Part shown: positions 1 through 64,000 of the stretch, piece after piece | How positions within the stretch are numbered: position 1 is the stretch's first letter | Layout of the letters: the number at the start of each line of letters is the position of its first letter | NCBI GenBank assembly: GCA_025060695.1 | Contig: JANXBH010000001.1 | Coordinates: forward strand, 90,730-154,729 | DNA: 64,000 nucleotides | Direction of reading: 5' to 3' | Origin: a candidate division WOR-3 bacterium | GTDB taxonomy: Bacteria; Hydrothermota; Hydrothermia; LBFQ01; DSFT01 | The notes under the pieces: model-generated | What the model saw: the letters and a program-made list of their open reading frames with translations, nothing else | Database searches by the model: none | What the model was told of the DNA's origin: nothing | Program-made: the position numbers and the translations under genes

Positions 1-266
1 ATTTTGATATGTTAGTACCATATGTTGGTGAAATAATTGGTGGAAGCCAAAGAGAGGAAGATATTGAAACACTAATTAGTAGAATAAGGGAAGAAAATTT
101 ACCAATGGAACTATATATCTGGTATTTAGAAACAAGGAAGTATGGAGGTGTTCCACACTCAGGATTTGGTTTAGGAGTTGAAAGAACAGTGCTTTGGATT
201 ACTAAAGCACAACACATTAGGGAAACTATACCATTTCCAAGATTACTTGAAAAAATTTATCCTTAA
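1..266 (+). CDS. asnS: Asparagine--tRNA ligase, C-terminal part (truncated by window edge)
   Basis: [10 protein letters not shown] and class II motif 3 [20 protein letters not shown]. Confidence 0.9.
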
Positions 267-1210
267 TGAAATTAGTATTTCTAAACTCTGCTCCCTATTT
301 AGCAGGAAGCATTATATCGGACTTAAAACTTGCAAGACTATTATATAATAATGGGTTTGAAGTTGCTTTCTTCTCAAAAATAAAGCATATGATAAAAAAT
401 TTTGAAGACTTAAACATTTTAGATTTTAAGATTTTGGATATTTTTAAACATATCAAAAAATCACATGTAGTATTTCTTACAGAAAAAGAAGCAAGAAGAT
501 TAATTTTGCCAATAAGAATAGTAAATCCCAAAATAAAAATATTTTCAATAAGAAGAGCACTTCCGAAAAGCACTAAGATATCTTTATTAATTCAAAAGCT
601 ACTTAGCGATAAAATACTATGTGTAAGCAAAAGTGTAGCAAATTCTATAAATTCAAAGAAAACCTATGTAATATACGATTTTACAGAAAGTGTAAGTAAT
701 CCAAAAGAAAGTGTAAATAATGAAATAACATTTGGATATTTAGGAAGGAATGATTATGACAAAGGAACGGACATACTATTAAATAGTATAAAAATTAAGA
801 AGTTTAAGCTTATACTTGCAGGAAATTTTGAAAATTCAGAATTTTTAAAGTATGAAAATGTTAGCTACTTAGGATTTATTTACAATATAGAGGAATTTTT
901 TAGAAAGATAGATATACTTATACTACCATCAAGAAAAGATGCTTTTCCGAGAGTAATTCTTGAAGCGTTCTCCTTTGGTATTCCAGTAATAGCAAGTAAT
1001 GTTGGTGGTATTCCCGAGATTGTAAAGGAAAACTACAACGGTTTTATATTTGAAAGTGAGAATGTAAAAAATTTAATAGAAAAAATAGAAATGGTTGAAA
1101 ATAATCCAAGTATGATTTTGAACATGTCTAAAAACTGCATTAAAACTATAGAGGAAAACTTCCTTCCAAATCATATGCTAAAAAGAATATTACCTCTTTT
1201 ATCTTCATAG
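266..1210 (+). CDS. Glycosyltransferase family 4
   Basis: GYLGR..KG and PSRKDAFPRVILEAFSFGIPVIASNVGGIPE GT-B motifs. Confidence 0.9.
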   Translation: MKLVFLNSAPYLAGSIISDLKLARLLYNNGFEVAFFSKIKHMIKNFEDLNILDFKILDIFKHIKKSHVVFLTEKEARRLILPIRIVNPKIKIFSIRRALPKSTKISLLIQKLLSDKILCVSKSVANSINSKKTYVIYDFTESVSNPKESVNNEITFGYLGRNDYDKGTDILLNSIKIKKFKLILAGNFENSEFLKYENVSYLGFIYNIEEFFRKIDILILPSRKDAFPRVILEAFSFGIPVIASNVGGIPEIVKENYNGFIFESENVKNLIEKIEMVENNPSMILNMSKNCIKTIEENFLPNHMLKRILPLLSS

Positions 1211-1911
1211 TCAGTAAATAGCTTTATGTAAAATCTTATGATATTTGCATCTTTCGGAATATTAATCCTTTTAGCACTAAATAAATCATCTCCTACTTTA
1301 TATCTGCCCCTATCCAGTGTCCAAGCACTTTCGTAATTTGCTTTTTTTACATAACTAATTACTAAATCATTATATTTTCCATATGGATAACAAAAATGTC
1401 TGATTTTTACTTTGAACTTTCTTTCAAGTATAATTTTACTATTTAAAACTTCGTCCTCTATAGATTTTTCGTCTAAATCAGTTAGTATCGGATGGGTTCT
1501 TGTATGGCTTGCAATTTCCATACCACTATCTAACCATACTTTAATTTGGTCTTCATCCATAAGTGGCTTTATCATGTTAGCTTCCTTATAGTACCACTTA
1601 TTGTAACTTCCAATTAAATCACTAACTACAAATAAGGTTGCACTAAATCCGAATTTTTTCAATATAGGAAGTGCATTTTTAAAATTATCTACATATCCAT
1701 CATCAAAAGTAAGAATAACTACTTTTCCTACTTTCTTTCCAGTAATATATTCCCAACCATCTGAAATAGAAAGTCCTTTATATCCCAAAAATTTTAATAG
1801 TTTCATTTGAAGATAAAAATTTAATGTAGTTGTATGTAAACTTCTTTTTTTTACGTTAAAATAAGGTGCCCTGCTAATATTATGATAGCACAAAACTGGT
1901 ATTTTATTCAT
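1171..1911 (-). CDS. Polysaccharide deacetylase (CE4/NodB)
   Basis: LCYHNI, TFDDGY, SHTRTH, FCYPYG motifs. Confidence 0.9.
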   Translation of the reverse strand: MNKIPVLCYHNISRAPYFNVKKRSLHTTTLNFYLQMKLLKFLGYKGLSISDGWEYITGKKVGKVVILTFDDGYVDNFKNALPILKKFGFSATLFVVSDLIGSYNKWYYKEANMIKPLMDEDQIKVWLDSGMEIASHTRTHPILTDLDEKSIEDEVLNSKIILERKFKVKIRHFCYPYGKYNDLVISYVKKANYESAWTLDRGRYKVGDDLFSAKRINIPKDANIIRFYIKLFTDYEDKRGNILFSI

Positions 1912-2335
1912 CCTTGTTTAAGTAGTATCTATATGCACTTTTTCCGTTTGAGTAGAATTTTTTTATTTCCTCAACCTTTCTAAAGCCAATGTTTTCATAG
2001 AACTTAATTGCAACTATATTATCATCCACAACTTCAAGATATATATCCTTTTTCAACTTTCTTACTTTATCTATAAGAAGACTTCCAATTCCTCTTCTTC
2101 TATGATTTGGATGAACAGCTATATTCTTAATATGAATAGAATTTCCTTCATCAGTATATGCACAATAACCTAAAATCTCACCATTTTTCTCTACTAATAT
2201 TATTCTGTTATAAGCATTTTCAATGAACTTCATGAAAAAATATAACCCCCACTTACCAAAGTTAAACGATAGTTCCTCTATTTTTGAAACTTCTATTAAA
2301 TCTTCTTTTTCAGCCTCTCTTATTGTATAGTGCAT
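1904..2335 (-). CDS. rimI: RimI-like GNAT N-acetyltransferase
   Basis: NIAVHPNHRRRGIG, LEV..N..AIKFY; follows tsaB; start moved to ATG 2335 (MHYTIREAE). Confidence 0.8.
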   Translation of the reverse strand: MHYTIREAEKEDLIEVSKIEELSFNFGKWGLYFFMKFIENAYNRIILVEKNGEILGYCAYTDEGNSIHIKNIAVHPNHRRRGIGSLLIDKVRKLKKDIYLEVVDDNIVAIKFYENIGFRKVEEIKKFYSNGKSAYRYYLNKDE

Positions 2336-2876
2336 CAGGTTCTCTAATGTAGTTAGGTTCAAAAGTTTCAATATCTACATAATTTTCAAATTTAGAAAGC
2401 CTTATTAAATTAGATGCGGTTGGATAATTCTCTAAAATTATAAAATTAGGAAAATCCATTTTTAGTTCCTCTAGGCTATATATTCCTTCTTCTAACACTA
2501 TATTGAAGTTTTCATCAAAAGCACAAGCATAAACTTTATTCTTTGGTGCTTTTAAAATAGGAATTACTCTATAGCCTTTGATGTTATATGCTATGTTTTT
2601 TAAAGAGCTTACTGCTTTAAATTTTACGTCATTGTATACAATTTTAAAAGCCTTTGAAAAGGCGGTAGAAATTCTTAAAGATGTAAAAAATCCGGGTCCT
2701 CTTGATATCACAACTTCTTCTATTTTTGAAAAATCTACCTCAAGCATAGAAAGAATTTTATTTAAATTCTCTGTATGAGAAAATTCAATAAATAAATTAT
2801 ACTCCCACATTACATTGTCATTCTCTCCAATAGCAATAGATAGAAATTCGGTAGATGTTTCTATTGCTAAAATCAT
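2310..2876 (-). CDS. tsaB: tRNA threonylcarbamoyladenosine biosynthesis protein TsaB
   Basis: MILAIETST, GPGFFTSLRI, EPNYIR. Confidence 0.9.
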   Translation of the reverse strand: MILAIETSTEFLSIAIGENDNVMWEYNLFIEFSHTENLNKILSMLEVDFSKIEEVVISRGPGFFTSLRISTAFSKAFKIVYNDVKFKAVSSLKNIAYNIKGYRVIPILKAPKNKVYACAFDENFNIVLEEGIYSLEELKMDFPNFIILENYPTASNLIRLSKFENYVDIETFEPNYIREPDALYNKRG

Positions 2877-4099
2877 AAATTCTCAAACGCTTGTTTTAAA
2901 TCATTTATTAAATCGTCTACATTCTCTATTCCAATTGAAAGTCTTATCATACTATCACTAATTCCAATTTTTAATTTTTCTTCATTTTCTATATCTGAAT
3001 GCGTCATAGAATACGGATGTTCCGCTAATGATTCAGTTCCTCCAAGACTTACCGCAAGTTTAAATACTTTCAAATTATTTAAAAATTTAAAAGCTACTTT
3101 CTCATCACCATCTATATCAAATGAAATCATAGCACCAGGTCCAAGACACTGCTTTTTATATATTTCATATTGCTCACCTTCTAAAAGACCCAAATAGTAA
3201 ACTTTTCTTACTTTTGGATGATTTTTTAAAAAGTTTGCAATTTTTATAGCATTTTGTGTTTGTTTTTCAAATCTAATTTTTAGTGTTTCTAAACTCCTTA
3301 GAATAAGCCACGCATTTATCGGATCAGTTATAGTTCCAAGAAATGTCCTCGTTGTTTTTATTTGATTTATATACTTTGAATATCCAACTACCGCACCTGC
3401 TACGACATCACTATGTCCTGAAATATACTTAGTAGCAGAATATACTACTAAATCCGCTCCAAATCTTAATGGCTTTTGATATATTGGTCCAAGAAAAGTA
3501 TTGTCTACAATTAGAATTGCTCCTATTTCTTTTGATATTTTTGAAAATTTCTCCATATCTATAACCTCAAGCGTTGGATTTGCAGGCGTTTCAATATATA
3601 TAATCTTCGGCTTTTCTATCTTTATTCTTTCAAATATATTTTTATCGCTTATGTAGAATTTTATAACCTCTATGTCAAAATCTTTCAAAAAATGTTCAAA
3701 AAAATAGTAAGTACCACCGTATAGAGGAAAAGAATAAAAAATCTTATCTTTTGGCTTTAGAAATGTTAAAATAGTGGTAGATATAGCAGACATTCCACTA
3801 GAAAATACAGCGCTATCTTCCGCTTCATCGTAAAGAGTTAATCTATCCTCAAGTATTTCTATATTTGGATTATTCAATCTACTATATATAAGACCAATAC
3901 TTTCAGTAGGCTCTTTTTCTCTTAATCCATATGCAATTTCAAAGAACTTCTTTCCTTCTTCAGCACTTTTAAAGATAAATGTAGAAGTTTGATATATTGG
4001 TGGCTTCAGTGCATATTCTGACCATGCAGGGACATAACCATAACTTAAAATAAGCGTTTCAGGTTTTAAATTATTTTTCTTTTTATAATCTATACCCAT
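2873..4099 (-). CDS. Cys/Met metabolism PLP enzyme (cystathionine gamma-synthase / methionine gamma-lyase family)
   Basis: YSRLNNP, ETPANPT, DNTF, SATKYISGHSD, AVSLGGTESL. Confidence 0.9.
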   Translation of the reverse strand: MGIDYKKKNNLKPETLILSYGYVPAWSEYALKPPIYQTSTFIFKSAEEGKKFFEIAYGLREKEPTESIGLIYSRLNNPNIEILEDRLTLYDEAEDSAVFSSGMSAISTTILTFLKPKDKIFYSFPLYGGTYYFFEHFLKDFDIEVIKFYISDKNIFERIKIEKPKIIYIETPANPTLEVIDMEKFSKISKEIGAILIVDNTFLGPIYQKPLRFGADLVVYSATKYISGHSDVVAGAVVGYSKYINQIKTTRTFLGTITDPINAWLILRSLETLKIRFEKQTQNAIKIANFLKNHPKVRKVYYLGLLEGEQYEIYKKQCLGPGAMISFDIDGDEKVAFKFLNNLKVFKLAVSLGGTESLAEHPYSMTHSDIENEEKLKIGISDSMIRLSIGIENVDDLINDLKQAFENL

Positions 4100-4107
4100 G
4101 GTCTTAA

Positions 4108-4131
4108 ATTTTAAAGTTTGTACCTTAAAAT
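4108..4131. promoter_or_regulatory. Divergent pair of CTT-TAAAAT-TT -10 boxes
   Basis: Minus box 4108-4113 is 8 nt from ATG 4099; plus box 4126-4131 is 9 nt from TTG 4141. Confidence 0.75.
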
Positions 4132-4140
4132 TTATTGAAT

Positions 4141-4614
4141 TTGGAAAGAAAAAGGTTAGATATTAATATTTACTCACTCGCTGAGATAATAAAAAATAGT
4201 GAAGAACACATTTTAGATTTAGAAACTGGTAGATTATTCAAAATTGATGAAAATATCTTAGATGCTATTGAAAGTGACTATTACGATGACTTAAGTGTAA
4301 ATGAGTTGGAAGTAGTGGAAATTTTAAAAGAGGTTTATAATGGTTCTAAGAGGTTTGTTCAAGTTCCAAAAATTTCAGAGGGAGACATAATAAATATCAT
4401 TATGGAAATTAGAGAAAATTTGGATGATATGGATGAATTAAAAGAAAAACTTCTTGAAATTGCATCATCTGAAAAAGTGTATAGAAAAATTAGATATTTG
4501 ATAGATAAAAATGAGGAATTTGAAAAAATATGGAATTATTATCTTTGGTTGTATACAGTAAAAAAGGCAAAGGCTTGGCTTTTATCTCTTGGATTTGAAA
4601 TTAACCAACCATAA
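4141..4614 (+). CDS. UPF0158-like hypothetical protein
   Basis: LDLETG motif, acidic, W..Y...AKAWL C-terminus; TTG 4141 chosen from -10 spacing (track start 4135). Confidence 0.6.
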   Translation: MERKRLDINIYSLAEIIKNSEEHILDLETGRLFKIDENILDAIESDYYDDLSVNELEVVEILKEVYNGSKRFVQVPKISEGDIINIIMEIRENLDDMDELKEKLLEIASSEKVYRKIRYLIDKNEEFEKIWNYYLWLYTVKKAKAWLLSLGFEINQP

Positions 4615-5274
4615 ATAAAGACCAGATAGCGTCATATGAGGTTCATATTTATAGTCCTTAAAGAACTTTAAAAATAAATTCGCATTTCCACCAGTTATAA
4701 ACTTATGCTTTACATTGAATTCTTTTTCCAATTTTAAAATTAGAGATTTATAGCTATTTAACAAACCAAGTAGTATAGCCTCTTCTGTTGAGTTAGCTAT
4801 TGGTTTTTCCTGAATATCAAAACATGTATTTTCTAAATTTGGTAAAAGCGAAGTACTTTCATGTAAGCATTTTAAATAGTTTTTATAACCAAGTAATATA
4901 AAACCACCTTTAAATTCGCTATCTACTATATCTATTACTGTTGCTGTCCCAAAGTCTACCACTATAGAAATTTCCCCTAACTTGTATGAAATGTAATGTG
5001 CCTTTGCTATTCTATCGCTACCAAGTGTTTTTGAATAGTTCAACTTGACTAAACTACTTTCATAATTAAGTTCATACAAACTCTTATTTTTTAGTACTTC
5101 ACTTAAGTTTATTTCTTTTAAAACACTACAATATGCAATTTCTTCTATTTCATGAAAAAATTCCTGAATTTTTGATATTTCTACTAAACTAAATGTATTA
5201 AATTTTATTAAATCACCACTACTTACTATACCGCACTTAATTAAACTATTTCCAATATCTACTAAACCGACTAT
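4582..5274 (-). CDS. coaX: Type III pantothenate kinase (ATA start)
   Basis: LGSDR, VDFGTAT, TGG motifs; the frame stays open 65 codons upstream of the track start to ATA-GTC-GGT-TTA-GTA-GAT-ATT-GGA-AAT-AGT (VGLVDIGNS, the conserved N-terminal motif). Confidence 0.9.
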   Translation of the reverse strand: MVGLVDIGNSLIKCGIVSSGDLIKFNTFSLVEISKIQEFFHEIEEIAYCSVLKEINLSEVLKNKSLYELNYESSLVKLNYSKTLGSDRIAKAHYISYKLGEISIVVDFGTATVIDIVDSEFKGGFILLGYKNYLKCLHESTSLLPNLENTCFDIQEKPIANSTEEAILLGLLNSYKSLILKLEKEFNVKHKFITGGNANLFLKFFKDYKYEPHMTLSGLYLWLVNFKSKR

Positions 5275-5282
5275 TGACCTAA

Positions 5283-5311
5283 ATTTTAAAGCAACATAAC
5301 TGCTTTAAAAT
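5283..5311. promoter_or_regulatory. Divergent pair of -10 boxes
   Basis: Minus box 5283-5288 is 8 nt from ATA 5274; plus box 5306-5311 is 9 nt from ATG 5321. Confidence 0.75.
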
Positions 5312-5320
5312 TTTTACTTC

Positions 5321-6871
5321 ATGGAAGAGTTAAAGAAAGTGTGGAAAGATTTAGTAAATAAAAAAATAGAGCTTATAAATTATAATGAATTTGAAAAGAT
5401 GTATGGTGCAAGCATGCTTGAGATGGTAGCTAGTCCAAATCCTTATTTTTCTATAAGGGAAAATGTTATAAGGGTAAATAGTTGGGCAAAGAGATTTACA
5501 AATTTTGAAAGTGGGAAAAAAGATGAGGAGCTTGCACTAATTTTATCTGACTATATAAGAAATGGCTATAAAACAGAATATTTAGATATAATTGAAGAGA
5601 TAAAAAGTGAAGGTACAGATGACCAAAGGATATATAAAACACTTGGTAGAAAAGGTTATTTATACTACAAAGAATTGCCTTTTTTTTATAGGGAAGAACC
5701 ATGTAATCCTATAATAGTAGAGGATAACTATAAGAGAGTTGATTTAAGAAACTTATATACATTCTCTGTTGATGAGGAGGGAACGATAGAAGTAGATGAT
5801 GCAATTAGCATAAACGGAAATAAGGTATATATCCACGTAGCAGACGTTGCATCATCAATAAAATTATACAAAAACCTATCATTACTTGAAAAAGTAATGA
5901 GCTTGTACTTGCCTGAAGAAAATTTTTACTTATTTTCAAATAAGGTGATTGAGAGTTTTTCTCTATATAAAGGTGATAAAAAAGCATTAACTTTAGTTAT
6001 GGAATTTGATGAAAACTTAAATCTAAAAAGCTACAATTTTATAAGAACGATTATCAGCGTAAAAGATAGATTTGACTATAAAACCTTTGAAAAAGTTTTA
6101 TCTATAGAGCCATTTAAAAAACTTCTAACAATTTCAAGAAAATTTCAACTGATAAGATTAAATAATGGTGGCTATAACATAAATTTACCTATGAAAAAAT
6201 TCAAAATAGAGGACGATAGTATACACTACGAGCTTATAAATTTAAATTCAAAAAGTTATACTACAATTTCAGAACTTATGATACTTTATAACTACTTGGC
6301 TTCCAAACTACTAAGAAGACTGGAATTTTCTGCAGTATATAGAAATTATGAGGATAAAGGTCAAATCCAATTAGATGAGAATGATCCCTTATATTACTAT
6401 AAAATTATGAATTTATTCAAACCAACTGTTCTATCTTCTCAACCTAAAGCTCATACTATTATGGGTTTAGATGTATATGCACAATTTACTTCACCTTTAA
6501 GAAGAATTTACGATATCATAAATCAAGAGCAACTACATAGAGCATTAGATAACCAAGAACCAGTTTATCATGCAGAGAAAATAGAAGAGTTTATAAAAGT
6601 TGCAGTTAGAATTGAAAAGAGGAAGAAAAATATACAAAGAGATAGGCTAAACTTTTGGACTTATGTCTATTTGAAAAAATACCATAGTGAAAGAATTATA
6701 AGCGGAGTTGTTTCACAAGCAAATAATAAATGGTCGGAAATTTTCTTCCCAAAGTTTCTTATAACTGAAAAGGTATATTACAAAGGTCTTGAAGTTGGCA
6801 AAAAAATAAATTGTTTAATAAAAAATGTAGATCCATTCGGAAATAAAATGGAGATTTTCATAGTAAAATGA
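5321..6871 (+). CDS. RNB-domain exoribonuclease (RNase II/R family)
   Basis: SVDEEGTIEVDDAIS, HVADVA, YAQFTSPLRRIYD. Confidence 0.9.
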   Translation: MEELKKVWKDLVNKKIELINYNEFEKMYGASMLEMVASPNPYFSIRENVIRVNSWAKRFTNFESGKKDEELALILSDYIRNGYKTEYLDIIEEIKSEGTDDQRIYKTLGRKGYLYYKELPFFYREEPCNPIIVEDNYKRVDLRNLYTFSVDEEGTIEVDDAISINGNKVYIHVADVASSIKLYKNLSLLEKVMSLYLPEENFYLFSNKVIESFSLYKGDKKALTLVMEFDENLNLKSYNFIRTIISVKDRFDYKTFEKVLSIEPFKKLLTISRKFQLIRLNNGGYNINLPMKKFKIEDDSIHYELINLNSKSYTTISELMILYNYLASKLLRRLEFSAVYRNYEDKGQIQLDENDPLYYYKIMNLFKPTVLSSQPKAHTIMGLDVYAQFTSPLRRIYDIINQEQLHRALDNQEPVYHAEKIEEFIKVAVRIEKRKKNIQRDRLNFWTYVYLKKYHSERIISGVVSQANNKWSEIFFPKFLITEKVYYKGLEVGKKINCLIKNVDPFGNKMEIFIVK

Positions 6872-7644
6872 AAGCCCTTGTGCTTTCAGGTGGAGGTTCA
6901 AAAGGTCTTGCTCATATCGGTGTGATAAAAGCAATTGAGGAGAAGAAAATTGAATTAGATTTTATTGTAGGATGTTCAATGGGAGCTTTAGTAGGAAGTT
7001 TGTATGGACTTGGATATTCTTCACATGCTATGACTTCTATTGCAAGACTTATTATTTCAAAAAAGTTGCTAAATTTTAAGTTTTCATTGAGTGAGTTTTT
7101 TGATTCAAAGAAAATAGATAGTTTATTAGATGAAATATTTCAAGAAACCACATTTAGAGAGCTTAAAATTCCTGTTTATATAACTGCTGTGGACTTACTA
7201 AATTACAACTATATTGTTTTTAATGATGGATTGCTAAAGAATGCAATAAGAGCGTCTATTTCATTGCCTGTTATTTTTAAGCCTGTAATGATAAATGGCA
7301 GGGTCCTAATAGATGGTGGAATTATTGAAATACTTCCTCTAAGTGTTGCGAGGAAATTAGGAGCAAACTATATCATTGCTGTAAACGTTGTAGGTTCATT
7401 ATCAGAAGATATATACTTTGAAGATAGTAGCAATGTAAAAAGTATAGATTATGGACTTATTAGAACTGCTCTAAGTTCTATATATATTTTACAAAGGTCT
7501 CAAATTCAAAAGACTATAGAATCATTTAAGCCAGAGGTACTTATAAATGTAGATACAAGTGGTATTAGTCCTATAGACTTTAACCTTAATTTAGAAGATA
7601 TTATAAGTAGAGGCTATGAAAGTGCAAAGAATGCTTTAAAATGA
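6868..7644 (+). CDS. Patatin-like phospholipase
   Basis: LSGGGSKG, GCSMG, DGG. Confidence 0.92.
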   Translation: MKALVLSGGGSKGLAHIGVIKAIEEKKIELDFIVGCSMGALVGSLYGLGYSSHAMTSIARLIISKKLLNFKFSLSEFFDSKKIDSLLDEIFQETTFRELKIPVYITAVDLLNYNYIVFNDGLLKNAIRASISLPVIFKPVMINGRVLIDGGIIEILPLSVARKLGANYIIAVNVVGSLSEDIYFEDSSNVKSIDYGLIRTALSSIYILQRSQIQKTIESFKPEVLINVDTSGISPIDFNLNLEDIISRGYESAKNALK

Positions 7645-8006
7645 ATATAGGTATAGATATAGTTGAAGTTAAAAGAATTGAGAATTTATATAGAAAATTT
7701 GGTGAAAAGTTTTTACATCGCATCTTTACAGATGAAGAAATAAATTATTGTTTTTCAAGGAAAAATAGTTTCCATAGTTTTGCAGGTAGATTTGCTATAA
7801 AAGAGGCTGTTCTTAAGGCTCTTGGAATTGGTATGACATCTGGATTTTCATTTAAAGATATTGAAGTTGTAAATTTAGAAAAAGGAAAACCAGTGGTAAT
7901 ACTAAATGGTAAGCTAAAAGAAATGCTTGGAAATAGAAAAATAGAAATATCTATAAGTCATTCAGATAACTATGCAATAGGTGTATGTATAATTCACAAC
8001 CTTTAA
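7641..8006 (+). CDS. acpS: Holo-ACP synthase
   Basis: GIDIVE, AGRFAIKEA, SISHS. Confidence 0.95.
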   Translation: MNIGIDIVEVKRIENLYRKFGEKFLHRIFTDEEINYCFSRKNSFHSFAGRFAIKEAVLKALGIGMTSGFSFKDIEVVNLEKGKPVVILNGKLKEMLGNRKIEISISHSDNYAIGVCIIHNL

Positions 8007-8009
8007 AAT
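8004..8009 (+). promoter_or_regulatory. -10 box overlapping the acpS stop codon
   Basis: CTT-TAAAAT, 6 nt before ATG 8016. Confidence 0.65.
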
Positions 8010-8015
8010 ATAAGC

Positions 8016-9749
8016 ATGCTTCAGATTACTTTCGGACTTTTTGTTGATATTCCAAAAACGAAGTTCTTTGGCATAGGTGCTTACATAAATCCGCAGTTTC
8101 AAAATAGAACTATTGGGTATTGGGAAGTATCCTATACCCCATTTACAATGGGTCTTGTAGGCTTTACAACTGGAACTCAAATACTATTCGGTAATATCTA
8201 TGCATCCGAAATTTCTTCCTCCGATACACAATTATATTACCTACCAGGATTTCAAGTTTTCATTGGACCTGCAATTGGTAAGAAGTTTTTTTATATAGCT
8301 CCAACTTTAAGTATTACTTATTTTAATCCAAGGTCTATAAAAGTAATAAAGCCAACTTTTGGTGATACATTGAATTATGGACCAACACTTTCATCTTCAG
8401 TAGGTGTAAAAATTGGACTATTATATAAAGAACACTTTTCACTTATTACTGCATATTTTGGTTATGGACAGTACGTAATAAAGAGATACAATAATAATAA
8501 TTGGATAAGAAATCAAGATAGCTTATTAAGGAATTTTTATTTTTCTATAGCAATAAATCCTTTATTTTTCACAAGTACTTATCCATTTAGAGAGTGGGAT
8601 GAGGAAACATATACAAGATATTATCATGGAGATATAGTAGAAAAGGCAGAAGAAAGAAATTTCGTACTATTTTCAATATATACTCAAAGGATGTTTGAAG
8701 AAAAATCACACTTTGACTACATTTACGAATTGGGACTATATAGATACTTTCCTTTAAGAAAATATGGCAATGAGTTTACACTTGGTTTAAGAAGAACAAC
8801 TTATAATCCACTAAATCCTACATATAACCTTCCAACCTTTATATATTTTAAATTTAGACCATATTTCGGGACAAAAAATTACGATATTGGTCCTTATTTT
8901 TCGTTTGGTTATGCGACTGATGGAAAATTTTTAAGAGGAGGAGGTTATGACTTTGGTCTTGCAATAAGATGGCAGATATTTTATCTTGATGTAGGTATGA
9001 CAAAAGCATACTCAGGATTATTCTACGACCCTATGAAAACCTACATTTTAAGAAGCAAACCCGATACCAACTTATTTAGCGAATATAGAATATATCCCTC
9101 TAAACTATTACTAAAAGTTTCATTTGGTTTAAGAATTTTATATAACCATAGCGATTACGTTATAGCACCATTTATATTTAATCCTGCGAGTGAAAGGACA
9201 TTTTTACTATGGACATTGAGTTTAGGAACTAATTTTCAAGCAAGTAATGAACTAAAGATTGTTCCATTTGATTTTATATTCTTTAAATACATGAAAAATA
9301 AACCGATTGGTTTCGGAATAGGTATGGATTTTGAAAATATTACATTTAGTTTAAGAAGAGATACGACCTTACCTAAAGATATAAAAGAAGCAGTAAAAGA
9401 GTCAAGACTTTCATTTAAACTTGGTCCTTCACTTGGGGGAAGGGTAGCTTCAATTATGCCATATGGATTTGTAGGCACTGCATTTTATCCAAGAGATTTA
9501 ATATACGGCGGTGGCGTAAAAGTAGGTTTCGGTTCTTGGGGTAAAGCTTGGAATATGCCATTCTATGTTTTATCAGTTGATTTAAGATATGCAAACGATT
9601 ACTACTTTAATGGTTCAGAATATGTCCAAAATTTTGGATTTAGTCTAAAATTTGGTTTGAGTTATCATATTCCTATATGGATATTTACAAAGAAAACAGA
9701 AAGCGATATATACAAACCTGTAAAACCTGACTATATAAGAGGATATTGA
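8016..9749 (+). CDS. Hypothetical outer-membrane beta-barrel-like protein
   Basis: 577 aa, rich in G/F/Y with alternating amphipathic strands; no family recognised. Confidence 0.55.
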   Translation: MLQITFGLFVDIPKTKFFGIGAYINPQFQNRTIGYWEVSYTPFTMGLVGFTTGTQILFGNIYASEISSSDTQLYYLPGFQVFIGPAIGKKFFYIAPTLSITYFNPRSIKVIKPTFGDTLNYGPTLSSSVGVKIGLLYKEHFSLITAYFGYGQYVIKRYNNNNWIRNQDSLLRNFYFSIAINPLFFTSTYPFREWDEETYTRYYHGDIVEKAEERNFVLFSIYTQRMFEEKSHFDYIYELGLYRYFPLRKYGNEFTLGLRRTTYNPLNPTYNLPTFIYFKFRPYFGTKNYDIGPYFSFGYATDGKFLRGGGYDFGLAIRWQIFYLDVGMTKAYSGLFYDPMKTYILRSKPDTNLFSEYRIYPSKLLLKVSFGLRILYNHSDYVIAPFIFNPASERTFLLWTLSLGTNFQASNELKIVPFDFIFFKYMKNKPIGFGIGMDFENITFSLRRDTTLPKDIKEAVKESRLSFKLGPSLGGRVASIMPYGFVGTAFYPRDLIYGGGVKVGFGSWGKAWNMPFYVLSVDLRYANDYYFNGSEYVQNFGFSLKFGLSYHIPIWIFTKKTESDIYKPVKPDYIRGY

Positions 9750-10288
9750 TATTTTTACCTGATATCCTTACAACGATTAGATTTATAATAACTTTTTTTG
9801 TGTTTTTTTCTATTGGAAAAAATAATTTACTTACATTGTTCTTATTATTTATTGCATTTATTACAGATATACTTGATGGACACATTGCGAGGAAATTGGG
9901 TATTCAAAATAGGGAGTTCGGTAAGGCATACGACCACTTAGTTGATAAACTTTTAGTTTTTGTAGTTATCTACGGACTTGTTTTATATAAGAATTTACCA
10001 AATTGGGCATTAATATTTTTCCTGATGAGAGAATTTCTTTTAATTATTGGTGTCATATTTCTATGGTTTTATAAAATGAAAATTCAAGGCTCTAATATTT
10101 TAGGTAAAATTTCAGGAGTGGTTTTTTATTTAATGGTAATTAGTTATCTTTTTAATTTAGATATTAGCTTCACAATGCTAATTATTTCAATTGTTTTTTC
10201 ATTACTTGCATTTTTAATCTACGCTATAAGAGGTATATCAGAATTTTATAAATATGTTGTTTCTAATAGCTCTAAAGTTAGATATTGA
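9746..10288 (+). CDS. CDP-alcohol phosphatidyltransferase (PgsA-like)
   Basis: TDILDGHIAR..G...D..VDK motif. Confidence 0.88.
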   Translation: MIFLPDILTTIRFIITFFVFFSIGKNNLLTLFLLFIAFITDILDGHIARKLGIQNREFGKAYDHLVDKLLVFVVIYGLVLYKNLPNWALIFFLMREFLLIIGVIFLWFYKMKIQGSNILGKISGVVFYLMVISYLFNLDISFTMLIISIVFSLLAFLIYAIRGISEFYKYVVSNSSKVRY

Positions 10289-10931
10289 GTTAAAAAGAAT
10301 AAAGTTCAATGGTGATTATATTGACGTATATAAGCCAAAGGAAAATGGAAGTTATCCATTTGTTATATTTTCAGGAGGTATGAATACACCTTCAAGAAGG
10401 TATGAATCCTTCGCAAGATACATATCAAGTTATGGTTATGTAGTGATTATTCCTGACTATAAAGGGTGGCTATTTTTAACTTTCATACCATCTAAGATTT
10501 TGAAAATTCTTGATAACTTATCTAAGATTGATAGTTCAATAAAAAATGAAGGATGTCTTGGTGGACATTCTCTCGGTGCATACTTTTCACTTTTAGTTTC
10601 TTATAAAAGAAGTTCTATAAAGTGTGTTTTTGTATTTTCTCCACCTGCTCTGTTATTAAGATATGATAAAATCAAAATTCCAGTTTTGATTTTTGCTGGG
10701 ACAAATGACGAAATTACAAAAATAGAGAGTAATCAAAAAATTATATATGATAATCTGAAAACTGATAAGAAACTTGTAATTATTGAAGGTGGTAATCATA
10801 ATGGTTATATGGATAGATGGGCTTTTGTAGAAGGAATAACAGATGGACATTTAAAGATTGAACATGCAAAACAGCTCAGTATAGTAAGGGATAGTGTGTT
10901 GGAGTTCTTAAATTCTATATTTAAGCATTAA
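10254..10931 (+). CDS. Alpha/beta hydrolase (chlorophyllase/dienelactone hydrolase-like)
   Basis: GHSLG nucleophile elbow, GTNDE, GGNH catalytic triad. Confidence 0.8.
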   Translation: MLFLIALKLDIELKRIKFNGDYIDVYKPKENGSYPFVIFSGGMNTPSRRYESFARYISSYGYVVIIPDYKGWLFLTFIPSKILKILDNLSKIDSSIKNEGCLGGHSLGAYFSLLVSYKRSSIKCVFVFSPPALLLRYDKIKIPVLIFAGTNDEITKIESNQKIIYDNLKTDKKLVIIEGGNHNGYMDRWAFVEGITDGHLKIEHAKQLSIVRDSVLEFLNSIFKH

Positions 10932-10934
10932 AAT
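10929..10934 (+). promoter_or_regulatory. -10 box overlapping the upstream stop codon
   Basis: TAAAAT-TT, 9 nt before in-frame CTG 10944. Confidence 0.6.
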
Positions 10935-10943
10935 TTTGTTCTT

Positions 10944-11669
10944 CTGGAAATTTATGTAGTTTTCTTGTATGCTTTAGTTTCAGATTTGGCAACAGGAATA
11001 GGAGCAATTCCTTTTTTTTTCATTAAAGACATCAAAAAGAAGATTTTAGGCTTTCTTGAAGCACTTGCAGGTGGTTTAATGATGGGTGCAAGTTTTAATT
11101 TAATATTTGAAGGGATAAATCTAAATATCTTGTTATTAAATATAGGAATGATTTTAGGAATACTTCTTGTTGTAGCTTCAAATAATTTTTTAAATGGTAA
11201 AGAGCTTGCACTTGGAAATATAAGAGGTATTTCAGCTAAAAGAGCTATATTGTTTTTATTTATAATGACCGCACATAGTTTCGCTGAAGGTATTGCAATT
11301 GGTGTTTCATTCGGTGGAAGGGAAAATCTTGGTATATTGACCTCTGTAGCTATAGCAATTCACAATATACCAGAGGGTCTTGCAATATCACTATACTTAA
11401 TTTCGCAAGGTGCAAGTCCAATCGCCTGCCTGTTTTGGAGTATATTCTCAAGTCTTCCTCAGCCAATTATGGCTGTCCCTTCTTATATCCTTGTTGAAAT
11501 CTTTAAACCAATTTTACCATTTGGTTTTGGCTTTGCAGCAGGAGCTATGATATATCTTGTATTATGGGATATTATACCAAGTTCCCTAAAATCAGTTTCA
11601 CAAGAATTTAACTCTATAACTATAATTTTAGGAACCTTATTAATGATAACTTTTTATAAATTACTCTAA
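10944..11669 (+). CDS. ZIP family metal transporter (probable CTG start)
   Basis: HSFAEG and HNIPEG motifs; in-frame CTG 21 nt upstream of the track start. Confidence 0.88.
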   Translation: MEIYVVFLYALVSDLATGIGAIPFFFIKDIKKKILGFLEALAGGLMMGASFNLIFEGINLNILLLNIGMILGILLVVASNNFLNGKELALGNIRGISAKRAILFLFIMTAHSFAEGIAIGVSFGGRENLGILTSVAIAIHNIPEGLAISLYLISQGASPIACLFWSIFSSLPQPIMAVPSYILVEIFKPILPFGFGFAAGAMIYLVLWDIIPSSLKSVSQEFNSITIILGTLLMITFYKLL

Positions 11670-12071
11670 TTTCTTTACTGGAACTTTTATTTTTTTCTCG
11701 CCTGACTTTTTAAATTTTAATACCAGCTCAATAGTGTCATTTTCTCTTAAGTCTTCTTTTAAGTTTATAAGCATTACATGAAGACCCCCTGGCTCTAAGC
11801 TTAGTTTATCCTTTATCACTAAATAGTCTATTTTTTTCATCTCCATCATATCACCCTTTTTTATTGTCTCATGTAATTCGGTTATATTCGCACAATTGCA
11901 GTATGCTTCATACAAAGTATCCTCCATACCTTGATTATTCTTTATTTTCATATATACCGCACTTGAACCATCCTTAGGAGCTATTCTCGCATATGGATTC
12001 AATATCTCTATATCCTCACCTACCTTATTACATCCAACTATAAAAAGTAATATCAAAATTTTTTGTCTTAT
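11661..12071 (-). CDS. Copper chaperone PCu(A)C lipoprotein (probable ATA start)
   Basis: ELHET..MMEM..LEPGGLHVML; ATA 12071 restores the (M)RQKILILLFIVG-C lipoprotein signal and is 10 nt after the -10 box at 12082-12087. Confidence 0.88.
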   Translation of the reverse strand: MRQKILILLFIVGCNKVGEDIEILNPYARIAPKDGSSAVYMKIKNNQGMEDTLYEAYCNCANITELHETIKKGDMMEMKKIDYLVIKDKLSLEPGGLHVMLINLKEDLRENDTIELVLKFKKSGEKKIKVPVKKLE

Positions 12072-12086
12072 GTTTTGATAAATTTT

Positions 12087-12104
12087 AAAGGGGGAACGGC
12101 CCCC
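12087..12104 (-). terminator. GC hairpin after the TonB receptor stop (putative weak terminator)
   Basis: GGGGG-CCGTT-CCCCC then TTT on the minus strand; the only conspicuous non-tRNA GC hairpin I noticed. Confidence 0.5.
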
Positions 12105-13921
12105 TATATAGAGATACTAATTGAGAAATTTCTGAAAGGTTCAAATGTTTTAAATGGATTGGTCGGTTCTATGTATTTTTCATTAAATAGATTATTTATA
12201 GAAAAGTTTAAACTTATTCTTCTAATGTTGTAATCTATCCCAAGAGAAAATATGGAAAATAGTTTTTTGCTTTTCTCATCAAAGAATGCTCTATGGTATA
12301 GCGTAATGAATTTATAACTTAGTCTCGTCCTTAACTGAGGTTTTGTATAAAATTCAATCTCAACCGAAGGTTTGGAGTATTCAAGTGTAGTACTAAGAAA
12401 AAAGTTATTAAACGGAATGAAATTCATATTAAGCAGCGAGTTGAAAATGTATATATCTTTATTTTCCCACGTATAGGCTGGATATCCTTCAATAGTATCA
12501 TTAGCAAACTTTAGTGAAATGTAGTTTTTTATATAACTTATAGACGGGTTAACATTAAGCATTATGAAATTTAAAGAATGCTTATAGTCTACATGAAAAC
12601 TAAGTAGAAGCTCCTCTTTTAAACTTGGATTTGGAATTTCGTATCTATTTGCTGTCTTGTGAATACCTTCAAATGTTAACTGCTGGAGTGATGGGTACTG
12701 AATTGACTGAGAAAGAGAAAAGTTAAAATCACTAAATTTCGTTCCAATTAAAAAGCTATAACCAATTTTCAGTTTCTCATCAAAGCTTGAGTAGCTTGGT
12801 ATTATTGAAAATGCATAATTAAGGTTCTTAAACTTGTTAGAATATAGAGTTGAAAGTATTATTCTGTTATAGTTATATTTATCTTCACCTTTTGAAAGAA
12901 AATCACTATAGTTTAAATTTAAGTAGAAGTTATTTGAATTATAAATAGTTTGGATTGTTCTTAGATTTAGCTGAGTTATTAGTTCATCTCCATCGTATTC
13001 TCTTTGGTCCGAGTTTTGAAAATCTAAAATAAAATTATTGTAGCTTAGTCTTGGATTTAGATATATATTTTTTGCTCTTGACTGACCATGAGCACCATGC
13101 ATAATTTTACTTTCTTCTAAGCTTGGCACGCCATAGTTTATAAAACTAAAATAGTTTCCAATCATAATTTTCTTATATTTTGCAGAAAGTATTGAGTATA
13201 TTGAACTATCGGAAGTGTTTTCTATTTCTGGATTTTTAAAGTCTCCACTTATTGAACCCTTAATACCAACTTTGTATGAGAAGTTTTTAAAGTTTCTATT
13301 ATCCTTAAAGAGCACAGAAAATCTGTCATTAGATGATAAATAGGAAAATTTACCCACATATCTATTCTCATTTGTTATATCAAATATCCTTAAGTCCAAG
13401 CCACCTGCTACAGAATTTATACCAAATATAGCGTTTGTAGATGTATTGCCTATATATATTTTATCCGCAAGTTCAAAGTCCATTACTATAGGATGGTCAA
13501 GGTAGTCGCTTTGGTCATGCAATATCGCACCATCTACAGTAATATTGTATTTATCCCTATTGAAACCGGAGATTATAGGCTTGTTCACTACACTACCATA
13601 CATTGTATTTTCAAGGTCAAAGTCCAATTTCCTTACCTCATTTAATCTTGTATATTTAGAAACGACTTCAACAGGTTTTAGGCTAATTCCTTCCACTTCA
13701 AGATATATTTCACTTGGAACATTTTCTTTAAATTTTAACATTTTATAGCCTATTCTATATATTATGATACTATCCTTATATTTCACATTAGCACAACCAC
13801 TATGGTCTGTAAAAGTAATACTTATTGGGCTATAAATCTTTACCGCTTCAAGCGGCTGTTTTGTCTCTTTATCATAAACACAAATTTTTAAGTTTTCTAA
13901 ATTTATAATTAAAGCTATCAT
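12104..13921 (-). CDS. TonB-dependent receptor with N-terminal carboxypeptidase-regulatory-like domain
   Basis: VYDKETKQPL..IGY, plug-like KPIISG..VDG, NPSLKEE, INNLFNEKY..RNFSISISI terminal strand; AGGAGG SD. Confidence 0.8.
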   Translation of the reverse strand: MIALIINLENLKICVYDKETKQPLEAVKIYSPISITFTDHSGCANVKYKDSIIIYRIGYKMLKFKENVPSEIYLEVEGISLKPVEVVSKYTRLNEVRKLDFDLENTMYGSVVNKPIISGFNRDKYNITVDGAILHDQSDYLDHPIVMDFELADKIYIGNTSTNAIFGINSVAGGLDLRIFDITNENRYVGKFSYLSSNDRFSVLFKDNRNFKNFSYKVGIKGSISGDFKNPEIENTSDSSIYSILSAKYKKIMIGNYFSFINYGVPSLEESKIMHGAHGQSRAKNIYLNPRLSYNNFILDFQNSDQREYDGDELITQLNLRTIQTIYNSNNFYLNLNYSDFLSKGEDKYNYNRIILSTLYSNKFKNLNYAFSIIPSYSSFDEKLKIGYSFLIGTKFSDFNFSLSQSIQYPSLQQLTFEGIHKTANRYEIPNPSLKEELLLSFHVDYKHSLNFIMLNVNPSISYIKNYISLKFANDTIEGYPAYTWENKDIYIFNSLLNMNFIPFNNFFLSTTLEYSKPSVEIEFYTKPQLRTRLSYKFITLYHRAFFDEKSKKLFSIFSLGIDYNIRRISLNFSINNLFNEKYIEPTNPFKTFEPFRNFSISISI

Positions 13922-13927
13922 TTTTTA

Positions 13928-13992
13928 CCTCCTTTTTTTATTATTTACTTTCTATTTTTTAAAGCTCAAATTTAAAGTTAAAAATTAGGAGG
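13928..13992 (-). promoter_or_regulatory. Putative SD/anti-SD hairpin controlling TonB receptor translation
   Basis: CCTCCT (Pro-Pro codons, 13987-13992) is complementary to the AGGAGG SD (13928-13933). Confidence 0.55.
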
Positions 13993-14238
13993 AGAGCGAA
14001 TATTTGGAAAAATAAGACTATAAGTTTCGTGCTTTTTAGTTTTCATTGATATTGAAACAATGTATAGAACTCTCGGTTTTTCTATTTTTAATGAAAAACC
14101 TTCGATTTTAGGAGGATTGTTTTGATAGTGTAAGATAAGACATTCTTCTAATATTGAATGATGAATATGATTGTGAAAGCTTGAAATTACAATTGCATTT
14201 AATATAAATATTAATGTGAGAAATGAGAAAATCTTCAA
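13978..14238 (-). CDS. DUF2946/CruR-like leader peptide with His/Cys motif and C-terminal RSPP
   Basis: Hydrophobic N-terminus, HNHIHH..EECLILH, ends IRSPPNF; directly upstream of the TonB receptor; -10 box at 14248-14253. Confidence 0.7.
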   Translation of the reverse strand: MKIFSFLTLIFILNAIVISSFHNHIHHSILEECLILHYQNNPPKIEGFSLKIEKPRVLYIVSISMKTKKHETYSLIFPNIRSPPNF

Positions 14239-15439
14239 GGTTTTATAATTTTAAAGTCCGCATCTATCAAAAATACTCCTTTTTTTACAATTTTTTCACC
14301 ATTCTTTATACCTTCAATTAAATAACCATCTTTTACATCAGTAATAATCTTTACTTCTTTTGCTTTAAATGAGCCATCTTCAAAAACATATACTATATCA
14401 CTATTTCCTGTTCTAATTACTGAACTTTTCGGAACAATCTTTCCCCTTATTTCCTTCACTATCTTACCTACTTCATAATTATTCTCAAAGAAAGTATTAT
14501 CATTTTTAAGAATAACGATAATTTCAAAGTAGTTTGCACTATTGGAAGAAGGTAAAATCTCTACTACTCTACCCTTAGTATTTCTAATTTCAACTATATC
14601 TCCTTTTTGAACATATAAAAAATCGCTTTTTCTAACGCTACCTATAAACTGAACAATAGAATTATTTACAATTTCCATAACTACAGAACCAGCCTCAAAT
14701 TTTTCACCTTCTGTTATATCAATTTTCAAAACTCTTCCACTAATAGGACTTCTAAAAATTATACTATCCGAAAATATATCTTCAGGACTTATTTGTAATA
14801 ACTTAATCCTCTCAAGAATAAAACTATCTTTAGTAATATCGAACTCCGATTTTATTCTTAAAATTTCAGGAGAATAAAAACTAAAAATCTTCTCTCCTCT
14901 ATTTATATATTCTCCTTCGTTTTGAATATAGAGATTTAAAACGTATCCAGAAAATCTTGGAACAATTTTTGTAATTGCATTTTTTGGAAATTTTACTACA
15001 CCTTCTATGATTATTTCCTTATAACCAACTGTATCTTTAACTAAAAAAAATCAATAAGTTTATTATCTATTTGAGAATGTGTATGCTTAACTTCCCCCTT
15101 AAATGGTATATTTATTAGCTTTTCAATTTTGTTTCCATCTAACTCTAAAATAATAAACCACTCACCACTCATAGAAACAAAAACTTTTCCTTCGTAATTT
15201 TTATTTAGTTCAAATACTTCTGTCATGGCAGGCATGCCTGGCATTTCCGGCATATACAAATACGCCTTAAATGACCTTGGTTTTGGTTCTATTATAAACT
15301 TTACCTTATTTTCTCTTTCCTTTAGCATTCCATCAGTAGTTAAGATTTTTACTTTATATCCTTTATCTACTATTTCAAGAACTTCTTTATAATTTTGACC
15401 ACAGGATATAAGAAAAAGTAATATAAAAATTTTCCTCAT
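14235..15439 (-). CDS. CusB-like RND periplasmic adaptor with N-terminal YtkA/FixH-like Met-rich lipoprotein domain; frameshifted at T8 (15043-15050)
   Basis: 0 frame MRKIFILLFLISC..MPEMPGMPAM..IDFF*; the -1 frame is open from the T8 run (LVKDTVG..IVPRFSGYV..FYSPE..RSPISG) into track ORF 14235-14729. Confidence 0.8.
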
Positions 15440-15449
15440 ATTCAAAATT

Positions 15450-16484
15450 TTAAAACATAAACTTTAACTTATAGTAGCTTAGGATTGCATTATATTTCAA
15501 CCTGTTTATTTCTCTTTCCATATTCAATATTTCGTTTAAATTATAGTAGTATTCTACTAAAGATATATCACCTAAAAGCTTTGAAATATTTAAAGTCGTC
15601 ATAAGTTCATCTCTTCGGCTTTTATATAACTCATATTGACTAACTGATAGTTTATATTCAGATATAGTTCTTTCAATTTCAAGCTTAATATATTCTATTG
15701 AAGAACTATAGTAATTTCTATATGCATCTTTCAATTTTACTCTTGTCTTTATTTCACCTAATGGAAATGTATTAATAGTAAATCCTATCATAAATCCATA
15801 TGTATTATCTTTTCTTATTAAAACCATAGGTTTTACATTAGGAACAAGCTTTATATAGCTTAATTTTAAAGAATTTTCAATTGTCTTAAGTTCATAGCTT
15901 AACATATTATAATCTACGGTCTCTTCCAACTTATAGTCTTTTAATTTTGGAATACTTTCAATATCTTCAATGCTATCTATCTTGGCATAGTAGTTTAGTG
16001 TAATCATTAAATTATTATATTTTGCCTTAAGAAAATCCAAGTTTATATTCAATTCTCTTATTTTTGCATTTATCTCTAATATTTTTGAAAATTCCGTAGT
16101 TTTATCATATTTATAAGCACTTAGTATTAGCTTCCTTATTTTTTCATAGTTTTCTAAAATTTTATATAGAATTTCCAATTCTTTTTTTAATTCAATAGCT
16201 TGTAAATAAGTCTCTATTGCTTCAAGTATGAATTCATTCCTTTCTTTTAAATTTTTATATTTCATCGCAACTATTTCATCTTTAATTATAAAAGACTCAT
16301 ATATCATATGGGGCGATATTTCAGTTCCTATACTTATATTTCCACTTTCAAACATTGCATTGTATTCTACCATAAGCTGTGGATTTAAAGCACTGTAAAT
16401 TTGATATTCGTAATACTTTACTTTTTTATGCTCCATTACTTTCTTTATAAAATCCTCTATGTTCGTAAATATTAAGTAAATAAT
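15450..16484 (-). CDS. TolC/CusC-like outer-membrane efflux protein (probable ATT start)
   Basis: Helical repeats, adjacent to cusB/cusA; frame open upstream of ATG 16436 to ATT codons 16481/16484/16487 just after the -10 box. Confidence 0.6.
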   Translation of the reverse strand: MIYLIFTNIEDFIKKVMEHKKVKYYEYQIYSALNPQLMVEYNAMFESGNISIGTEISPHMIYESFIIKDEIVAMKYKNLKERNEFILEAIETYLQAIELKKELEILYKILENYEKIRKLILSAYKYDKTTEFSKILEINAKIRELNINLDFLKAKYNNLMITLNYYAKIDSIEDIESIPKLKDYKLEETVDYNMLSYELKTIENSLKLSYIKLVPNVKPMVLIRKDNTYGFMIGFTINTFPLGEIKTRVKLKDAYRNYYSSSIEYIKLEIERTISEYKLSVSQYELYKSRRDELMTTLNISKLLGDISLVEYYYNLNEILNMEREINRLKYNAILSYYKLKFMF

Positions 16485-16491
16485 AATGAAA

Positions 16492-16507
16492 ATTTTAGAG
16501 TTAAAAT
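16492..16507. promoter_or_regulatory. Divergent -10 boxes for the TolC-cusB unit and cusA
   Basis: Minus box 16492-16497; plus box 16502-16507 is 6 nt before TTG 16514. Confidence 0.6.
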
Positions 16508-16513
16508 TTAAAA

Positions 16514-19507
16514 TTGCTTGAAAAAATTGTAAATTTTTCTCTGAAAAATAAAACTACAATTTCACTTATCGTTATACTTTTAACTATTGTTGGAATATAT
16601 TCCATATTTAAAGTTAATATAGATGCAATACCAGATATTTCAGAAAATCAAGTAATTATTACCGCAAGGTATGAAGGACAGGACCCCATTACTATTGAGG
16701 AGCAAGTTAGCTATAAGTTAGTATCAAGACTACTATCAATACCTAAAATTAGAACTATTAGAGCAATTTCAATGAATAATATTGCTTTTGTATACATAAT
16801 TTTTAAAGATGGTGTAAATATATATTGGGCAAGGTCTAGAGTTTTAGAGTATATTGCAGGATTAGATATTCCAAAAGAAGTAAATATACAAATTGGCCCT
16901 CCCTCATCTTCTATATCTTGGATAGTTCAATATGTACTAATATCAGATAAACATACTATTGATGAGTTAACTGCATTTAACGAGTTTATATTAAAACCAT
17001 ATCTACAGGCAACAGAAGGTGTATCAGAAATAGCTACAATAGGTGGTTTTATAAAGGAATATCAGATAGACGTTGACCCATATAAATTAAAATCTTATAA
17101 TTTAAGTTTTGAAGAAGTTTTAAAGGCTATTGAAAATGCCAACTTATCAACAGGTGGAAGGTTTATAGAAATAGCCGAAAGATATTATAACATAAGGGGA
17201 TACGGATATATTAGAACATTGGAAGATATTGAGAATATTTCTATAAAAGGCATAAAAATTAAGGATATAGGTATTGTTCAAATAGGTCCTTCAATAAGAG
17301 AAGGAGCTTTGGACTATAATGCAAAAGGTGAATCGGTAGGTGGTATTATTATTTCAACAATAGGAGAAAATGCGTATAAAGTAATTAGAAATGTAAAAGA
17401 AAAAATAAAGAAGATAAATTTGCCTGAAGGTATGAAAATAGAAATCGTTTACGATAGAAGTTATTTAATTGAGGAAAGCATTAAAACATTGATTAGCGCA
17501 ATATTAAAAGAAAGTCTTATAATCGCAATATTAGTTTATATTTTTTTAGTTTCAATAAAATCTTCTATTTCAATAATTATTATACTTCCTCTTTCGGTAA
17601 TTTTATCTATAATTTTTGTAAAAATTTTTAACATTACTTTAAACATAATGAGTCTTGGTGGTTTTATACTATCGCTTGGAGTTTTGATTGATATGGCGGT
17701 TGTTCTTGTAGAAAGCAGTCATAAGTATATTGAGCAAGGATATTCCAAAATAGAAGCAATAGAAAAATCAGTTAAGGAACTTTCAAGAAGTATTTTCTTT
17801 TCGCTATTAATCATTACAATATCATTTTTACCAGTTTTCTTTCTTACTGGTGAGGAAGGAAAACTATTTAAGCCATTAGCTATTACCAAAACCTTTTCCA
17901 TGTTAATAGCTTCAATACTTTCTATTTCTTTCATAATCATTTTAATATATTTCTTCCTCCCAAATAAAACCAAACCTGAAATGGAAAATCCTATAAATAG
18001 AATAATTTTGAAAACTTACGAGTTCACATTCAAAATTGTATATAAATATCCATTAGCTTTTATAGTGTTTTTTATTTTGTTTTCCGTTTTCGGTATTTTT
18101 ATTTATAAAACCATAAAAAGCGAATTCTTACCACCATTTAATGAAGGCTCAATTTTATATATGCCATCTACAACCTCAGGTATTTCTATACAAAAAGGTA
18201 TTGAAGTACTTAGATATATGGATTCTATTATTATAAGTAATGAAAATGTAAGAGCGGTTTTTGGAAAAATTTCAAGGGCAAACACAGCTACTGACCCTGC
18301 ACCACCTAGCATGATTGAAACTAATATAGAGCTAAAAGACCCAAAGAAAATATACGAAGTTATAAATGAATTAAGCCATAAACTAAATATCCCTGGATTT
18401 ATAAACACATTTAGTATGCCAATTAGAACAAGGATAGATATGTTAAAAACAGGCATTAGAACTCCACTTGGAATAAAAGTATATGGAAATGATCCTTATA
18501 TTACCGAAAGTTTAGCAATAGAGATAGAAAAATTATTAAGGAGTTTAAGAGAGACAAAATATGCCTATGCAGAAAGACTTTCAAATTCATACTACATTAT
18601 AATTAGTCCAAGAAGAGAAAGAATTTCCCAATACAATATAAGTATAAAGGAGATTATGGATATTATAAATTTTTACATTGGTGGAAATACTATTACTTAC
18701 AAGATTGAAAATAGATTTAGCTATCCAATTAGAGCAAGAATTCTAAGAGACTATAGAGAAATTGAATATATTAAGAGGATACCTATTTTTACAACTTCAG
18801 GTTTTGTAAGCTTAGAAGATATATGCGATATTCAAATTAAAAGAGGTTTTGAAATGATTAGAAATGAAAATGGATTTATTACAAGTTATATTTATCTTGA
18901 TAGTCATGACGACTATTTAAAATATATTCAAAAAGTAAATTCTATAATAAATTCATTCATAAAATTCCCCTCTGGATATTTTTATGAGGTTTCAGGTCAA
19001 TACGAAGACTTAAAGAGAGTTCAAAGCACACTTGTTTTTATTATTCCAATGACCATATTCATTATATTTATTTTGCTATATATGAACTTTAAGAGTTTAG
19101 TAAAGAGTATTTTAGTATTGATATTACTTATATTTCCACTTTCGGGAGCCTTTATTACTATAAAGTTATTAAACTACAATTTATCAATTGCGGTATGGAT
19201 TGGAATTGTTGCACTTTTAGGTATAAGTACGGAAATTATTGTAGTAAAAATTGCGTTTTTAGATTTAGGTTTTGAAAAGTTCAATAACAAATACGAGGCT
19301 ATACACTGGGCAGTGATAACAAGATTAAGACCAATTACAATTACTACACTAACCGCATTCTTTTCACTAATTCCTATAATGTTTGAATTTACACTTGGTG
19401 CAGATATTATAAAAAGAATAGTTGCACCCATGATAGGAGGTATATTCTTTACATTCATTTTAAGTTTATATATCTTGCCAAGTTTTTATGTAATGTTTAA
19501 AAAATAG
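16514..19507 (+). CDS. cusA: CusA/CzcA heavy-metal efflux RND permease (Cu/Ag type)
   Basis: DAIPDISENQV, YWARSRVLE, EGKLFKPLA, Met-triad contexts LYMP, TDPAPPSM, MPIRTRIDML. Confidence 0.92.
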   Translation: MLEKIVNFSLKNKTTISLIVILLTIVGIYSIFKVNIDAIPDISENQVIITARYEGQDPITIEEQVSYKLVSRLLSIPKIRTIRAISMNNIAFVYIIFKDGVNIYWARSRVLEYIAGLDIPKEVNIQIGPPSSSISWIVQYVLISDKHTIDELTAFNEFILKPYLQATEGVSEIATIGGFIKEYQIDVDPYKLKSYNLSFEEVLKAIENANLSTGGRFIEIAERYYNIRGYGYIRTLEDIENISIKGIKIKDIGIVQIGPSIREGALDYNAKGESVGGIIISTIGENAYKVIRNVKEKIKKINLPEGMKIEIVYDRSYLIEESIKTLISAILKESLIIAILVYIFLVSIKSSISIIIILPLSVILSIIFVKIFNITLNIMSLGGFILSLGVLIDMAVVLVESSHKYIEQGYSKIEAIEKSVKELSRSIFFSLLIITISFLPVFFLTGEEGKLFKPLAITKTFSMLIASILSISFIIILIYFFLPNKTKPEMENPINRIILKTYEFTFKIVYKYPLAFIVFFILFSVFGIFIYKTIKSEFLPPFNEGSILYMPSTTSGISIQKGIEVLRYMDSIIISNENVRAVFGKISRANTATDPAPPSMIETNIELKDPKKIYEVINELSHKLNIPGFINTFSMPIRTRIDMLKTGIRTPLGIKVYGNDPYITESLAIEIEKLLRSLRETKYAYAERLSNSYYIIISPRRERISQYNISIKEIMDIINFYIGGNTITYKIENRFSYPIRARILRDYREIEYIKRIPIFTTSGFVSLEDICDIQIKRGFEMIRNENGFITSYIYLDSHDDYLKYIQKVNSIINSFIKFPSGYFYEVSGQYEDLKRVQSTLVFIIPMTIFIIFILLYMNFKSLVKSILVLILLIFPLSGAFITIKLLNYNLSIAVWIGIVALLGISTEIIVVKIAFLDLGFEKFNNKYEAIHWAVITRLRPITITTLTAFFSLIPIMFEFTLGADIIKRIVAPMIGGIFFTFILSLYILPSFYVMFKK

Positions 19508-19508
19508 C

Positions 19509-21461
19509 TTATTTATTAAAGAGTGTTCGTGCTAATCTATTTCTTGCTCTTTTCTTTTCAGCTATAAATCTATATTCATTACTTTTTAAATTATTTCCAA
19601 TTAAGTAATACATAGCGGAAAATGTCCAGTATGCATCGTTTTCAGAAAGCAAAACTGAAACTTTTAATTTTTCCATAGCATCATTCCTTTTATCTAATTT
19701 CCACAAGGCTAATGCCCAAATATGATACATATATCCATTCATATAGCAATTTTTTAAAAGATATCTTGCAACACTGTCTACTTTTTCATATTCCTTCAAG
19801 TCATAAAGAAGACCTATCTGTCTTGCTCTTACATCTTCATTACAAGGCTCTTCGCGTAATATTTCATTTAATCTCTCTGAAAGTTTCTTAAAATCCCTAA
19901 ATTGAACAATTTCTAACTTGGAATAATTATAATGAACTGTCCTAAAGAAATTACTTTCCTTCATGATTTTCAAAAAACATATAAAACTAAAAATTCCAAA
20001 TAGTATTAAAAATAGAATTTCATAAAATTTTTTCTGAATAGCAAATAGAAAACATAAAATAGAAAAAGTCAGCCCTATGAGTATATTTATATTTAAAAGT
20101 AGTGAAACTATAACGAAAGACAATGATGCCAAAATTCCCTGAACGTATTTTCCAAAGCTTCCAAACATGGTATAAGCGGTAAATATATTACCTCTTTTAT
20201 CACCTTCTACATCGGACATATCCTTTAGACCAAATCCCAAGCTAATACCAAATAAAATAGAAAGTACCAATTTTTCATTCAATATTAAAATAGGATTTTC
20301 TTTATAAAAATAACCTATAGCTAAAACTACACTCATTAGAGCAATAAAGCTTAAGTTTAGTGTTGAAATTATCCAAAACCTCTTTAATCTAACAGGTTCA
20401 ATAGAATACAGAATAGAGGAAGAAAGAATTACTAAAATTATAACAAAAATACTATATGACGTAGAAAGTGCAATTGATAAATTGAGAATAGTAAGAATAG
20501 AAATATATCCAAAAAATTCGTTTTCTTTTAGTATACCTTCATTGAATACATTTCTTTTTTGGTTTATTTTATCTATTTCCCTATCAAAGTAGTCATTTAC
20601 TATAAGTGCTATCAAGAATGTTAAAAATAAGCATAATATAATATTAAAAATTCCAAGAAAGTCAAATATATTGGAAAATACAGATTGATAGGTAAATCTT
20701 ACAACTTTTAAACCAATAATAAAACCAAATACTAAAAATGGCAAATAGTATAGAAATTTATAAATTCTCATTTTGAAGATATTTTTTACATGGTGTGGAA
20801 ATAGAAAAATAAGCGATAGAATAATAAAATATAAGTTAATTAAAGCATACCTTTGAGTATCGGTTTCAATCAAGGAAAATGTTTTGAAATATTCTCTTGA
20901 GATAAATGAAGGAAATGAACCTATAACACCTGTAGTAATTAAAAAAATTAATACTATGAAAGTTGATTTTAAGATACTTTTTCCCCATGCAAACGACCAC
21001 AAGAAAATACCTAAAACAGCTACTAATAGTTCAATTCTCATACCAGGACTAAGTGCTCTAAGTTCTACAAATGGATTAAATAAGTTAAAAAGCGAATATA
21101 AAAATTCTTCGAAAGAAAATATATACTGTGGTCTAAAATTTCCTCCAAATATAGCATCAACTATCGGAGGAGTAATGATAATAATAGAAAACGAAAAAAC
21201 TATTTTTATTATATTAATCGTACTTTTGTATGGAAAGAAAAGTTTAATTATTGAAGAAAGTACTAAGTAAACCGCAAAGAAAAATGCATATTGATGTAAA
21301 AATATAAAAAGAGCTGACTTATATTCAATAGGATTAGTTAGCATGCGGTTGTGGTCTACTGCACCTTCAAGAACTCCTCTAATTATCGGAGATAGTAGTG
21401 CAATAACAAGAGCACTTAAAAAACTTGTATTTTCAATATATTCAATAATCTTCTTAATCAT
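19509..21461 (-). CDS. Large membrane protein with UbiA prenyltransferase domain and C-terminal TPR-like region
   Basis: NDYFDREID and KDMSDVEGD Asp-rich motifs; extra N-terminal TM segments. Confidence 0.75.
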   Translation of the reverse strand: MIKKIIEYIENTSFLSALVIALLSPIIRGVLEGAVDHNRMLTNPIEYKSALFIFLHQYAFFFAVYLVLSSIIKLFFPYKSTINIIKIVFSFSIIIITPPIVDAIFGGNFRPQYIFSFEEFLYSLFNLFNPFVELRALSPGMRIELLVAVLGIFLWSFAWGKSILKSTFIVLIFLITTGVIGSFPSFISREYFKTFSLIETDTQRYALINLYFIILSLIFLFPHHVKNIFKMRIYKFLYYLPFLVFGFIIGLKVVRFTYQSVFSNIFDFLGIFNIILCLFLTFLIALIVNDYFDREIDKINQKRNVFNEGILKENEFFGYISILTILNLSIALSTSYSIFVIILVILSSSILYSIEPVRLKRFWIISTLNLSFIALMSVVLAIGYFYKENPILILNEKLVLSILFGISLGFGLKDMSDVEGDKRGNIFTAYTMFGSFGKYVQGILASLSFVIVSLLLNINILIGLTFSILCFLFAIQKKFYEILFLILFGIFSFICFLKIMKESNFFRTVHYNYSKLEIVQFRDFKKLSERLNEILREEPCNEDVRARQIGLLYDLKEYEKVDSVARYLLKNCYMNGYMYHIWALALWKLDKRNDAMEKLKVSVLLSENDAYWTFSAMYYLIGNNLKSNEYRFIAEKKRARNRLARTLFNK

Positions 21462-21463
21462 CT

Positions 21464-21889
21464 CTAAAATCTATAGTCTTTCAATATTATCACTTTATTT
21501 CTTACAACCTTTAGTTTATATGGCTTTTGAGATAGTTTTTTTATAAAGTATTGTCCCTCTATTAAATCTAATACACTATCATTTATCCATACACTACTTG
21601 GCTTTTCAGATATTCCTAAGGCTATCCAATATTTTCCTTGAAAAAATATAAGAAAATAGTTTGCACTTTTACCCTTTTCAAAGTATATTTTACCACTATC
21701 TACCTTCCCATTTTCGTATATAAGTTTATAACTTTTTGAACCTGATATAGCTCTTGTAGATAAAACTAAAGTATCCTTTTCCATTTTATATCCTGAAAAC
21801 TCAAACGATTTTACATTATTCTCAGTCCATATTTTAAGTGTATCTAAAGTTATGTGAAAAACTAAAACACTATCAATCAAAAAACTCAT
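21464..21889 (-). CDS. Hypothetical protein
   Basis: Operon-coupled ORF (ATGA overlap); no motif recognised. Confidence 0.55.
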   Translation of the reverse strand: MSFLIDSVLVFHITLDTLKIWTENNVKSFEFSGYKMEKDTLVLSTRAISGSKSYKLIYENGKVDSGKIYFEKGKSANYFLIFFQGKYWIALGISEKPSSVWINDSVLDLIEGQYFIKKLSQKPYKLKVVRNKVIILKDYRF

Positions 21890-22704
21890 TCTATTGCATC
21901 TTTTAAAAATTTCGGAATTTTAAACACTGCATCGTACATTTCATCATGATAGAATTTCAAATCTTCTATAAAATAATAATTTCTAATTTTAGGATATTCT
22001 AAAGACTGAAAGCTTATAGTAAATGACCAATATCCCCCAGGATAAGTAGGAATTGGTGCGGTATAAATATATGCATTTGAAAATATTTTCTTAAATCTTT
22101 GGTAAATAGTTCTAATTGTATCAATGTGATAGAATGGAGACTCACTTTGCATACAAACTATAGAGTTTTCAAAAACTAACTTTTTCAAATTAAATAGAAA
22201 CTCCTCACTTATCAAACCTTCAGCTATTTTAATAGGGTCAGTAGAGTCTATTAAAATTACATCAAATTTTCTACTTTCATTCTTTACCCATTTAATTGCA
22301 TCCATAATGATAACCTCTACTCTTTTATCATTAAATGAACTTGAAAGTTCGCTAAAGAATTTTTTTGAAACTTCAATAACTTTCTCATCTATCTCTACAA
22401 GCAAAACCTTATTAATAGGATATTTCAAAACTTCCCTCAGTGTACCACCATCACCCCCTCCTATTATAAGGATATTCTTAGGATTAGGATGTGACCTTAG
22501 TGATACATGCGCTAACATTTCATGATATATAAATTCATCTTTTGTAGTAGTCATAACAAGATTGTCTAATACTAAAACTTTACCAAAAAATTCATTTTCA
22601 AAAACTAATATTTCCTGATACTTACTTCTTTCACTATGAAGTATTTTATTTACTTTAAGATATAAACCTGATGAATTTGAATGATGCTCTATAAAACTGT
22701 CCAT
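21886..22704 (-). CDS. speE: Polyamine aminopropyltransferase
   Basis: YHEMLAH, IIGGGDGGTLRE, DSTDP, PTYPGGYW. Confidence 0.92.
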   Translation of the reverse strand: MDSFIEHHSNSSGLYLKVNKILHSERSKYQEILVFENEFFGKVLVLDNLVMTTTKDEFIYHEMLAHVSLRSHPNPKNILIIGGGDGGTLREVLKYPINKVLLVEIDEKVIEVSKKFFSELSSSFNDKRVEVIIMDAIKWVKNESRKFDVILIDSTDPIKIAEGLISEEFLFNLKKLVFENSIVCMQSESPFYHIDTIRTIYQRFKKIFSNAYIYTAPIPTYPGGYWSFTISFQSLEYPKIRNYYFIEDLKFYHDEMYDAVFKIPKFLKDAIE

Positions 22705-23178
22705 TTAGAATATTGCAACTCCTGAAAAAACACAGGTCGGTCCATCAACAATAGCGGAAGAAGACTTAATTTCAATAAAGTCTATATCTATTTTTCTCCT
22801 TTGCATGGCTTCAATTGCCATATCGTATGCTAATTTTCTTGCCTCTTCTTCATTAAAATAACCACTTACTTCCATAATTACTCCTACACTCTGTCTATTT
22901 TTTGGAATAGCAACTGAAACCGCACATGAAATTACCCTCCCATACTCATTAGATATTAAATATCCATATGCAATAGGAAGAATTGAACCTTCTTTTAAAT
23001 CAATACTATCTACAATCTCTATATTAGGAGGAACTATACTTGAAACTTTTATAAGATTATAATTTCCTACACCTGCAGATATTAAAGCATCATCAAATGC
23101 ATTTAATAAAGTCTTTCCTCTTCCTATACCTGAGCAAAGATATATTCTTTTAAGCTCGCCAAATAAAGGGAACATCAT
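22705..23178 (-). CDS. pdaD: Pyruvoyl-dependent arginine decarboxylase
   Basis: AFDDAL..AGVGNYNLIKVSSIVPP (Ser-Ser autocleavage site). Confidence 0.88.
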   Translation of the reverse strand: MMFPLFGELKRIYLCSGIGRGKTLLNAFDDALISAGVGNYNLIKVSSIVPPNIEIVDSIDLKEGSILPIAYGYLISNEYGRVISCAVSVAIPKNRQSVGVIMEVSGYFNEEEARKLAYDMAIEAMQRRKIDIDFIEIKSSSAIVDGPTCVFSGVAIF

Positions 23179-24058
23179 CTTTTATAACTATACCTTTTTC
23201 CTCAGCAGCATTTCTTAAATATTTCGGTATAGCAAAAACTGCACTTTGAACAGCAGGATAGTAGTATTTAAATTGATTCTGAATTGACTTAAATCTTTCA
23301 TTTATAGATGAAAAACTAATATTTTCTGGATCTCTTGATTTACTTGCAATTACAAAAGCCCAAGGTAGTTGAAACGAGAACATAAAGGTCCAATATATTT
23401 TAACTATGGGAAATATTGTTTTCAATGTTTTTACTAAGCTTGCTGCAAAATTAGGATATAACGGATCTGCACTACCTGCTTGAGCAACAAATATACCATC
23501 CGAATTTAGTTTATTATACAGAATACTATAAAACTCCTTTGTAAACAACTTTATAGACGGTCCTTGCTCGATAGGTTCTGTTAAATCAGATATAATAACA
23601 TCATATATAATGCTTGTTTCTTCAACAAATCTTCTTGCATCTGTGTAGTATATTCTTGATTTTGGATTTTCAAATGCACCTTCACTCCACTCAGGTAAAT
23701 ATTCTTTACATAAATTTACTAACTCTTCATCTATATCTACCATGTAAGCTTCTTTTACACTTTCATGTTTTAAAACTTCCCTTAATGTCGCACCCTCACC
23801 TCCTCCCATAATTAAAACTCTTTTTGGGCTTGGATGTGAAAACATGGCTATATGTGTAAGTGCTTCATGATAAATATATTCGTCAACTTGTGCGGACTGA
23901 ATTTTATCATCTAAAAACAATGTTTTTCCGAAAGGCTCAACATCCAAAATCTCTACTTTTTGGTATTTAGTTCTACCACTGTAAATAATTTTTTTAATTT
24001 TATAAGAGAATAACAGGCTATCAGTATGTTTCTCTACAAACCACATTCCTCCAAGCAT
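23150..24058 (-). CDS. speE: Second polyamine aminopropyltransferase (GGGEG type)
   Basis: QSAQVDEYIYHEAL, MGGGEGATLRE, DLTEP; -10 box at 24067-24072. Confidence 0.9.
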   Translation of the reverse strand: MLGGMWFVEKHTDSLLFSYKIKKIIYSGRTKYQKVEILDVEPFGKTLFLDDKIQSAQVDEYIYHEALTHIAMFSHPSPKRVLIMGGGEGATLREVLKHESVKEAYMVDIDEELVNLCKEYLPEWSEGAFENPKSRIYYTDARRFVEETSIIYDVIISDLTEPIEQGPSIKLFTKEFYSILYNKLNSDGIFVAQAGSADPLYPNFAASLVKTLKTIFPIVKIYWTFMFSFQLPWAFVIASKSRDPENISFSSINERFKSIQNQFKYYYPAVQSAVFAIPKYLRNAAEEKGIVIKDDVPFIWRA

Positions 24059-24082
24059 AGTTTAAAATTTTAAAGTTAAGTG

Positions 24083-24364
24083 TTAAAACCAAGAAATTCT
24101 ATGCTGAGTAATTTCAAATCTTCTATCTTCTTCTAAAAATTTTAGAATTTCTAAAAGCTGACTATTTATATAATTAACATTGCTATTAAGACATGCAAAT
24201 CCAAGCTTACTTCTTTGCCAAGCATCATAATAATCTAATTCTGCAACAGAAACATTGAATTTTGACTTCACTTTATCTTTAATACTTTTGACAATATGTC
24301 TTTTTTCTTTAATTGATCTACTATAAGGTATAAATACTTCAACTTCAAGAACACCTACTATCAT
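24083..24364 (-). CDS. DUF503 (YlxP-like) protein
   Basis: SIKEKR..KFNVSVAE..D.WQ; follows infB. Confidence 0.88.
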   Translation of the reverse strand: MIVGVLEVEVFIPYSRSIKEKRHIVKSIKDKVKSKFNVSVAELDYYDAWQRSKLGFACLNSNVNYINSQLLEILKFLEEDRRFEITQHRISWF

Positions 24365-26469
24365 TCCAATTTAGGCAAAATCTTAACTACTTTGTAAACT
24401 TCAATAATATCCCCCTCTTTATAATCATTCCAATTAGTTAATCTTATACCGCATTCCATACCAGCACTTACTTCTTCTACATCAGTTTGAAAGTGTCTCA
24501 AGCTTTCAATTTTGCCTTCATATACTGCATTTCCATCTCTTAGTAATCTTACTTTATCTGCACTCTTTAAGACTTTACCTTCTAATGCATAACAACCTGC
24601 AACTTTTCCATACTTTGTCTTGAAAACCGCTTTTATTTCAAGCTTACCTAATAGTTCTTCTTTATACTCAGGTTCTAAAATACCTTGCATGAATTTAGTT
24701 AGGTCCTCAAGTAAGTGATATATAATTTTATGAACTTTTATTGGAACTTTCTTTGCATCTGCATAGGACTTTGCTCTGCTATCTATTTTTACTGAAAATC
24801 CAAGAACTACTCCTTCACTTGCCTCAGCTAACATTACATCACTTTCAGTTATATCACCTATTCCACTATGAACTATTATAGGTTTAATCTTTTCAAATTC
24901 CATCTTCAATACGCTATCCTTGATTGCTTCAAGTGTCCCATAGTTATCAGCTTTTAGAACAATTGCTAATTCCTTTTTCTCTCCTAATAGTATTTTTTCT
25001 TTTATTTTACTTGCTATTGATTCCATTTCACCTCTTGCAAGTTGAGCTTTTAGTGCTTTTCTTCTTTCTTCTACTATTTTTCTTGCTTCATTTATATCTT
25101 CAACAATCTCAAATTTATCACCTGCTCTTGGTAATTCTTCAAAACCTTGAACAAGAACAGGGTCGGATGGATATGCATTACTTAATTTTTCACCTCGGTC
25201 ATTGTATATTGCTCTAATTTTTGCATATGTATAACCAGCTACTACAATGTCCCCAGATTTTAAAACACCTCTTTGGACTATTAAAGTTGCAACTGGTCCC
25301 TTACCTTTATCCATTTTAGACTCTAAAACTATTCCTTTTGCAGTCCCCTTTATACTTGTCTTTAAATCCAACTCCTCACTCACAATTAATATTGCTTCCA
25401 ATAGGTCGTTTATTCCAATACCTTTATACGCAGAAACAGGAACAAATATTGTGCTCCCTCCCCAATCATCAGGTATTAAATTGTATTCTGAAAGCTGCCT
25501 TTTTACCATGTCAATATTTGCATCAGGAAGATCAATTTTGGTTATTGCAACTATGATTTTAACTCCTGCAGCTTTTGCATGATTTAGTGCCTCAATAGTT
25601 TGCTCCTTCACCCCTTCTCTCCCATCTACTACTAATATTACAATATCAGTAATTTGTGCTCCTCTTGCACGCATTGCTGTAAATGCTTCATGACCAGGGG
25701 TATCAATAAAAGTAATCTTTTTATTATTATAAACTACTTGATATGCACCAATCCTTTGAGTTATTCTACCTTCTTCTTTCTCAGCAATATTGGTATTTCT
25801 TATTTTATCAAGTAATGTAGTCTTTCCATGGTCAACATGTCCCATGATTGTAACTATAGGAGGCCTAATATAGTCATATTCAACTTCTTCCTTTACTTTT
25901 TCTTCTATTATTTCTTTCCTAACTACTTGAAAGCCAAAGTTTTCAGCCAATAACTCAATAACATCAAAAGGTAATGTTTGATTTATAGTTGCAATATATC
26001 CTATATCCATTAGGGTTTTTATAACCTCAGAAGGAGATAATCCTGCTATAGTAGAAAATTCTCCAACAGTCAAAGGACCTGGTATTTCTATAATTTTTCT
26101 CTCTAATACTTGCTCTTCTTTTATTAACTTCTTTGGCTTTAATTTTTGCTTTACGTGCTTTTTTATTGGCCTTTCCTCTTTAGTTATTTCTTCTCTTTTT
26201 TCCTGCCTTTGTTGTAGCCTCCTTGGAACTTTTTTTCTGGGAACTTCTAATTTTTGATATATCTCCTTTTTCTTCTCTATGTCCTTTTGAACTTCCTGTT
26301 TTTCCTTTTCTAATATTTTTCTCAAATAATCCTCCATTTCCTTATTTACTTTACTAAAACCAGATTTTACTTCATACCCTGCATCTTTAAGTAGTTCGAC
26401 TGCAGTCTTTACAGAAATACCTAAATCTTTAGCCAACTCTTTAAGTTGAACTGGTCCCTTTTTATTCAT
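24361..26469 (-). CDS. infB: Translation initiation factor IF-2
   Basis: GHVDHGKT, DTPGHEAF, GMECGI. Confidence 0.97.
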   Translation of the reverse strand: MNKKGPVQLKELAKDLGISVKTAVELLKDAGYEVKSGFSKVNKEMEDYLRKILEKEKQEVQKDIEKKKEIYQKLEVPRKKVPRRLQQRQEKREEITKEERPIKKHVKQKLKPKKLIKEEQVLERKIIEIPGPLTVGEFSTIAGLSPSEVIKTLMDIGYIATINQTLPFDVIELLAENFGFQVVRKEIIEEKVKEEVEYDYIRPPIVTIMGHVDHGKTTLLDKIRNTNIAEKEEGRITQRIGAYQVVYNNKKITFIDTPGHEAFTAMRARGAQITDIVILVVDGREGVKEQTIEALNHAKAAGVKIIVAITKIDLPDANIDMVKRQLSEYNLIPDDWGGSTIFVPVSAYKGIGINDLLEAILIVSEELDLKTSIKGTAKGIVLESKMDKGKGPVATLIVQRGVLKSGDIVVAGYTYAKIRAIYNDRGEKLSNAYPSDPVLVQGFEELPRAGDKFEIVEDINEARKIVEERRKALKAQLARGEMESIASKIKEKILLGEKKELAIVLKADNYGTLEAIKDSVLKMEFEKIKPIIVHSGIGDITESDVMLAEASEGVVLGFSVKIDSRAKSYADAKKVPIKVHKIIYHLLEDLTKFMQGILEPEYKEELLGKLEIKAVFKTKYGKVAGCYALEGKVLKSADKVRLLRDGNAVYEGKIESLRHFQTDVEEVSAGMECGIRLTNWNDYKEGDIIEVYKVVKILPKLE

Positions 26470-27676
26470 TTAGTTTCTCCTCTATAAATTCTATAAGTTT
26501 TAACGAGGTTTTTTCATCAAGACCTATATTATATAAACTTGCTAAGGTTGGTTCCTCGTTAAATGAATAAAAACCATGCTTCCTTAAAATTTCTAAGACA
26601 GTAGGAGGAAAGCTTTTTTGTATTTCTAGTAATGTTACTATACCCTTTGGCTTTATATATTCTGAATAAGCTAATATAACTATGTCTTTTCCAATGAGTT
26701 TAGATGCAAGTATCACATTATAACCCTCTACCCCTTTTGTCTCTCCAACATGCTCGTCTTCTACTACTATATAAATTTTATCCTCAATTCTATATGCGGT
26801 TAAAACATATGGACTTTGAATAGCATTAACTGCAAACTTTATTAAATCATTATCCCACTTTACAATATCAACTTTTTCCCCACCAAGCTCCTTTTGAATT
26901 GGATTAAGTCTAGTTCCCTTGCTTCCTATGACTGTTCCTATAGGGTCTAATTTTAGCTCTCTTGAAAATACCGCTACTTTTGATCTTTTTCCGGGTATTC
27001 TTGCAACTTGCTTTATCTCAACAGTCCCATCCATAATTTCAGGTATCTCCCTTTCTAATAGTTTTTTTAGGAAATCAGGATGGGTTCTTGAAAGCAAAAT
27101 ATAGTTCTCCTTGTCATCAATACCAGTAATAACTGCAAGTTTCTTTTCACCCTGTTTAATCTTTTCAAACTCTCCTGGCAATAGTTCTGAAAAAGGTAAT
27201 TTACCCTCAGCATCTACTCTCTCTATTGCTAAAATTACCGAGTTCTCCTTCTTTATAATTCTCTGAACCTCGCCTCTTACAATCTCTCCAATTTTCTTAG
27301 AAAATTCCTTTACGATTATTTGTCTTTCCTTGTCTTTTAATCTCTGAGTAAATTTATTCATTATTTTATAAACTACTGCTCTTGGTAATTGTTCTATGGA
27401 AATTGGAACTCTTACCTCCGCTCCTTCTATTGCTTGACTGTCGTACTTTTTTGCATCTTGGATACTTATTTCGTTTGATGGTTCTTTAACCCTCTTTACT
27501 ACTTTCTTAGGCACCACCACTGTCCACTTATTATCCAGCTGAATTTCTACATTAGTTCTATAATAACTAGATGCAGCTTCAATTATAACACTTTTAAGAG
27601 TATTAATTATTTCTTCCCTATCTAAGTTTTTCGTTCTTACAAGCTGCTCTATCTTTTCTTCAAATTCCCTTGTCAT
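26462..27676 (-). CDS. nusA: Transcription factor NusA
   Basis: S1 and KH domains, LSRTHP..EIPEI..ARIPGKRSKVAV. Confidence 0.95.
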   Translation of the reverse strand: MTREFEEKIEQLVRTKNLDREEIINTLKSVIIEAASSYYRTNVEIQLDNKWTVVVPKKVVKRVKEPSNEISIQDAKKYDSQAIEGAEVRVPISIEQLPRAVVYKIMNKFTQRLKDKERQIIVKEFSKKIGEIVRGEVQRIIKKENSVILAIERVDAEGKLPFSELLPGEFEKIKQGEKKLAVITGIDDKENYILLSRTHPDFLKKLLEREIPEIMDGTVEIKQVARIPGKRSKVAVFSRELKLDPIGTVIGSKGTRLNPIQKELGGEKVDIVKWDNDLIKFAVNAIQSPYVLTAYRIEDKIYIVVEDEHVGETKGVEGYNVILASKLIGKDIVILAYSEYIKPKGIVTLLEIQKSFPPTVLEILRKHGFYSFNEEPTLASLYNIGLDEKTSLKLIEFIEEKLNE

Positions 27677-27679
27677 AGC

Positions 27680-28105
27680 TCATACCTCATCCAGTTTTAT
27701 TTTAGATATCTCAGATCTTTTGTATACTTTACCCGATACAACTACTTCATTTTCGTTAAATTGTTCCAATCTCCCACCAAAAGTGGCACCATTTTTTAAA
27801 AATAGTTTAACTTTCTTAGATACTGCCCATCTAAGTTCTCTGTCTTTATTTAATTCCCTGTCAAGACCGGGAGATGAAACTTCCAATACATACCTTTCTT
27901 CTATTATATTTTCAGCATCAAGTATAAGAGATATTTCTCTACTAAGTTTTTCTATTTCTTTTATAGTAATGCCACCATCTAAGCGATCTACGAATATTTT
28001 TAAAATGCCATACTTGCCACCTTTGTATTCAATATCCACTAAAACATAACCATATGCATCTATAATTGGTTTAATAGCTTTTTCTACTTCCAATTCAACT
28101 TGCAT
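27680..28105 (-). CDS. rimP: Ribosome maturation factor RimP
   Basis: YVLEVSSPGLDR; -10 box at 28115-28120. Confidence 0.95.
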   Translation of the reverse strand: MQVELEVEKAIKPIIDAYGYVLVDIEYKGGKYGILKIFVDRLDGGITIKEIEKLSREISLILDAENIIEERYVLEVSSPGLDRELNKDRELRWAVSKKVKLFLKNGATFGGRLEQFNENEVVVSGKVYKRSEISKIKLDEV

Positions 28106-28129
28106 AACTTGAAAATTTTAAAGGTTTTA

Positions 28130-29587
28130 CTAAATTTCCCAAAAGCTAACTTTGTGCTTCCAAGAATGAGTCTTTTGTGTTTGCTGTATTGTTTTTTTAT
28201 TTAAATTTATAGAATTTGCAATATCTAAAAGGATTTTCGTTGGCTTCTTTTGAGAATATTTAAACTCTTCAACAAACTTAGTTGTATAGTTAGCACTTTT
28301 AAAATCTTCACTACTAAAGATTTCTATTAGATAATCAATATTAGTTTGAACTCCAAAAATTCTATATTCCTTTAATGCACATATAATTCTACTTATTGCC
28401 TCATTTCTATTATTTCCATATACTATAAGTTTGCTAATCATTGGATCGTAATATACTGGAATTTCATAACCCAAATATACTCCACTGTCTACTCTTATGT
28501 ATGGTCCCGCTGGTTCAATTAGAAATTCTATTTTTCCGGGACTTGGAATAAAGCCATTCATTGGATCTTCCGCATAAATTCTTGCTTCAATTGAATAACC
28601 TCTTGGAGTTATATTCTTTAAATAACTAATATCTTCCCCATTTGCAATTTTTATTTGTATTTCAACAAGGTCTATATTATATCTCCACTCAGTTATAGGA
28701 TGTTCTACTTGAAGTCTTGTGTTCATTTCTAAAAAGTAGAAGTTTTTGTTTTCATCAAATATAAACTCAACTGTCCCTACATTTTCATAATTTATAGCTC
28801 TTGCAAAATTTATTGCACTTTCAAACAGTTTCTCTCTTATTCTATCATCAATATATGGACTTGGTGATTCTTCTATAATCTTTTGGTGTCTTCTTTGAAT
28901 AGAACACTCCCTTTCTCCAAGTGCTAATACATTTTTATATTTATCAGCAACTATTTGAACTTCAATGTGTCTCGGTTTTGATATGTATTTTTCAAAATAG
29001 ATAGTTCCATCGCCAAATGCACTTTCCGCTTCTTTACTTGCTAACTCATATTTTTCCAAAAGTTCGTCCTTGTTATATACTATTCTCATACCCTTACCAC
29101 CACCACCCTTTGCTGCCTTTATCATAAGTGGAAATCCTATTTCCCTTGCATATTTTTCCGCATCATTAAAATTATTTATACCAGGAGAACTTGGCAATAT
29201 TGGAACATTTACTTTTTTTGCAATTTCCTTTGACATAATCTTATCACCTGCAAGTAATATACTCTCTATAGAAGGTCCTATGAATATTAATCCTGCTTCT
29301 TTTACTTTTTTTGCAAATTCAGGATTTTCCGATAAAAATCCATATCCGGGATGAATGGCATTAGAATTGGACTTTATTGCAATCTCTATAATTTTGTCCA
29401 TATTCAAATAACTCTTAATACTTTCAGGAGGTCCAATATAGTATGCTTCATCACTTAAAAGGACATGTAAGGAATTTTTGTCAGCATCTGAATATATAGA
29501 ACAATAAGGAATAGATAATCTCTTTAAGGTTCTAGCTATTCTTAAGGCTATTTCACCCCTATTTGCTATAAGGACCTTTTTTATCAT
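28130..29587 (-). CDS. Biotin carboxylase subunit (acyl-CoA carboxylase alpha)
   Basis: ANRGEIA, HPGYGFLSEN, GGGGKGM, EMNTRLQVEHP. Confidence 0.95.
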   Translation of the reverse strand: MIKKVLIANRGEIALRIARTLKRLSIPYCSIYSDADKNSLHVLLSDEAYYIGPPESIKSYLNMDKIIEIAIKSNSNAIHPGYGFLSENPEFAKKVKEAGLIFIGPSIESILLAGDKIMSKEIAKKVNVPILPSSPGINNFNDAEKYAREIGFPLMIKAAKGGGGKGMRIVYNKDELLEKYELASKEAESAFGDGTIYFEKYISKPRHIEVQIVADKYKNVLALGERECSIQRRHQKIIEESPSPYIDDRIREKLFESAINFARAINYENVGTVEFIFDENKNFYFLEMNTRLQVEHPITEWRYNIDLVEIQIKIANGEDISYLKNITPRGYSIEARIYAEDPMNGFIPSPGKIEFLIEPAGPYIRVDSGVYLGYEIPVYYDPMISKLIVYGNNRNEAISRIICALKEYRIFGVQTNIDYLIEIFSSEDFKSANYTTKFVEEFKYSQKKPTKILLDIANSINLNKKTIQQTQKTHSWKHKVSFWEI

Positions 29588-29823
29588 TTTTTTAAAAATA
29601 AAATAATTAATGTGGCTAAAAATATAACTATGTTTAATATGGTAAGAAAAACTATTGCTGCAGATATATTTTTTATCATTGATATATCTTTCATAAGATT
29701 ATCACTTGTTTTGTGATAGTCCTGGACTGTTCGCTTGATGTCTATCCACATATCTTCTACTTCCTTTAAAACCAAATACAATGTTCTTAAATCATCTTTT
29801 TCTTTGTTTGGTTCGTTTTCCAC
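29584..29823 (-). CDS. Small hypothetical protein with C-terminal TM helix
   Basis: GTG 7 nt after a -10 box; ATGA-coupled to the biotin carboxylase. Confidence 0.65.
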   Translation of the reverse strand: MENEPNKEKDDLRTLYLVLKEVEDMWIDIKRTVQDYHKTSDNLMKDISMIKNISAAIVFLTILNIVIFLATLIILFLKK

Positions 29824-29830
29824 AAATGAA

Positions 29831-29851
29831 ATTTTAAAGCAACCTTAAAAT
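29831..29851. promoter_or_regulatory. Divergent -10 boxes
   Basis: Minus box 29831-29836 (7 nt to GTG 29823); plus box 29846-29851 (8 nt to ATG 29860). Confidence 0.75.
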
Positions 29852-29859
29852 TTTGAAAT

Positions 29860-30711
29860 ATGGAAGAAGTAAATATTATTAGTGCCCTTATTGCAGGTTT
29901 CTTGTCATTTCTATCACCTTGTGTATTTCCACTTATCCCTGCATATATTTCGTATATTTCAGGTATTTCCATTAAGGACCTTTCAAATTCAAGAATTTCA
30001 ACAAATACCATAGTAAATCTAATTTCCTTTATCTTCGGATTTTCAATTATATTTATATTATTTGGTGCAAGTGCAACATTTATCGGTCAAGTACTTGCAC
30101 AGAATAAGCTACTAATATCAAAGTTTGCAAGTTTAGTAATTATTGTTTTTGGTTTAAATTTTATTGGAATTTTCAGATATAAAATTCAACTTCAACACAA
30201 AAAACTTATCAAAATTCTATCTTGGATAGTGTTAGCACTATTAATTATAGCTTTTTACGATGTTTTCAAAAACTGGTTATTTCTTCTATTTTCAGTTATT
30301 TTAATTACTCTATTTAATTATTTGAATCTCATTGATTTTGAATTTTTAAACTATGAGAAGAAGCTAAATGTAAATACTACAAGAAGAGGTTTAGTATCTT
30401 CACTCATACTTGGAAGTTCATTTGCATTTGGCTGGACACCCTGCATAGGACCAATTTTAGCAAGTATATTATCACTTGCAGCAATTCAAGAGACTGTATA
30501 TCAAGGTATTATACTTTTATCGTTCTATTCACTTGGACTTGGTATTCCATTTTTCCTTGCAGGCATATTGACTGATGCTTTACTTAGAAGTGTAAAGTTT
30601 ATGAAAAAATTTTTCGGTATAATTGAAGTCATTAGTGGTATTTTACTGATAGTTATTGGTATACTTATATACAACGATGCATTCACAATATTTGCATCAT
30701 TTTCTTCTTAA
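29860..30711 (+). CDS. ccdA: Cytochrome c biogenesis protein CcdA
   Basis: SFLSPCVFPLIP and GWTPCIGPIL. Confidence 0.92.
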   Translation: MEEVNIISALIAGFLSFLSPCVFPLIPAYISYISGISIKDLSNSRISTNTIVNLISFIFGFSIIFILFGASATFIGQVLAQNKLLISKFASLVIIVFGLNFIGIFRYKIQLQHKKLIKILSWIVLALLIIAFYDVFKNWLFLLFSVILITLFNYLNLIDFEFLNYEKKLNVNTTRRGLVSSLILGSSFAFGWTPCIGPILASILSLAAIQETVYQGIILLSFYSLGLGIPFFLAGILTDALLRSVKFMKKFFGIIEVISGILLIVIGILIYNDAFTIFASFSS

Positions 30712-32982
30712 TGAGAATAATAATATGGAAAAGACTAAAACCATAAAAGTAAAAATGGAAATTATTAAAGACGAAATTTCTAATTTTGGTTCATATTTAA
30801 AAACTACTACATGACTTCCTTTATCTAATGCAATAGCCATTTGAAGATAGTTAACTATATAAATTTTCTTTTCTTTCCCATTAACGAAAGCTTTCCACTG
30901 CTTATGGTAATTATTGGAAAAGACTAAATATGCAGGATTTTCTAAGTCAACTTTAAGCTTTGCATAATTTTCAGATAAATTCATAACCTCAATATTTCCA
31001 TTTATTTTATCTAAGTTTATTTTCTCAACCGGCTCACTTTCAAAAATAAGCTTTCCTTGATAATTTCTTACATCCGAAATAGGATTATTTGAAACTTTGT
31101 ACGAACTGGCTAAATAAAAAATAGGATAATAATTTGGATTTTCGTAAATTTCGTATATTCCATCATCGTATACCTTTTTATAGTTTCTTACATATTCCTG
31201 GAAAAGTTTTACAATTGGTTCGTCTGATACTTCTGGAAGTTTTTGTGTAATTACAAATCTAATAGATAGAACATCACTTAATTTAGGATTCTTTAGTATT
31301 TCAGTTGTTGTTGCAGGATTTAGCATAAGTCTATTTTCTGCTCCAATAATACTAAATAGTCTGTGAGGTTGAACTCCGTGATGACCACCAATTGTTCTAA
31401 TTTCTTTTAGTGTAAAATAATTGTCATCTGTTCTGTATGCAAATGGAAATACATTAAAATAACCTTTTTGATTTTTTAAAAACATTACCACACTATCACT
31501 TTTGAATATATGCTCTTCGTTATCTACATATCTAATAAAGTTCTTTGAAATTAAATATAGGTCAATACCACTTATAATGCTTAGAAATAAAACTAAGTTC
31601 CTATGGCTTATCCAATTATTTATGTGGGAAAGTATTAGAACTGATGCTAATGTAGAGAATAAAAATGTCATAAATATAGAAAATCTTATTTTGTCAATTT
31701 CATACAAAACTATTTGGGCTTTATCAATAGGATTATTAAATATGCCGTTTATCAAGGATTCAGATGAGAATAACCAGAAAATTAAAAGCGAAATTGGAAT
31801 TAAAAATAGAAGTTTAGTATAAACTCTTGGATTTTCCTTTAAATTTTTTAGTGTAATAGCGGAAATTAAAATTGCGGAAAATACGCAAAGATAAAAAGCC
31901 ATAGAAGGTGCTCTAAATTTTTGATATGCAGGTAGTACAGTCCATATGATTTTATATAAAAATGTAGAACCTCCAAGTGAAATAATTGAAAAGAAAACAA
32001 AAGAAAATATTAGAAAATTTCTTAGTCTGTTTTCTATCTTGTTTAAAAAACTTAAAATAAAGAGTAAAAATACTACTATACCAAAGTATTCGGAATTTAT
32101 TTTAAATGCATTAGGACCCCAATAGAATGAATAGTTAGTATCTTCTAATGAAAAACCACTAAATCCACCAATGAAAGAAGATATAAAATCTTGCCATCCA
32201 AGTGACCAAGTAGTAGCAAACTCATAACTTTCAATTTGTCCTCTTTGAGAATAGTTAATAGTATAATCGTATATAGGTAGGAATTGACCAAAGAAAATTA
32301 GTATAGAAAGAAGCAAACTAAAAATGCCAAGAGAAAAAACCCTTATAAGTTTTTTATTATTTTCTTTAAAAACAAAATAGCTTTCATATAATACATAGAA
32401 AAATGTAAAAAGGACTAAGTAATAAATCATTTGAATATGAGCATTTAGAGAAATTAAGCTTGTAAATAGTGATAAAAGCAAGGCATTTTTAAAGCTTGGA
32501 TTTATGAAGATTTCTCTTAAATATAGAAAGTAAAAGGGAAGAATTGAAACTATTGCAAATTTTCCAAGATGACCACTATATAAATAACCAAAAAATATAC
32601 CACTTAGCATAAAGGATACAGCGGAAAATAGTGCAATAACTTTATCACTCAATATTCTATTTACCAAAATGAACATCCCAATACCTGCAATAATTAAATG
32701 AAAAATTATCCAATAGTTTAAAAAGAACTTTGCAGGCAAAATAATAAGTAATAGAAAAAATGGATAAAAACCAAATTGTAATGTTGGTATTGTAGGCATG
32801 CCATAAAAGATATAAGGATTCCAAAAAGGAAAACTTCCGCTTAGTATTTCTTTTCTTATAAACTCATAGAGATATATGCCATCAGTTATCGCATCGGTCA
32901 TTATAAGTAGATTTCCAAGCAATGCTTTAAAAAGTAAAAATATTGGAATAATAGAAACTATTAGTATTTCTAAATTTTTCAT
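30697..32982 (-). CDS. YfhO-family membrane glycosyltransferase (GT-C-like)
   Basis: PFWNPYIFYGMP, FRAP, C-terminal WKAFVNG..G.H.V.F.Y.P. Confidence 0.8.
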   Translation of the reverse strand: MKNLEILIVSIIPIFLLFKALLGNLLIMTDAITDGIYLYEFIRKEILSGSFPFWNPYIFYGMPTIPTLQFGFYPFFLLLIILPAKFFLNYWIIFHLIIAGIGMFILVNRILSDKVIALFSAVSFMLSGIFFGYLYSGHLGKFAIVSILPFYFLYLREIFINPSFKNALLLSLFTSLISLNAHIQMIYYLVLFTFFYVLYESYFVFKENNKKLIRVFSLGIFSLLLSILIFFGQFLPIYDYTINYSQRGQIESYEFATTWSLGWQDFISSFIGGFSGFSLEDTNYSFYWGPNAFKINSEYFGIVVFLLFILSFLNKIENRLRNFLIFSFVFFSIISLGGSTFLYKIIWTVLPAYQKFRAPSMAFYLCVFSAILISAITLKNLKENPRVYTKLLFLIPISLLIFWLFSSESLINGIFNNPIDKAQIVLYEIDKIRFSIFMTFLFSTLASVLILSHINNWISHRNLVLFLSIISGIDLYLISKNFIRYVDNEEHIFKSDSVVMFLKNQKGYFNVFPFAYRTDDNYFTLKEIRTIGGHHGVQPHRLFSIIGAENRLMLNPATTTEILKNPKLSDVLSIRFVITQKLPEVSDEPIVKLFQEYVRNYKKVYDDGIYEIYENPNYYPIFYLASSYKVSNNPISDVRNYQGKLIFESEPVEKINLDKINGNIEVMNLSENYAKLKVDLENPAYLVFSNNYHKQWKAFVNGKEKKIYIVNYLQMAIALDKGSHVVVFKYEPKLEISSLIISIFTFMVLVFSILLFSLRRK

Positions 32983-33007
32983 GATTTTGAGAATTTTAAA
33001 GTTTTAG

Positions 33008-33985
33008 CTAACATATAGGCTCGTACAGGTTTTTCTTTACACATTCCTTGAACTTGTTTACCCTTTCCAATCTTAAAACTTTCCTACTTTCAGCTGACTT
33101 AAATCTTTCAATCTCATAGTCCCTCCAAGGATTAAATTGCTTTAATGGCTCAACTGAAACAAAAGTCATATAACTACTTGCAACTTTATATCTTGTTGAA
33201 GTAAGTGGCTCTTCTTTTATTATTTTTACACCAACTTCAATAGAGCGATGACCTACATAGTTTATACCAAGGTAGAAATGCAAGATATCTCCAGTTCTTA
33301 CAGGACAAATAAAGTCAAACTCATCGATTGATGCAGTAAACGACGGGCTTTTCGCATACTGAACACTTAAAATTCCACCAAGCTCATCTAACTTCTCAAA
33401 CAAATAACCTGCAAACATTGTATTAGAATATATAGTTTCATATGGAAAAACAAGTTTTGCAGAATACAAACTATAGGTAGGGACTTTTGATGTATCTAAG
33501 TCATTTATGTCTAATTTTCTATTCTTTATCCTTTCTAATCTATACGCCCTTTTTTTAAGACCCCATTCGTATATTTGTTTTTCTTTTTCATCCTTTGGGA
33601 CAACTTTTATGTCTAGCTTTCTTGGTTTTCCGCTTTCATCCACTGCAACGTATCCAAAATGAGCAAGTGTGACTACTTTTAATTCATTATCCTTTGTTCT
33701 TTTAAATACAGTAACACCTACTTCTAAAGAACTATTAAAAGTTGCCTGCACTCTTGATCTAAAAATAAGTGTATCTCCACTATGTACAGGTTCTATAAAA
33801 TCTACGCTATCCATAGAGCCAATTACAACTGGTCCTTGTGCTACTTTATTTGCAGAAAGAAGACTTGCCTGACTTATAAGATATAACATTTTACCGCCAA
33901 ACATTGTATTTGCAGGATTTATAAAATAAGGAAACACATATTCGTATATTTCTATAACTGTATCAGAAATATTTATTTCCTTCAT
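33008..33985 (-). CDS. Double hotdog acyl-CoA thioesterase
   Basis: NPANTMFGG and NTMFAG repeats, SLEVGV/SIEVGV; ATG 33985 is 6 nt after the -10 box at 33992-33997. Confidence 0.88.
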   Translation of the reverse strand: MKEINISDTVIEIYEYVFPYFINPANTMFGGKMLYLISQASLLSANKVAQGPVVIGSMDSVDFIEPVHSGDTLIFRSRVQATFNSSLEVGVTVFKRTKDNELKVVTLAHFGYVAVDESGKPRKLDIKVVPKDEKEKQIYEWGLKKRAYRLERIKNRKLDINDLDTSKVPTYSLYSAKLVFPYETIYSNTMFAGYLFEKLDELGGILSVQYAKSPSFTASIDEFDFICPVRTGDILHFYLGINYVGHRSIEVGVKIIKEEPLTSTRYKVASSYMTFVSVEPLKQFNPWRDYEIERFKSAESRKVLRLERVNKFKECVKKNLYEPIC

Positions 33986-34565
33986 CTTCAAATTTTAAAC
34001 TTAGAAAATCTCTAAGCTTTTTTAATGCAATAGCTCTATGACTAATTTTATTTTTAACTTCCATTTCTATTTCCCCAAATGTTTTTCCAATTGGTTTATA
34101 GTAAAATATTGGGTCATAACCAAAACCTTTATCTCCTCTTATTTGAAAACCAATTTCACCCTCCACCTTTCCCTCAAATACATGGCTTTCACCGTTGTTA
34201 TTTATAAACACAATGACACAATGAAAATACGCACTTCTATTTTCTTTATCTTTCATAAGTTCTAAGATTTTTTCTAAATAGTCTGGATTTCCTTTTTGAA
34301 ACTCAGCTGAATGAACACCGGGAAAACCACCTAACGCCTCTATAAAAATACCAGAATCATCAGATATTACTGGCATTCCTGTTATTTCATGAACTTTCTT
34401 TGCCTTAATTAGTGCATTTTCTAATAGCGTCTTTCCAGTTTCCTCTATTTGAATATCTAAACTTATATCTTCCAAAGACAGAAATTCTATATCCTTAAAG
34501 TCCTTGAAAAAATTTTTAATTTCTTCTATTTTATGTTTATTTCTTGAAGAAATTAGAATTTTCAG
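33963..34565 (-). CDS. rdgB: Non-canonical purine NTP pyrophosphatase (CTG start)
   Basis: DDSG, GFGYDPIF, SHR; frame open upstream to CTG-AAA-ATT-CTA.. (KILISSRNKHK). Confidence 0.92.
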   Translation of the reverse strand: MKILISSRNKHKIEEIKNFFKDFKDIEFLSLEDISLDIQIEETGKTLLENALIKAKKVHEITGMPVISDDSGIFIEALGGFPGVHSAEFQKGNPDYLEKILELMKDKENRSAYFHCVIVFINNNGESHVFEGKVEGEIGFQIRGDKGFGYDPIFYYKPIGKTFGEIEMEVKNKISHRAIALKKLRDFLSLKFEDEGNKYF

Positions 34566-34568
34566 TAG

Positions 34569-34653
34569 TGGGCAGGGTAGGATTTGAACCTACGTAGGGC
34601 GTTAGCCCAGCAGGTTTACAGCCTGCCCCCGTTGGCCGCTTGGGTACCTGCCC
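34569..34653 (-). tRNA. tRNA-Tyr(GTA)
   Basis: GGGCAGG acceptor, GCAGG-CTGTAAA-CCTGC anticodon arm, long variable arm, GGTTCAAATCC; no CCA. Confidence 0.95.
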
Positions 34654-34657
34654 AAAA

Positions 34658-34730
34658 AGCCAGCGGGCGGACTCGAACCGCCGACCTGCTGATTACAAAT
34701 CAGCCGCTCTACCAACTGAGCTACGCTGGC
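34658..34730 (-). tRNA. tRNA-Thr(TGT)
   Basis: GCCAGCG acceptor, GCTGA-TTTGTAA-TCAGC, GGTTCGAGTCC; no CCA. Confidence 0.95.
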
Positions 34731-34734
34731 AAGG

Positions 34735-34750
34735 CTTTATAATTTTAAAG
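34735..34750. promoter_or_regulatory. Overlapping bidirectional -10 boxes CTTTATAATTTTAAAG
   Basis: Plus TATAAT 34738-34743 (8 nt to ATG 34752); minus TAAAAT 34742-34747 (11 nt to tRNA-Thr). Confidence 0.75.
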
Positions 34751-34751
34751 T

Positions 34752-37700
34752 ATGCTTACATTACTTTTTAACCTTTCGTTTTATTATAACGAGCAAAATA
34801 TTAAAAAACTTCCCATTCTATTTGAAGAAGGTTATCCACAAATTCCATATGACTATAGACTTATTGAAATTCCTGAAAATGCAAAGAATATAAAAATTAA
34901 AAACACTTACTACCAGAAAAGTTTATACCAGTCCAATGCTATTTTAAAATACAACGACAAGATATACTACTTTGATAGAACAGGAGCGTTAAAGACTATT
35001 GATATTCCAAGAATAAACATAGGAAATAGGTTTCCGAAATCTCCTATTGAAATAAGAAGTATTGGTTATTTCAGAGAAAAGAAATATGTTCTTGTTTTTA
35101 TCTATCCTATCGTTTATGAAAATGGAAATTTGTATTTAAATGAAGTTATTTCCTTTGATATTGAATATGAAGAAGAACAAAGGAACTATAGTATTAGACC
35201 ATTGCCCGATAGCTTGGACTATGCGATATTAACGATAAGTTTGTTAAAAGAGCCTTTCGATTCTATTGCGCACCTTTCAAGAATAAGAGGCTTTAGAACT
35301 GAAGTTTTTTTAGTAGATACTATAAAAGAAAATCCTGAGAAAATAAGAAACTTCATAATTGAGCTTTATAGAACATTTGGTATAAAATATTTACTAATTG
35401 GAGCGGATGCAAGTATAGTTAAGCCTTGGAGATTTCAAGTAAGTTTTTATGATGCCGATCAATCCTTTTTGACAGGTCCTGATGTCCATACGGACTATCC
35501 ATATTCCGCACTTGATGGAAACTATATAAATGGTAAAAAGTGGAAAATGGGAGATAGTGTAATAGACCCGTTTGCAGACATTGGCATAGGTAGATTACCT
35601 GTAATTAATACCTACGAAGTTTTTAACTACTATAGAAAATTAAAGGACTGGACATTTAACTTTCAAGGAAATACCAATAGCTTTGCTTGTCTTGAAAGTG
35701 AAATTGCACTTAACTACTTCGGTAATTATTGCGAACATATTGTATTAGCCTCCAATTTACCAAAAATCACAAGACTTTATGAACCTTTCTTCAATGGTCA
35801 ACTAACTCCTCAAATACTTTTTGACTCACTAAATACAAACAAACCACAATTTTTCTTCTATATAGGACATGCTAATGGTTTTTATATTGCGTCAAGCTAT
35901 GCAAATCCAACCTATTATGTAGGGATACAGGACTTCTATAATGCTTCTTTAAACTATAGTGCTCCATATATTGCGATGTTTGGAGGATGTTGGACAGGAG
36001 ACTTGGAACATACTGCACTCGTAAAGAACATACTTACTATGCCTGAAAGAGGTTCTATATTTTCTATTGGAGCAAGCAAACTTGATAATACAGGTTCTGA
36101 AACTGCAAGAGGTATGAATTTCTTTTACGCATTCAACAGTTATAATGCTAAAACAATAGGAGATGCATATTTGCATATGGTTATGGGATTTGCAGGCTCA
36201 CTATTTGGTGTATATTCTAAATTGAACATGTTCGGAGATCCTACTATTGAACCTTATTTCAATGGGAAAAATTACATTAGTGCAAACCATGACAATTCAT
36301 TTTCAGATTCGCTTATTATAAATACAATACCTAATGCAAGAGTTTTGCTATATGATGGAGAATTATATGTCTATACTAAATCTAACAATTCAGGTAAAGC
36401 AATTTTAAGATATAATAGTAATCAAGCGAAAACACTATTGCTCTCTATTTCAAAACCATCGCATATTCCATATTATACTTATGTAAACTACTATCCTTCA
36501 GAAGTTATATTAGATAGTATTTCACTAAATTCAAATTCTGTAATTCCGGGAAATACGTACGAATTGAAATTCTATCTTTCTAATATTAGTTCAAATAATA
36601 TAAATGTAAACTTTAAGGTAAAATTCAATAATGCTATTCCTGACAGTATAGTTCAAAACTTAGATTTTAGCCCTCAAGAAAGTCAAATTATTAGCTCAAC
36701 AATTACAATCAAACCTGATGCAAAGAACCTTTTAGTATCTATATTTATAAATAACAATCTGATTAAGAGATTCTCCTATATAGTGCAAAAACCTGAAATA
36801 AAGTTAGTTGGAGTAAAATGGGAAAATGATAGTATAGCCTTGGACATTTATAACAAATCAAATATTAATATATATAATATTGAACTGAAGTTCCTGTCCT
36901 CAAATGTAAGCAAAACACTTGATTCTATAAGTGCAAAATCCAATACTTCTTATACTACCAAATTACCAAGAATATCAAATAATCCAAAACTCGTAATATC
37001 TTACGCAGGGAAACAAGATACCTACAATTTAAACTACCAGCTTCCATTAAATCCTCCTCAATTTTACTTATTTCCAAGAAGAGAGGGTATATATATAACT
37101 TTTGATACTTTGGACAATAGCTCAAGGTTCTATAAAATTTACAGAGCAAAGAGTCCAAATGGAGAATATAAATTTATTGATATAACCAATGAACTCTCAA
37201 AACTACATATGGATTATGTAGATAGCTTTGAGTTTTACTATTACAAAATTTCAAGCTTAGATTTTTACTACAACGAAGGGTATATATCTAACTACAAATC
37301 TCAAATAAAGAGTCCAAACTATAGTATATATAGACCTACCTATTTACCACAGCAGGGAGAAGTTCCACCGATAATTGGGAAATTTAATAGTTTAGAACAA
37401 AACAAGCAAGTTTTAGTATTTTCACCGATTTATGCAAGTTTTTATAACCATCAAGGTATTAATTTTAATGACTATCCAAAAGAACTAAAATTTAGGGCAC
37501 TTTCAAGCGCTCTTTCAGACATTGATGGAGATGGAATAAATGAAGCAATAGTTTCAGCACAGAAAGATGGAAAGTCATTTCTACTATTGGTAAAATTAGA
37601 CAAAATTGATACTATATTTATATCAAACTATTGGGGTGATGTTTCAATATATAACAAAGGTTTAGTTATTGCTAACTTTATAGGTGATACACTTCCTGAG

Positions 37701-38897
37701 ATAGCACTTAAAACTTATTACTCTGACGGTAATAACTATAAACAAAGAATTATTATAATCGACCCAAGAACAGAGAGTATAGTAAATGAATTTAAGTATT
37801 TCAAAGGAAACGTATCAGCCAATTGGGATATATGTGCAAGTGATTTTGATTATGATAAGATGTATGAAGTAGTGTTTTTGGACTCAATGGGTTTTCTTCA
37901 TATTAAAAAAACAAACGGACAAAGTATAAATAATTTTCCAATTGATATAAAACCTTATCTTCCATCTTCAAATATTGATAACTTGGGTCAGTTTTCTTGT
38001 GCGATAGATGCCAAGAACAATAAAATAATATTAGGAAGTACGATGTCAGGAACACTTAACATCATTCTCATAAATGTGAATAGTGGAATGGTTGAGATGG
38101 TCCAAAGTATAAATCAATTTATAAATAATAATCCTATTGACAATTTTGCACTATCACTTGGAGACTTAGATAACAATCAAATACCAGAAATTATTCTAAT
38201 TACAAATCACAATTACTATCATTCAAAATACATACTTATTATTAAACAAAATGGTAGTTTACTTACAAAATTTACTGGTCCTGAAAAAGATTGGGTTTGG
38301 TATTCACCTGCAAGCATAGTAGATATATGGAATGACAACAAAATAGAGTTGGTAATTAGTCTTCCAAGAAGAGTATTTATACTAACTTATCAAGATAGTC
38401 TATTTCATAATTTTGGTTCACCTATATTACTTGCGGACGACACACTACCTGAAGGTTATCCATATTATTCACCTATATTTGAGGATATAGATAATAATAA
38501 CAAAGTAGAAATGTTCGTAATGCAGTTATCAAATCCCTTATACTCTTTTGATTTGGGAATAGCTGGGAAAATTCAATGGAATGGAAATAGAGCAAATCCT
38601 TTAAATACAGCGGAATGGGGGAAAAGAGAGTATACCACAGTGGAAGAAAAACTTTCTAACTATGTAAAGTTTAACTCCAAGTTATTCGCAATTGAATATA
38701 ACTTAATTAGAACTGAAAACTATGTGCTTAGAATTTATGATATTTCAGGAAGAGAAGTTTATGAAGACAAAGGAAATATAGAAGGAAAGGGTGTTTTGGA
38801 ACTTAGAAAATTAAAATTAAAGACTGGAATTTACATAGTAGATTTTCATTCGGATAATTATAAATTAAGGACAAAAGCCTTAAATCTTGGTTTATAA
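34752..38897 (+). CDS. C25 (gingipain-like) cysteine peptidase with FG-GAP repeats and T9SS-like C-terminal domain
   Basis: YLLIGAD, DIGIGRLP, catalytic GH..GGC, MFGDP, DIDGDG/DLDNN repeats, IYDISGREV..GIY. Confidence 0.85.
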   Translation: MLTLLFNLSFYYNEQNIKKLPILFEEGYPQIPYDYRLIEIPENAKNIKIKNTYYQKSLYQSNAILKYNDKIYYFDRTGALKTIDIPRINIGNRFPKSPIEIRSIGYFREKKYVLVFIYPIVYENGNLYLNEVISFDIEYEEEQRNYSIRPLPDSLDYAILTISLLKEPFDSIAHLSRIRGFRTEVFLVDTIKENPEKIRNFIIELYRTFGIKYLLIGADASIVKPWRFQVSFYDADQSFLTGPDVHTDYPYSALDGNYINGKKWKMGDSVIDPFADIGIGRLPVINTYEVFNYYRKLKDWTFNFQGNTNSFACLESEIALNYFGNYCEHIVLASNLPKITRLYEPFFNGQLTPQILFDSLNTNKPQFFFYIGHANGFYIASSYANPTYYVGIQDFYNASLNYSAPYIAMFGGCWTGDLEHTALVKNILTMPERGSIFSIGASKLDNTGSETARGMNFFYAFNSYNAKTIGDAYLHMVMGFAGSLFGVYSKLNMFGDPTIEPYFNGKNYISANHDNSFSDSLIINTIPNARVLLYDGELYVYTKSNNSGKAILRYNSNQAKTLLLSISKPSHIPYYTYVNYYPSEVILDSISLNSNSVIPGNTYELKFYLSNISSNNINVNFKVKFNNAIPDSIVQNLDFSPQESQIISSTITIKPDAKNLLVSIFINNNLIKRFSYIVQKPEIKLVGVKWENDSIALDIYNKSNINIYNIELKFLSSNVSKTLDSISAKSNTSYTTKLPRISNNPKLVISYAGKQDTYNLNYQLPLNPPQFYLFPRREGIYITFDTLDNSSRFYKIYRAKSPNGEYKFIDITNELSKLHMDYVDSFEFYYYKISSLDFYYNEGYISNYKSQIKSPNYSIYRPTYLPQQGEVPPIIGKFNSLEQNKQVLVFSPIYASFYNHQGINFNDYPKELKFRALSSALSDIDGDGINEAIVSAQKDGKSFLLLVKLDKIDTIFISNYWGDVSIYNKGLVIANFIGDTLPEIALKTYYSDGNNYKQRIIIIDPRTESIVNEFKYFKGNVSANWDICASDFDYDKMYEVVFLDSMGFLHIKKTNGQSINNFPIDIKPYLPSSNIDNLGQFSCAIDAKNNKIILGSTMSGTLNIILINVNSGMVEMVQSINQFINNNPIDNFALSLGDLDNNQIPEIILITNHNYYHSKYILIIKQNGSLLTKFTGPEKDWVWYSPASIVDIWNDNKIELVISLPRRVFILTYQDSLFHNFGSPILLADDTLPEGYPYYSPIFEDIDNNNKVEMFVMQLSNPLYSFDLGIAGKIQWNGNRANPLNTAEWGKREYTTVEEKLSNYVKFNSKLFAIEYNLIRTENYVLRIYDISGREVYEDKGNIEGKGVLELRKLKLKTGIYIVDFHSDNYKLRTKALNLGL

Positions 38898-38926
38898 ATA
38901 AACATATCCTTTATAATTTCAACACT

Positions 38927-39406
38927 ATGAAACTTTTAGGTTGGTCATTTGTATTAAGTCCTCTGGTAATTGGTGGCATTATGATGCCTTTCGCATGGCT
39001 ATCTTTGGCTAAAAAGACAAACGAGAATATTTACAAATGGGCAGGTATCTTCGGAATAATAACTATTGCTATTGCAATAATCTCGGCTCCTTTTCTATTC
39101 GTTTCACTATATGAATTCTTTACTAATAACTACTCAATCGAAGATCTCGCTAGCACGACGACTTTTCTATCACTTCTGGGTATTGCATCTATAGCAGGAA
39201 TTATCTACTTGGTTTTTACAATAATGTCACTCTTTAAGGTATCCCAAATACATAATGTTCAAAATTTAAAAAATCTCACAATTGCTCTTATTGTATGCCT
39301 TGTTTTAACTTTAATTCCATTCATAGGGTTTCTTGCCTCTATAGCTCTTATAGTAGTGTATGTTTTAATAGGAATTCAGATTCTTAATATTAAAGAAGCA
39401 CAATAG
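38927..39406 (+). CDS. Four-TM membrane protein (DUF996-like)
   Basis: Four hydrophobic helices; TATAAT 38912-38917 is 9 nt upstream. Confidence 0.6.
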   Translation: MKLLGWSFVLSPLVIGGIMMPFAWLSLAKKTNENIYKWAGIFGIITIAIAIISAPFLFVSLYEFFTNNYSIEDLASTTTFLSLLGIASIAGIIYLVFTIMSLFKVSQIHNVQNLKNLTIALIVCLVLTLIPFIGFLASIALIVVYVLIGIQILNIKEAQ

Positions 39407-39553
39407 CAGAAAAGCTTATTACAAAATTTTCCATATCAAAGTTCTTTGGACATTTTCTAGAGTTTTCTCTATTGTTATTCTACCTGATTTATCTGAATCT
39501 CACAACAGCTGTAATTCTTTTAGAAGTGTAGCAAATGCTGAAATATTATACTT

Positions 39554-40240
39554 TCAAAATATTTGAGCATTTTTAATCTCCAATATAACTTTGTTTATTG
39601 CTTCAACAGGGTCTTCAGAATTTGTAATAGCTCTCCCAATTACCAAAAAGTCAGCTCCATTCTTTATAGCCTCCCTCGGAGTTATTATTTGTTTTTGGTC
39701 ATTAGCTTTAGAATAAAATTCTAGTCTAACCCCAGGAACAATAGTTAGAAAATTTCTTCCAATTGTTTCCTTTATCTTTTTTACATATATTCCTGAAACT
39801 ACGACACCATCAAGACCACACTCTTTAGCTAAAAAACTTCTTTTAATAGTTAGAGCACTCATAGGCAAACTTATGCCTATATCCTTTAAATCTTCTTGAT
39901 TTAAACTAGTTAAAACAGTAACACCAAGTAATTTTATCCTATCAGTGCTTTCCCTTGCTGAGACTAACATATCCCTACCTCCTGAAACATGAAGTGTCAA
40001 ATAGTCAATATCAAAATTATTTAGAACCTTAATTGTCCTACTAACTGTATTTGGAATATCTTCTAATTTTAAATCTAAAAAAACGGTAGCACCCCTAATT
40101 TTTAAATATTCTATAACTTTAAAACCTTCTGCTGAAAAAAGCTCAAGTCCAACTTTATAGAGTTTGTGAATATCAATAGTTTTATCTACAAAAGACTTAA
40201 ATGATTTAAAATCACTAAAATCAAGAGCTATGAAAAACAC
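39554..40240 (-). CDS. pyrF: Orotidine-5'-phosphate decarboxylase
   Basis: IALD, KVG, DLKLEDIPNT, VTVLTS, PGVR, GRAIT. Confidence 0.96.
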   Translation of the reverse strand: MFFIALDFSDFKSFKSFVDKTIDIHKLYKVGLELFSAEGFKVIEYLKIRGATVFLDLKLEDIPNTVSRTIKVLNNFDIDYLTLHVSGGRDMLVSARESTDRIKLLGVTVLTSLNQEDLKDIGISLPMSALTIKRSFLAKECGLDGVVVSGIYVKKIKETIGRNFLTIVPGVRLEFYSKANDQKQIITPREAIKNGADFLVIGRAITNSEDPVEAINKVILEIKNAQIF

Positions 40241-40245
40241 ACAAA

Positions 40246-40276
40246 ATTTTAAAGTTATTAGCTTGTCCTTTAAAAT
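40246..40276. promoter_or_regulatory. Divergent -10 boxes (pyrF / tRNA-Ser pair)
   Basis: Minus box 40246-40251; plus box 40271-40276. Confidence 0.7.
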
Positions 40277-40289
40277 TGTAATACTTTTT

Positions 40290-40375
40290 GGAGGGGTGCG
40301 CCGAACTGGTAAGGCAGCGGATTTGAAATCCGCCGGGGCTTAGGCCCCTTAGGGGTTCGAGTCCCCTCCCCTCCG
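40290..40375 (+). tRNA. tRNA-Ser(TGA)
   Basis: GGAGGGG acceptor, GCGGA-TTTGAAA-TCCGC, long variable arm; no CCA. Confidence 0.95.
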
Positions 40376-40380
40376 TTTCT

Positions 40381-40472
40381 GGAGAGGTGGCCGAGCGGTC
40401 GAAGGCGGGGGCTTGCTAAGCCTTTTCTCAGGTTAAAAGCCTGAGACGAGGGTTCAAATCCCTCCCTCTCCG
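40381..40472 (+). tRNA. tRNA-Ser(GCT)
   Basis: GGAGAGG acceptor, GGGGC-TTGCTAA-GCCTT, long variable arm; no CCA. Confidence 0.95.
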
Positions 40473-40473
40473 C

Positions 40474-41712
40474 TTACAGTTTCTTTACTTTATAAATATA
40501 TGGATTTTCAGTAGCTTCTATGGTTTCATTATCTGAAAAAAGTTTTTCTTCCAGCTTTTCACCCTTTCTCAAGTCAGTAAAAATTATCTGAATATCTTTA
40601 TAAGGTTCATAACCGAGAAGCTTTAATAAGTTTTCAATTGCACTTCTAACATTTATCGGTTCTCCCATATCAAGAATAAGAATATCTCCACCATTTGAAA
40701 TAATTGGAGAATATAAGACTAACAAAACCGCTTCTTTCGGAGTTATAAAGTATCTCTTTGCATCTTTATGAGTAATTTTTACATAACCCTTTTGAACCTG
40801 TTTCAATATAGTAGGAATTAAACTTCCTCTTGAACCAATAACATTACCAAACCTTACCGCTATGTAATTATTTTCAATCACTAAATCCTCTGCTATACTT
40901 TTTGTCTTACCCATTATGCTTGTAGGCTCCACTGCCTTATCAGTGGATATAAATACAAATTTTTTAATACCATTCCTTTTTGAAAACTCTACTAATTTCT
41001 TAGTCCCAATGAAATTTACTTTATATGCCATATATTCAAAGTTTTCTAATATTGGAACATGTTTATATGCAGCACAATGAAATACTAAATCAATATGATT
41101 CTGAAAAACATCATAAAGACAATAATCATCAGTAATATCTCCAAGATAAATAATCAATCTATCATCATCTAAGTCATTTGACAATTCGTATAATCTGGTC
41201 TCATCTATATCCATAGCTATTACTTTTCTTACATTGAAATTTAGAACTTCCTTTACTAAATATGAACCAATTGAACCCGCTCCACCTGTTATTAAAATAT
41301 TTTTATTTTCATAAAATAGCTTTAAAGCTTCATAGTCTATCTGCATCTCTCTTTTTTTGAAAACGTCAAAAATATCAATTTCTACAACATGTTTTAAAAA
41401 TACTCTATCCTCCTTTACATAATAACTCGGCACAATCTTAATATCCTTAATACCTAATCTTAAAGAGAGCATTTCTATTTCTCTTATTCTTTGAATACTT
41501 GCAGAAGGCATAGCAATTATCAGACTATCTATATTCTTGAGTTTCCCAATAGAATTTATATCTCCAATTACTTTTATATTTTTATACTCTAAGTTCCACT
41601 TATTTTTATCGTCGTCCAAAAAACCAACTATTTTATAGTTTCCATTTTTCAATATATCATCTGCTACTTGTTTGCCTGCTTCTCCAAAACCATATATTAT
41701 AACTCTTTTCAT
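40474..41712 (-). CDS. Nucleotide-sugar dehydratase (CapD/PglF-like, lacking TM domain)
   Basis: GGAGSIGS, AAYKHVP, STDKAV, RFGNVIGSRGS, GEKLEE. Confidence 0.9.
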   Translation of the reverse strand: MKRVIIYGFGEAGKQVADDILKNGNYKIVGFLDDDKNKWNLEYKNIKVIGDINSIGKLKNIDSLIIAMPSASIQRIREIEMLSLRLGIKDIKIVPSYYVKEDRVFLKHVVEIDIFDVFKKREMQIDYEALKLFYENKNILITGGAGSIGSYLVKEVLNFNVRKVIAMDIDETRLYELSNDLDDDRLIIYLGDITDDYCLYDVFQNHIDLVFHCAAYKHVPILENFEYMAYKVNFIGTKKLVEFSKRNGIKKFVFISTDKAVEPTSIMGKTKSIAEDLVIENNYIAVRFGNVIGSRGSLIPTILKQVQKGYVKITHKDAKRYFITPKEAVLLVLYSPIISNGGDILILDMGEPINVRSAIENLLKLLGYEPYKDIQIIFTDLRKGEKLEEKLFSDNETIEATENPYIYKVKKL

Positions 41713-42664
41713 AACCTAAAACTCCTACAATTATAAAACATAAAAATGCTATCAACCATAGATAAATTTCATCAAGCTTATATGTAAGTATTGCTAATAC
41801 ACTAAAAAACAGCTGTAAAGTAGAAATTATGAAAACCGTCATAAATTTACCAAATCTTCTATATAGAATGTGATGTAAGTGTCTCTTATCTGAATAAAAT
41901 ATAGGATATTTAGAGAGAATTCTTCTAATGATTGTCCAAATGGTATCAAATATTGGTATTGAAAGAATAATAACAGGAACTATAGGATATATGGAATTTT
42001 TTCCTTGAGTTAGGAATAATGAAAATGAAGCGGACAGAAAACCAAGAGTAAGTGCTCCCACATCTCCCATAAACACTCTTGCAATTGGAAAATTAAAGAA
42101 AAGAAATCCAAGCAAAGCAGAAATTATCCCAATAGAAAAAATAAAAAGCTCGGTATTTCCTAAAATAGAGAAGAAATAAGAAAATGTTGAGAATATAATA
42201 ATACTAACTAAGGTTAATAATCCATCTAATCCATCAAGCATATTGAATGCATTTATAACACCAACAAAGCCAATAATAGTAATTACAAATCCAATAGCTG
42301 GATGTAAAACTACATCAAATCCAATAGTTTTTATACCATAACCTGATAGAAATATAAAACTTGCAGAAAAAAATTCAAATGTAAACTTTTGTGAAAAATG
42401 TAAATTAGCAATATCATCAAACAAACCTTCAAACACAATGATTAAAAGGGCAATTGTGAAAAGGGTCAATTTTTCTAATATATCTGTGAATAAGAAGGTT
42501 GATAGAATTATAGGAAGAATAAATCCAAGACCGCCAATTCTTGGAACTGGATAATTATGCATCTTTCTACCGTTTGGATAGTCATAAATCTTTAGTTTAT
42601 GCGAAATCTTTATGATAATTAATGTGAAAATTATTGAAAGTATTAAATTTATCAAAAATATCAT
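41657..42664 (-). CDS. WecA/TagO-like undecaprenyl-phosphate GlcNAc-1-P transferase
   Basis: PRIGG, NMLDGLDGL, FMGDVG, HLHH. Confidence 0.9.
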   Translation of the reverse strand: MIFLINLILSIIFTLIIIKISHKLKIYDYPNGRKMHNYPVPRIGGLGFILPIILSTFLFTDILEKLTLFTIALLIIVFEGLFDDIANLHFSQKFTFEFFSASFIFLSGYGIKTIGFDVVLHPAIGFVITIIGFVGVINAFNMLDGLDGLLTLVSIIIFSTFSYFFSILGNTELFIFSIGIISALLGFLFFNFPIARVFMGDVGALTLGFLSASFSLFLTQGKNSIYPIVPVIILSIPIFDTIWTIIRRILSKYPIFYSDKRHLHHILYRRFGKFMTVFIISTLQLFFSVLAILTYKLDEIYLWLIAFLCFIIVGVLGYEKSYNIWFWRSRQTSSR

Positions 42665-43428
42665 ATTTTTTTCATTCTGACAGTTTTTATTTTATATCCG
42701 TCTATCTCCAATATTTCAAAAACAAATCCATCCAACTCTATAGTATCTCCAACTTTTGGGACTTTGCCGAGTTTTTCCAAAAGAAGTCCTGAAAGTGTAG
42801 CATAAGTGCTATTAGGTTCAATTTCTATATTAACGCTAAAGTTTTCTTTTATAAATTCTGAAAATTCATCGATAGAAATGGAAGAGGATATTTTATATTC
42901 ATCGTCGGAAATTCTTACAATATCTGAAAATTCATATTCATTCTTTATATCACCTACTATTTCTTCTAATAAATCTTCCATAGTAACCATACCGATAACC
43001 ATACCATTCTCATCTACCACAAGTGCAATGGAGACTCGTTTTTCCCTTAAAAACTCTATGGCATCAATTATACTATAACTATATGGAATATAGTGAGCAG
43101 GTTTAGTTAATTTTCTTATAGTAGTTTCGTTCATCTTATCAATATTCCTTATTAAGTCCCTTATATAAAAAATACCTACAAACTCACTATCGTCATTTAC
43201 TACAGGATACTTTGTATAATTTAGATCCCTTATCTTTTCATACGCAAATGAGAGCAAGTTATTTTCATTCAAAGTTATAATAGATGACTTTGGTTTCATA
43301 GCCTTAAGTAAATTAGTTTCAGTTAACTTAATTAAATTTCTAATTAGTTTAGCAAATCGCTTATCTTTTTTGGCATATCTAAAAATTTTAAGTATGAAAC
43401 TAAGTCTTTTACCTAACGAACCTTCCAT
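42661..43428 (-). CDS. CBS-pair plus CorC/HlyC transporter-associated protein
   Basis: VVDENG..GMVTMEDLLEEIVGDI, TLSG..LGKVP..GD. Confidence 0.88.
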   Translation of the reverse strand: MEGSLGKRLSFILKIFRYAKKDKRFAKLIRNLIKLTETNLLKAMKPKSSIITLNENNLLSFAYEKIRDLNYTKYPVVNDDSEFVGIFYIRDLIRNIDKMNETTIRKLTKPAHYIPYSYSIIDAIEFLREKRVSIALVVDENGMVIGMVTMEDLLEEIVGDIKNEYEFSDIVRISDDEYKISSSISIDEFSEFIKENFSVNIEIEPNSTYATLSGLLLEKLGKVPKVGDTIELDGFVFEILEIDGYKIKTVRMKKI

Positions 43429-43429
43429 A

Positions 43430-44347
43430 CTAAGCTATCTGAAGCATTCTTCTAATTGGAATAGATGCTTTTTGAATAATCTCACTACTTAAATCTATCT
43501 CGTATTTCAGTTCTTTTAATGATAGAAAAACTTTTTCAAGTGTTATCATTTTCATGTATTTACATATAGCATTTTCATCTGCAGGTATAAACTCCTTTTG
43601 AGGACTTGCTTTTTTTAATGGATATAAAATACCTGTTTCAGTTACTACTATAAACTTATTACTTTTACTTTCCTTTGCATTTCTTATCATACCACTCGTA
43701 GAAAGGACTTTTACATTACCATTAAAATGATATAAACATTGGGTAGTGCATCCGCACTCAGGGTGAAGCATTACTTCCGCATCAGGGTTTTCTTCCATCT
43801 TTCTTAATAAATCTTCATATCTAAAACCTGCATGAACATGACATTCACCTGGCCAAATATGAATATTTTCTCTACCTGTTTGCTTTTTTATCCACATACC
43901 TAAATACATATCGGGCAAAAATAGTATTTCCTTATCTTCAGGTATAGATTGGATAACTCTTATTGCGTTAGAAGAGGTGCAACAATAATCACATTCAGTT
44001 TTAATATCCGCATTAGTATTTATATAACAAACAACTATCGCATTTGGATGCTCACTTTTCCATTTTCTTAGTTGTTCTAAATTTATTGAGTCAGCAAGTG
44101 AACAACCTGCATCTAAATCAGGTATTAAAACTTTCTTGTCTGGATTTAATATCTTAGCAGTTTCTGCCATAAACTTTACACCGCAAAATACTATAACGTT
44201 CGCATCTACTTGACTTGCCTTTCTTGAAAGTTCCAAACTATCTCCTACAAAATCCGCAATATCTTGAACTTCTGGGACTTGATAATTATGTGCTAAGATA
44301 ATTGCATTTCTTTCTTTTTTTAATTTTAATATCTCTTCTTTTAACAT
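43430..44347 (-). CDS. nadA: Quinolinate synthase
   Basis: LAHNYQ, GCSLAD, CHVH, HPEC, CKYMK; -10 box at 44355-44360. Confidence 0.95.
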   Translation of the reverse strand: MLKEEILKLKKERNAIILAHNYQVPEVQDIADFVGDSLELSRKASQVDANVIVFCGVKFMAETAKILNPDKKVLIPDLDAGCSLADSINLEQLRKWKSEHPNAIVVCYINTNADIKTECDYCCTSSNAIRVIQSIPEDKEILFLPDMYLGMWIKKQTGRENIHIWPGECHVHAGFRYEDLLRKMEENPDAEVMLHPECGCTTQCLYHFNGNVKVLSTSGMIRNAKESKSNKFIVVTETGILYPLKKASPQKEFIPADENAICKYMKMITLEKVFLSLKELKYEIDLSSEIIQKASIPIRRMLQIA

Positions 44348-44357
44348 CTATTAAATT

Positions 44358-44930
44358 TTAAAGGCTGTCATAAAGATTTTCTAATGCCTCTTTTCTAATT
44401 ACATTTCTTTCGAATTCTCCAAACTTTACCAAGACTTGATTGTTTAAAATCTTAAATACTAAGGCAATTGAAACAAATGGCTTTAGATATTCTAAAAACT
44501 TATATAAACTCGGATTAAAATTTAAAATACCTTCACTTTCGCTATGCAAAACTCCCTCAGGGAATATAAAAAAATAGTACTTTTGAGGATATGTATTTAG
44601 CAGTTCTATTGTTTTTCTCATTGAAATTATTTTTTCATGAGTAGTTTTAAATGGTAATACTTTTGCGAATTTTTCAAAATAAGGATAATTTCTATATTCC
44701 TCCATCCAAATAAGAATCTTCCTATCTTTCAAAATGGTTTTTCTCAGCCTATTTAATATATGAACATCGTAGTAGTAAAAATGGTTAGAATAGATAATAA
44801 TTTTTTGTTCCTTATATAAGCTAAACTCTGGTGCATTTAATACCTTAAATGACTTAAATCTACTTAGCTGACTCTCAAGAGTAAAATCTACTAAAAACTT
44901 TGGATAAAACTTTTTAAAATATTCTAACAT
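44358..44930 (-). CDS. Lysophospholipid acyltransferase-like protein
   Basis: NHFYYYD (HX4D) and FPEG motifs. Confidence 0.7.
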   Translation of the reverse strand: MLEYFKKFYPKFLVDFTLESQLSRFKSFKVLNAPEFSLYKEQKIIIYSNHFYYYDVHILNRLRKTILKDRKILIWMEEYRNYPYFEKFAKVLPFKTTHEKIISMRKTIELLNTYPQKYYFFIFPEGVLHSESEGILNFNPSLYKFLEYLKPFVSIALVFKILNNQVLVKFGEFERNVIRKEALENLYDSL

Positions 44931-45744
44931 TAATGTATCTACTCGGATTTTTCTTTATATCTTCAATTAATTCTTGAACTTTCTTTATGGAAGATTTTAA
45001 TTCTAAATATAGTGAATCACTTTGGGTTAATTTGCCTACAGTTCCTCTATATCTAATACTATCAACTTCAATTTTTATTTTATCTATCAACGAGTCTATA
45101 GAATTTAAAGTTAGTCTTCCAGCACTTATTAATGAATTTACATTGTGCCAAGTACTATCTAAATTCTCATTTTGATTATCAACGAGATATTTTACTTTAT
45201 ATACAAGACTATTTAAATTATTTAAAGATGTTTTCAGTTCGGAGGATATAATAATAATCTCGCTATTAGTAGACTTTACTAAATTATTGACATTTGATAA
45301 AATAGTATCAACTTTATCGTATAACTTTAAAACAATGTTCATTACTTCATCAAAGGATGGACTATCGTATCCAACTATAGTATCGTTCATGTTTAAAAAT
45401 TCACCATTTCCTGGTTCAATATCAATTAGCCTATTACCAAGTGCTGAAGGAGAAATAATCTGAGCATAAGCATTTTTTCTTAACCTATAGTCCTTTAATC
45501 CAAATTTTACTATTACAAAATTCTCTTTAATTTCAACACTGATGACACTACCTATTGGAACTCCTTTCACTAAAACTCTTGTCCCGGGTGATATTAATGT
45601 CGCTCTTGGGAGCTTTATATAATAGGTATAATTATGTTTTTGTCTCTTTTGAGTACTTATCCAATTATATCCAATAAAAAAAGCGACTAACATAACTAAG
45701 ACAAAAATTCCTACTTTTATATAATCTAATCTATTAACTTCCAT
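44914..45744 (-). CDS. MlaD/MCE family protein
   Basis: N-terminal TM, V.VKGVPIG.V, LG..IDIEPG, DIKKNPSRY. Confidence 0.88.
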   Translation of the reverse strand: MEVNRLDYIKVGIFVLVMLVAFFIGYNWISTQKRQKHNYTYYIKLPRATLISPGTRVLVKGVPIGSVISVEIKENFVIVKFGLKDYRLRKNAYAQIISPSALGNRLIDIEPGNGEFLNMNDTIVGYDSPSFDEVMNIVLKLYDKVDTILSNVNNLVKSTNSEIIIISSELKTSLNNLNSLVYKVKYLVDNQNENLDSTWHNVNSLISAGRLTLNSIDSLIDKIKIEVDSIRYRGTVGKLTQSDSLYLELKSSIKKVQELIEDIKKNPSRYINVRIF

Positions 45745-46915
45745 ATACCTCTAATATCATGCTTGCACCCATACCTCCACCTACACAAGCACTAACTATA
45801 CCATAACCACCACCTCTTTTTCTTAATTCATGTATTAATTTCGTTGTTAAAATAGCACCAGTTGCACCAAGTGGATGTCCAAGCGATATTGCTCCACCAT
45901 TTACATTTAACTTCTCCAACGGTATGGGTAGTTCTCTTAATACCGCAATAACTTGTGTAGCAAATGCTTCATTTAGTTCAATAAGCTTTATATCATCTAA
46001 TTTTAAGTTTGCTTTTCGTAATGACTTTGGAATAGCATATGCGGGTGCTATGCCCATTATTTCCGCAGGAACCCCAACAACTTGAAATGTAATAAATCTT
46101 GCAAGTGGCTTTAAACCAAGTTCTTTAGCTTTTCTCTCACTCATCATTAAAACCGCACTTGCACCATCACTCCTTTGAGAAGCATTACCTGCTGTAACAG
46201 TCCCATCTACCTTAAAATATGGTTTTAAACTCAGAAGTCCCTCTAATGTAGTATCTGGTCTTGGACATTCATCATGTTCAAAAATTTTTTCAATTAATTG
46301 ACTATTTCCATCTTCATCTTCTATTCTAACTTTCACTTTTATTGGGACAATTTCTTCTTTAAATTTTCCACTTAATACTGCCTGAGCTCCTCTTGTGTGA
46401 GATAAATATGCAAATTCGTCTACTTCCCTTCTTGTAATATTATAAATAGGAACTAAGTTTTCCGCAGTTAGTCCCATATTTAAATAGTAGTGTGGAAAAT
46501 TTTGAGCAACATATGGCTCAGGTCTAAATTTATAACCCGGCATAGGAACTAAACTCATATTTTCAACACCACCCGCTATTGCAACATCTATTTCACCAAC
46601 TATAATCCTATGAGCAGTCTGAGCTATAGTTTGTATAGATGATGCACAGTATCTATTAACTGTTACAGCAGGAATTGAGTTTGGAAGCCCTGCTCTGTAA
46701 ATTACTGTTCTTGCAAGGTTCATACCCTGATATGCCTCAGGAAACGCACATCCAATAGACACGTCTTCTATTATATATGGTTCTATTTTCGTTTCATCCA
46801 ATATAGCTTTAATTACTTCAGATAGTAGATATTCTGGTCTTGTGTCCTTTAGTGTTCCTTTAATTGCTTTTCCTATAGCTGTTCGCTTTGCACTAACAAT
46901 TACAGCGTTGTTCAC
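45734..46915 (-). CDS. Acetyl-CoA C-acyltransferase (thiolase)
   Basis: NRYCASS, NEAFA, GHPLGATG, CVGGGMG. Confidence 0.95.
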   Translation of the reverse strand: MNNAVIVSAKRTAIGKAIKGTLKDTRPEYLLSEVIKAILDETKIEPYIIEDVSIGCAFPEAYQGMNLARTVIYRAGLPNSIPAVTVNRYCASSIQTIAQTAHRIIVGEIDVAIAGGVENMSLVPMPGYKFRPEPYVAQNFPHYYLNMGLTAENLVPIYNITRREVDEFAYLSHTRGAQAVLSGKFKEEIVPIKVKVRIEDEDGNSQLIEKIFEHDECPRPDTTLEGLLSLKPYFKVDGTVTAGNASQRSDGASAVLMMSERKAKELGLKPLARFITFQVVGVPAEIMGIAPAYAIPKSLRKANLKLDDIKLIELNEAFATQVIAVLRELPIPLEKLNVNGGAISLGHPLGATGAILTTKLIHELRKRGGGYGIVSACVGGGMGASMILEVYGS

Positions 46916-46922
46916 AACTGAA

Positions 46923-46946
46923 AGTTTAAAGTAGATGCTTTAAAAT
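46923..46946. promoter_or_regulatory. Divergent -10 boxes (thiolase / tRNA-Val)
   Basis: Minus TAAACT 46923-46928 (7 nt to GTG 46915); plus TAAAAT 46941-46946 (11 nt to tRNA). Confidence 0.7.
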
Positions 46947-46957
46947 TTTGGAAAATT

Positions 46958-47031
46958 GGGCGGGTAGCTCAGCTGGTGAGAGCGCTGCCCTTACAAGGCA
47001 GAGGTCAGAGGTTCAAGTCCTCTCCCGCCCA
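46958..47031 (+). tRNA. tRNA-Val(TAC)
   Basis: GGGCGGG acceptor, CTGCC-CTTACAA-GGCAG, GGTTCAAGTCC; no CCA. Confidence 0.95.
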
Positions 47032-47033
47032 TA

Positions 47034-47699
47034 ATAAAATATATTATCATTGTCCCAACTTATAATGAATTTCCTAAGATAATCCAAACAATTGAAAATC
47101 TAAAAAACTATAATTACGATGTATTATTCATAGATGATGGATCAAGCGATGGAACATTTGAAGTTATTAAAAGTTCTGGTTTTAAATATATAAAAAATCA
47201 AAAAAATTTTGGAAAGGGTTATAGTATAAAAAGGGGTTTAGAATATGCTATCTTAAATAACTATCAAGTAGTAATCACATTAGATGCGGATGGACAACAT
47301 CCAATAGAATACATTCCGAAATTCATAGAGAAGATTCAAAACTACGATATTGTTATTGGTTCAAGAAGAAAACTTATGCATCCAAAAAATATGCCATTTG
47401 ATAGGTATATTTCCAATAGACTAAACTCTTCAATTGTTTCAATTTTTTGCAATAAAATTATACCAGATGCACTCTGTGGCTATAGGGCAATTAGAACCAA
47501 GATTTTAAAGGATATTAACTTTAATTGTAATAGATTTGAATTTGAAATAGAGTTCATAGTAAAAGCTTGTAAATATGGATTTAGTATTGGATTCTTAGAT
47601 ATACCTTTAATTTATAAGGATGAAAAAAGCCATATAAGAAAAGTCTTAGATACATTAAGAGTAATGAAATTATACTTCAGCTTTATCTTGTTTTCTTAG
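47034..47699 (+). CDS. GT2 glycosyltransferase (DPM1-like), ATA start
   Basis: Frame open 114 codons upstream of the track start: (M)KYIIIVPTYNE..IDDGSSDGT..GKG..DADGQH. Confidence 0.9.
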   Translation: MKYIIIVPTYNEFPKIIQTIENLKNYNYDVLFIDDGSSDGTFEVIKSSGFKYIKNQKNFGKGYSIKRGLEYAILNNYQVVITLDADGQHPIEYIPKFIEKIQNYDIVIGSRRKLMHPKNMPFDRYISNRLNSSIVSIFCNKIIPDALCGYRAIRTKILKDINFNCNRFEFEIEFIVKACKYGFSIGFLDIPLIYKDEKSHIRKVLDTLRVMKLYFSFILFS

Positions 47700-47724
47700 T
47701 TATAGCTTTAAACTTTAGGGCTTT

Positions 47725-48681
47725 ATGAAAACATTGGAATATCTTATTAATTTTGAAGGCAAGATATGTCTTATTGCACATAGTAATCCCGACCCTGATT
47801 GTATTGGGAGTATGTTAGCACTATATAATTACCTTAATAAGTTTAATAAAGATGTTATTATGATTTCAAAAGACGAGCCTATAGGAACTATAAAATATTT
47901 AAAAGGTTTTGACAAAATAATTAGAATAGGGAATTTACCTGAGACGGATTTATACGTACTAATTGACCAGTCTGAAGTGGAAAGAAGCGGAATAAATCCA
48001 GAGGAATTTAAAGATAAAAACATAATAAAAATTGACCATCATATTACAAATAAAAAATATAGTGAATATGACTATATAGATGAAAATGCTCCATCAACAA
48101 CTTCATTAATGTTAGAACTTATGAGAAACTACAATGAAGAATTAATAGATGAAAATATAGCTGAGTGTATATTCGTAGGCTTGTCAGCAGATACAGGAAA
48201 CTTTTCGTTCTCTAATTTAAAAGTAGCATTTGAAAATGCTCTATATTTAGCAAATAGGGGATTTAATATAAATAGATTTTCTGAGAAGTTTTTAAGAAAT
48301 CAGTCCATAAATAGAATGGAGTTAATAAGATTAGCACTATCTACATTAAGGTATGAAGATAACATTGGATATATTATAATAAGAAAAAAATTTTATGAAA
48401 TTTCAGGAGCAAAGAAATATGAAAATTATGGAATAGTAGATATTCCTTTATCTTTAAGTAATGTGAAAGTTGCTCTGAAATTTGAAGAAATGGAAAATGG
48501 CTGGAAAGTGAATTTAAGAAGTAAAGAAAATATTGATGTTCAGAAATTTGCTGAAAAGCACAATGGTGGTGGTCATAAAAATGCATCCGCTTTTAGAATT
48601 AATGAGAAAATTCCTGAAAGTGAACTTATAGAGCGTATTATTGAAGATTTGAAAAACTACTTAAAAACTATTCATGAATAA
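47725..48681 (+). CDS. nrnA: DHH phosphoesterase (NrnA, nanoRNase/PAP phosphatase)
   Basis: HSNPDPDCIGS, IDHH, DTGNF, GGGH; TAAACT at 47709-47714. Confidence 0.9.
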   Translation: MKTLEYLINFEGKICLIAHSNPDPDCIGSMLALYNYLNKFNKDVIMISKDEPIGTIKYLKGFDKIIRIGNLPETDLYVLIDQSEVERSGINPEEFKDKNIIKIDHHITNKKYSEYDYIDENAPSTTSLMLELMRNYNEELIDENIAECIFVGLSADTGNFSFSNLKVAFENALYLANRGFNINRFSEKFLRNQSINRMELIRLALSTLRYEDNIGYIIIRKKFYEISGAKKYENYGIVDIPLSLSNVKVALKFEEMENGWKVNLRSKENIDVQKFAEKHNGGGHKNASAFRINEKIPESELIERIIEDLKNYLKTIHE

Positions 48682-49795
48682 TAGCTTTGATTTCTTTTAT
48701 TTCTTCGCCATTTTTAACATTTAAAACTTCTAATAGTCTATCAAGGTCATTGTTAAGAAATTCATAAATAAAGCGAATAATATTTTTAAAGTTTCTGTCA
48801 GTTAATTGTTTTAACTCATTATAGCTAATACTTCTTAAATGAAAGAGCATAATTTTGGAAAAGAAATCAATAATATTTAAGTTATAATCCTTTTCAAAGA
48901 AAGCTTTTATGTGAATAGGTAAATTTTTAAACTTTAAAAGTTTTTTCTCAATTGATAGTGCATATCTAATAGCATTTTCTATCTCACTAAAATTTCCAAA
49001 CCAAGGATAAGTTAAGTACGCTCTATAAAAGTCCTCTTCAATTTCTACCATTTCATTCGTAATATTTCTTAAAAAGTGCTCTAATATAAGTAGTTTCTCT
49101 TTATGGTTTCTTTCAGAGATAGATGGTATATAGATTGATGGTACTGTAGAAAGATTTATAGGTGGAGAGATATTGTCCGTAATGAATACAATTCTTCCTT
49201 TCTTTTTATATATACTATTTACAGCAAAATTAAATTCAAGAATACTTTCAAATAGGTCTATATTCATTATAATTATTGACTTAGTCTTTTCTTTTTCTTT
49301 TCTAAAACCCACTTCCTTTTCCTCAATTTCAAAATAGTCTACTGCTCTATCTCCAATTATAGAGCGTATAATTGTATATTTACCAACACCCCTTTGACCA
49401 TATATCAAAATCCAAGGTTCATACTCACTATTTAGTAGTATTTCAAGTTTTCTATATATGTCATCTGTTTTTCCATAATAGCAAACAAAGTTTACATTTG
49501 CAGGCTTTAAATCGTTTATAGCATAGTATTTATTATAAAATTCTATCATTCTTTGTCTAATAGTTTTTTTTGAATAGACTTCAAGAAAGTTATTTAAATC
49601 ATCTTCGTTTTCAAAAGAATAGTCTATAGTTTGTAAGTTAGAAGAGCCTATAGTTATAGTTGTAAAATTCAGAGATATTTCATACAGTTCCTTGTAATTA
49701 TTATCAGCAATTACAACGTCTGGGAATTCATCTATGTTTACTTGATTGTAGCTTTCCTTTATTTTAATATTTTTAGATAAATTAAGAATTTTCAA
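48668..49795 (-). CDS. Degenerate sigma54-interaction (NtrC-like AAA+) protein
   Basis: LIYGQRGVGK and YPWFGNFSEIENAI; track start lies inside tRNA-Gly, so start moved to TTG 49795. Confidence 0.65.
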   Translation of the reverse strand: MKILNLSKNIKIKESYNQVNIDEFPDVVIADNNYKELYEISLNFTTITIGSSNLQTIDYSFENEDDLNNFLEVYSKKTIRQRMIEFYNKYYAINDLKPANVNFVCYYGKTDDIYRKLEILLNSEYEPWILIYGQRGVGKYTIIRSIIGDRAVDYFEIEEKEVGFRKEKEKTKSIIIMNIDLFESILEFNFAVNSIYKKKGRIVFITDNISPPINLSTVPSIYIPSISERNHKEKLLILEHFLRNITNEMVEIEEDFYRAYLTYPWFGNFSEIENAIRYALSIEKKLLKFKNLPIHIKAFFEKDYNLNIIDFFSKIMLFHLRSISYNELKQLTDRNFKNIIRFIYEFLNNDLDRLLEVLNVKNGEEIKEIKAIIHE

Positions 49796-49798
49796 AAG

Positions 49799-49870
49799 AG
49801 CGAGCGACGGGACTTGAACCCGCAACCCCCAGCTTGGAAGGCTGGCGCTCTACCGTTGAGCTACGCTCGC
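49799..49870 (-). tRNA. tRNA-Gly(TCC)
   Basis: GCGAGCG acceptor, CCAGC-CTTCCAA-GCTGG, GGTTCAAGTCC; no CCA. Confidence 0.95.
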
Positions 49871-49883
49871 TAAGTATAAAATT

Positions 49884-50744
49884 TTAAAGCATAGATAAAA
49901 TTCTTTGAGAATCATAAACTTGTAAATCAATGTCCAAGTAGTATATATTTTCTTTATTTTCAATTTTTACAAAGTCCTTTAAAGTGGTTATTATAGGAAG
50001 GTTGAATTTCCTTAATGGTTTTAAATCACTTTCTTTATAGTAGTGATGGTCAGGAAATTCTTTAAAATATATAAGATTAAATGTTTTACTTACTATATTC
50101 TTAAAACTCCTACTATCCGCAATGCCACAGAAAGCCACAACATCTTTAAAGTTATATGGATTTATTATTTTATATCTTATGCTGACAGCAGGCTTTCCAT
50201 AAAATTCAGAAATCTCAAAAAACTCAGAAAATTTAAAATTTATTACTATAAAATCTACCCTCTTTATTTCAGTTATAGGTTCTCTATATTTCCCAAATGG
50301 AAATACTTTCCAACCCCTAAGTTCATTGTAGTTTATAATCAATATTTTTTTATCAAAGTCTATCCTCCAATACTGTAATGCATCATCAAATAGTAAAATA
50401 TGAGGTTTAAATAGTTCAATGCCAATTTTTGATGCAAGAAATCTGTCTTTATATACAAGAACTTTCAAACCTGTTTTAAGATGTATTAAATATGGCTCAT
50501 CACCTACTAAGCTGACATCTATATCTTTGTCCCTAATTAACTGAACATGCTTGTTTTTCCTCTTATAACCTCTACTTAGAACAATTACATTATACCTCTG
50601 TTTTAGCTTATTTGCTAAGAATATAGTAAATGGAGTTTTCCCTGTTCCACCAAATGAAAAATTTCCAATAGCTATTGTTTTTGCATCTAACTTTTCTGGC
50701 TTTATTAAAGATCTATGTATCTTAGAGATATAGTAGTAAATCAC
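49884..50744 (-). CDS. lpxK: Tetraacyldisaccharide 4'-kinase
   Basis: GNFSFGGTGKTP, SRGY, GDEP, DDALQ, FPDHH, TTLKD. Confidence 0.93.
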   Translation of the reverse strand: MIYYYISKIHRSLIKPEKLDAKTIAIGNFSFGGTGKTPFTIFLANKLKQRYNVIVLSRGYKRKNKHVQLIRDKDIDVSLVGDEPYLIHLKTGLKVLVYKDRFLASKIGIELFKPHILLFDDALQYWRIDFDKKILIINYNELRGWKVFPFGKYREPITEIKRVDFIVINFKFSEFFEISEFYGKPAVSIRYKIINPYNFKDVVAFCGIADSRSFKNIVSKTFNLIYFKEFPDHHYYKESDLKPLRKFNLPIITTLKDFVKIENKENIYYLDIDLQVYDSQRILSML

Positions 50745-51328
50745 ATTATTTCTTTTTCATCTATAAGATGACCCATTTTTTTAATCTTCGTTAAAATGTA
50801 ATTTTTATTGTATTTATTTGCTTTTACATAAACTGGTATTCTCTCCACAATTTCAATACCACATATACTAAGATGTTTTATCTTTTGTGGATTATTCGTC
50901 ATTAATCTTACCTTTTTTACACCTATATCTTTTAGAATTTCACATGCAACTTTATAGTTTCTTAAATCAGCTTCAAAACCAAGCTGGTGATTTGCTAAAA
51001 CTGTATCATATCCCAAGTCCTGTAAATAGTAAGCTTTTACTTTATTTATAAGTCCTATTCCTCTACCCTCTTGGTTTAAATATATCAAAATTCCTCTTCC
51101 TTCACTTGAAATTTTTTCTAATGCATATTTTAATTGAGCTCCACAATCACATCTTAAAGAGCCAAATGTATCCCCCGTAATACATTGCGAATGTACCCTT
51201 ACTAATATATTATCTCCAACTTCACCCATAATCAATGCAATGTGCTCTTTACCACCTTCAGAGTATACTCTTATAGTAAATTCACCAAAAATTGTAGGAA
51301 GACTTGCTTGAGCTTCAAATTTCACCAT
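50741..51328 (-). CDS. ribA: GTP cyclohydrolase II
   Basis: RVHSQCITGD..RCDCG, QEGRGIGL, TNNP. Confidence 0.96.
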   Translation of the reverse strand: MVKFEAQASLPTIFGEFTIRVYSEGGKEHIALIMGEVGDNILVRVHSQCITGDTFGSLRCDCGAQLKYALEKISSEGRGILIYLNQEGRGIGLINKVKAYYLQDLGYDTVLANHQLGFEADLRNYKVACEILKDIGVKKVRLMTNNPQKIKHLSICGIEIVERIPVYVKANKYNKNYILTKIKKMGHLIDEKEIM

Positions 51329-52172
51329 AGAAAACTTTATCCGCTCTATATGAGCTTCTTACGAGTGGTCCTGAGAATACTTCTTTAAATCCAATTTCTA
51401 ATGCTCTATCTCTATACCATTTGAATTTATACGGCGGAACATATTCTACTACGCTTAAGTGTCTTTTTGAGGGTTGTAAATATTGTCCAATTGTTAATAT
51501 ATCCACACCCACATTTCTTAAGTCTTTCATAGTTTGAATAACCTCCTCCTCAGTTTCTCCAAGTCCAACCATAATTGAACTTTTAGTTAATATATTGCTA
51601 CTTTGATTCTTTGCATGTTCCAAAACAAAAAGTGATTGTTTATAGCTTGCCCTTGGGTCTCTTACTATAGACGTTAGTCTTTCTACCGTTTCTATGTTAT
51701 GTGCAAATACATCAAGTGGAGATTTTGCTACTAAACTAATAGAGTTTCTATTTGCTTGAAAATCTCCAACAAGTGCCTCAATTTTAATATCTGGGAAATT
51801 CTTTCTTATTTCTAATATAGTTCTATATACGTGAAATGCACCACCATCTACTAAATCATCCCTATCAACCATAGTAATTACTACATATCTTAGATTTAGA
51901 TGTCTAATAGTTTCTACTACGTGAATAGGTTCTAATGGATCAATCCAACCTTTTGGATTTCCAGTTTTTACAGCACAAAATTTACAATTTCTGGTACAAG
52001 TATCTCCAAGTATCATTATAGTAGCTGTCCCGTGCGACCAACATTCGTTTATATTTGGACACTTCGCTTCTTCACAAACTGTATACAGTTTTTTATTTCT
52101 TAATATATCCTTGACTTCATAAAATTTATCATTATATTCAAGCTTAATTTTTAACCACTCAGGTTTGTTCAT
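51315..52172 (-). CDS. lipA: Lipoyl synthase
   Basis: CEEAKCPNINEC, CTRNCKFC, VRSSY. Confidence 0.96.
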   Translation of the reverse strand: MNKPEWLKIKLEYNDKFYEVKDILRNKKLYTVCEEAKCPNINECWSHGTATIMILGDTCTRNCKFCAVKTGNPKGWIDPLEPIHVVETIRHLNLRYVVITMVDRDDLVDGGAFHVYRTILEIRKNFPDIKIEALVGDFQANRNSISLVAKSPLDVFAHNIETVERLTSIVRDPRASYKQSLFVLEHAKNQSSNILTKSSIMVGLGETEEEVIQTMKDLRNVGVDILTIGQYLQPSKRHLSVVEYVPPYKFKWYRDRALEIGFKEVFSGPLVRSSYRADKVFYGEI

Positions 52173-52181
52173 TATTTTAAA

Positions 52182-52211
52182 ATTTTAAAACACATTTATT
52201 CACTTTAAAAT
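52182..52211. promoter_or_regulatory. Divergent -10 boxes
   Basis: Minus box 52182-52187 (9 nt to ATG 52172); plus box 52206-52211 (7 nt to GTG 52219). Confidence 0.7.
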
Positions 52212-52218
52212 TTAAAAA

Positions 52219-53037
52219 GTGTCAAAAATTGTATACGATAAAATAAAATATGATGGGATTTCAAGTAGTTTTATTATTACACATGCGTTTGAAAAATTTC
52301 TAAAAGTCAACGTTTTTAATGGTTATATAATATTTAATAACAAGGATTTTGTATATGTACTAAACGGTGAACTCTATGGAATTAAGAAACTTGAAGATGC
52401 AAAGCAACCATGGATTGCTAATGTATACGAATTAAATTCAAAAACACTAATACTATTTATGAACTTTAAAAACTCAAAAAATTTAGAAAGTTTAAAGATA
52501 TCTTCAAGACTTTTTGATACACTAATATCTGAAACTCTTGAAATTACTAAATTTTTTTGGATTGAGATAAAAGATGGTAATAATCTTTACGATTTGGCAT
52601 ACTTTTTAGGAGAAGTTGTAGGGATTTATAGGAATTCTGTAAGGATCTTAGAATTACCCGAAAACGAATTATCAAACAGAATTGAGGTAAATGTTTTTGA
52701 TTTTAATGAATATCTTGAAACAAAAAAGGCAGAGATACTTAAGAACTTCTATATAAAAAGGTTTGAAAACATTTGGCAAAAATACAAAGAGACATTAATT
52801 ATAGAATATAGTAAGGAGAAGGCTGAAGTGGAATTTAGAAAATTACAAAAAGAATTATCAAAAAAATACTCAATTTTAGACCCATTGCTTGGTATTGTGG
52901 ACATAGATAAGAACTTTGACTTAAAAGTCCAATCACTAAATGAAGATGAGGTCTTCATAGTTAGAGAACTACTTCTGAATTTTTATTCAAAAACTATACC
53001 GAAGAAACTTGAAAAGATAAAAGAAGAGTTAGCATGA
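52219..53037 (+). CDS. Hypothetical protein
   Basis: 272-aa ORF with -10 box; no family recognised. Confidence 0.6.
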   Translation: MSKIVYDKIKYDGISSSFIITHAFEKFLKVNVFNGYIIFNNKDFVYVLNGELYGIKKLEDAKQPWIANVYELNSKTLILFMNFKNSKNLESLKISSRLFDTLISETLEITKFFWIEIKDGNNLYDLAYFLGEVVGIYRNSVRILELPENELSNRIEVNVFDFNEYLETKKAEILKNFYIKRFENIWQKYKETLIIEYSKEKAEVEFRKLQKELSKKYSILDPLLGIVDIDKNFDLKVQSLNEDEVFIVRELLLNFYSKTIPKKLEKIKEELA

Positions 53038-53753
53038 GAAAATTCTCAGATATTGTATTTTCAAGATTATCAAATGTTTTTAGAAGTTTATTTATAGCAA
53101 TTATAGTAATAAATGGTGTTTTGTTATTTTCTCTTTCTAAAATTTTTGAAAAATCTTCAGATATTGGCTTTTTAAGAGGACAATTAACCTCATTTTCTCT
53201 AATGATTTATGATATTATTGCAGGGATACACTCAAAGGAGTTTGCAAAATTATCACTTTCTGAAAGTATAAATAAAACTGAGCCAATATTAAAGAAATAT
53301 AGAGATGATGTTTGGTCAAAGGATTTTGGAAGATTCATTGAAAAATTTAAACTTTTTATAGAAAATCCAACTCAAAAAGCAGCAAATGAAATATTTCTAT
53401 TAGCTGAAAATTTAAATAGAAAACTGATTGAAATTGATGAAGAAAGCAGAAAAATTAGTTCAATGGGGGTTATTGTAGTAATAGCTTTAAATATCTTTTT
53501 TCTCGGTGCTTTAGGATTCTTTATGATAAACTACACTTATAAACTGTCTTCAGAGTTTTCCGCACCACTTATTGAAATAAGGAACATTATTTCAAAAATA
53601 GCCATAGGTAGTATAGATAAAGCGGTAAAATATGAGGGTAATATAGAGGAAGTTTATGATATATTCCAGAGTATTGAAACCTTAAGGGAAGATTTGTATC
53701 AAAGTAAGCTTAGGATACAAGAAATATTAAAGAAATACAGAGAAGGGAAATAG
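53034..53753 (+). CDS. Two-TM sensor-like protein with HAMP-like domain and no output domain
   Basis: TM, helical periplasmic region, TM, then PL..I..IA.G..EEV..I..L. Confidence 0.6.
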   Translation: MRKFSDIVFSRLSNVFRSLFIAIIVINGVLLFSLSKIFEKSSDIGFLRGQLTSFSLMIYDIIAGIHSKEFAKLSLSESINKTEPILKKYRDDVWSKDFGRFIEKFKLFIENPTQKAANEIFLLAENLNRKLIEIDEESRKISSMGVIVVIALNIFFLGALGFFMINYTYKLSSEFSAPLIEIRNIISKIAIGSIDKAVKYEGNIEEVYDIFQSIETLREDLYQSKLRIQEILKKYREGK

Positions 53754-53768
53754 CTTTAAAATTATAGT

Positions 53769-55454
53769 ATGATATTAAATTTGAAAGTGAAAAATTTCTT
53801 GCTATTAAAGGAAGCACATATAGAATTTGATAAGGGTTTTAATGTGCTAACAGGTGAAACTGGAGCAGGAAAGTCATTATTACTAAAAGCATTAAGTTTA
53901 GCACTTGGAGATAGAATTGATTGGGAAATATTTACTGAAGAAAAGTCCTTAATTGAAGTTCAAGTTTTAGTTCCAGACGAGTTTTTAAGTCTCTTTGAAA
54001 ATTATGGTATAGAATTAGATGGAAATTTACTAATAATAAGAAGAATTATAGAAGGTGATAAAAGAAGAAGTAGAATATATGCAAATGACAATCTTGTTCT
54101 TTCAAAGACTATAAATGAAATAATAAGAAATCTGATAGAAATTCACGGACAATACGATACATATAAGTTATTCAATGAAGAGTATCAGATGGAAGTAATT
54201 GATAGATATGCAAAATCAAGAGTTTTTGAGAACGATTATCAAGCCAATATTTTAGATAAATATGCAAACAATGAAAACTTAATAGAAAGCTACAGAAAAA
54301 TTTATAAAGATTGGCTTTACTTAAATAATATCTATAACGAATATAAGGAAAAGGAAGAGAAATATATTCAAGAACTTGAGTTTTTAAAATATCAATTGAA
54401 TGAATTAGAAGAAGCAAATTTAAAAATAAATGAAGAGCAAGAATTGTTAAGGAAATTAGAATATTTAAGAAAAATAGAGGAAATTAGAGAAATAAAGCAA
54501 CTAATTAAAAATATTGTTTTTGAAGGAGAAGAGAATGTAATTTCTAAGTTATACTTTATTTTAAGAAAACTTGAGAATTTAGAAGATATTCAGGAATTTA
54601 GGGAATTAAAGGAAAAATTCGAGAATATTATATATGAACTAAAGGAGCTAAAACACTACTATAAAGATAACAATTTGGAAGAATACGAAAGCTTAGACTT
54701 TATACAAGAAAGGTTATTTTTACTAAATAGACTAAAAAAGAAATATTCAAAAAGTATTGAAGAATTACTAAACTATAAGGAGGAACTAAAGGAGAAAATA
54801 AAAAAGATAGAGAATTTACCTTTTGAAATTAAGAATTTATCTGAGAAAATTAAAGATTTAAGTAAAAATTTAGAAAACTTGGCAAATGAAATAAGTAAGC
54901 GTAGAAAGAACGCAAGCAAGAATTTTAGAGAAGAAATTATTAAAACTTTAAAGGAACTTGGAATGCCAGATGCGGAGTTTTTAACAAAATTTGAAGAAAT
55001 ACCTTTAGGTTATAATGGTAAGGATAGGGTTGAATTTTTGTTTTCTGCTAATAAAAATTTTCCACCAAGACCATTAAGGAAAATAGTATCAGGTGGAGAG
55101 CTTTCGCGCTTTGCTCTTTCACTAAAACTTGCAATAGCAGGTAAAGAAAGTCCCACAACATTAATATTTGATGAGATTGATACAGGTATAGGTGGAGAAA
55201 CTGCTCTAAAAGTTGCACAAAAACTGCAAGAACTTTCAAAATTCTACCAAGTTATAGTAATTACACATTTACCTCAAATTGCAAGCAAATCAAACAAGCA
55301 CTTTTTAATAATGAAAAAAGACGGTATAGCCCAAATAAATGAATTAGATGAAAAAGAAAGAGTTTTAGAAATTGCAAGAATGCTATCTGGTATAGTTTCA
55401 GATGAAAGTTTAAAACATGCAAAGTTTTTACTTTCTAACAGAAGTGCTTTATAA
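53769..55454 (+). CDS. recN: DNA repair protein RecN
   Basis: TGETGAGKS, IHGQ, SGGELSR, FDEIDTG, THLPQIA. Confidence 0.95.
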   Translation: MILNLKVKNFLLLKEAHIEFDKGFNVLTGETGAGKSLLLKALSLALGDRIDWEIFTEEKSLIEVQVLVPDEFLSLFENYGIELDGNLLIIRRIIEGDKRRSRIYANDNLVLSKTINEIIRNLIEIHGQYDTYKLFNEEYQMEVIDRYAKSRVFENDYQANILDKYANNENLIESYRKIYKDWLYLNNIYNEYKEKEEKYIQELEFLKYQLNELEEANLKINEEQELLRKLEYLRKIEEIREIKQLIKNIVFEGEENVISKLYFILRKLENLEDIQEFRELKEKFENIIYELKELKHYYKDNNLEEYESLDFIQERLFLLNRLKKKYSKSIEELLNYKEELKEKIKKIENLPFEIKNLSEKIKDLSKNLENLANEISKRRKNASKNFREEIIKTLKELGMPDAEFLTKFEEIPLGYNGKDRVEFLFSANKNFPPRPLRKIVSGGELSRFALSLKLAIAGKESPTTLIFDEIDTGIGGETALKVAQKLQELSKFYQVIVITHLPQIASKSNKHFLIMKKDGIAQINELDEKERVLEIARMLSGIVSDESLKHAKFLLSNRSAL

Positions 55455-55469
55455 TTTTGGCACATAATT

Positions 55470-56678
55470 ATGATAAGTAAAATTAGTGAAAGTAAAGTTC
55501 TAGCAAATAGTCTAAGGAGCATTTCTGTGGGATTTTCTAATAACGAAAAACCTTATATGGCAGGTATAGAAGCTGTAAAGGAAGCAATGGAATTGCTTAT
55601 GATAAAAGACATTTCATTTGCAATAGCTGTAATTTCAAAAGATTACGAATATAAAAAAGTTATAGAAGGAATAAAGCAGATTATTCCAAAAGCAACACTA
55701 ATTAGTTTATTTTCAGATAACATAACTACTTATAGCTTCATGTCTAACAAGGGAGTTGCAGTTTTGCTATTTACAAGTGAGATAAATGTCAATTATCACA
55801 TAGCAAAAGGATTTTCTTTAAGTGTAAAAAAATCCTTAAGTGAACTATTTTCCGAAATAGACCTTGAAAAAAAATCATACAAGAATGATATACTTATATT
55901 TTTCATACCCGGCTCTATACCACTGCCTGGGCAAAATAGTATATCGGTTATTGAAAATTATATTAAGGACTTTAACTGCATAGTAGGTGGGGTGTTTGGA
56001 ACTCTCAATTTAGTTGAATATCAAACATTTATCATAGACGAGAAAGTTTTAACTGACCACGCAATAGCTCTAAGAATACAAACGAATAATAATTATACAG
56101 TTTCACAAAGTTATGGTTTTCATCCTGTTAGACCATTCGTAGTATCGAGTGTAAAAGGGGATATGATAATTAGTTTAGATGATGGATCTGCATTTTATTC
56201 ATTAGCAAATGTTCTCACAAAAAGAGGAATAGACGATGGAATACTTAAAGACCCCATAAAAGCACAAAGACTCCTATCTAAATATCAGTTTGCAGTTGCT
56301 AACAAGGAAAAACCTGGTCTATTTAGGTCAATAGTTCCCTTGGCTATTACGGAAAGGGGTATAAAGGTTAACTCGTTTATAGAAAAAGATTCTACAATCT
56401 GGCTCATGGAATTTAGTAAAGAAGAGATATTTGAAGGCGTAGATAAAATGTCAAGTAGAGTTTTAAATAGTTTAAAGTCTATATCAGGAGGCATCATCTT
56501 TGAGAATGTTGTGAGAAAATATCTACTTGGTGAAGATTATGTGAAAGAAAAAAGAATTATTTGGGATAATCTAAAAGTTCCATTTATTGTTCTTGAGACG
56601 ATTGAAGAAATTGTATATAGTGAAAACACATATGGAGGTTCGCATAGTGGTTCAATATTAGGACTGTTTTTTGAATAA
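55470..56678 (+). CDS. FIST N/C domain sensory protein
   Basis: SVGFS..AG.EA..EA, IVGG, SYGF.P..VSSVKG..I..LD. Confidence 0.75.
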   Translation: MISKISESKVLANSLRSISVGFSNNEKPYMAGIEAVKEAMELLMIKDISFAIAVISKDYEYKKVIEGIKQIIPKATLISLFSDNITTYSFMSNKGVAVLLFTSEINVNYHIAKGFSLSVKKSLSELFSEIDLEKKSYKNDILIFFIPGSIPLPGQNSISVIENYIKDFNCIVGGVFGTLNLVEYQTFIIDEKVLTDHAIALRIQTNNNYTVSQSYGFHPVRPFVVSSVKGDMIISLDDGSAFYSLANVLTKRGIDDGILKDPIKAQRLLSKYQFAVANKEKPGLFRSIVPLAITERGIKVNSFIEKDSTIWLMEFSKEEIFEGVDKMSSRVLNSLKSISGGIIFENVVRKYLLGEDYVKEKRIIWDNLKVPFIVLETIEEIVYSENTYGGSHSGSILGLFFE

Positions 56679-56688
56679 GGAGGAGGTT

Positions 56689-57147
56689 ATGGAAAAAATA
56701 GAGGAACTTTTGAATCAACTTATAAGGAAGGTTCCACAAATAAGAGCAGCAGCGGTAGTAAATACTGAAGGCATAGTTATTGCATCAGTATTAGAAGGAA
56801 ACATAAGTGAAGAGAATTTTGGAGCAATGTCTGCTGCTTTACTGGGTCTTGGAGATAGCGTGCTTTCAGAAGTAAAAGGAGGAAAGCTTTCGGAAATATA
56901 TGTAAAGGGCAATGAAAAGATGATACTACTTTCAAAGATATCAAAAGACCAATTACTATCCCTCTCTATTTCATCTGATGCACCATTAGGTTTGCTTTTA
57001 GTAGAAGTTAGAAAAACTGCTAAGATGATTGGTGCTATTCTCTCAGAAATGGAGAAAACACAAACTGTTACGGATATAAGCGAACTATTAGGTGGAGATA
57101 CCTCTATAATAGAGGGCTTGTCATTCAAGGATTTATTAGAAGAATGA
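56689..57147 (+). CDS. Roadblock/LC7 protein (MglB-like)
   Basis: AAVVNTEGIVIAS..GAMSAALLGLG; ATG 56689 follows an AAGGAGG SD. Confidence 0.88.
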   Translation: MEKIEELLNQLIRKVPQIRAAAVVNTEGIVIASVLEGNISEENFGAMSAALLGLGDSVLSEVKGGKLSEIYVKGNEKMILLSKISKDQLLSLSISSDAPLGLLLVEVRKTAKMIGAILSEMEKTQTVTDISELLGGDTSIIEGLSFKDLLEE

Positions 57148-57159
57148 GGAGAATTTGAA

Positions 57160-57750
57160 ATGTTTATAGATACTAAGAAGAAAGAAATCAATGTGAAAAT
57201 TGTGTATTATGGTCCTGCCCTCTCTGGTAAAACTACTAATTTGAAAGTAATATATGCAAAACTAAATCCAAAATTTAGGGGTGATCTTGTTACTGTTGAT
57301 ACAAAAGGTGAAAGAACGCTCTATTTTGATTTTTTACCTATTGAAATAACATTGGCCGGTGGATTTAAGGTGAAATTTCACGTATACACAGTGCCAGGGC
57401 AAGTTTTTTATAAAGCGTCAAGAAAGTTAGTTCTAAAAGGTGCGGATGGCATAGTTTTTGTAGCGGATTCCTCACCTGAAAGAAGAGAATCAAACATTCA
57501 AATAATGCAAGAACTTATTGAAACTCTTGAGGAACAAGGCATATCATTAAATTCCATTCCACTTGTGATACAATACAACAAGCGAGATATTCCTAATGCT
57601 ATGAGCATAGATATAATGAATGCGGATATAAATCATTTAAATAATCCCTACTTTGAAGCCATAGCAAGTCAAGAAAAGGGAGTTTTTGAAACCTTGGATG
57701 CAATTGTAAAACTCGTAATTAAAAAGCTAACTACGAAAACCCCTGTATGA
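57160..57750 (+). CDS. mglA: MglA-family small Ras-like GTPase
   Basis: KIVYYGPALSGKTTN, RTLYFDF, TVPGQVFY, NKRD. Confidence 0.93.
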   Translation: MFIDTKKKEINVKIVYYGPALSGKTTNLKVIYAKLNPKFRGDLVTVDTKGERTLYFDFLPIEITLAGGFKVKFHVYTVPGQVFYKASRKLVLKGADGIVFVADSSPERRESNIQIMQELIETLEEQGISLNSIPLVIQYNKRDIPNAMSIDIMNADINHLNNPYFEAIASQEKGVFETLDAIVKLVIKKLTTKTPV

Positions 57751-59042
57751 TTACAACAATAGGAAATTTAATAGACCTAAGTTCAGATATATTGGTTGAA
57801 CTTGATAACAATTTTAATATTAAACTATGCAATGCAAAATTTAAGGATTACTTTGGGGACATTACGAACTTTTTTAGTATCTTTCCATTAGCATATAGGG
57901 AAGTTATACTAAGGCTTATAGAAAATGCACAAAAAACCTTAACCCCGCTCAATATTAGAATACCTATTTTAAGAGGAGAAAAACAAGAAATAGTTTATAT
58001 GAAAGTATTTCCTGTTGAGAAGGGTTTATTTATTTCCATAAGACCACAAAAATCATCAAGTATCTCTGAAGATATAATAAATTCAATTGATTATGGAGTA
58101 ATACTAATTTCAAAGGAAGGTAATTTAATATACAACAACAACTATGCCAAGAATTATGAAGAATATTGGAACGAGCTAATAAAGGAAAGCTTAAAGCAAC
58201 AAGATAGAAACTTTGAAGTTAATGTCAAAGGCAAAACATTTGAAGTATTTCAAAAAGAATTTGAAAGAAAAATTTCAGGCAAAATATTACTTTTTAGAGA
58301 TATTACTCAAATCAAGAGGATGCATGATTTAATGTCACTTGTTGATAGGTTAAGTTCAGTAGGTCTCATAGCAGCATCACTTGCCCATGAAATAAAAAAT
58401 CCACTAACAAGCATAAAAGTTCTATCACAAGTTTTAGCTAATGACTTAAGCAATGATAAAAAAGAAATAGCTTTAAGGATCTCAAGACAAATAGATAGAG
58501 TAAATGAGCTTATTTCAAAACTTCTTATATACACAAAGCCTTCAAAGTCAAAACCAGTCTATGTAAATCCAACCGAGATTATAAATGAGCTTGAAGGTAT
58601 CATTTATGGACAACTTATAAGTAAAAAAATTAGGCTTTATAAAGATATAGATACGAACGTTGAGATATTTGTTGATCCGAAAGACTTACACCAGATATTA
58701 CTAAATTTAGTTCTAAATTCAATAGACGCGTTAAGTGAAGGTGGATATATTAAAATAGAGGCTGGCATATCAGGTATAGTTTCAACTGAATTAGAACCAT
58801 TAGCATACATTAAAGTAATAGATAATGGTTGTGGTATTCCAAGAGAAAAACTAAAGGAGATATTCTATCCATTTTACACAACCAAAAAAAGTGGCACAGG
58901 ATTAGGACTATTTGTTGTTCATAAACTTGTAAAAGATAATGGAGGAATGATAGAAGTAGAGAGTGAAGTGGGACAAGGAACCACATTTACAATTTACTTT
59001 AAAGGGAGGGTAAAAAATGCGAAGAATAATGATAGTAGATGA
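57747..59042 (+). CDS. PAS-PAS sensor histidine kinase (cytoplasmic)
   Basis: AHEIKNPL, NLVLNS, DNGCG, PFYTTK..GTGLGL. Confidence 0.93.
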   Translation: MITTIGNLIDLSSDILVELDNNFNIKLCNAKFKDYFGDITNFFSIFPLAYREVILRLIENAQKTLTPLNIRIPILRGEKQEIVYMKVFPVEKGLFISIRPQKSSSISEDIINSIDYGVILISKEGNLIYNNNYAKNYEEYWNELIKESLKQQDRNFEVNVKGKTFEVFQKEFERKISGKILLFRDITQIKRMHDLMSLVDRLSSVGLIAASLAHEIKNPLTSIKVLSQVLANDLSNDKKEIALRISRQIDRVNELISKLLIYTKPSKSKPVYVNPTEIINELEGIIYGQLISKKIRLYKDIDTNVEIFVDPKDLHQILLNLVLNSIDALSEGGYIKIEAGISGIVSTELEPLAYIKVIDNGCGIPREKLKEIFYPFYTTKKSGTGLGLFVVHKLVKDNGGMIEVESEVGQGTTFTIYFKGRVKNAKNNDSR

Positions 59043-60063
59043 CGAAGAAGATATAGTTTTAGGTCTTTCTAGATATTTAAAGAAAAATGGATATGATGTT
59101 GTACATGAAACAAGTCCTAAAAAAGCTTTAGAAATACTGTCAGCGGAACCAGTTGATATTTTAATAGCGGATGTCAAAATGGATGAGATGTCGGGTTTAG
59201 AATTAATAAATCAAGCAAGACAAAAAAATTCAGATATTAAAGTAATTATCATGACCGCAAGGGGTTCAGAAGAAGTAGAGAGAATAAGCTATGAAAGAGG
59301 GGCATTGGAATACCTTGAAAAACCATTTGATGTGAGCTATCTTTTAGAAGTTTTAAAGAAAATAGAGGTAGGTGGCTTTAAAGGTGTTGTAAAGGAGTTA
59401 GGCTTAGTAGATTTTTTGAACATACTAAATATGGAAAGAGCTATAGCTGTTGTAAATGTTACATCCGCTATAGGTAGTGGAAAGATTTATTTTGAAAATG
59501 GAGAAATAGTACACTCACAATTTCAAGACAAAGAAGGTATAAATGCATTAAAAGAAATATTAAATTTAAAAGGAGGTTCATTTAGTGTAGAAAGGAATGT
59601 TAAAACACCAAAGAAAACAATAAATATGCCATTTAGTAATCTCATGCTTGAAGTTTATGCAAGGACCGATGAGGAAAAAGTAGATATACCATTTGAAGAT
59701 TGGAGTATTATAACGGAAGAGGTTAAAGTTTTAAGTGATGAAGTATATACTAAACTTGACAAGGAGATTAACTCAATTTTTAGTTTTGATACAAATCTTA
59801 AGGGCATATCGATATACGATTTTCAAGGAAATACTTTATATTTAAAGGGTAATGACTATAAGTCGTTAGTATTGGAAATCACAAAAATAGAAGCATTTAG
59901 TGAGGGAGTATTGGAGTTATATAATAATCAGATTATATACATTAAAAGGGATAATGAACTATTTTTTGTCATTGAAATATCGAATACTTCCTTATCTCTT
60001 GTGAAGGTGAGATTTAACAAGATTATAGCAAACCTAAGTGAGATTATAAAAGGAGGAAAGTGA
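59017..60063 (+). CDS. Response regulator: REC + DUF4388 + C-terminal roadblock-like domain
   Basis: VDDE..D..MSG..T..KPF; GFKG..L.DFL..GKIYFENGEIVH..G..AL..G.F. Confidence 0.85.
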   Translation: MRRIMIVDDEEDIVLGLSRYLKKNGYDVVHETSPKKALEILSAEPVDILIADVKMDEMSGLELINQARQKNSDIKVIIMTARGSEEVERISYERGALEYLEKPFDVSYLLEVLKKIEVGGFKGVVKELGLVDFLNILNMERAIAVVNVTSAIGSGKIYFENGEIVHSQFQDKEGINALKEILNLKGGSFSVERNVKTPKKTINMPFSNLMLEVYARTDEEKVDIPFEDWSIITEEVKVLSDEVYTKLDKEINSIFSFDTNLKGISIYDFQGNTLYLKGNDYKSLVLEITKIEAFSEGVLELYNNQIIYIKRDNELFFVIEISNTSLSLVKVRFNKIIANLSEIIKGGK

Positions 60064-60064
60064 T

Positions 60065-60451
60065 ATGGATAAGATTCAAGAAATACTATATGAAATGTCA
60101 AAGGATATACCTGGTTATGTTGCAGGTGCTGTTGTTGAAAACGAAGAAGGACTAACCATTGTAGAAGAAAGAAACGTCCCAGATATAGATATACAAATAT
60201 CCGCAGCTTATAGTGTAGAGGCCTTAAAATTTCAAGAAAGAGTGGTTAGTGCACTAAATTCTAATGACAAAGCAAGAGCAATTATATCAATTAGTGGAAA
60301 TTACTTAATAATTACACAACCAATAGGAAGTAGTAATTTTTGCTTACACATAATAACAAATAGAGAAAAGAGTGCTCTTGGTATAATCTTGGCTTTACTT
60401 TCAAAATATGAGCAAATATTGAACAAAGCAGTTTCAGAATGGGTCTTATGA
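60065..60451 (+). CDS. Roadblock-like protein
   Basis: IPGYVAGAVV..EGL..LG pattern, 128 aa, AGGAGG SD. Confidence 0.65.
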   Translation: MDKIQEILYEMSKDIPGYVAGAVVENEEGLTIVEERNVPDIDIQISAAYSVEALKFQERVVSALNSNDKARAIISISGNYLIITQPIGSSNFCLHIITNREKSALGIILALLSKYEQILNKAVSEWVL

Positions 60452-61227
60452 AAGGGAGGGCATATGGTATAACTGACTTAGGGAAAAAACGTGTAAAAAA
60501 TGAAGATTTTTTTGCAGTTGATCCTTCTATTGGGCTATTTATAGTAGCAGATGGTCTTGGTGGAAGAATGTCAGGTGATAAAGCCAGTTATGAAGCAACA
60601 CAAACATTTATTGAAAAATTAAAAAGCTTAATAAATATCTATAATGAGCCTAAAATCATTTTAGAAAGTGCATTTAAAGAAGCAAGTAAAAAGGCTTATG
60701 AAATAAGCAATTCAGATGAATATTATGGAGCTATGACTACATTTACAGCTTTATTTCTATATAAATCAAAATACTATATAGTTCATGTAGGAGACACAAG
60801 AGCATATTTACTTAGATTAAATAGATTTTTTTATCAAATTACTGAGGATGACACACAAGCACAAATATTAGTAAGAAAAAAAGCACTATCACCGAAAGAA
60901 GCAGAACATCACCCGTCAAAACACGTTCTTACAAAAGCACTCGGTCATAAACCCCTAATAAGACCTAAACTTTATGTTGGACATGTAATGGATGGAGATA
61001 AGTTTCTTCTATGTTCGGATGGTCTATATATTTACTTTTCAAATGACGAGATGAGAGAAATTCTTATGAAATACAAACCAAAGGAGGCAATAGAAATACT
61101 CGTAAAACTTGCAAACGATAGAGGTGGTGAGGACAACGTAACAGGCATAGTTATTGAGTTAATTAAATCTGATAGTGGTATAGTAAGTCAATTTAAAGCA
61201 ATTTTAGAAACAATCCTAAGAAGATGA
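60439..61227 (+). CDS. PP2C-family Ser/Thr phosphatase
   Basis: RVKNED, VADGLGG, HVGDTRAY, CSDGL, GGEDN. Confidence 0.94.
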   Translation: MGLMKGRAYGITDLGKKRVKNEDFFAVDPSIGLFIVADGLGGRMSGDKASYEATQTFIEKLKSLINIYNEPKIILESAFKEASKKAYEISNSDEYYGAMTTFTALFLYKSKYYIVHVGDTRAYLLRLNRFFYQITEDDTQAQILVRKKALSPKEAEHHPSKHVLTKALGHKPLIRPKLYVGHVMDGDKFLLCSDGLYIYFSNDEMREILMKYKPKEAIEILVKLANDRGGEDNVTGIVIELIKSDSGIVSQFKAILETILRR

Positions 61228-62279
61228 TAGGTACAGTTATCGCAGATAAATATAAAATTACAAGAAAAATAGCTTCAGGTGGTATGGCAGAAGTTTATGA
61301 AGCAATACAACCTATAGTAAGAAGAAAAGTTGCAATAAAAATACTATATCCACAATATTCAAAAGATGAAAAAGCCAGAGAATTATTTTTTAGAGAAGCA
61401 AGAATCGTAGCACAAGAGCTTGAACATCCTAACATAGTAAAGGTGTACGATTTTGGTATAATTGACGACAACCTTTATCTTGTAATGTACTACGTAAGCG
61501 GAGAGACACTTGAAAGAATAATTAAAAGAGAAGGGAAATTGGATATTAAAGAAGCTTGCTATATAGTCTTAGAAGTTTTAAAAGCATTAGACTATGCACA
61601 CCAAAAAAATATAATACACAGGGATATTAAACCTGGGAATATTATGATAACTCCTGAAAAAAGAGTTTATTTATTAGACTTTGGTATTGCTGCACTTTTA
61701 ACAGAAGATAGAGAGAAAGGAAGAGTTCCTGGTACACCTGAGTATATGTCGCCCGAGCAATTTAGAGGGAAAATAGACAAAAGAAGCGACCTATATTCAC
61801 TCGGTGTAGTTCTATATGAAACTCTTACAGGACAATTACCATTTAAAGGAAATGATATTTGGGAATTACAAAGGAAAATATTTACAGAACCACCTATCCC
61901 TCCATCCCATCATAATCCAAACGTTCCAAAATCATTAGACGATATCGTTCTAAAAGCTTTAAATAAAATTCCATCTGAAAGATTTCAAACAGCATATGAA
62001 TTTGCAAATGCTATATTAGATACCAATATTATTGAAAATTACTATATAGAATTTAAAAAGACTGATGTGAAAAATGAAGTTATAAGAGGTGGTATAGTTC
62101 AAGAGGAAGAAACTGAAAAAGGGAAAAAAACTCAATTTGTCCCAATTTCAGATGATAGCGAAACCGAATTTGAATTTATAGAGGAAAAAACAAAATTCAA
62201 TAAAAACATAATAATTTTAGTAATTTTAGGGATTTTAGTCTTAGGAGGATTTCTATGGTTTTTATTATTTTCTCGATAG
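61224..62279 (+). CDS. Hanks-type Ser/Thr kinase with C-terminal TM and no extracellular domain
   Basis: GGMAEVY, VAIK, HRDIKPGN, DFG, GTPEYMSPE. Confidence 0.95.
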   Translation: MIGTVIADKYKITRKIASGGMAEVYEAIQPIVRRKVAIKILYPQYSKDEKARELFFREARIVAQELEHPNIVKVYDFGIIDDNLYLVMYYVSGETLERIIKREGKLDIKEACYIVLEVLKALDYAHQKNIIHRDIKPGNIMITPEKRVYLLDFGIAALLTEDREKGRVPGTPEYMSPEQFRGKIDKRSDLYSLGVVLYETLTGQLPFKGNDIWELQRKIFTEPPIPPSHHNPNVPKSLDDIVLKALNKIPSERFQTAYEFANAILDTNIIENYYIEFKKTDVKNEVIRGGIVQEEETEKGKKTQFVPISDDSETEFEFIEEKTKFNKNIIILVILGILVLGGFLWFLLFSR

Positions 62280-62593
62280 ATACGATAAATTTAGATAATA
62301 AAGTATTTGAAATAGCTAAAAAATTAAATTGTCAAGTTTGTGCAGGTGAAAATGTAGCATATTCACAAAGTGATTTAGCAGTAGACATGAGAAACAAAAT
62401 AAGAGAATTGCTAAGGGAAGGAAAGACAGAAAAAGAAATATTGGATTATTTTGTATCCGTATATGGTGAGCAGGTTTTAGCAGAACCACCTAAAAAAGGT
62501 TTCTTTAATTTTCTTTGGATTATTCCCAATGTAGTTATAATACTATCTATCTTAGGTATCTTGTTATACTTTGCAATAAAGAAGAAGAACTAA
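62255..62593 (+). CDS. ccmH: Cytochrome c biogenesis protein CcmH/CycL
   Basis: LNCQVC..S.S.LA.DMR..YFV..YG..VL..P. Confidence 0.85.
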   Translation: MVFIIFSIDTINLDNKVFEIAKKLNCQVCAGENVAYSQSDLAVDMRNKIRELLREGKTEKEILDYFVSVYGEQVLAEPPKKGFFNFLWIIPNVVIILSILGILLYFAIKKKN

Positions 62594-62594
62594 T

Positions 62595-63335
62595 ATGTTC
62601 ATCAAGTTTAAAAAAATGGATGCTTGTGGAAATAATTTTATAGCAATGACAGAAGATGAATTTGAAAAAATAGATGATCCATATCTTTTTACAACTGAAA
62701 TATGCAATAGTAAAAAATACATCGGGGCGGATGGGTTAATAGTAGCAATGAAAGATGAAAACTACGACTTTAGATTTAAATATATTAACTATTTAGGAAA
62801 GGACGTGCCATTTTGCGGTCATGCTATAAGATGCTTAACATTTCTTGCATACTACGAAGGATTTGTCAAGAAGAAAGAAATGCATATTTTAACAGAAATT
62901 GGAGTTAAGAAAACAATTATAAGGAATATTTCTGGCTGGAAGGCATTTATAGGTTTAGAGTTTGAGAATTTTGAAATTGGAGTAAAGCACTATGTAAAAA
63001 GTGTAGAAAATGTAGAAAGTTATAATATTAAGGAAACTGCTATGGAATTTTTTAAAAATTCAGAGAAGCATTTTAATGTATATAGTGAAATAGAAGAAGG
63101 TAAAATTATGATTAGGACTTGGGAATATGGAAGAGATAGGGAGGAACTTAGTTGTGCAACAGGTGGTCTTGCTTGTGCATTAGATTATAATAAAGCAAAA
63201 AAATTAAACTCAATAGAAGTTATCCCAAAATCTAAAATACCCATATATATTGAAATACTAAAAAACAAAGCCATTCTATGGTCAGATGTAAGAATAGTTC
63301 TTCAAGGGGAAATATATGAACCTATTAATTTTTGA
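62595..63335 (+). CDS. Diaminopimelate epimerase-like PLP-independent racemase (divergent)
   Basis: KM..CGNNF, GADG, FCGHAIRC, LSCATG. Confidence 0.7.
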   Translation: MFIKFKKMDACGNNFIAMTEDEFEKIDDPYLFTTEICNSKKYIGADGLIVAMKDENYDFRFKYINYLGKDVPFCGHAIRCLTFLAYYEGFVKKKEMHILTEIGVKKTIIRNISGWKAFIGLEFENFEIGVKHYVKSVENVESYNIKETAMEFFKNSEKHFNVYSEIEEGKIMIRTWEYGRDREELSCATGGLACALDYNKAKKLNSIEVIPKSKIPIYIEILKNKAILWSDVRIVLQGEIYEPINF

Positions 63336-63762
63336 TAGAGATGGGACCATAATAGAAAATTCACATTATCCAGGCTATCCATGGCAAATAAAATTAAAAA
63401 AGGGTATAAAGGAAAAACTCATGAAATATAGCAAAGAATATAAATTTTTTATAATTAGTAATCAATCGGGTATAAAAAGAGGATATTTTTCTCTAAACCA
63501 TCTAAATACCATTCAAAGATATATTGACCTAATGCTTTATCCTATAAAATTCGAAAGGGTATACTATTGCACACATCATCCAAATGAAAACTGCTCTTGT
63601 AGAAAACCAAAGAACTATTTTTTAAGGAAAATTTTATATTCATATAATTTTAATAAATGCTATGTGGTAGGAGATAGAGAAAGTGATGAATTACTTGCAA
63701 AAAGTCTAAATATTAGATTTATTCATATAAATGAATTTTTACTACTTCCAAACCTTCCTTGA
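63316..63762 (+). CDS. HAD-IIIA phosphatase (GmhB/histidinol phosphatase-like)
   Basis: FDRDGT, SNQSG, CTH..CSCRKP, VGDRESD. Confidence 0.88.
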   Translation: MNLLIFDRDGTIIENSHYPGYPWQIKLKKGIKEKLMKYSKEYKFFIISNQSGIKRGYFSLNHLNTIQRYIDLMLYPIKFERVYYCTHHPNENCSCRKPKNYFLRKILYSYNFNKCYVVGDRESDELLAKSLNIRFIHINEFLLLPNLP

Positions 63763-64000
63763 ATAAGCATATCCATATAGTGCGTAAATCAAAATACCAA
63801 TAACAAGCCAAATAATAAATCTCATCCAAGTTAAGGGTGGAAGTCCTGAAGTTACAAAAATTATCAGTCCAAGATTTATGGGTATAAGTATCCAAGGAAT
63901 GGGAACTCTATAAGTCCCACCTGGTTCCTTTTTAATTCTTAAATATAAAACCGCTAAACCCACTACAAAGTAAGCAAACAGTGTCCCTATGTTTACAAGC
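63742..64000 (-). CDS. APC amino acid permease, C-terminal part (truncated by window edge)
   Basis: GTLFAY..LR..YRVP..TWMRF.IWL.IG..IY..YG. Confidence 0.8.
   Translation of the reverse strand, partial: LVNIGTLFAYFVVGLAVLYLRIKKEPGGTYRVPIPWILIPINLGLIIFVTSGLPPLTWMRFIIWLVIGILIYALYGYAYSRKVWK

Follow-up and report, generated by a model that had tools for sequence, protein, structure and literature searches.

Leaderless gene expression from a -10 box adjoining the open reading frame has been shown experimentally in Deinococcus (PMC12340547, PMC4007540). Deinococcus-Thermus bacteria (PMC4007540, PMC12340547) and GeneMarkS-2 group C (PMC6028130) display a TAnnnT hexamer close ahead of the start codon, lack a general -35 element and have a second class of leadered genes with a Shine-Dalgarno (SD) sequence, and all three features recur in the 30% GC genome of the WOR-3 bacterium (Ca. 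Hydrothermia) described here. Its Deinococcus-type expression is of a known kind; since leaderless expression from a -10 box is already established, what is new at the core is the lineage and the promoter word, and not the mechanism. The genome differs from those systems in its near-invariant word of 12-13 bases, with a CTT extension and a fixed T-6/T-5, and in homology-supported ATT, ATA and CTG starts. The known strategy is likely to be pushed unusually far in this bacterium, most of whose mRNAs, judging from the sequence, are likely to carry little or no leader.

The matrix learned from the genome gave the consensus R-C-T-T-TAAAAT-T-T, numbered R-16, C-15, T-14 and T-13, followed by the hexamer from T-12 to T-7 and by T-6 and T-5. 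In TGn (T-15 G-14) promoters, the extension is contacted by E458 and H455 of sigma70 (PMC2613000). Information directly upstream of the hexamer likewise replaces the -35 element here; however, the extension is a different one, as evident from the frequencies of C-15 (0.90), T-14 (0.81) and G-14 (0.00), which bear out a preliminary description of CTT rather than TGn. The information content, computed on sites selected by the matrix itself, is 15.9 bits as compared to about 12.2 bits needed for 650 sites, enough for specificity even if no -35 element contributes. Genome-wide there are 902 strong sites, with about 279 expected by chance. No AA/TT signal with a 10-11-nt period was seen upstream.

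With this matrix, which was trained on the same divergent heads on which it is scored, 290 of the 390 divergent gene heads have a box 5-11 nt ahead of the start, against 29, 38, 23 and 29 in four shifted windows, a positional enrichment over the AT-rich background. Only 19 of 498 overlapping internal genes are boxed. The untrained fixed pattern TAWAMT was found at the same distance in 245 of the 390 heads (260 with longest-ORF starts) and in 10 of 313 genes overlapping by 1-8 nt. Altogether 495 of 1450 genes are boxed, the starts being those of a simple in-house caller (frames of at least 50 codons); the corresponding share in Deinococcus-Thermus is about 30% of ORFs. The architecture had been called near-universal, which is an overstatement: 100 divergent heads have no close box (35 of these no strong site within 300 nt), and a further 99 sites lie 18-300 nt upstream of an unboxed gene, 42 of them being followed by an SD-like word.

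The window, i.e. the whole stretch of 64,000 nucleotides analysed, contains all the 31 hexamers of the preliminary description at the positions given there, and 29 of them score above 9 bits, the exceptions being 8004+ (6.4) and 16502+ (4.2). A coding start 5-10 nt after the hexamer, as had been proposed, is found for 22 of the 27 non-tRNA boxes (ATG, GTG or TTG) but not for 5283-, 10929+, 12082-, 16492- and 55450+, each of which is followed by an in-frame ATA, ATT or CTG at 7-11 nt. Four boxes head tRNAs, at 10-12 nt from the ARAGORN 5' end, within the 10-13 nt first reported. Thirteen more sites exceed 9 bits, including 60225+ and four reverse-strand partners overlapping listed boxes. As compared to 40 second-order Markov resamples, the window has 40 sites above 9 bits against a mean of 10.2 (maximum 20), 27 above 12 bits against 2.8 (maximum 7) and 12 above 15 bits against 0.7 (maximum 2). 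The features are as follows, minus-strand hexamers being named by their low coordinate and distances counted from the hexamer.

4108..4113, minus: -10 hexamer; ATG of 2873-4099 at 8 nt; divergent pair with 4126+
4126..4131, plus: -10 hexamer; in-frame TTG at 9 nt (4141-4614)
4582..5274, minus: coaX, type III pantothenate kinase (CoaX); candidate ATA start at 5272-5274
5283..5288, minus: -10 hexamer; ATA, likely coaX start, at 8 nt
5306..5311, plus: -10 hexamer; ATG of 5321-6871 at 9 nt
8004..8009, plus: weak box (6.4 bits); ATG at 6 nt; its TAA is the stop codon of 7641-8006
10929..10934, plus: box of a ZIP transporter; its TAA stops 10254-10931; candidate starts in-frame CTG at 9 nt, TTG at 30 nt
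12082..12087, minus: box of a PCu(A)C chaperone; candidate starts in-frame ATA at 10 nt, TTG at 25 nt
14248..14253, minus: box; TTG at 9 nt of an 86-codon frame, a candidate gene outside the called set
15447..15452, minus: box; ATG at 7 nt; its TAA stops 15450-16436
16492..16497, minus: box; candidate starts in-frame ATT at 7 and 10 nt, ATG at 55 nt
16502..16507, plus: weak box (4.2 bits); TTG of 16514-19507 at 6 nt
24067..24072, minus: box; ATG at 8 nt; overlapped by reverse site 24063+
28115..28120, minus: box; ATG at 9 nt; reverse site 28111+
29831..29851, both strands: divergent box pair; 29831- with GTG at 7 nt, 29846+ with ATG at 8 nt
32993..32998, minus: box; ATG at 10 nt
33992..33997, minus: box; ATG at 6 nt
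34738..34747, both strands: overlapping opposite-strand boxes; 34738+ with ATG at 8 nt, 34742- with a tRNA-Thr/tRNA-Tyr unit at 11 nt
38912..38917, plus: TATAAT box; ATG at 9 nt
40246..40276, both strands: divergent pair; 40246- with GTG at 5 nt, 40271+ with two tRNA-Ser genes at 12 nt
44355..44360, minus: box; ATG at 7 nt; its TAA stops 44358-44930
46923..46946, both strands: divergent pair; 46923- (TAAACT) with GTG at 7 nt, 46941+ with tRNA-Val at 10 nt
47709..47714, plus: TAAACT box; ATG at 10 nt
49881..49886, minus: box; tRNA-Gly at 10 nt; its TAA stops 49884-50744
52182..52211, both strands: divergent pair; 52182- with ATG at 9 nt, 52206+ with GTG at 7 nt
53757..53762, plus: box; ATG at 6 nt
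55450..55455, plus: TATAAT box; candidate starts in-frame ATA at 8, ATT at 11, ATG at 14 nt
60225..60230, plus: strong site (17.4 bits) inside the 60065-60451 frame; candidate internal promoter

None of 493 boxed starts has an SD sequence, as the preliminary description had maintained for the space between box and start. The anti-SD CCTCC is intact, and SD sequences were recorded in 72 of 168 unboxed genes with gaps of 0-14 nt, more weakly in overlapping genes (29 of 218), and at the 42 leadered heads; as in group C, a Pribnow box lies about 6-10 nt from first-gene starts and other genes use SD. At leaderless-type boxes, TTG at a spacer of 17-18 nt occurs in 19 of 495 cases (16.5 expected), and TTGACA matches and the column profile also gave no -35 element at these heads, i.e. 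no TTGACA-like sequence 16-18 nt upstream as in canonical -35/-10 promoters. The notion of a -10-only promoter is compatible with them but fails for the minority class, whose longer leader downstream of the box contains GGAGG and which often has TTG 17-18 nt upstream of the box (10 of 42, 0.8 expected), and for both rRNA promoters, with TTGAAT or TTGATA 17-18 nt upstream. A crude codon proxy for higher expression of the SD-led heads gave p = 0.10.

Of 39 tRNA/tmRNA genes that are single or come first in a cluster, 33 are headed by a box, as are the 16S and 23S units (one box each); none of 7 downstream members of tRNA clusters is. Genes for rRNA and tRNA are transcribed by housekeeping sigma factors. 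Because the box stands at tRNA and rRNA heads and is missing from downstream tRNAs, and nearly so from overlapping internal genes, it is best read as a sigma70 promoter, with a T-A-n-n-n-T hexamer at the heads of transcription units including those of stable RNA; the initial proposal of a promoter is thereby strengthened. With a probability of roughly 0.87, the word is the housekeeping sigma70 promoter of this genus, of extended -10 type, mostly without a -35 element, giving leaders of about 0-5 nt and SD-free entry of the ribosome at the 5' end. The RpoD holoenzyme would read T-12 to T-7 as the -10 hexamer, R-16 C-15 T-14 T-13 taking the place of TGn and T-6 T-5 forming a fixed start of the discriminator, and transcription would begin about 7 nt past the hexamer. 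Translation would be 70S- and 5'-end-led, with no SD sequence. Spacings of 6-7 nt (about half of the boxed genes) would give truly leaderless messages and those of 8-11 nt (about half) a leader of 2-5 nt, typically R-C-U. Internal operon genes would depend on translational coupling, many overlapping by 4 nt, or on SD pairing.

The predicted start agrees with those measured in 49 bacteria, which are centred 7 bp after the -10 element (PMC12641261). Among 26 tRNA promoters, 20 have a purine at position 7 counted from the hexamer and 18 have C at position 8; G7-C8 is found at both rRNA promoters. Genes at spacing 9 have a purine at position 7 (0.77) followed by pyrimidines. A Kozak-like A at -3 was rejected, as the purine tracks the box (position 7) and not the ATG. 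The spacing is consistent with leaders of about 0-5 nt, close to the 0-4 nt proposed earlier, and in 231 of 495 boxed genes it implies leaders of 2-5 nt; in D. deserti 13% have 1-5 nt. The predicted leaderless or short-leader share, 74% of divergent heads, exceeds the 60% that was measured for D. deserti and the predictions of 25-50% for group C, although these measures are not strictly comparable. If transcription began rigidly at position 7, TTG starts at spacing 7 should be preceded by a purine; no such tendency was seen (8 of 21, as compared to 40 of 124 in ATG/GTG genes; p = 0.62), and exact leader lengths are therefore uncertain.

One alternative concerns leader length alone and is compatible with the promoter reading, namely that the polymerase scrunches and, whatever the spacing between 6 and 11, begins at the start codon, so that nearly all boxed mRNAs are leaderless and the pyrimidines at positions 8-10 only block an earlier start. 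For each spacing from 6 to 11, 68-89% of ATG/GTG codons are directly preceded by a pyrimidine, which fits a Y-1/R+1 rule, and in other leaderless systems leaders of at least 2 nt are rare and poorly translated (PMC8459731). However, the R7-C8-T9-T10 pattern is also present at tRNA and rRNA promoters, where there is no start codon, and the purine at position 7 persists in ATG/GTG genes at spacings 9 (0.80) and 10 (0.84). We consider uniform starting at the codon unlikely, though it deserves to be weighed.

Far less probable is a dedicated DNA-binding protein or non-sigma70 factor that recruits the polymerase to the box. In its favour, the word is unusually invariant and partly self-complementary, 67 pairs overlapping on opposite strands with a 4-nt offset, and the genome has two further sigma70-family genes. 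Nevertheless, the core fits T-A-n-n-n-T at -10 relative to the predicted start, TTG at 17-18 nt accompanies the box in the leadered class, rRNA and tRNA genes are headed by it as for a housekeeping sigma, and a search of 64 genomes of the class gave no stand-alone frame of CarD size. The idea that CarD reads the extension was rejected since every match, in 58 of the 64, belongs to a long frame of 414-1019 aa, the size of Mfd or RecG.

It is very improbable, too, that the word is an RNA-level non-SD ribosome-binding site on leadered mRNAs, recognized by bS1, for instance, and comparable to those of GeneMarkS-2 group B, which is common among bacteria of the FCB group (PMC6028130). The 5-11 nt spacing is also SD-like, and full-length bS1 is encoded (573-aa frame, six S1 matches). 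Yet untranslated genes carry the box, which in 42 genes lies upstream of a separate SD, and group B motifs do not distinguish first from internal genes (PMC6028130), unlike the box with its near-absence from overlapping internal genes. An artefact of AT-rich intergenic composition, which the GC content and the sites expected by chance might suggest, has a negligible probability, being refuted by the sharp positional peak, the 90% of C at -15, the resampling and the relatives, of which the equally AT-rich G048, G007 and G011 (30-34% GC, sampled DNA) have 6, 3 and 1 exact matches and those at 51-54% GC keep the short-leader architecture.

Each of the five genomes of the genus has 199-282 exact matches to the word, against 3-14 for the reversed control; a looser pattern was not discriminating against its reversed control across 64 genomes. 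The exact word is specific to the genus, whereas the short-leader architecture is order-wide, and only the former is lineage-specific as the preliminary description had it. The sister family uses a different extension, C-18 and C-15. In RpoD (residue numbers 440, 455, 458 and 461 following what we take to be the E. coli alignment), the T440 position is occupied by I or M in this genus and position 461 by M or V, while the H455 and E458 equivalents are kept. The RERVRQIE recognition helix of region 4.2 is also kept, which, like the -35 signal of the leadered promoters, counts against the main reading. The T440 change was rejected as an explanation of the CTT extension: T440 is unchanged in the sister genus, where C-15 (65-68%) and T-14/T-13 are nevertheless present, so the change, a single evolutionary event confounded with GC content, at most accompanies the sharpening of the motif. 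The promoter is simple and information-rich, and the series of sister families suits the question of how sigma70 reads -13 to -18 without TGn. The class has a cultured member, strain sy37 (PMC12542636). Neither 'leaderless' nor 'promoter' occurs in this WOR-3 survey, and a literature search joining 'leaderless' and 'WOR-3', with subscription papers outside its coverage, returned no papers. No WOR-3 names occur in the searched supplements of PMC6028130 (five of 6 files) or among the matches listed in the PMC12340547 supplements (10 files), which were to unrelated species only.

TTG starts account for 74 of the 495 boxed genes (15%), as compared to 0.3% of starts in D. deserti. The short-leader strategy is likely, on homology, to extend to rare start codons such as ATT, the predicted start of murJ in 5 of 5 genus genomes. 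Eight near-cognate starts (ATT, ATA or CTG) with homology support were found, a small minority. The case rests on homology because enrichment of in-frame near-cognate codons is weak: in 59 open frames ATA gave p = 0.015 and CTG p = 0.005 (uncorrected), ATT was not significant, and ATA was not enriched across all 551 heads. Known leaderless systems strongly favour 5'-terminal AUG/GUG and penalize short leaders, two rules that this genome does not seem to obey, and murJ has a conserved ATT start.

A broader reading, offered tentatively and somewhat doubtful in our estimation, is that most gene expression in this genus goes by position and not by sequence: a near-invariant word, read by a sigma70 re-tuned at regions 2.4/3.0, would set the 5' end 0-5 bases ahead of the coding sequence, and the ribosome would take the first usable codon, tolerating leaders of 2-5 nt and UUG, AUU, AUA or CUG even for the essential murJ and lepB. 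If true, no bacterial transcriptome known would be more leaderless, and mitochondrial initiation would have a parallel among bacteria, with the extended -10 code rewritten family by family in the order. Mammalian mitochondria also have leaderless or nearly leaderless messages and near-cognate (AUA/AUU) starts (PMC8459731, PMC11775629). It is a resemblance only, since here such starts are a small minority, the predicted 5' ends would be those of sigma70 primary transcripts, and anti-SD, SD-led genes and IF3 are retained (the last in 5 of 5 genus genomes; four aligned, no interpretable feature seen).

For practical use, transcription units can be predicted from the box in these genomes, and gene starts corrected. 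Callers limited to ATG, GTG and TTG truncate CoaX, MurJ, LepB and an inositol monophosphatase. As a side observation, the A9 run of HARP is a candidate site for either polymerase slippage or ribosomal frameshifting. In the CoaX frame, the first ATG/GTG/TTG comes 65 codons after the candidate ATA, and the Pfam domain PF03309 begins at residue 4.

All 31 hexamers of the preliminary description were confirmed at their positions, and the window holds 27 sites above 12 bits as compared to a mean of 2.8 in its second-order Markov resamples. They belong to a -10-like box, R-C-T-T-TAAAAT-T-T (R-16, C-15, T-14, T-13, the hexamer, T-6, T-5); a gene whose hexamer lies 5-11 nt from the start codon (the spacing) is termed boxed. 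Four of the 31 head tRNA genes. The claimed distance of 5-10 nt to a start codon holds for 22 of the 27 non-tRNA boxes, which are followed by ATG, GTG or TTG, whereas the other five have only an in-frame ATA, ATT or CTG at 7-11 nt. The window spans G000:C11:90730-154729; the genome (G000) is of 1.50 Mb with 30% GC and 95% completeness, and its RpoD displays 70% identity to a Candidatus Hydrothermia (WOR-3) genome (L005).

Among the 1450 genes of G000, called with a simple dicodon model, untrained TAWAMT at a spacing of 5-11 nt marks 245 of 390 divergent heads (clear operon-first genes) and 10 of 313 genes overlapping a neighbour by 1-8 nt. The learned matrix (R-16 0.90, C-15 0.90, T-14 0.81, T-13 0.91, TAAAAT, T-6 1.00, T-5 0.92) marks 290/390 divergent heads as against 23-38 in four shifted windows, confirming the positional enrichment, although this scoring is partly circular because the same heads trained the matrix; it marks 19 of 498 overlapping genes. 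Boxed genes total 495, with 7, 112, 145, 76, 88, 44 and 23 at spacings of 5, 6, 7, 8, 9, 10 and 11 nt, respectively. The word carries 15.9 bits, as compared to ∼12.2 required for 650 sites. Sites above 9 bits number 902 genome-wide (chance expectation ∼279), of which 484 lie at boxed gene starts, 33 at tRNAs, 119 at 12-300 nt before an unboxed gene and 186 inside genes.

Of the 39 tRNA/tmRNA genes that stand alone or lead a cluster, 33 have the box upstream, as opposed to none of seven downstream cluster members; the 16S and 23S units have one each. A Shine-Dalgarno (SD) word was found at 0 of 493 boxed starts, as compared to 72 of the 168 unboxed genes that follow a short gap; the anti-SD is intact. 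Spacings of 12-17 nt are scarce (9/390 divergent heads). The box is real and most likely a promoter for predicted leaderless and short-leader mRNAs. Since in 42 cases the same box stands ahead of a longer leader that contains an SD-like word, a single promoter appears to serve two classes, the large one leaderless-type and the smaller one leadered. The 16S (G000:C8) and 23S (G000:C7) rRNA genes lie apart, under separate promoters, and the 16S gene is followed by tRNA-Ala only. A second initiator-type tRNA-Met (G000:C56:287-362) has no box; its contig (683 bp, 55% GC) is probably foreign to the genome bin.

The absence of a consistent -35 element, noted earlier, is borne out at the 495 leaderless-type boxes, where TTG at spacers of 17-18 nt stays at background (19 vs 16.5 expected), but not at the 42 SD-led boxes (10 vs 0.8) or the rRNA promoters, which carry TTGAAT at 18 nt and TTGATA at 17 nt. 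As the region 4.2 recognition helix of RpoD is also kept, the promoter appears to be -35-optional rather than -35-less. A -35-optional promoter, as proposed here for G000, has been demonstrated experimentally in D. radiodurans (PMC12340547).

Among 26 tRNA promoters, a purine stands at position 7 past the hexamer in 20 and C at position 8 in 18, in agreement with the start-site centre 7 bp past the -10 measured across 49 bacteria (PMC12641261). With the start taken at about position 7, spacings of 6-7 nt (257/495) would give leaderless mRNAs or a 1-nt leader, and spacings of 8-11 nt (231/495) 2-5-nt leaders, the commonest being ACT before ATG at spacing 9 (22/76). That transcription begins at the AUG itself at longer spacings is a live alternative. 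A purine precedes TTG starts at spacing 7 in 8 of 21 cases and ATG/GTG starts in 40 of 124, with no excess, which speaks against a rigid start at position 7. Several tRNA genes of contigs C55 and C75 (Arg, Thr, Leu, Gln) start 7-8 nt past the hexamer, and their precursors would have 0-2-nt leaders.

Boxed genes start with ATG (376), TTG (74) or GTG (45), and TTG after the box is 7-fold more frequent in frame than out of frame. This differs from D. deserti, with TTG reported for 0.3% of leaderless genes (PMC4007540). In Caulobacter, near-cognate codons and short leaders are reported to reduce leaderless initiation strongly (PMC8459731). Near-cognate enrichment is weak by codon counts alone. However, 20 boxes were examined whose open frame has ATA/ATT/ATC/CTG/ACG at 5-11 nt and no canonical start codon closer than 18 nt, and in eight of these a Pfam domain already starts upstream of the first ATG/GTG/TTG (MFS, LptF/G, LepB, MurJ, CoaX, NUDIX, EamA and inositol monophosphatase); the other 12 are uninformative. 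Start codons of five were traced into relatives. In 5/5 genus genomes murJ has ATT 5-6 nt past the box, in one of them immediately following a stop codon in frame; the sister-genus gene has TTG. For inositol monophosphatase, the 4/4 genus genomes in which the 5' end is intact have ATA, ATT or ATC, as opposed to ATG in the sister genus. The lepB start is CTG in G000, TTG in three other members of the genus and ATG in the sister genus. The ATA of coaX and the MFS gene is private to G000, as relatives have canonical starts, and could be a recent change.

The promoter had been proposed as lineage-specific. This stands for the exact word, which with ATG has 207 matches in G000, 199-282 in 4/4 other genus members (3-14 for the reversed control), 20-21 in the sister genus and ≤10 in each of the other 194 phylum-sample genomes, but the architecture is wider, as revealed by de novo analysis of 87-320-kb samples.

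Boxed divergent heads by sample
Genus: 32/54
Sister genus (51-52% GC): 43/58 and 19/28
Sister family: 70/84 and 36/50
Five other families of the class: 5-11 of 14-28
Two outside the class: 11/18 and 4/22
G058, G007 and G041 samples (8-12 heads each): no motif

The sister-family extension has C-18 (92-96%) and C-15 without a fixed T-6, and its pattern gives 115-294 matches in 12/12 sister-family genomes vs 18-49 in G000's family.

Inspection of RpoD revealed changes in all six genus-level sequences, namely I or M at 440 and M or V at 461 (E. coli numbering), and others adjoining the 4.2 helix, the recognition helix itself being kept. The sister genus and sister family retain the usual residues, with T at both positions. 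In E. coli, T440I suppresses a -12 mutation, and the extended -10 is gripped by sigma regions 2.4 and 3.0 (PMC2613000). A tie between the 440/461 changes and the box extension is a lead only, because CTT occurs in the sister genus too, in weaker form, despite T440. Stand-alone CarD was not found among 64 genomes searched. The near-invariant C-18 of the sister-family promoter (samples G138, G186; L043-L048, L111-L134) stands at a position that in E. coli is near sigma70 R451 (PMC3130263).

A box adjoining the start codon, as in G000, is a defining trait of GeneMarkS-2 group C (PMC6028130) and Deinococcus-Thermus (PMC4007540, PMC12340547); our literature search retrieved none describing it for WOR-3. 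New here are the genus-specific word with an extension changing family by family, the apparent division of a -35-optional promoter between two gene classes, a large class of predicted short leaders, and near-cognate starts that are conserved.

The opening TAA of the hexamer is the upstream gene's stop codon in 46 of 194 boxed same-strand genes (raw count), in the window at 8004+, 10929+, 15447-, 44355- and 49881-. Opposite-strand boxes overlap with a 4-nt offset in 67 pairs genome-wide; ten serve two divergent genes, and the rest would be antisense or idle starts.

Opposite-strand overlapping boxes in the window
34738+ and 34742-
24063+ and 24067-
28111+ and 28115-
49877+ and 49881-
52178+ and 52182-

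An 86-codon frame outside the gene calls (window 13970-14238, minus strand), with a TTG start 9 nt past box 14248- and a hydrophobic N-terminus, is possibly a small exported protein.

The gene of HARP (PF08745, a protein-only RNase P; G000:C22:7721-8152, minus strand, L160) loses its frame at an A9 run past codon 34-36. The break recurs at the same place in G152 (L159) and G162 (L169) of the genus; G112 and G119 have an interrupted run and an intact frame, as in G088, G136 and G006. No HARP paper mentioning a frameshift was found among the matches listed. HARP is the only RNase P found, as RNase P RNA and RnpA were detected in 0/7 genomes of G000's family vs 12/12 of the sister family; for this reason polymerase slippage or ribosomal frameshifting probably bridges the break. 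Called genes hold few A9 runs (10).

Follow-up and report, generated by a model that had tools for sequence, protein, structure and literature searches.

A conserved leader peptide ending in an RSPP arrest-like motif precedes a ZnuD-like TonB-dependent receptor in candidate division WOR-3

Introduction

A 64,000-nucleotide stretch of DNA from a candidate division WOR-3 bacterium (hereafter, the window) carries a short open reading frame immediately upstream of the gene for a TonB-dependent receptor. This arrangement raises the question of whether the short frame encodes a leader peptide that arrests its own ribosome so as to control synthesis of the receptor and, if so, which metal it senses. 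The original prediction described a metal-sensing attenuator in which stalling at an RSPP motif exposes the receptor's Shine-Dalgarno (SD) sequence, and metal binding or export force relieves the arrest. Roy et al. (PMC9426467) point out that neither copper nor zinc has a known riboswitch.

Results

Organization of the locus

The leader ORF (86 aa, TTG start; 13978..14238, minus strand) overlaps the stop codon of a cusB-like frame with its own start codon, and its stop is separated by a 56-nt gap from the ATG (13921) of the receptor, a 605-aa protein encoded at 12104..13921 on the minus strand. The peptide has a hydrophobic N-terminus followed by HNHIHH..EECLILH and a C-terminal IRSPPNF, so that ORF length, RSPP ending, gap and N-terminus are all as originally described. 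Residues 3-19 (14182..14232, minus) may form an export signal or membrane anchor on hydropathy only, the best 17-residue mean being 2.5 in the window leader and 2.1-2.7 in 11/11 WOR-3 leaders. A candidate metal site, H22-x-H24...C33 (14140..14175, minus), is delineated by invariance across relatives, and the RSPP arrest-like motif is encoded by CGC TCT CCT CCT (13987..13998, minus). The two Pro codons (CCT CCT, 13987-13992) proved to be complementary, as had been claimed, to the AGGAGG that serves as SD of the receptor (13928..13933, minus). In the source genome they double as the 5′ arm of a predicted hairpin (13928..13992, minus), in which the 3′ end of the leader folds against the receptor's SD and A-run.

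The source genome is 1.5 Mb in size, with a GC content of ~29% in the window, and its genes are mostly leaderless. Genome-wide, a TA[AT]AAT box is most frequent 6-11 nt upstream of the ATG, with 259 sites among 924 long ORFs. Only 94 of these ORFs have GGAGG 4-10 nt upstream of their ATG, which agrees with the earlier statement that the receptor is among the few SD-bearing genes. A -10-like hexamer, TAAAAT (14248..14253, minus), lies 9 nt upstream of the leader start, inside the cusB-like frame at its 3′ end. A TA[AT]AAT box was found ~9-11 nt upstream of the leader start in 11/11 WOR-3 loci analysed, and the hexamer is likely to be the leader's own near-leaderless promoter. A promoter scan returned 10 weak sites where 5.5 were expected, and the leader start was not among them. 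DNA of the locus is present in hot-spring metagenomes from two studies, and the close homologues of the leader carry the NCBI label candidate division WOR-3.

The reading frame encodes a genuine conserved leader

Matches to the receptor were found in 13/61 related genomes, one of which is cut at a contig end upstream of the gene. The leader stands directly upstream of the receptor in eight of the 12 WOR-3 genomes with upstream DNA (source included) and is absent from the other four. Residues H22, H24, C33, R81, P83 and P84 are invariant in the eight WOR-3 leaders, whose identity to the window protein ranges from 20 to 48%; S and F21 are also invariant across this set, and H22, H24 and C33 remain so in 15/15 sequences of a wider alignment. 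Position 82 is Ser or Ala, yielding RAPP in 2/8 leaders, and the RSPP/RAPP motif ends 2-5 residues upstream of the stop. The distance from C33 to R81 is 48 residues, and that from the first Cys to the Arg is 48-50 in all loci compared, Campylobacterota included. The proposal that His residues replace a CxxC motif did not hold, C33 being invariant, and H26, H27 and H37 of the window leader showing no conservation among the eight WOR-3 leaders. The Cys is followed differently in the two genera, as C33-L-I-L in the window leader and as C-P-A-Y in the other genus.

Five metagenome loci again presented leader and receptor together amid unrelated flanking genes, and because the flanking genes differ between loci, leader and receptor appear to travel as a two-gene unit. 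An AGGAGG precedes the receptor in all eight leader-bearing genomes, and the SD is absent from the four loci without a leader; these four receptors fall by eye into one alignment group and so count as about one event. Any gene in second position in an operon would in any case be expected to have an SD.

The motif itself is otherwise excluded from the proteome. R[ASG]PP does not occur in 1002 ORFs of at least 200 aa across the genome, where 3.2 occurrences would be expected among 75 x[ASG]PP, and the leader is the sole ORF of 40-200 aa in the genome with R[ASG]PP near its C-terminus. The 86-aa ORF is thus a genuine conserved leader, CruR/CutF-like, with an arrest-like motif and tied to the receptor. 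What stands beyond chance is the peptide and not the RNA fold described below.

The leader belongs to a wider family outside DUF2946

A profile of the eight WOR-3 leaders retrieved 11 matches among 1.84 billion representatives, and the distant homologues read HxH...CxxC...RAPP or HxH...CxxY...RAPP. Profiles of the WOR-3 leaders and of the CxxC family (alignment A5) align end to end (hhalign 97.8%, E 1.3e-12). With the CxxC alignment, 32 genome loci were gathered, mostly from Sulfurimonas and other Campylobacterales, 27 of them with a full leader and 26 with a downstream ORF. When 272 genomes of the phylum were searched with the WOR-3 profile, strong matches were confined to the eight genomes from which it had been built; a further 12 genomes were matched weakly (E 4e-5 to 0.009), the hits running across stops or lying inside long ORFs.

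Pfam and NCBIfam scans of the leader and its seven orthologues returned no meaningful family, and the suggested HMM comparison with DUF2946 (PF11162) gave no match for any of the eight. PF11162 was above its cut-off in 0/19 genomes of the order, and one distant homologue, P0005, scored 18 bits against a cut-off of 23.7. The nearest named Atlas cluster is 54% DUF2946 (score 0.90, 146 shared features), a weak lead; Atlas structure look-alikes of the leader all had TM <0.5 on a model of pLDDT 0.54 and were discarded. The WOR-3 leaders do not have CxxC but do have a RAPP-like motif at a fixed spacing from the Cys. The window leader is the first gene of its unit as judged from the -10-like box, has an export signal on hydropathy only, and is followed by a TonB-dependent receptor. 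By the rule-based definition of CutF-like proteins (Ozturk et al.) it also qualifies, with its 86 aa, Pro-Pro two residues before the stop, 56-nt gap and a signal that again rests on hydropathy. From these comparisons the leader would be CruR/CutF-like by anatomy and descended from a CxxC family, while lying outside DUF2946 by both profile and CxxC tests.

The receptor resembles ZnuD

ZnuD was the top family in a profile search with the receptor (3e-14, against 2e-8 for OprC). The difference widened with an enlarged profile (alignment A6, comprising nine WOR-3 rows and 11 rows from the neighbours of 7/11 distant leader homologues), which gave 1e-72 for ZnuD and 9e-50 for the next family, OprC coming third. 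A single-sequence PDB search had returned no matches for the receptor, so that profiles were needed, and a fold search with the receptor model (pLDDT 71.6) placed ZnuD at ranks 1-3. The zinc ligands of ZnuD are D99, H100, E340 and H499 (PMC4557270). The invariant receptor residues D142, H143 and H421 align by HMMER with D99, H100 and H499 (the chain and the paper's numbering differing by a constant offset of 14), and the invariant E308, placed by eye opposite E340 in a gapped stretch of the alignment, is probably its equivalent. The plug site contains no invariant Cys or Met in the alignment, unlike the Cys/Met copper site of OprC (C143, M147, H323, M325; PMC8610252). Compared to ZnuD of Neisseria meningitidis (PDB 4RDR; PMC4557270), its best sequence and fold match, the receptor keeps the plug Asp-His and the loop-6 His ligands, but shares only ~14% identity in structural alignment and has an extra N-terminal domain; ZnuD is furthermore controlled by Zur. 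One Fur-family gene is present in the source genome.

In the distant loci, the genes downstream of 23/26 leaders encode porin-like outer-membrane proteins of a single family. Of the 22 distant loci having at least 2 kb downstream, 19 continue with a znuA-like gene. By sequence and model comparison, the receptor's cargo appears ZnuD-like and not copper-type. Since ZnuD is the best match by profile and fold, since three of its four ligands align, and since distant relatives of the leader head znuA operons, zinc is likely to be the metal in preference to copper. ZnuA-family and ZnuD-like proteins can transport other divalent metals.

The immediate neighbours in the source genome have a copper flavour. 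Downstream of the receptor lies a PCuAC copper chaperone (11661..12056, minus; Pfam E 1e-25), and upstream of the leader a CusCBA-like cluster. In 11 of 12 receptor-holding relatives, PCuAC lies on another contig than the receptor, and it was not found in the twelfth, so that it is probably outside the conserved module. The Cus operon and PCuAC were rejected as conserved context, these neighbours not being kept in relatives. The source genome encodes two heme-copper oxidase subunit I genes, as well as Rho and EF-P.

Predicted masking of the receptor Shine-Dalgarno sequence

As had been suggested, the region 13915-14010 was folded, and its minimum free energy structure is the proposed stem, including the UUUU/AAAA and ACUUU/AAAGU extensions (-11.9 kcal/mol). 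Against chance the fold is unexceptional (z -1.15; 21/200 shuffles fold as well). At 37 °C the six-pair helix has a probability of 0.90-0.97, which declines to 0.72-0.84 at 70 °C. The stem is AU-rich, and its minimum free energy weakens to -0.3 at 70 °C, an extrapolation that needs care; for an organism from hot-spring samples this weighs against the stem.

With the footprint of a ribosome placed in the model on the first Pro codon, opening the ribosome-binding site cost 1.2 instead of 7.8 kcal/mol. In the same geometry, 3/128 other SD-led genes of the genome equalled this drop, both at 37 °C and at 65 °C. Replacing both Pro codons by Ala codons reduced the modelled effect from 6.5 to 1.5 kcal/mol, and a change of CCT to CCA alone was predicted to halve it, to 3.3 kcal/mol. 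In three relatives (loci L002, L004 and L041) the effect was only 0.8-1.5 kcal/mol.

Whether this complementarity is selected is a separate matter. Any Pro-Pro pair is encoded by CCNCC and so has partial complementarity to GGAGG; for that reason a partial anti-SD comes free from the genetic code in WOR-3. CCTCCT makes up 16% of the 456 Pro-Pro codon pairs in the genome and occurs in 1/11 WOR-3 loci. Upon synonymous recoding of the window sequence, an equal effect was obtained in 15% of 60 trials (p 0.15); the natural sequence exceeded the synonymous mean in 4/11 WOR-3 loci, with p<=0.05 in two of the 11. The natural order of the stretch between Pro-Pro and SD was likewise discarded as a selected feature, shuffles giving p 0.06 for the window and 0.10-0.86 for the other 10 loci. 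In the covariation check among WOR-3 loci, own arms paired no better than swapped ones (10 distinct pairs, p ~0.96), a test of low power given how little the SD varies. The locus L037 has GAAGG with no compensating change. With the exact CCT-CCT/AGGAGG match in a single locus, equalled by 15% of recodings and accompanied by no covariation in WOR-3, it cannot be upheld as a selected feature. Pairing between SD and motif reached a probability of at least 0.7 in 4/8 genomes with one folding window, and at least three expected SD-motif pairs were obtained in 8/11 WOR-3 loci with another, the counts differing because the folding window differs. The gap between leader and receptor in WOR-3 loci is 48-81 nt and C-poor.

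The distant relatives presented a different picture. Covariation between their Pro codons themselves and the SD was not seen (p 0.24), and in the Campylobacterota the SD region is paired with the stop and the codons that follow Pro-Pro. Of 25 distant loci compared with their recodings, 23 had a natural sequence above the recoded mean, nine of them at p<=0.02; a locus whose gap measures 214 nt was left out. In 26 non-WOR-3 relatives the arm following Pro-Pro paired at -8.2 with its own SD and at -6.0 with those of others (p 5e-5); kinship of the sequences inflates such arm-swap statistics, and in 10 representatives below 50% identity the advantage of the own arm had p 0.004. Because the codons after Pro-Pro covary with the SD and lie under the footprint of a RAPP-stalled ribosome, sequence comparison leaves SD unmasking well supported for the wider leader family. 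In WOR-3 it is plausible. Of the idea that stalling unmasks the SD, the modelled drop in opening cost is thus retained for the window, but nucleotide-level selection on the stem left no sign in WOR-3.

A rare Arg codon in the motif

In 6/8 genomes the motif's Arg is encoded by CGC, although this codon makes up 0.6% of Arg codons in the source genome and 0-11% in small samples from relatives. All nine RSPP loci use CGC or CGT, and both RAPP loci use AGG. CGC was rejected as part of the stem, Arg codon swaps altering the modelled effect inconsistently. Avoidance of GATC explains part of the CGC usage: the share of AGA drops to 17%, and that of CGC climbs to 4.9%, when a TCN codon follows. Shared descent may account for more of it; that CGC slows the ribosome ahead of a weak RSPP is a guess.

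Discussion

The reading that we favour, and whose chances we put at about even, is that the leader arrests its ribosome at RSPP and thereby uncovers the receptor SD when zinc is scarce, zinc bound at H22/H24/C33 releasing the arrest. A near-leaderless transcript would start just upstream of the leader, and the hydrophobic N-terminus would target the emerging peptide to the Sec translocon. H22, H24 and C33 would then be ~50-60 residues from the peptidyl-transferase centre, beyond the tunnel. The ribosome would arrest with both Pro codons in its P and A sites, covering the 5′ arm of the stem and allowing translation of the receptor; it is so placed by analogy to CruR, on which, in toeprints, the ribosome stalls with the Pro-Pro codons occupying these two sites (PMC12992588). 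Zinc at the three ligands would fold or pull the chain and release the arrest, whereupon the ribosome would terminate two codons on, the stem reform and uptake be shut off. The direction of control we infer from the nature of the cargo, an importer, and from the precedent of CruR. The source of the anti-SD would largely be the Ser/Pro codons themselves in WOR-3 and the codons after Pro-Pro in Campylobacterota relatives. In its narrower form, a zinc-sensing arrest switch with a reduced His-His-Cys site and the motif's own codons as anti-SD, the proposal is tentative and more doubtful than not.

For copper control CruR requires the second Cys of its CxxC. WOR-3 leaders have lost this residue, an observation that weighs against the proposed switch.

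The same arrest switch might answer to copper or another metal (Ni, Co, Cd), as in CruR, and this we consider unlikely. The PCuAC and CusCBA-like neighbours in the source genome, its two heme-copper oxidase genes, the appearance of OprC as third family in the profile search and the copper sensing of characterised relatives would all suit such a signal; the copper neighbours, however, are not retained in relatives, the receptor plug has Asp-His without the invariant Cys/Met of OprC, and distant relatives head znuA operons. Rather unlikely, too, is an arrest acting mainly via Rho-dependent termination or plain translational coupling, with the SD stem a by-product of the Pro codons. This would fit a stem devoid of covariation or synonymous selection in WOR-3 and a genome encoding Rho, through which CruR works (PMC9426467), but it sits poorly with a short, C-poor gap, to be compared with 162 nt in CruR, and with homologous Campylobacterota leaders whose covarying anti-SD stem lies beneath the ribosome footprint.

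Two further readings dispense with metal sensing or with regulation altogether. That the WOR-3 leader has degenerated and merely delivers ribosomes to the receptor would be in line with the lost second Cys, with an RSPP that is weaker than RAPP and partly permissive for arrest in ApdA/ApdP (PMC12992588), with the weak effect predicted in several relatives and with the four of 12 receptors that have no leader; such a state is nonetheless quite improbable, given six residues and a spacing held invariant over two families in which the remainder is at 20-26% identity, and a motif otherwise excluded from the proteome. An export monitor of the SecM type, in which translocon pull alone frees the arrest and receptor synthesis follows export capacity, is the least probable of these alternatives. 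An export signal with a C-terminal RxPP is indeed the plan of SecM, ApdA and ApdP (PMC10987492), and three candidate ligands only remain in the WOR-3 leader, but H22, H24, C33 and their spacing to R81 are invariant across phyla, and downstream lie genes for metal import instead of sec genes.

Set against known systems, the zinc-responsive arrest switch that we favour has several precedents. CruR (Bp2923, DUF2946/PF11162, Bordetella pertussis; PMC9426467) is likewise a first gene with an export signal and a Cys motif ~49 residues before RxPP (C90 to R139 being 49 residues), and likewise stands upstream of a TonB-dependent importer, with metal expected to switch uptake off. It differs in having CxxC, 145 aa and the longer gap, where the WOR-3 leader has H-x-H plus one Cys, RSPP, 86 aa and 56 nt, and in acting by Rho termination, where the WOR-3 leader has a ZnuD-like cargo, predicted SD masking and no PF11162 match. 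CutF of Rhodobacter capsulatus (10.1101/2022.11.11.516240; 10.1101/2025.02.05.636593) is similarly exported, and has fewer than 150 aa, a Cys/His site and Pro-Pro at most 15 residues from its C-terminus. A stem-loop hides the downstream SD until stalling opens it, and the same is predicted for the window leader. CutF, however, stalls with copper present to turn on a detoxifying oxidase, whereas the cargo here is an importer, and its anti-SD lies in an intergenic stem-loop, whereas that of the window leader overlaps the motif codons. Within the CutF-like set, proteins with His-only sites before Ni/Co genes have already been noted. SecM, ApdA and ApdP (PMC10987492) share an RxPP-type arrest motif and a stalled ribosome that opens an SD-hiding stem, but they monitor export, control sec/yidC genes and have no metal site, in contrast to the candidate site of the WOR-3 leader.

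An enriched class of RAPP leaders ahead of TonB receptors has already been described (PMC12992588), and at least nine rows of the source data of that study hold His/Cys small ORFs ending in RAPP before 'zinc-regulated' outer-membrane receptors. Its main text does not contain the word 'zinc', and 'WOR-3' was not found in those of its data files that were searched; the zinc-annotated entries are RAPP and listed only, while the WOR-3 leader is mostly RSPP. In the literature beyond subscription journals we found no experimental zinc-responsive arrest peptide and nothing on the WOR-3 family, although the CutF protein list may include members.

The general design being published, the gain here lies in the metal and the variant and not in the mechanism. 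New are the zinc-type cargo, the one-Cys site, RSPP and the phylum, with arrest and sensing predicted. The tested metal-sensing arrest leaders, CruR and CutF, answer to copper, and a ZnuD-type locus makes zinc directly testable; relatives of the leader stand before znuAB operons. The natural series from CxxC/RAPP through CxxY/RAPP to CxxL/RSPP informs which ligands matter. If the proposed switch is true, the P and A sites of the stalled ribosome would cover the very bases that hide the SD, leaving no separate RNA element to maintain, and a mostly leaderless thermophile would possess a post-transcriptional zinc sensor in which a rare CGC codon may slow the ribosome into RSPP.

Genomic surroundings of the leader and the receptor

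A ZIP/ZupT-like transporter (10965-11669, plus strand) is convergent with the unit of the ZnuD-like TonB-dependent receptor, and divergent from the Cus cluster lies a CusA/CzcA-family pump (16514-19507, plus strand); together, these genes form a local metal-homeostasis island. Upstream of the 86-residue leader, the reading frame shifts between an ORF encoding a YtkA domain (15041-15445, minus strand) and a CusB-like frame (14235-15032, minus strand) at a T8 run that is followed by a stop (15031-15050, minus strand). No indel was found at this run in contigs from three DNA runs of two studies. Thus, the frame break is not an assembly slip confined to the genome containing the window. At the N-terminus of the receptor (13880-13921, minus strand), the hydrophobic stretch ahead of the first beta strand is very short (about 8-12 residues) and devoid of a basic N-region, which is unusual for a Sec signal; the same was observed in the orthologues.

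Variation at the loci of relatives

At three loci from relatives, the gene that follows a leader of this family encodes different cargo, namely a 340-residue protein with CNGSHVLG directly after the signal (L081:3310-4329; also L082) and a His-rich protein of 492 residues (L091:3319-4794), neither of which yielded a Pfam match. At a further locus, L067, the gap downstream of the leader extends over 214 nt and contains an extended inverted repeat without mismatches, which probably represents a small mobile element; around it, the stem between the Shine-Dalgarno (SD) sequence and its anti-SD still closes. Another inverted repeat, AAAATTTTAA-N4-TTAAAATTTT (L096:1400-1440), separates a znuA-like gene from its divergent neighbour and may represent two back-to-back -10 boxes or the operator of a metal regulator.

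Translation starts and codon choice

Genome-wide, TA[AT]AAT peaks 6-11 nt upstream of start codons and a GGAGG SD is found on only about 10% of long ORFs, which indicates that translation in this organism is largely leaderless or near-leaderless. The Arg codon of the RSPP motif (13996-13998, minus strand) is the rare CGC in six of eight genomes; CGC or CGT occurs at every RSPP locus and AGG at both RAPP loci. The choice of CGC is explained in part by avoidance of GATC, which is strong throughout the source genome (680 occurrences vs about 2836 expected) and suggests that the organism harbors, or once harbored, a GATC-cutting restriction system.

Follow-up and report, generated by a model that had tools for sequence, protein, structure and literature searches.

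ATA and ATT serve as translation starts in animal mitochondria, and both recur at the genes described here. In bacteria, tRNA and protein genes can share a transcript, as in thrU-tyrU-glyT-thrT-tufB, metY-nusA-infB and secG-leuU. The same kind of sharing is proposed here, although in the known cases the gene keeps a long Shine-Dalgarno (SD) leader, as it does in relatives of this lineage (rpmG and rplS). In animal mitochondrial tRNA punctuation (PMC10941002), tRNAs without an encoded CCA (CCA-less) adjoin coding sequences, RNase P is protein-only and leaders are short or absent, all of which has a parallel here. Unlike mitochondria, the setting is a bacterial chromosome with about 30 separate promoter-tRNA-gene units, mostly headed by the tRNA; about 2-3% of genes are covered, SD initiation is kept inside operons, no RNase Z was found, and no completion of stop codons by polyadenylation is apparent.

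Promoter-made mRNAs that are leaderless or have 1-5-nt leaders, as in Deinococcus deserti (PMC4007540) and mycobacteria (PMC4633059), resemble the main route for first genes here, in which the start follows a -10 hexamer by 6-11 nt and an SD is lacking. The tRNA-adjacent genes differ in being promoterless, so that their 5' ends would be processed, and half of their starts are TTG, CTG or ATA, which are barely used in those bacteria. MazF in Escherichia coli (PMC5001579) also yields translatable messages by cutting RNA endonucleolytically a short way ahead of the start codon; that system, however, is stress-induced and sequence-specific, with 5'-hydroxyl ends and altered ribosomes, whereas the cut proposed here would be constitutive and tRNA-guided, and the anti-SD is intact. 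In the Aquificaceae (PMC12217051, PMC10941002), too, HARP is the sole RNase P found, alongside two tRNA nucleotidyltransferases, and RNase Z is uncertain. They belong to a different phylum, and CCA is encoded in 36/44 Aquifex tRNAs, whereas it is almost never encoded here; in further contrast, neither RNase G nor RNase PH was found here and the HARP gene is frameshifted in three of five congeners. A search of mostly open-access literature returned no paper on bacterial tRNA punctuation or on leaderless translation in WOR-3.

The window, the whole stretch of 64,000 nt that was analysed, contains three junctions at which an earlier note had read a protein gene as starting directly behind a tRNA. 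The features are as follows.

34742-34747, minus strand: -10 hexamer (TAAAAT in the lineage motif CTTTAAAAT, defined genome-wide), heading the tRNA-Thr/tRNA-Tyr/rdgB unit; PWM score 16.1
34658-34730, minus strand: tRNA-Thr(TGT), CCA-less
34569-34653, minus strand: tRNA-Tyr(GTA), CCA-less, discriminator A34569
34566-34568, minus strand: 3-nt spacer CTA, the predicted leader after a discriminator cut
33963-34565, minus strand: rdgB (Ham1/ITPase family), CTG start; PF01725 from residue 3, start kept in congeners
33992-33997, minus strand: -10 hexamer in the rdgB tail, for the next gene; PWM score 12.7
40271-40476, plus strand: contrast case, a promoter, tRNA-Ser(TGA) at 40290-40375, tRNA-Ser(GCT) at 40381-40472, 1 base and a convergent stop codon
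46941-46946, plus strand: -10 hexamer heading the tRNA-Val/GT2/DHH unit; PWM score 16.7
46958-47031, plus strand: tRNA-Val(TAC), CCA-less, discriminator A47031
47032-47033, plus strand: 2-nt spacer TA
47034-47699, plus strand: GT2 glycosyltransferase, ATA start; PF00535, start position kept in congeners
47719-48681, plus strand: DHH/DHHA1 (NrnA-like) gene, following GT2 in the Val unit; stop-to-stop frame, no fixed start
49881-49886, minus strand: -10 hexamer heading the tRNA-Gly unit; PWM score 16.7
49799-49870, minus strand: tRNA-Gly(TCC), CCA-less, discriminator U49799
49796-49798, minus strand: 3-nt spacer CTT
48668-49795, minus strand: sigma54-activator-like AAA+ protein, TTG start; PF25601, Atlas neighbours

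Rfam matches and an acceptor-stem check anchored on the T loop place the discriminators where they had been read, at 34569 (Tyr, minus), 47031 (Val, plus) and 49799 (Gly, minus), followed by CTA and CTG (34565), TA and ATA (47034), and CTT and TTG (49795). None of the six tRNAs in the window encodes CCA, as had been claimed, and the Pfam matches begin almost immediately, at residue 3 of RdgB (position 1 of the Ham1p model) and residue 5 of the GT2 (position 2 of its model). Since the gene after rdgB has its own -10 hexamer within the rdgB tail, only rdgB needs the tRNA transcript. The fourth tRNA unit (Ser-Ser) ends at 40472, a single base before a convergent gene's stop codon.

Close spacing is general in this genome: the start codon lies 0-5 nt past the discriminator in 23 of the 30 tRNAs with a same-strand next gene (about 2/30 expected by chance) and 0-9 nt past it in 27, the other three comprising two genes with their own promoter and one (glnA-like) with an 8-nt SD. 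An in-frame NTG occurs at 0-5 nt in 22/30 co-directional neighbours against about 6% expected (p ~1e-20, and 1e-12 even at 15%), and as an antisense control, 0/19 divergent genes start 20 nt or less from a tRNA 5' boundary. The earlier note had matched its 2-3-nt spacers to the leader length implied by the promoters. Near-leaderless spacing does hold genome-wide, but the spacing is loose (0-9 nt, differing between congeners) rather than fixed at 2-3 nt, and equally short gaps separate tRNAs from convergent stops (1-6 nt) and from one another (2-5 nt), so that spacing alone is no proof of leader-length matching. Because convergent genes also adjoin tRNAs, compaction accounts for part of the spacing. 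CCA is absent from 43/44 tRNAs (the exception is Lys-CTT), and the base after the discriminator is a pyrimidine in 41/44. Three of the 44 (Glu-CTC, Val-CAC and Gly-CCC) lie between genes within a polycistronic transcript, and genes upstream run on into tRNA-Val(CAC) and tRNA-Gly(CCC). In two promoterless cases the tRNA supplies the upstream gene's stop codon, so at those two sites, at least, ribosomes must translate uncut precursors.

The CTTTAAAAT motif lies upstream of 32/44 tRNAs as their own promoter, and it matched at 0/26 scored tRNA-adjacent starts, where scores ran from -16 to -46 (9.6 being the 5th percentile in training). Of these starts, 2/26 have an SD-like 4-mer, against a 19% background, so sequence and comparison both support the claim that no promoter or SD of the gene's own lies between tRNA and gene. 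A promoter hidden in the 3' half of the tRNA, giving an ordinary leaderless mRNA, would place its hexamer on the GC-rich T and acceptor stems at spacers of 0-5 nt, where scores are -29 or lower; a congener does have a tRNA-Gly(CCC) whose 3' end overlaps the motif, though there the start is 13 nt away, and we give this explanation hardly any weight. An internal promoter for the tRNA-adjacent genes was rejected on the promoter scores.

In genes led by promoters the hexamer is followed by ATG at a distance of 6-11 nt (201 cases), and 0/84 have an SD, compared with 197/454 operon-internal starts. With transcription starts placed from the position of the -10 motif, these promoter-led genes appear to be leaderless, and ribosomes would therefore be likely to accept tRNA-derived 5' ends as well. 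Non-ATG starts (TTG, CTG or ATA) make up 15/27 of the tRNA-adjacent set against 58/259 at promoters (p 7e-4), with ATG retained by tRNA-adjacent ribosomal-protein, mdh and ndk genes. Relaxed start choice through loss of IF3 was rejected, as IF3 is present in 18/19 genomes.

We consider it fairly probable, on comparative sequence evidence, that a candidate endonuclease other than canonical RNase Z cuts at or just after the discriminator to give near-leaderless mRNAs with leaders of 0-9 bases. The tRNA punctuation suggested by the earlier note is supported in part: as regards missing promoters, missing SDs, CCA-less tRNAs, two CCA-family nucleotidyltransferases, conserved start codons, translation that appears to be of a leaderless type and a rule that holds across genome and lineage, though not as regards RNase Z. 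In mycobacteria and E. coli, leaderless messages initiate poorly at UUG and CUG (PMC4633059, PMC4007540), and the 15/27 non-ATG starts count against this reading for that reason; the equally short convergent-stop and tRNA-tRNA gaps and the translation of some uncut precursors also count against it.

In relatives the three start positions are kept, with the rdgB NTG at 3-4 nt and the GT2 ATA/ATT at 2-3 nt in 5/5 genomes. Among the four congeners, rdgB sits in the same place behind tRNA-Tyr with TTG, GTG, CTG and CTG, and the GT2 start reads ATA, ATA, ATT and ATT (ATG in the sister genus); the TTG of the AAA+ gene lies at 7, 8 and 8 nt in three congeners and at 4 nt in the sister genus. An RdgB search of named genomes gave distant matches only. 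The same rule, with different genes, holds in a sister-family genome (G009, 14/17) and a congener (G004, 13/19), and short spacing is scarce in five others (2/18, 0/13, 0/17, 0/18 and 1/11). By family, the rule applies to the sister family and to none of four others; other families use spacers of 10-20 nt. As a natural experiment, other genera separate tRNA-Trp from rpmG and tRNA-Gly from rplS by a longer spacer, which mostly carries an SD, and spacer and SD are both lost here. Were the true starts downstream, the closeness would reflect compaction only, as might suit a genome that is tightly packed throughout, in which genes most often join by a -4 overlap and overlaps between convergent genes are frequent. 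Against this, the family motifs start right away, the start stays in place even where its codon changes between CTG, TTG and GTG or between ATA, ATT and ATG, and a downstream start would also be without a promoter; we regard downstream starts as very improbable.

RNase Z, to which the cut had been assigned, was not recovered: TIGR02651 scored above cut-off in 0/41 genomes (control 9/14), PF13691 gave 0/16 among members of the order and no RNase Z among 61 genomes scanned, PF12706 over 5 genomes yielded no RNase Z, and the 19 genomes searched within the order gave none. The best TIGR02651 match in this genome looks like a PqsE-type thioesterase, and matches in families f3 and f8 skip model positions ~150-200 and fall below cut-off. 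Among all frames of at least 40 aa in this genome (G000), six HxHxDH-like matches were found, four of which belong to other metallo-beta-lactamase (MBL) types (glyoxalase-II-like, PqsE-like, YtnP-like and a 224-aa Lactamase_B_2/B_3 protein). A canonical enzyme that makes the cut but escaped notice, through a gap in the assembly or through sequence divergence, would fit the 94.9% completeness of G000, the 43/44 CCA-less tRNAs and the +1 pyrimidines; the failure to find it across 19 genomes of the order and the identity of those four motif matches make it most unlikely. RNase J and RNase E/G were found in none of 5/5 genomes, RNase PH in none of 4/4 family genomes and YloC in 0/19, and that no RNase Z, J, E/G, PH or YloC was found in the genomes searched counts against the main reading. 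A Rae1/NYN-like protein, a candidate nuclease and a lead only, occurs in 9/19 genomes (5/5 of the genus, 3/5 weakly in g4, 0/7 in g3), and a DEDD exonuclease, which may be DnaQ, in 18/19. Scans with strict motif patterns (RNase III, RNase HII, Nudix, IF1, YhaM and PHP) gave no match, which is no evidence of absence.

The earlier note had paired RNase Z with CCA-adding enzymes, and on the latter side two CCA-family nucleotidyltransferases (PolyA_pol family) are present, below NCBIfam cut-offs. HARP is the only RNase P found (PF08745, E 4e-37), with rnpA absent in 7/7 and rnpB in 3/3 family genomes. Its gene is frameshifted in G000, where the catalytic acidic motifs of the PIN_5 domain are present across two frames; an intact relative (P0001) matches a PDB RNA-free RNase P (E 1e-32). 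The frame change falls at an A9 run in G000, G002 and G004, conserved in 3/5 congeners, and the gene is intact in G001, G003, G005 and G006. On the 3' side, HARP is reported to cut 13 nt or more beyond nt 72 (PMC12217051); such a cut would fall inside the genes and remove the tRNA-adjacent start codons, which counts against the main reading. As a general releasing enzyme HARP was rejected: it cuts too far downstream, and the sister family has the trait with an RNA-based RNase P and without HARP.

If the precursor stays uncut, 1-4 nt are all that separate its acceptor helix from the start codon, and the predicted cost of opening the start region (9 cases) is 8-16 kcal/mol at 37 C, which speaks for cleavage, but falls to 1-9 kcal/mol at 70 C. 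The main rival, which we judge possible but unlikely, draws on this lower cost in the heat. Ribosomes would melt the acceptor stem of the uncut precursor, with heat or bS1 aiding, and the tRNA would arise separately by a HARP or RNase Y cut within the gene and trimming to the discriminator by an RNB-family exonuclease or PNPase, destroying that copy of the mRNA. RNase R is present in 41/41 genomes, with a second RNB paralog across the order, and RNase Y and PNPase are present where no RNase Z is; HARP cutting at +13 or more (PMC12217051) and the genes reading into tRNA-Val(CAC) and tRNA-Gly(CCC) also fit. One-step exonucleolytic tRNA trimming is described for Mycoplasma genitalium RNase R (PMC4014445), but that precedent concerns CCA-encoding tRNAs. 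Moreover, three starts in the genome come immediately behind the discriminator without an SD, which should block ribosome loading, and the spacers match promoter-derived leader lengths, never settling in the range of 10-20 nt, where internal entry would be easier.

If, instead, cleavage at the discriminator is the source of these mRNAs, the sequence supplies the first step directly, with the CTTTAAAAT motif ahead of the tRNA and downstream genes that lack both motif and SD. The tRNA and gene would then lie on one transcript; HARP would trim the tRNA 5' end and the two CCA-family enzymes add CCA, as gene content suggests; and a non-canonical enzyme would cut at the discriminator to leave a 5'-phosphate mRNA. 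Initiation would be 5'-end-dependent, by the leaderless route, with weak TTG, CTG, ATA and ATT starts damping the output of strong tRNA promoters. The arrangement probably arose by spacer deletion during genome compaction, which would have taken the SD or the gene's own promoter with it. More tentatively, we propose that a bacterial order may have evolved mitochondrion-style tRNA punctuation as a routine source of mRNA 5' ends, with a 3' endonuclease other than RNase Z and initiation at UUG, CUG, AUA and AUU, and that one genus may throttle HARP, its sole RNase P, by a programmed A9 frameshift, limiting the mRNA-destroying +13 side cut.

Gene callers probably misplace CTG, TTG, ATA and ATT starts in this lineage and truncate the frameshifted HARP, whose presence extends HARP-only tRNA 5' maturation beyond the Aquificaceae. 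Under either leading explanation there is an enzyme gap, as no recognisable RNase Z, J, E/G or PH accounts for the maturation of 43 CCA-less tRNAs; the tRNA-gene junctions, being defined, offer ready substrates in the search for the 3' activity. If the cleavage reading is true, tRNA punctuation would extend from mitochondria to a free-living (hot-spring) bacterium, and compaction combined with leaderless translation would offer a model for its origin.

The three junctions of the window, tRNA-Tyr/rdgB (CTG start at 34565), tRNA-Val/GT2 (ATA, 47034) and tRNA-Gly/AAA+ gene (TTG, 49795), match exactly the description in the earlier note, and such closeness is general in G000, the genome that holds the window (1.50 Mb, 30% GC, completeness 94.9%; contained in hot-spring metagenomes, with close homologues of one of its proteins bearing the label candidate division WOR-3, and with Hydrothermia currently listed at NCBI as class Caldifarciminia). 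ARAGORN identified 45 tRNAs, of which 44 were analysed (one on the small contig C56 was left out as a likely contaminant), and 43 of the 44 lack an encoded CCA. Their 3' neighbours are 30 same-strand genes, seven tRNAs, six convergent genes and one rRNA-operon context. A start codon follows 0-5 nt after the tRNA in 23 of the 30 same-strand neighbours (22 NTG plus the ATA of GT2) and at 6-9 nt in four more; of the last three, two start at 15 nt and 25 nt and have their own promoter (the latter by eye), and one starts at 78 nt and has an 8-nt Shine-Dalgarno (SD) sequence. Against a background of 3.1% in-frame NTG per codon, finding NTG in 22 of the 30 has a p of about 1e-20. All 19 divergent genes in G000 start more than 20 nt away from the tRNA 5' end. 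The genes concerned presumably include rplS, rpmE, rpmG, mdh, ndk and prs, judging from N-terminal sequence. The closeness of tRNA end and gene start is a real, conserved, genome-wide architecture.

The start codons themselves are conserved. rdgB lies 3-4 nt behind tRNA-Tyr in all five genus genomes (CTG, TTG, GTG, CTG and CTG), and none of 25 loci in other genera has a tRNA there. GT2 lies 2-3 nt behind tRNA-Val in 5/5, starting with ATA or ATT, and the sister genus has ATG at the same position; the TTG of the AAA+ gene is found at 3, 7, 8 and 8 nt within the genus and at 4 nt in the sister genus. From these comparisons we consider the proposed CTG, ATA and TTG starts genuine. Orthologous spacers nevertheless drift within 0-9 nt (mdh 6 vs. 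1, prs 9 vs. 3), so the rule is proximity to the tRNA end, and the fixed 2-3 nt of the earlier note does not hold.

Gaps between adjacent tRNAs are 2-5 nt (seven cases), the six convergent genes have stops at 1, 1, 4, 5 and 6 nt plus one overlap, and gene overlaps predominate in G000; spacing alone is therefore no evidence of a tuned leader length. Immediately 3' of the discriminator, 41/44 tRNAs, and 172/186 in seven relatives, have T or C regardless of what comes next, which may reflect a nuclease preference. tRNA-Leu(CAG) (G000:C55 88369-88454) is overlapped by the ends of a same-strand gene (54 nt) and a convergent gene (35 nt). A lone tRNA-Ala(CGC), an unusual spacer content, follows the 16S rRNA (locus L001 about 1372-1444, G000:C8 30506-30578), with Ile(GAT) and Ala(TGC) located elsewhere. 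ARAGORN also called a tRNA with anticodon TTA, which would read a stop (L115, G020:C2 225300-226400); this may represent a pseudogene or an error of the caller.

The lineage promoter motif CTTTAAAAT, which includes the -10 hexamer, occurs 482 times in G000, and in 201 cases a long frame has its ATG 6-11 nt 3' of it. SD-like matches precede 0/84 promoter-proximal ATG starts; the corresponding figures are 197/454 for starts inside operons and 19% for control methionines. The 16S rRNA retains its anti-SD. Based on this contrast and the motif-to-ATG distance, with transcription starts placed by prediction, first genes appear to have no leader or almost none; those inside operons appear to rely on SD or coupling. 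Genes behind tRNAs have none of these aids: promoter scores (matrix match to the motif) are -16 to -46 in all 26 starts scored, an SD 4-mer is present in just 2/26, both in line with what the earlier note said of its three genes, and an upstream ribosome is absent too. Non-ATG starts are used by 15/27 of them vs. 58/259 promoter-led genes (p 7e-4). At 34738-34747 of the window, overlapping -10 elements on opposite strands serve tRNA-Thr and a divergent C25-peptidase-family gene (start 34752).

The cut had been attributed to RNase Z. Two tRNA nucleotidyltransferase-family genes are present. RNase Z passes the cut-off in 0/41 genomes (control 9/14), so that step fails; PF13691 matches are confined to family f3, and the best RNase Z profile match in G000 resembles PqsE. 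RNase J and RNase E/G were not found in any of five genomes searched, RNase PH in 0/4 family genomes and YloC in 0/19. G000 does encode RNase Y and PNPase, two RNB enzymes of which one is RNase R, a Rae1-like NYN protein, Rho and, by motif, YbeY. rho is apparently the third protein gene of a unit headed by two tRNA-Met genes (G000:C44 34551-37318), with no promoter match between. rnpA (0/7) and rnpB (0/3) were not found in the family of G000, where the protein-only RNase P, HARP, is present; the sister family has rnpA (12/12), and HARP was not found there. The positions of three genes are as follows:

Window 5309-6871, plus strand: second, shorter RNB (RNase II-like) gene, order-wide; candidate tRNA-trimming exonuclease.
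G000:C66 7274-7708: Rae1/YacP-like NYN nuclease, in 5/5 genus genomes and not in the sister genus G005; possible processing enzyme.
G000:C22 about 7720-8252 (locus L220), minus strand: HARP, the sole RNase P found, split by a frameshift.

According to PMC12217051, HARP cuts the 3' trailer 13 nt or more beyond nt 72, a position that would fall inside the tRNA-adjacent genes. tRNA-Lys(TTT) heads the unit that contains HARP; HARP is the second protein gene there, followed by an obg-like GTPase gene. The HARP frame shifts about 35 codons in, at a run of nine A, in three of five congeners (G000, G002, G004), so that the first catalytic aspartate falls within the short frame; it is unbroken in G001, G003, G005 and G006. 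Publicly available contigs from another two runs, one of them belonging to a different study, show no indel at this site, and several database clusters start at the frameshift point. Nine A is the longest homopolymer length in G000 (16 runs), and most other runs are apparently in frame. We infer that transcript slippage or -1 frameshifting would restore the frame.

The main rival explanation, that uncut RNA is translated and the tRNA matured by trimming, is in our view rather unlikely. It gains support from the failure to find RNase Z, the two RNB enzymes encoded and a precedent in Mycoplasma RNase R (PMC4014445, in part). Further support comes from tRNA-Val(CAC) (G000:C75 56361-56434) and tRNA-Gly(CCC) (G000:C33 84496-84567), both promoterless, into which the upstream gene runs 10 nt to end at U8-A9-G10 (for Gly(CCC), alike in the congener G004 by eye), so that excision would leave a non-stop mRNA. 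In the uncut precursor the acceptor helix begins 1-6 nt 5' of the start codon, and opening it costs 8-16 kcal/mol at 37 C or 1-9 at 70 C (nine modelled cases, tertiary structure left out). The cleanest gene-tRNA-gene arrangement is the promoterless tRNA-Glu(CTC) (G000:C10 13623-13697), with a stop codon 5 nt 5' and the rpmE ATG 2 nt 3'.

We favor endonucleolytic release of the mRNA at the tRNA 3' end as the probable mechanism, because a cut at the discriminator would yield RNAs resembling promoter-made ones. The weak starts argue against simple leaderless initiation of the kind known from measurements in mycobacteria and E. coli (PMC4633059 and PMC4007540), and ribosomes of this lineage would therefore need to be more permissive. 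The layout would work in the same way as mitochondrial tRNA punctuation, as outlined in sections of PMC10941002, but differs in lacking a detected RNase Z. MazF processing (PMC5001579, in excerpt) is a bacterial precedent for leaderless mRNA made by cleavage. Our literature search found no account of tRNA punctuation in bacteria.

The conservation of the spacing expected in relatives was borne out in part. In 20 tRNA-bearing stretches from each of seven relatives (the best-scoring 23-31 of about 45 tRNAs), co-directional neighbours that begin at 0-5 nt number 13/19 in the congener G004 and 14/17 in the sister-family genome G009, there behind other genes than in G000, but 2/18 in G005 and 0/13, 0/17, 0/18 and 1/11 in four other families, counts that are descriptive because the genomes are related by descent. 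A third genus is intermediate (5/18 tRNAs). An ahcY-like gene lies 1 nt behind tRNA-Val in G009, and in G005 and another relative, G006, the stretch separating the tRNA from the start codon holds a -10 element of the gene's own in many cases. The tRNA-Trp-rpmG and tRNA-Gly-rplS spacers are longer and mostly SD-bearing in other genera and are gone in G000. What carries weight as evidence is that promoter and SD have been lost while the start is conserved, and the pattern suggests an origin by spacer deletion within a lineage that would already have been leaderless.
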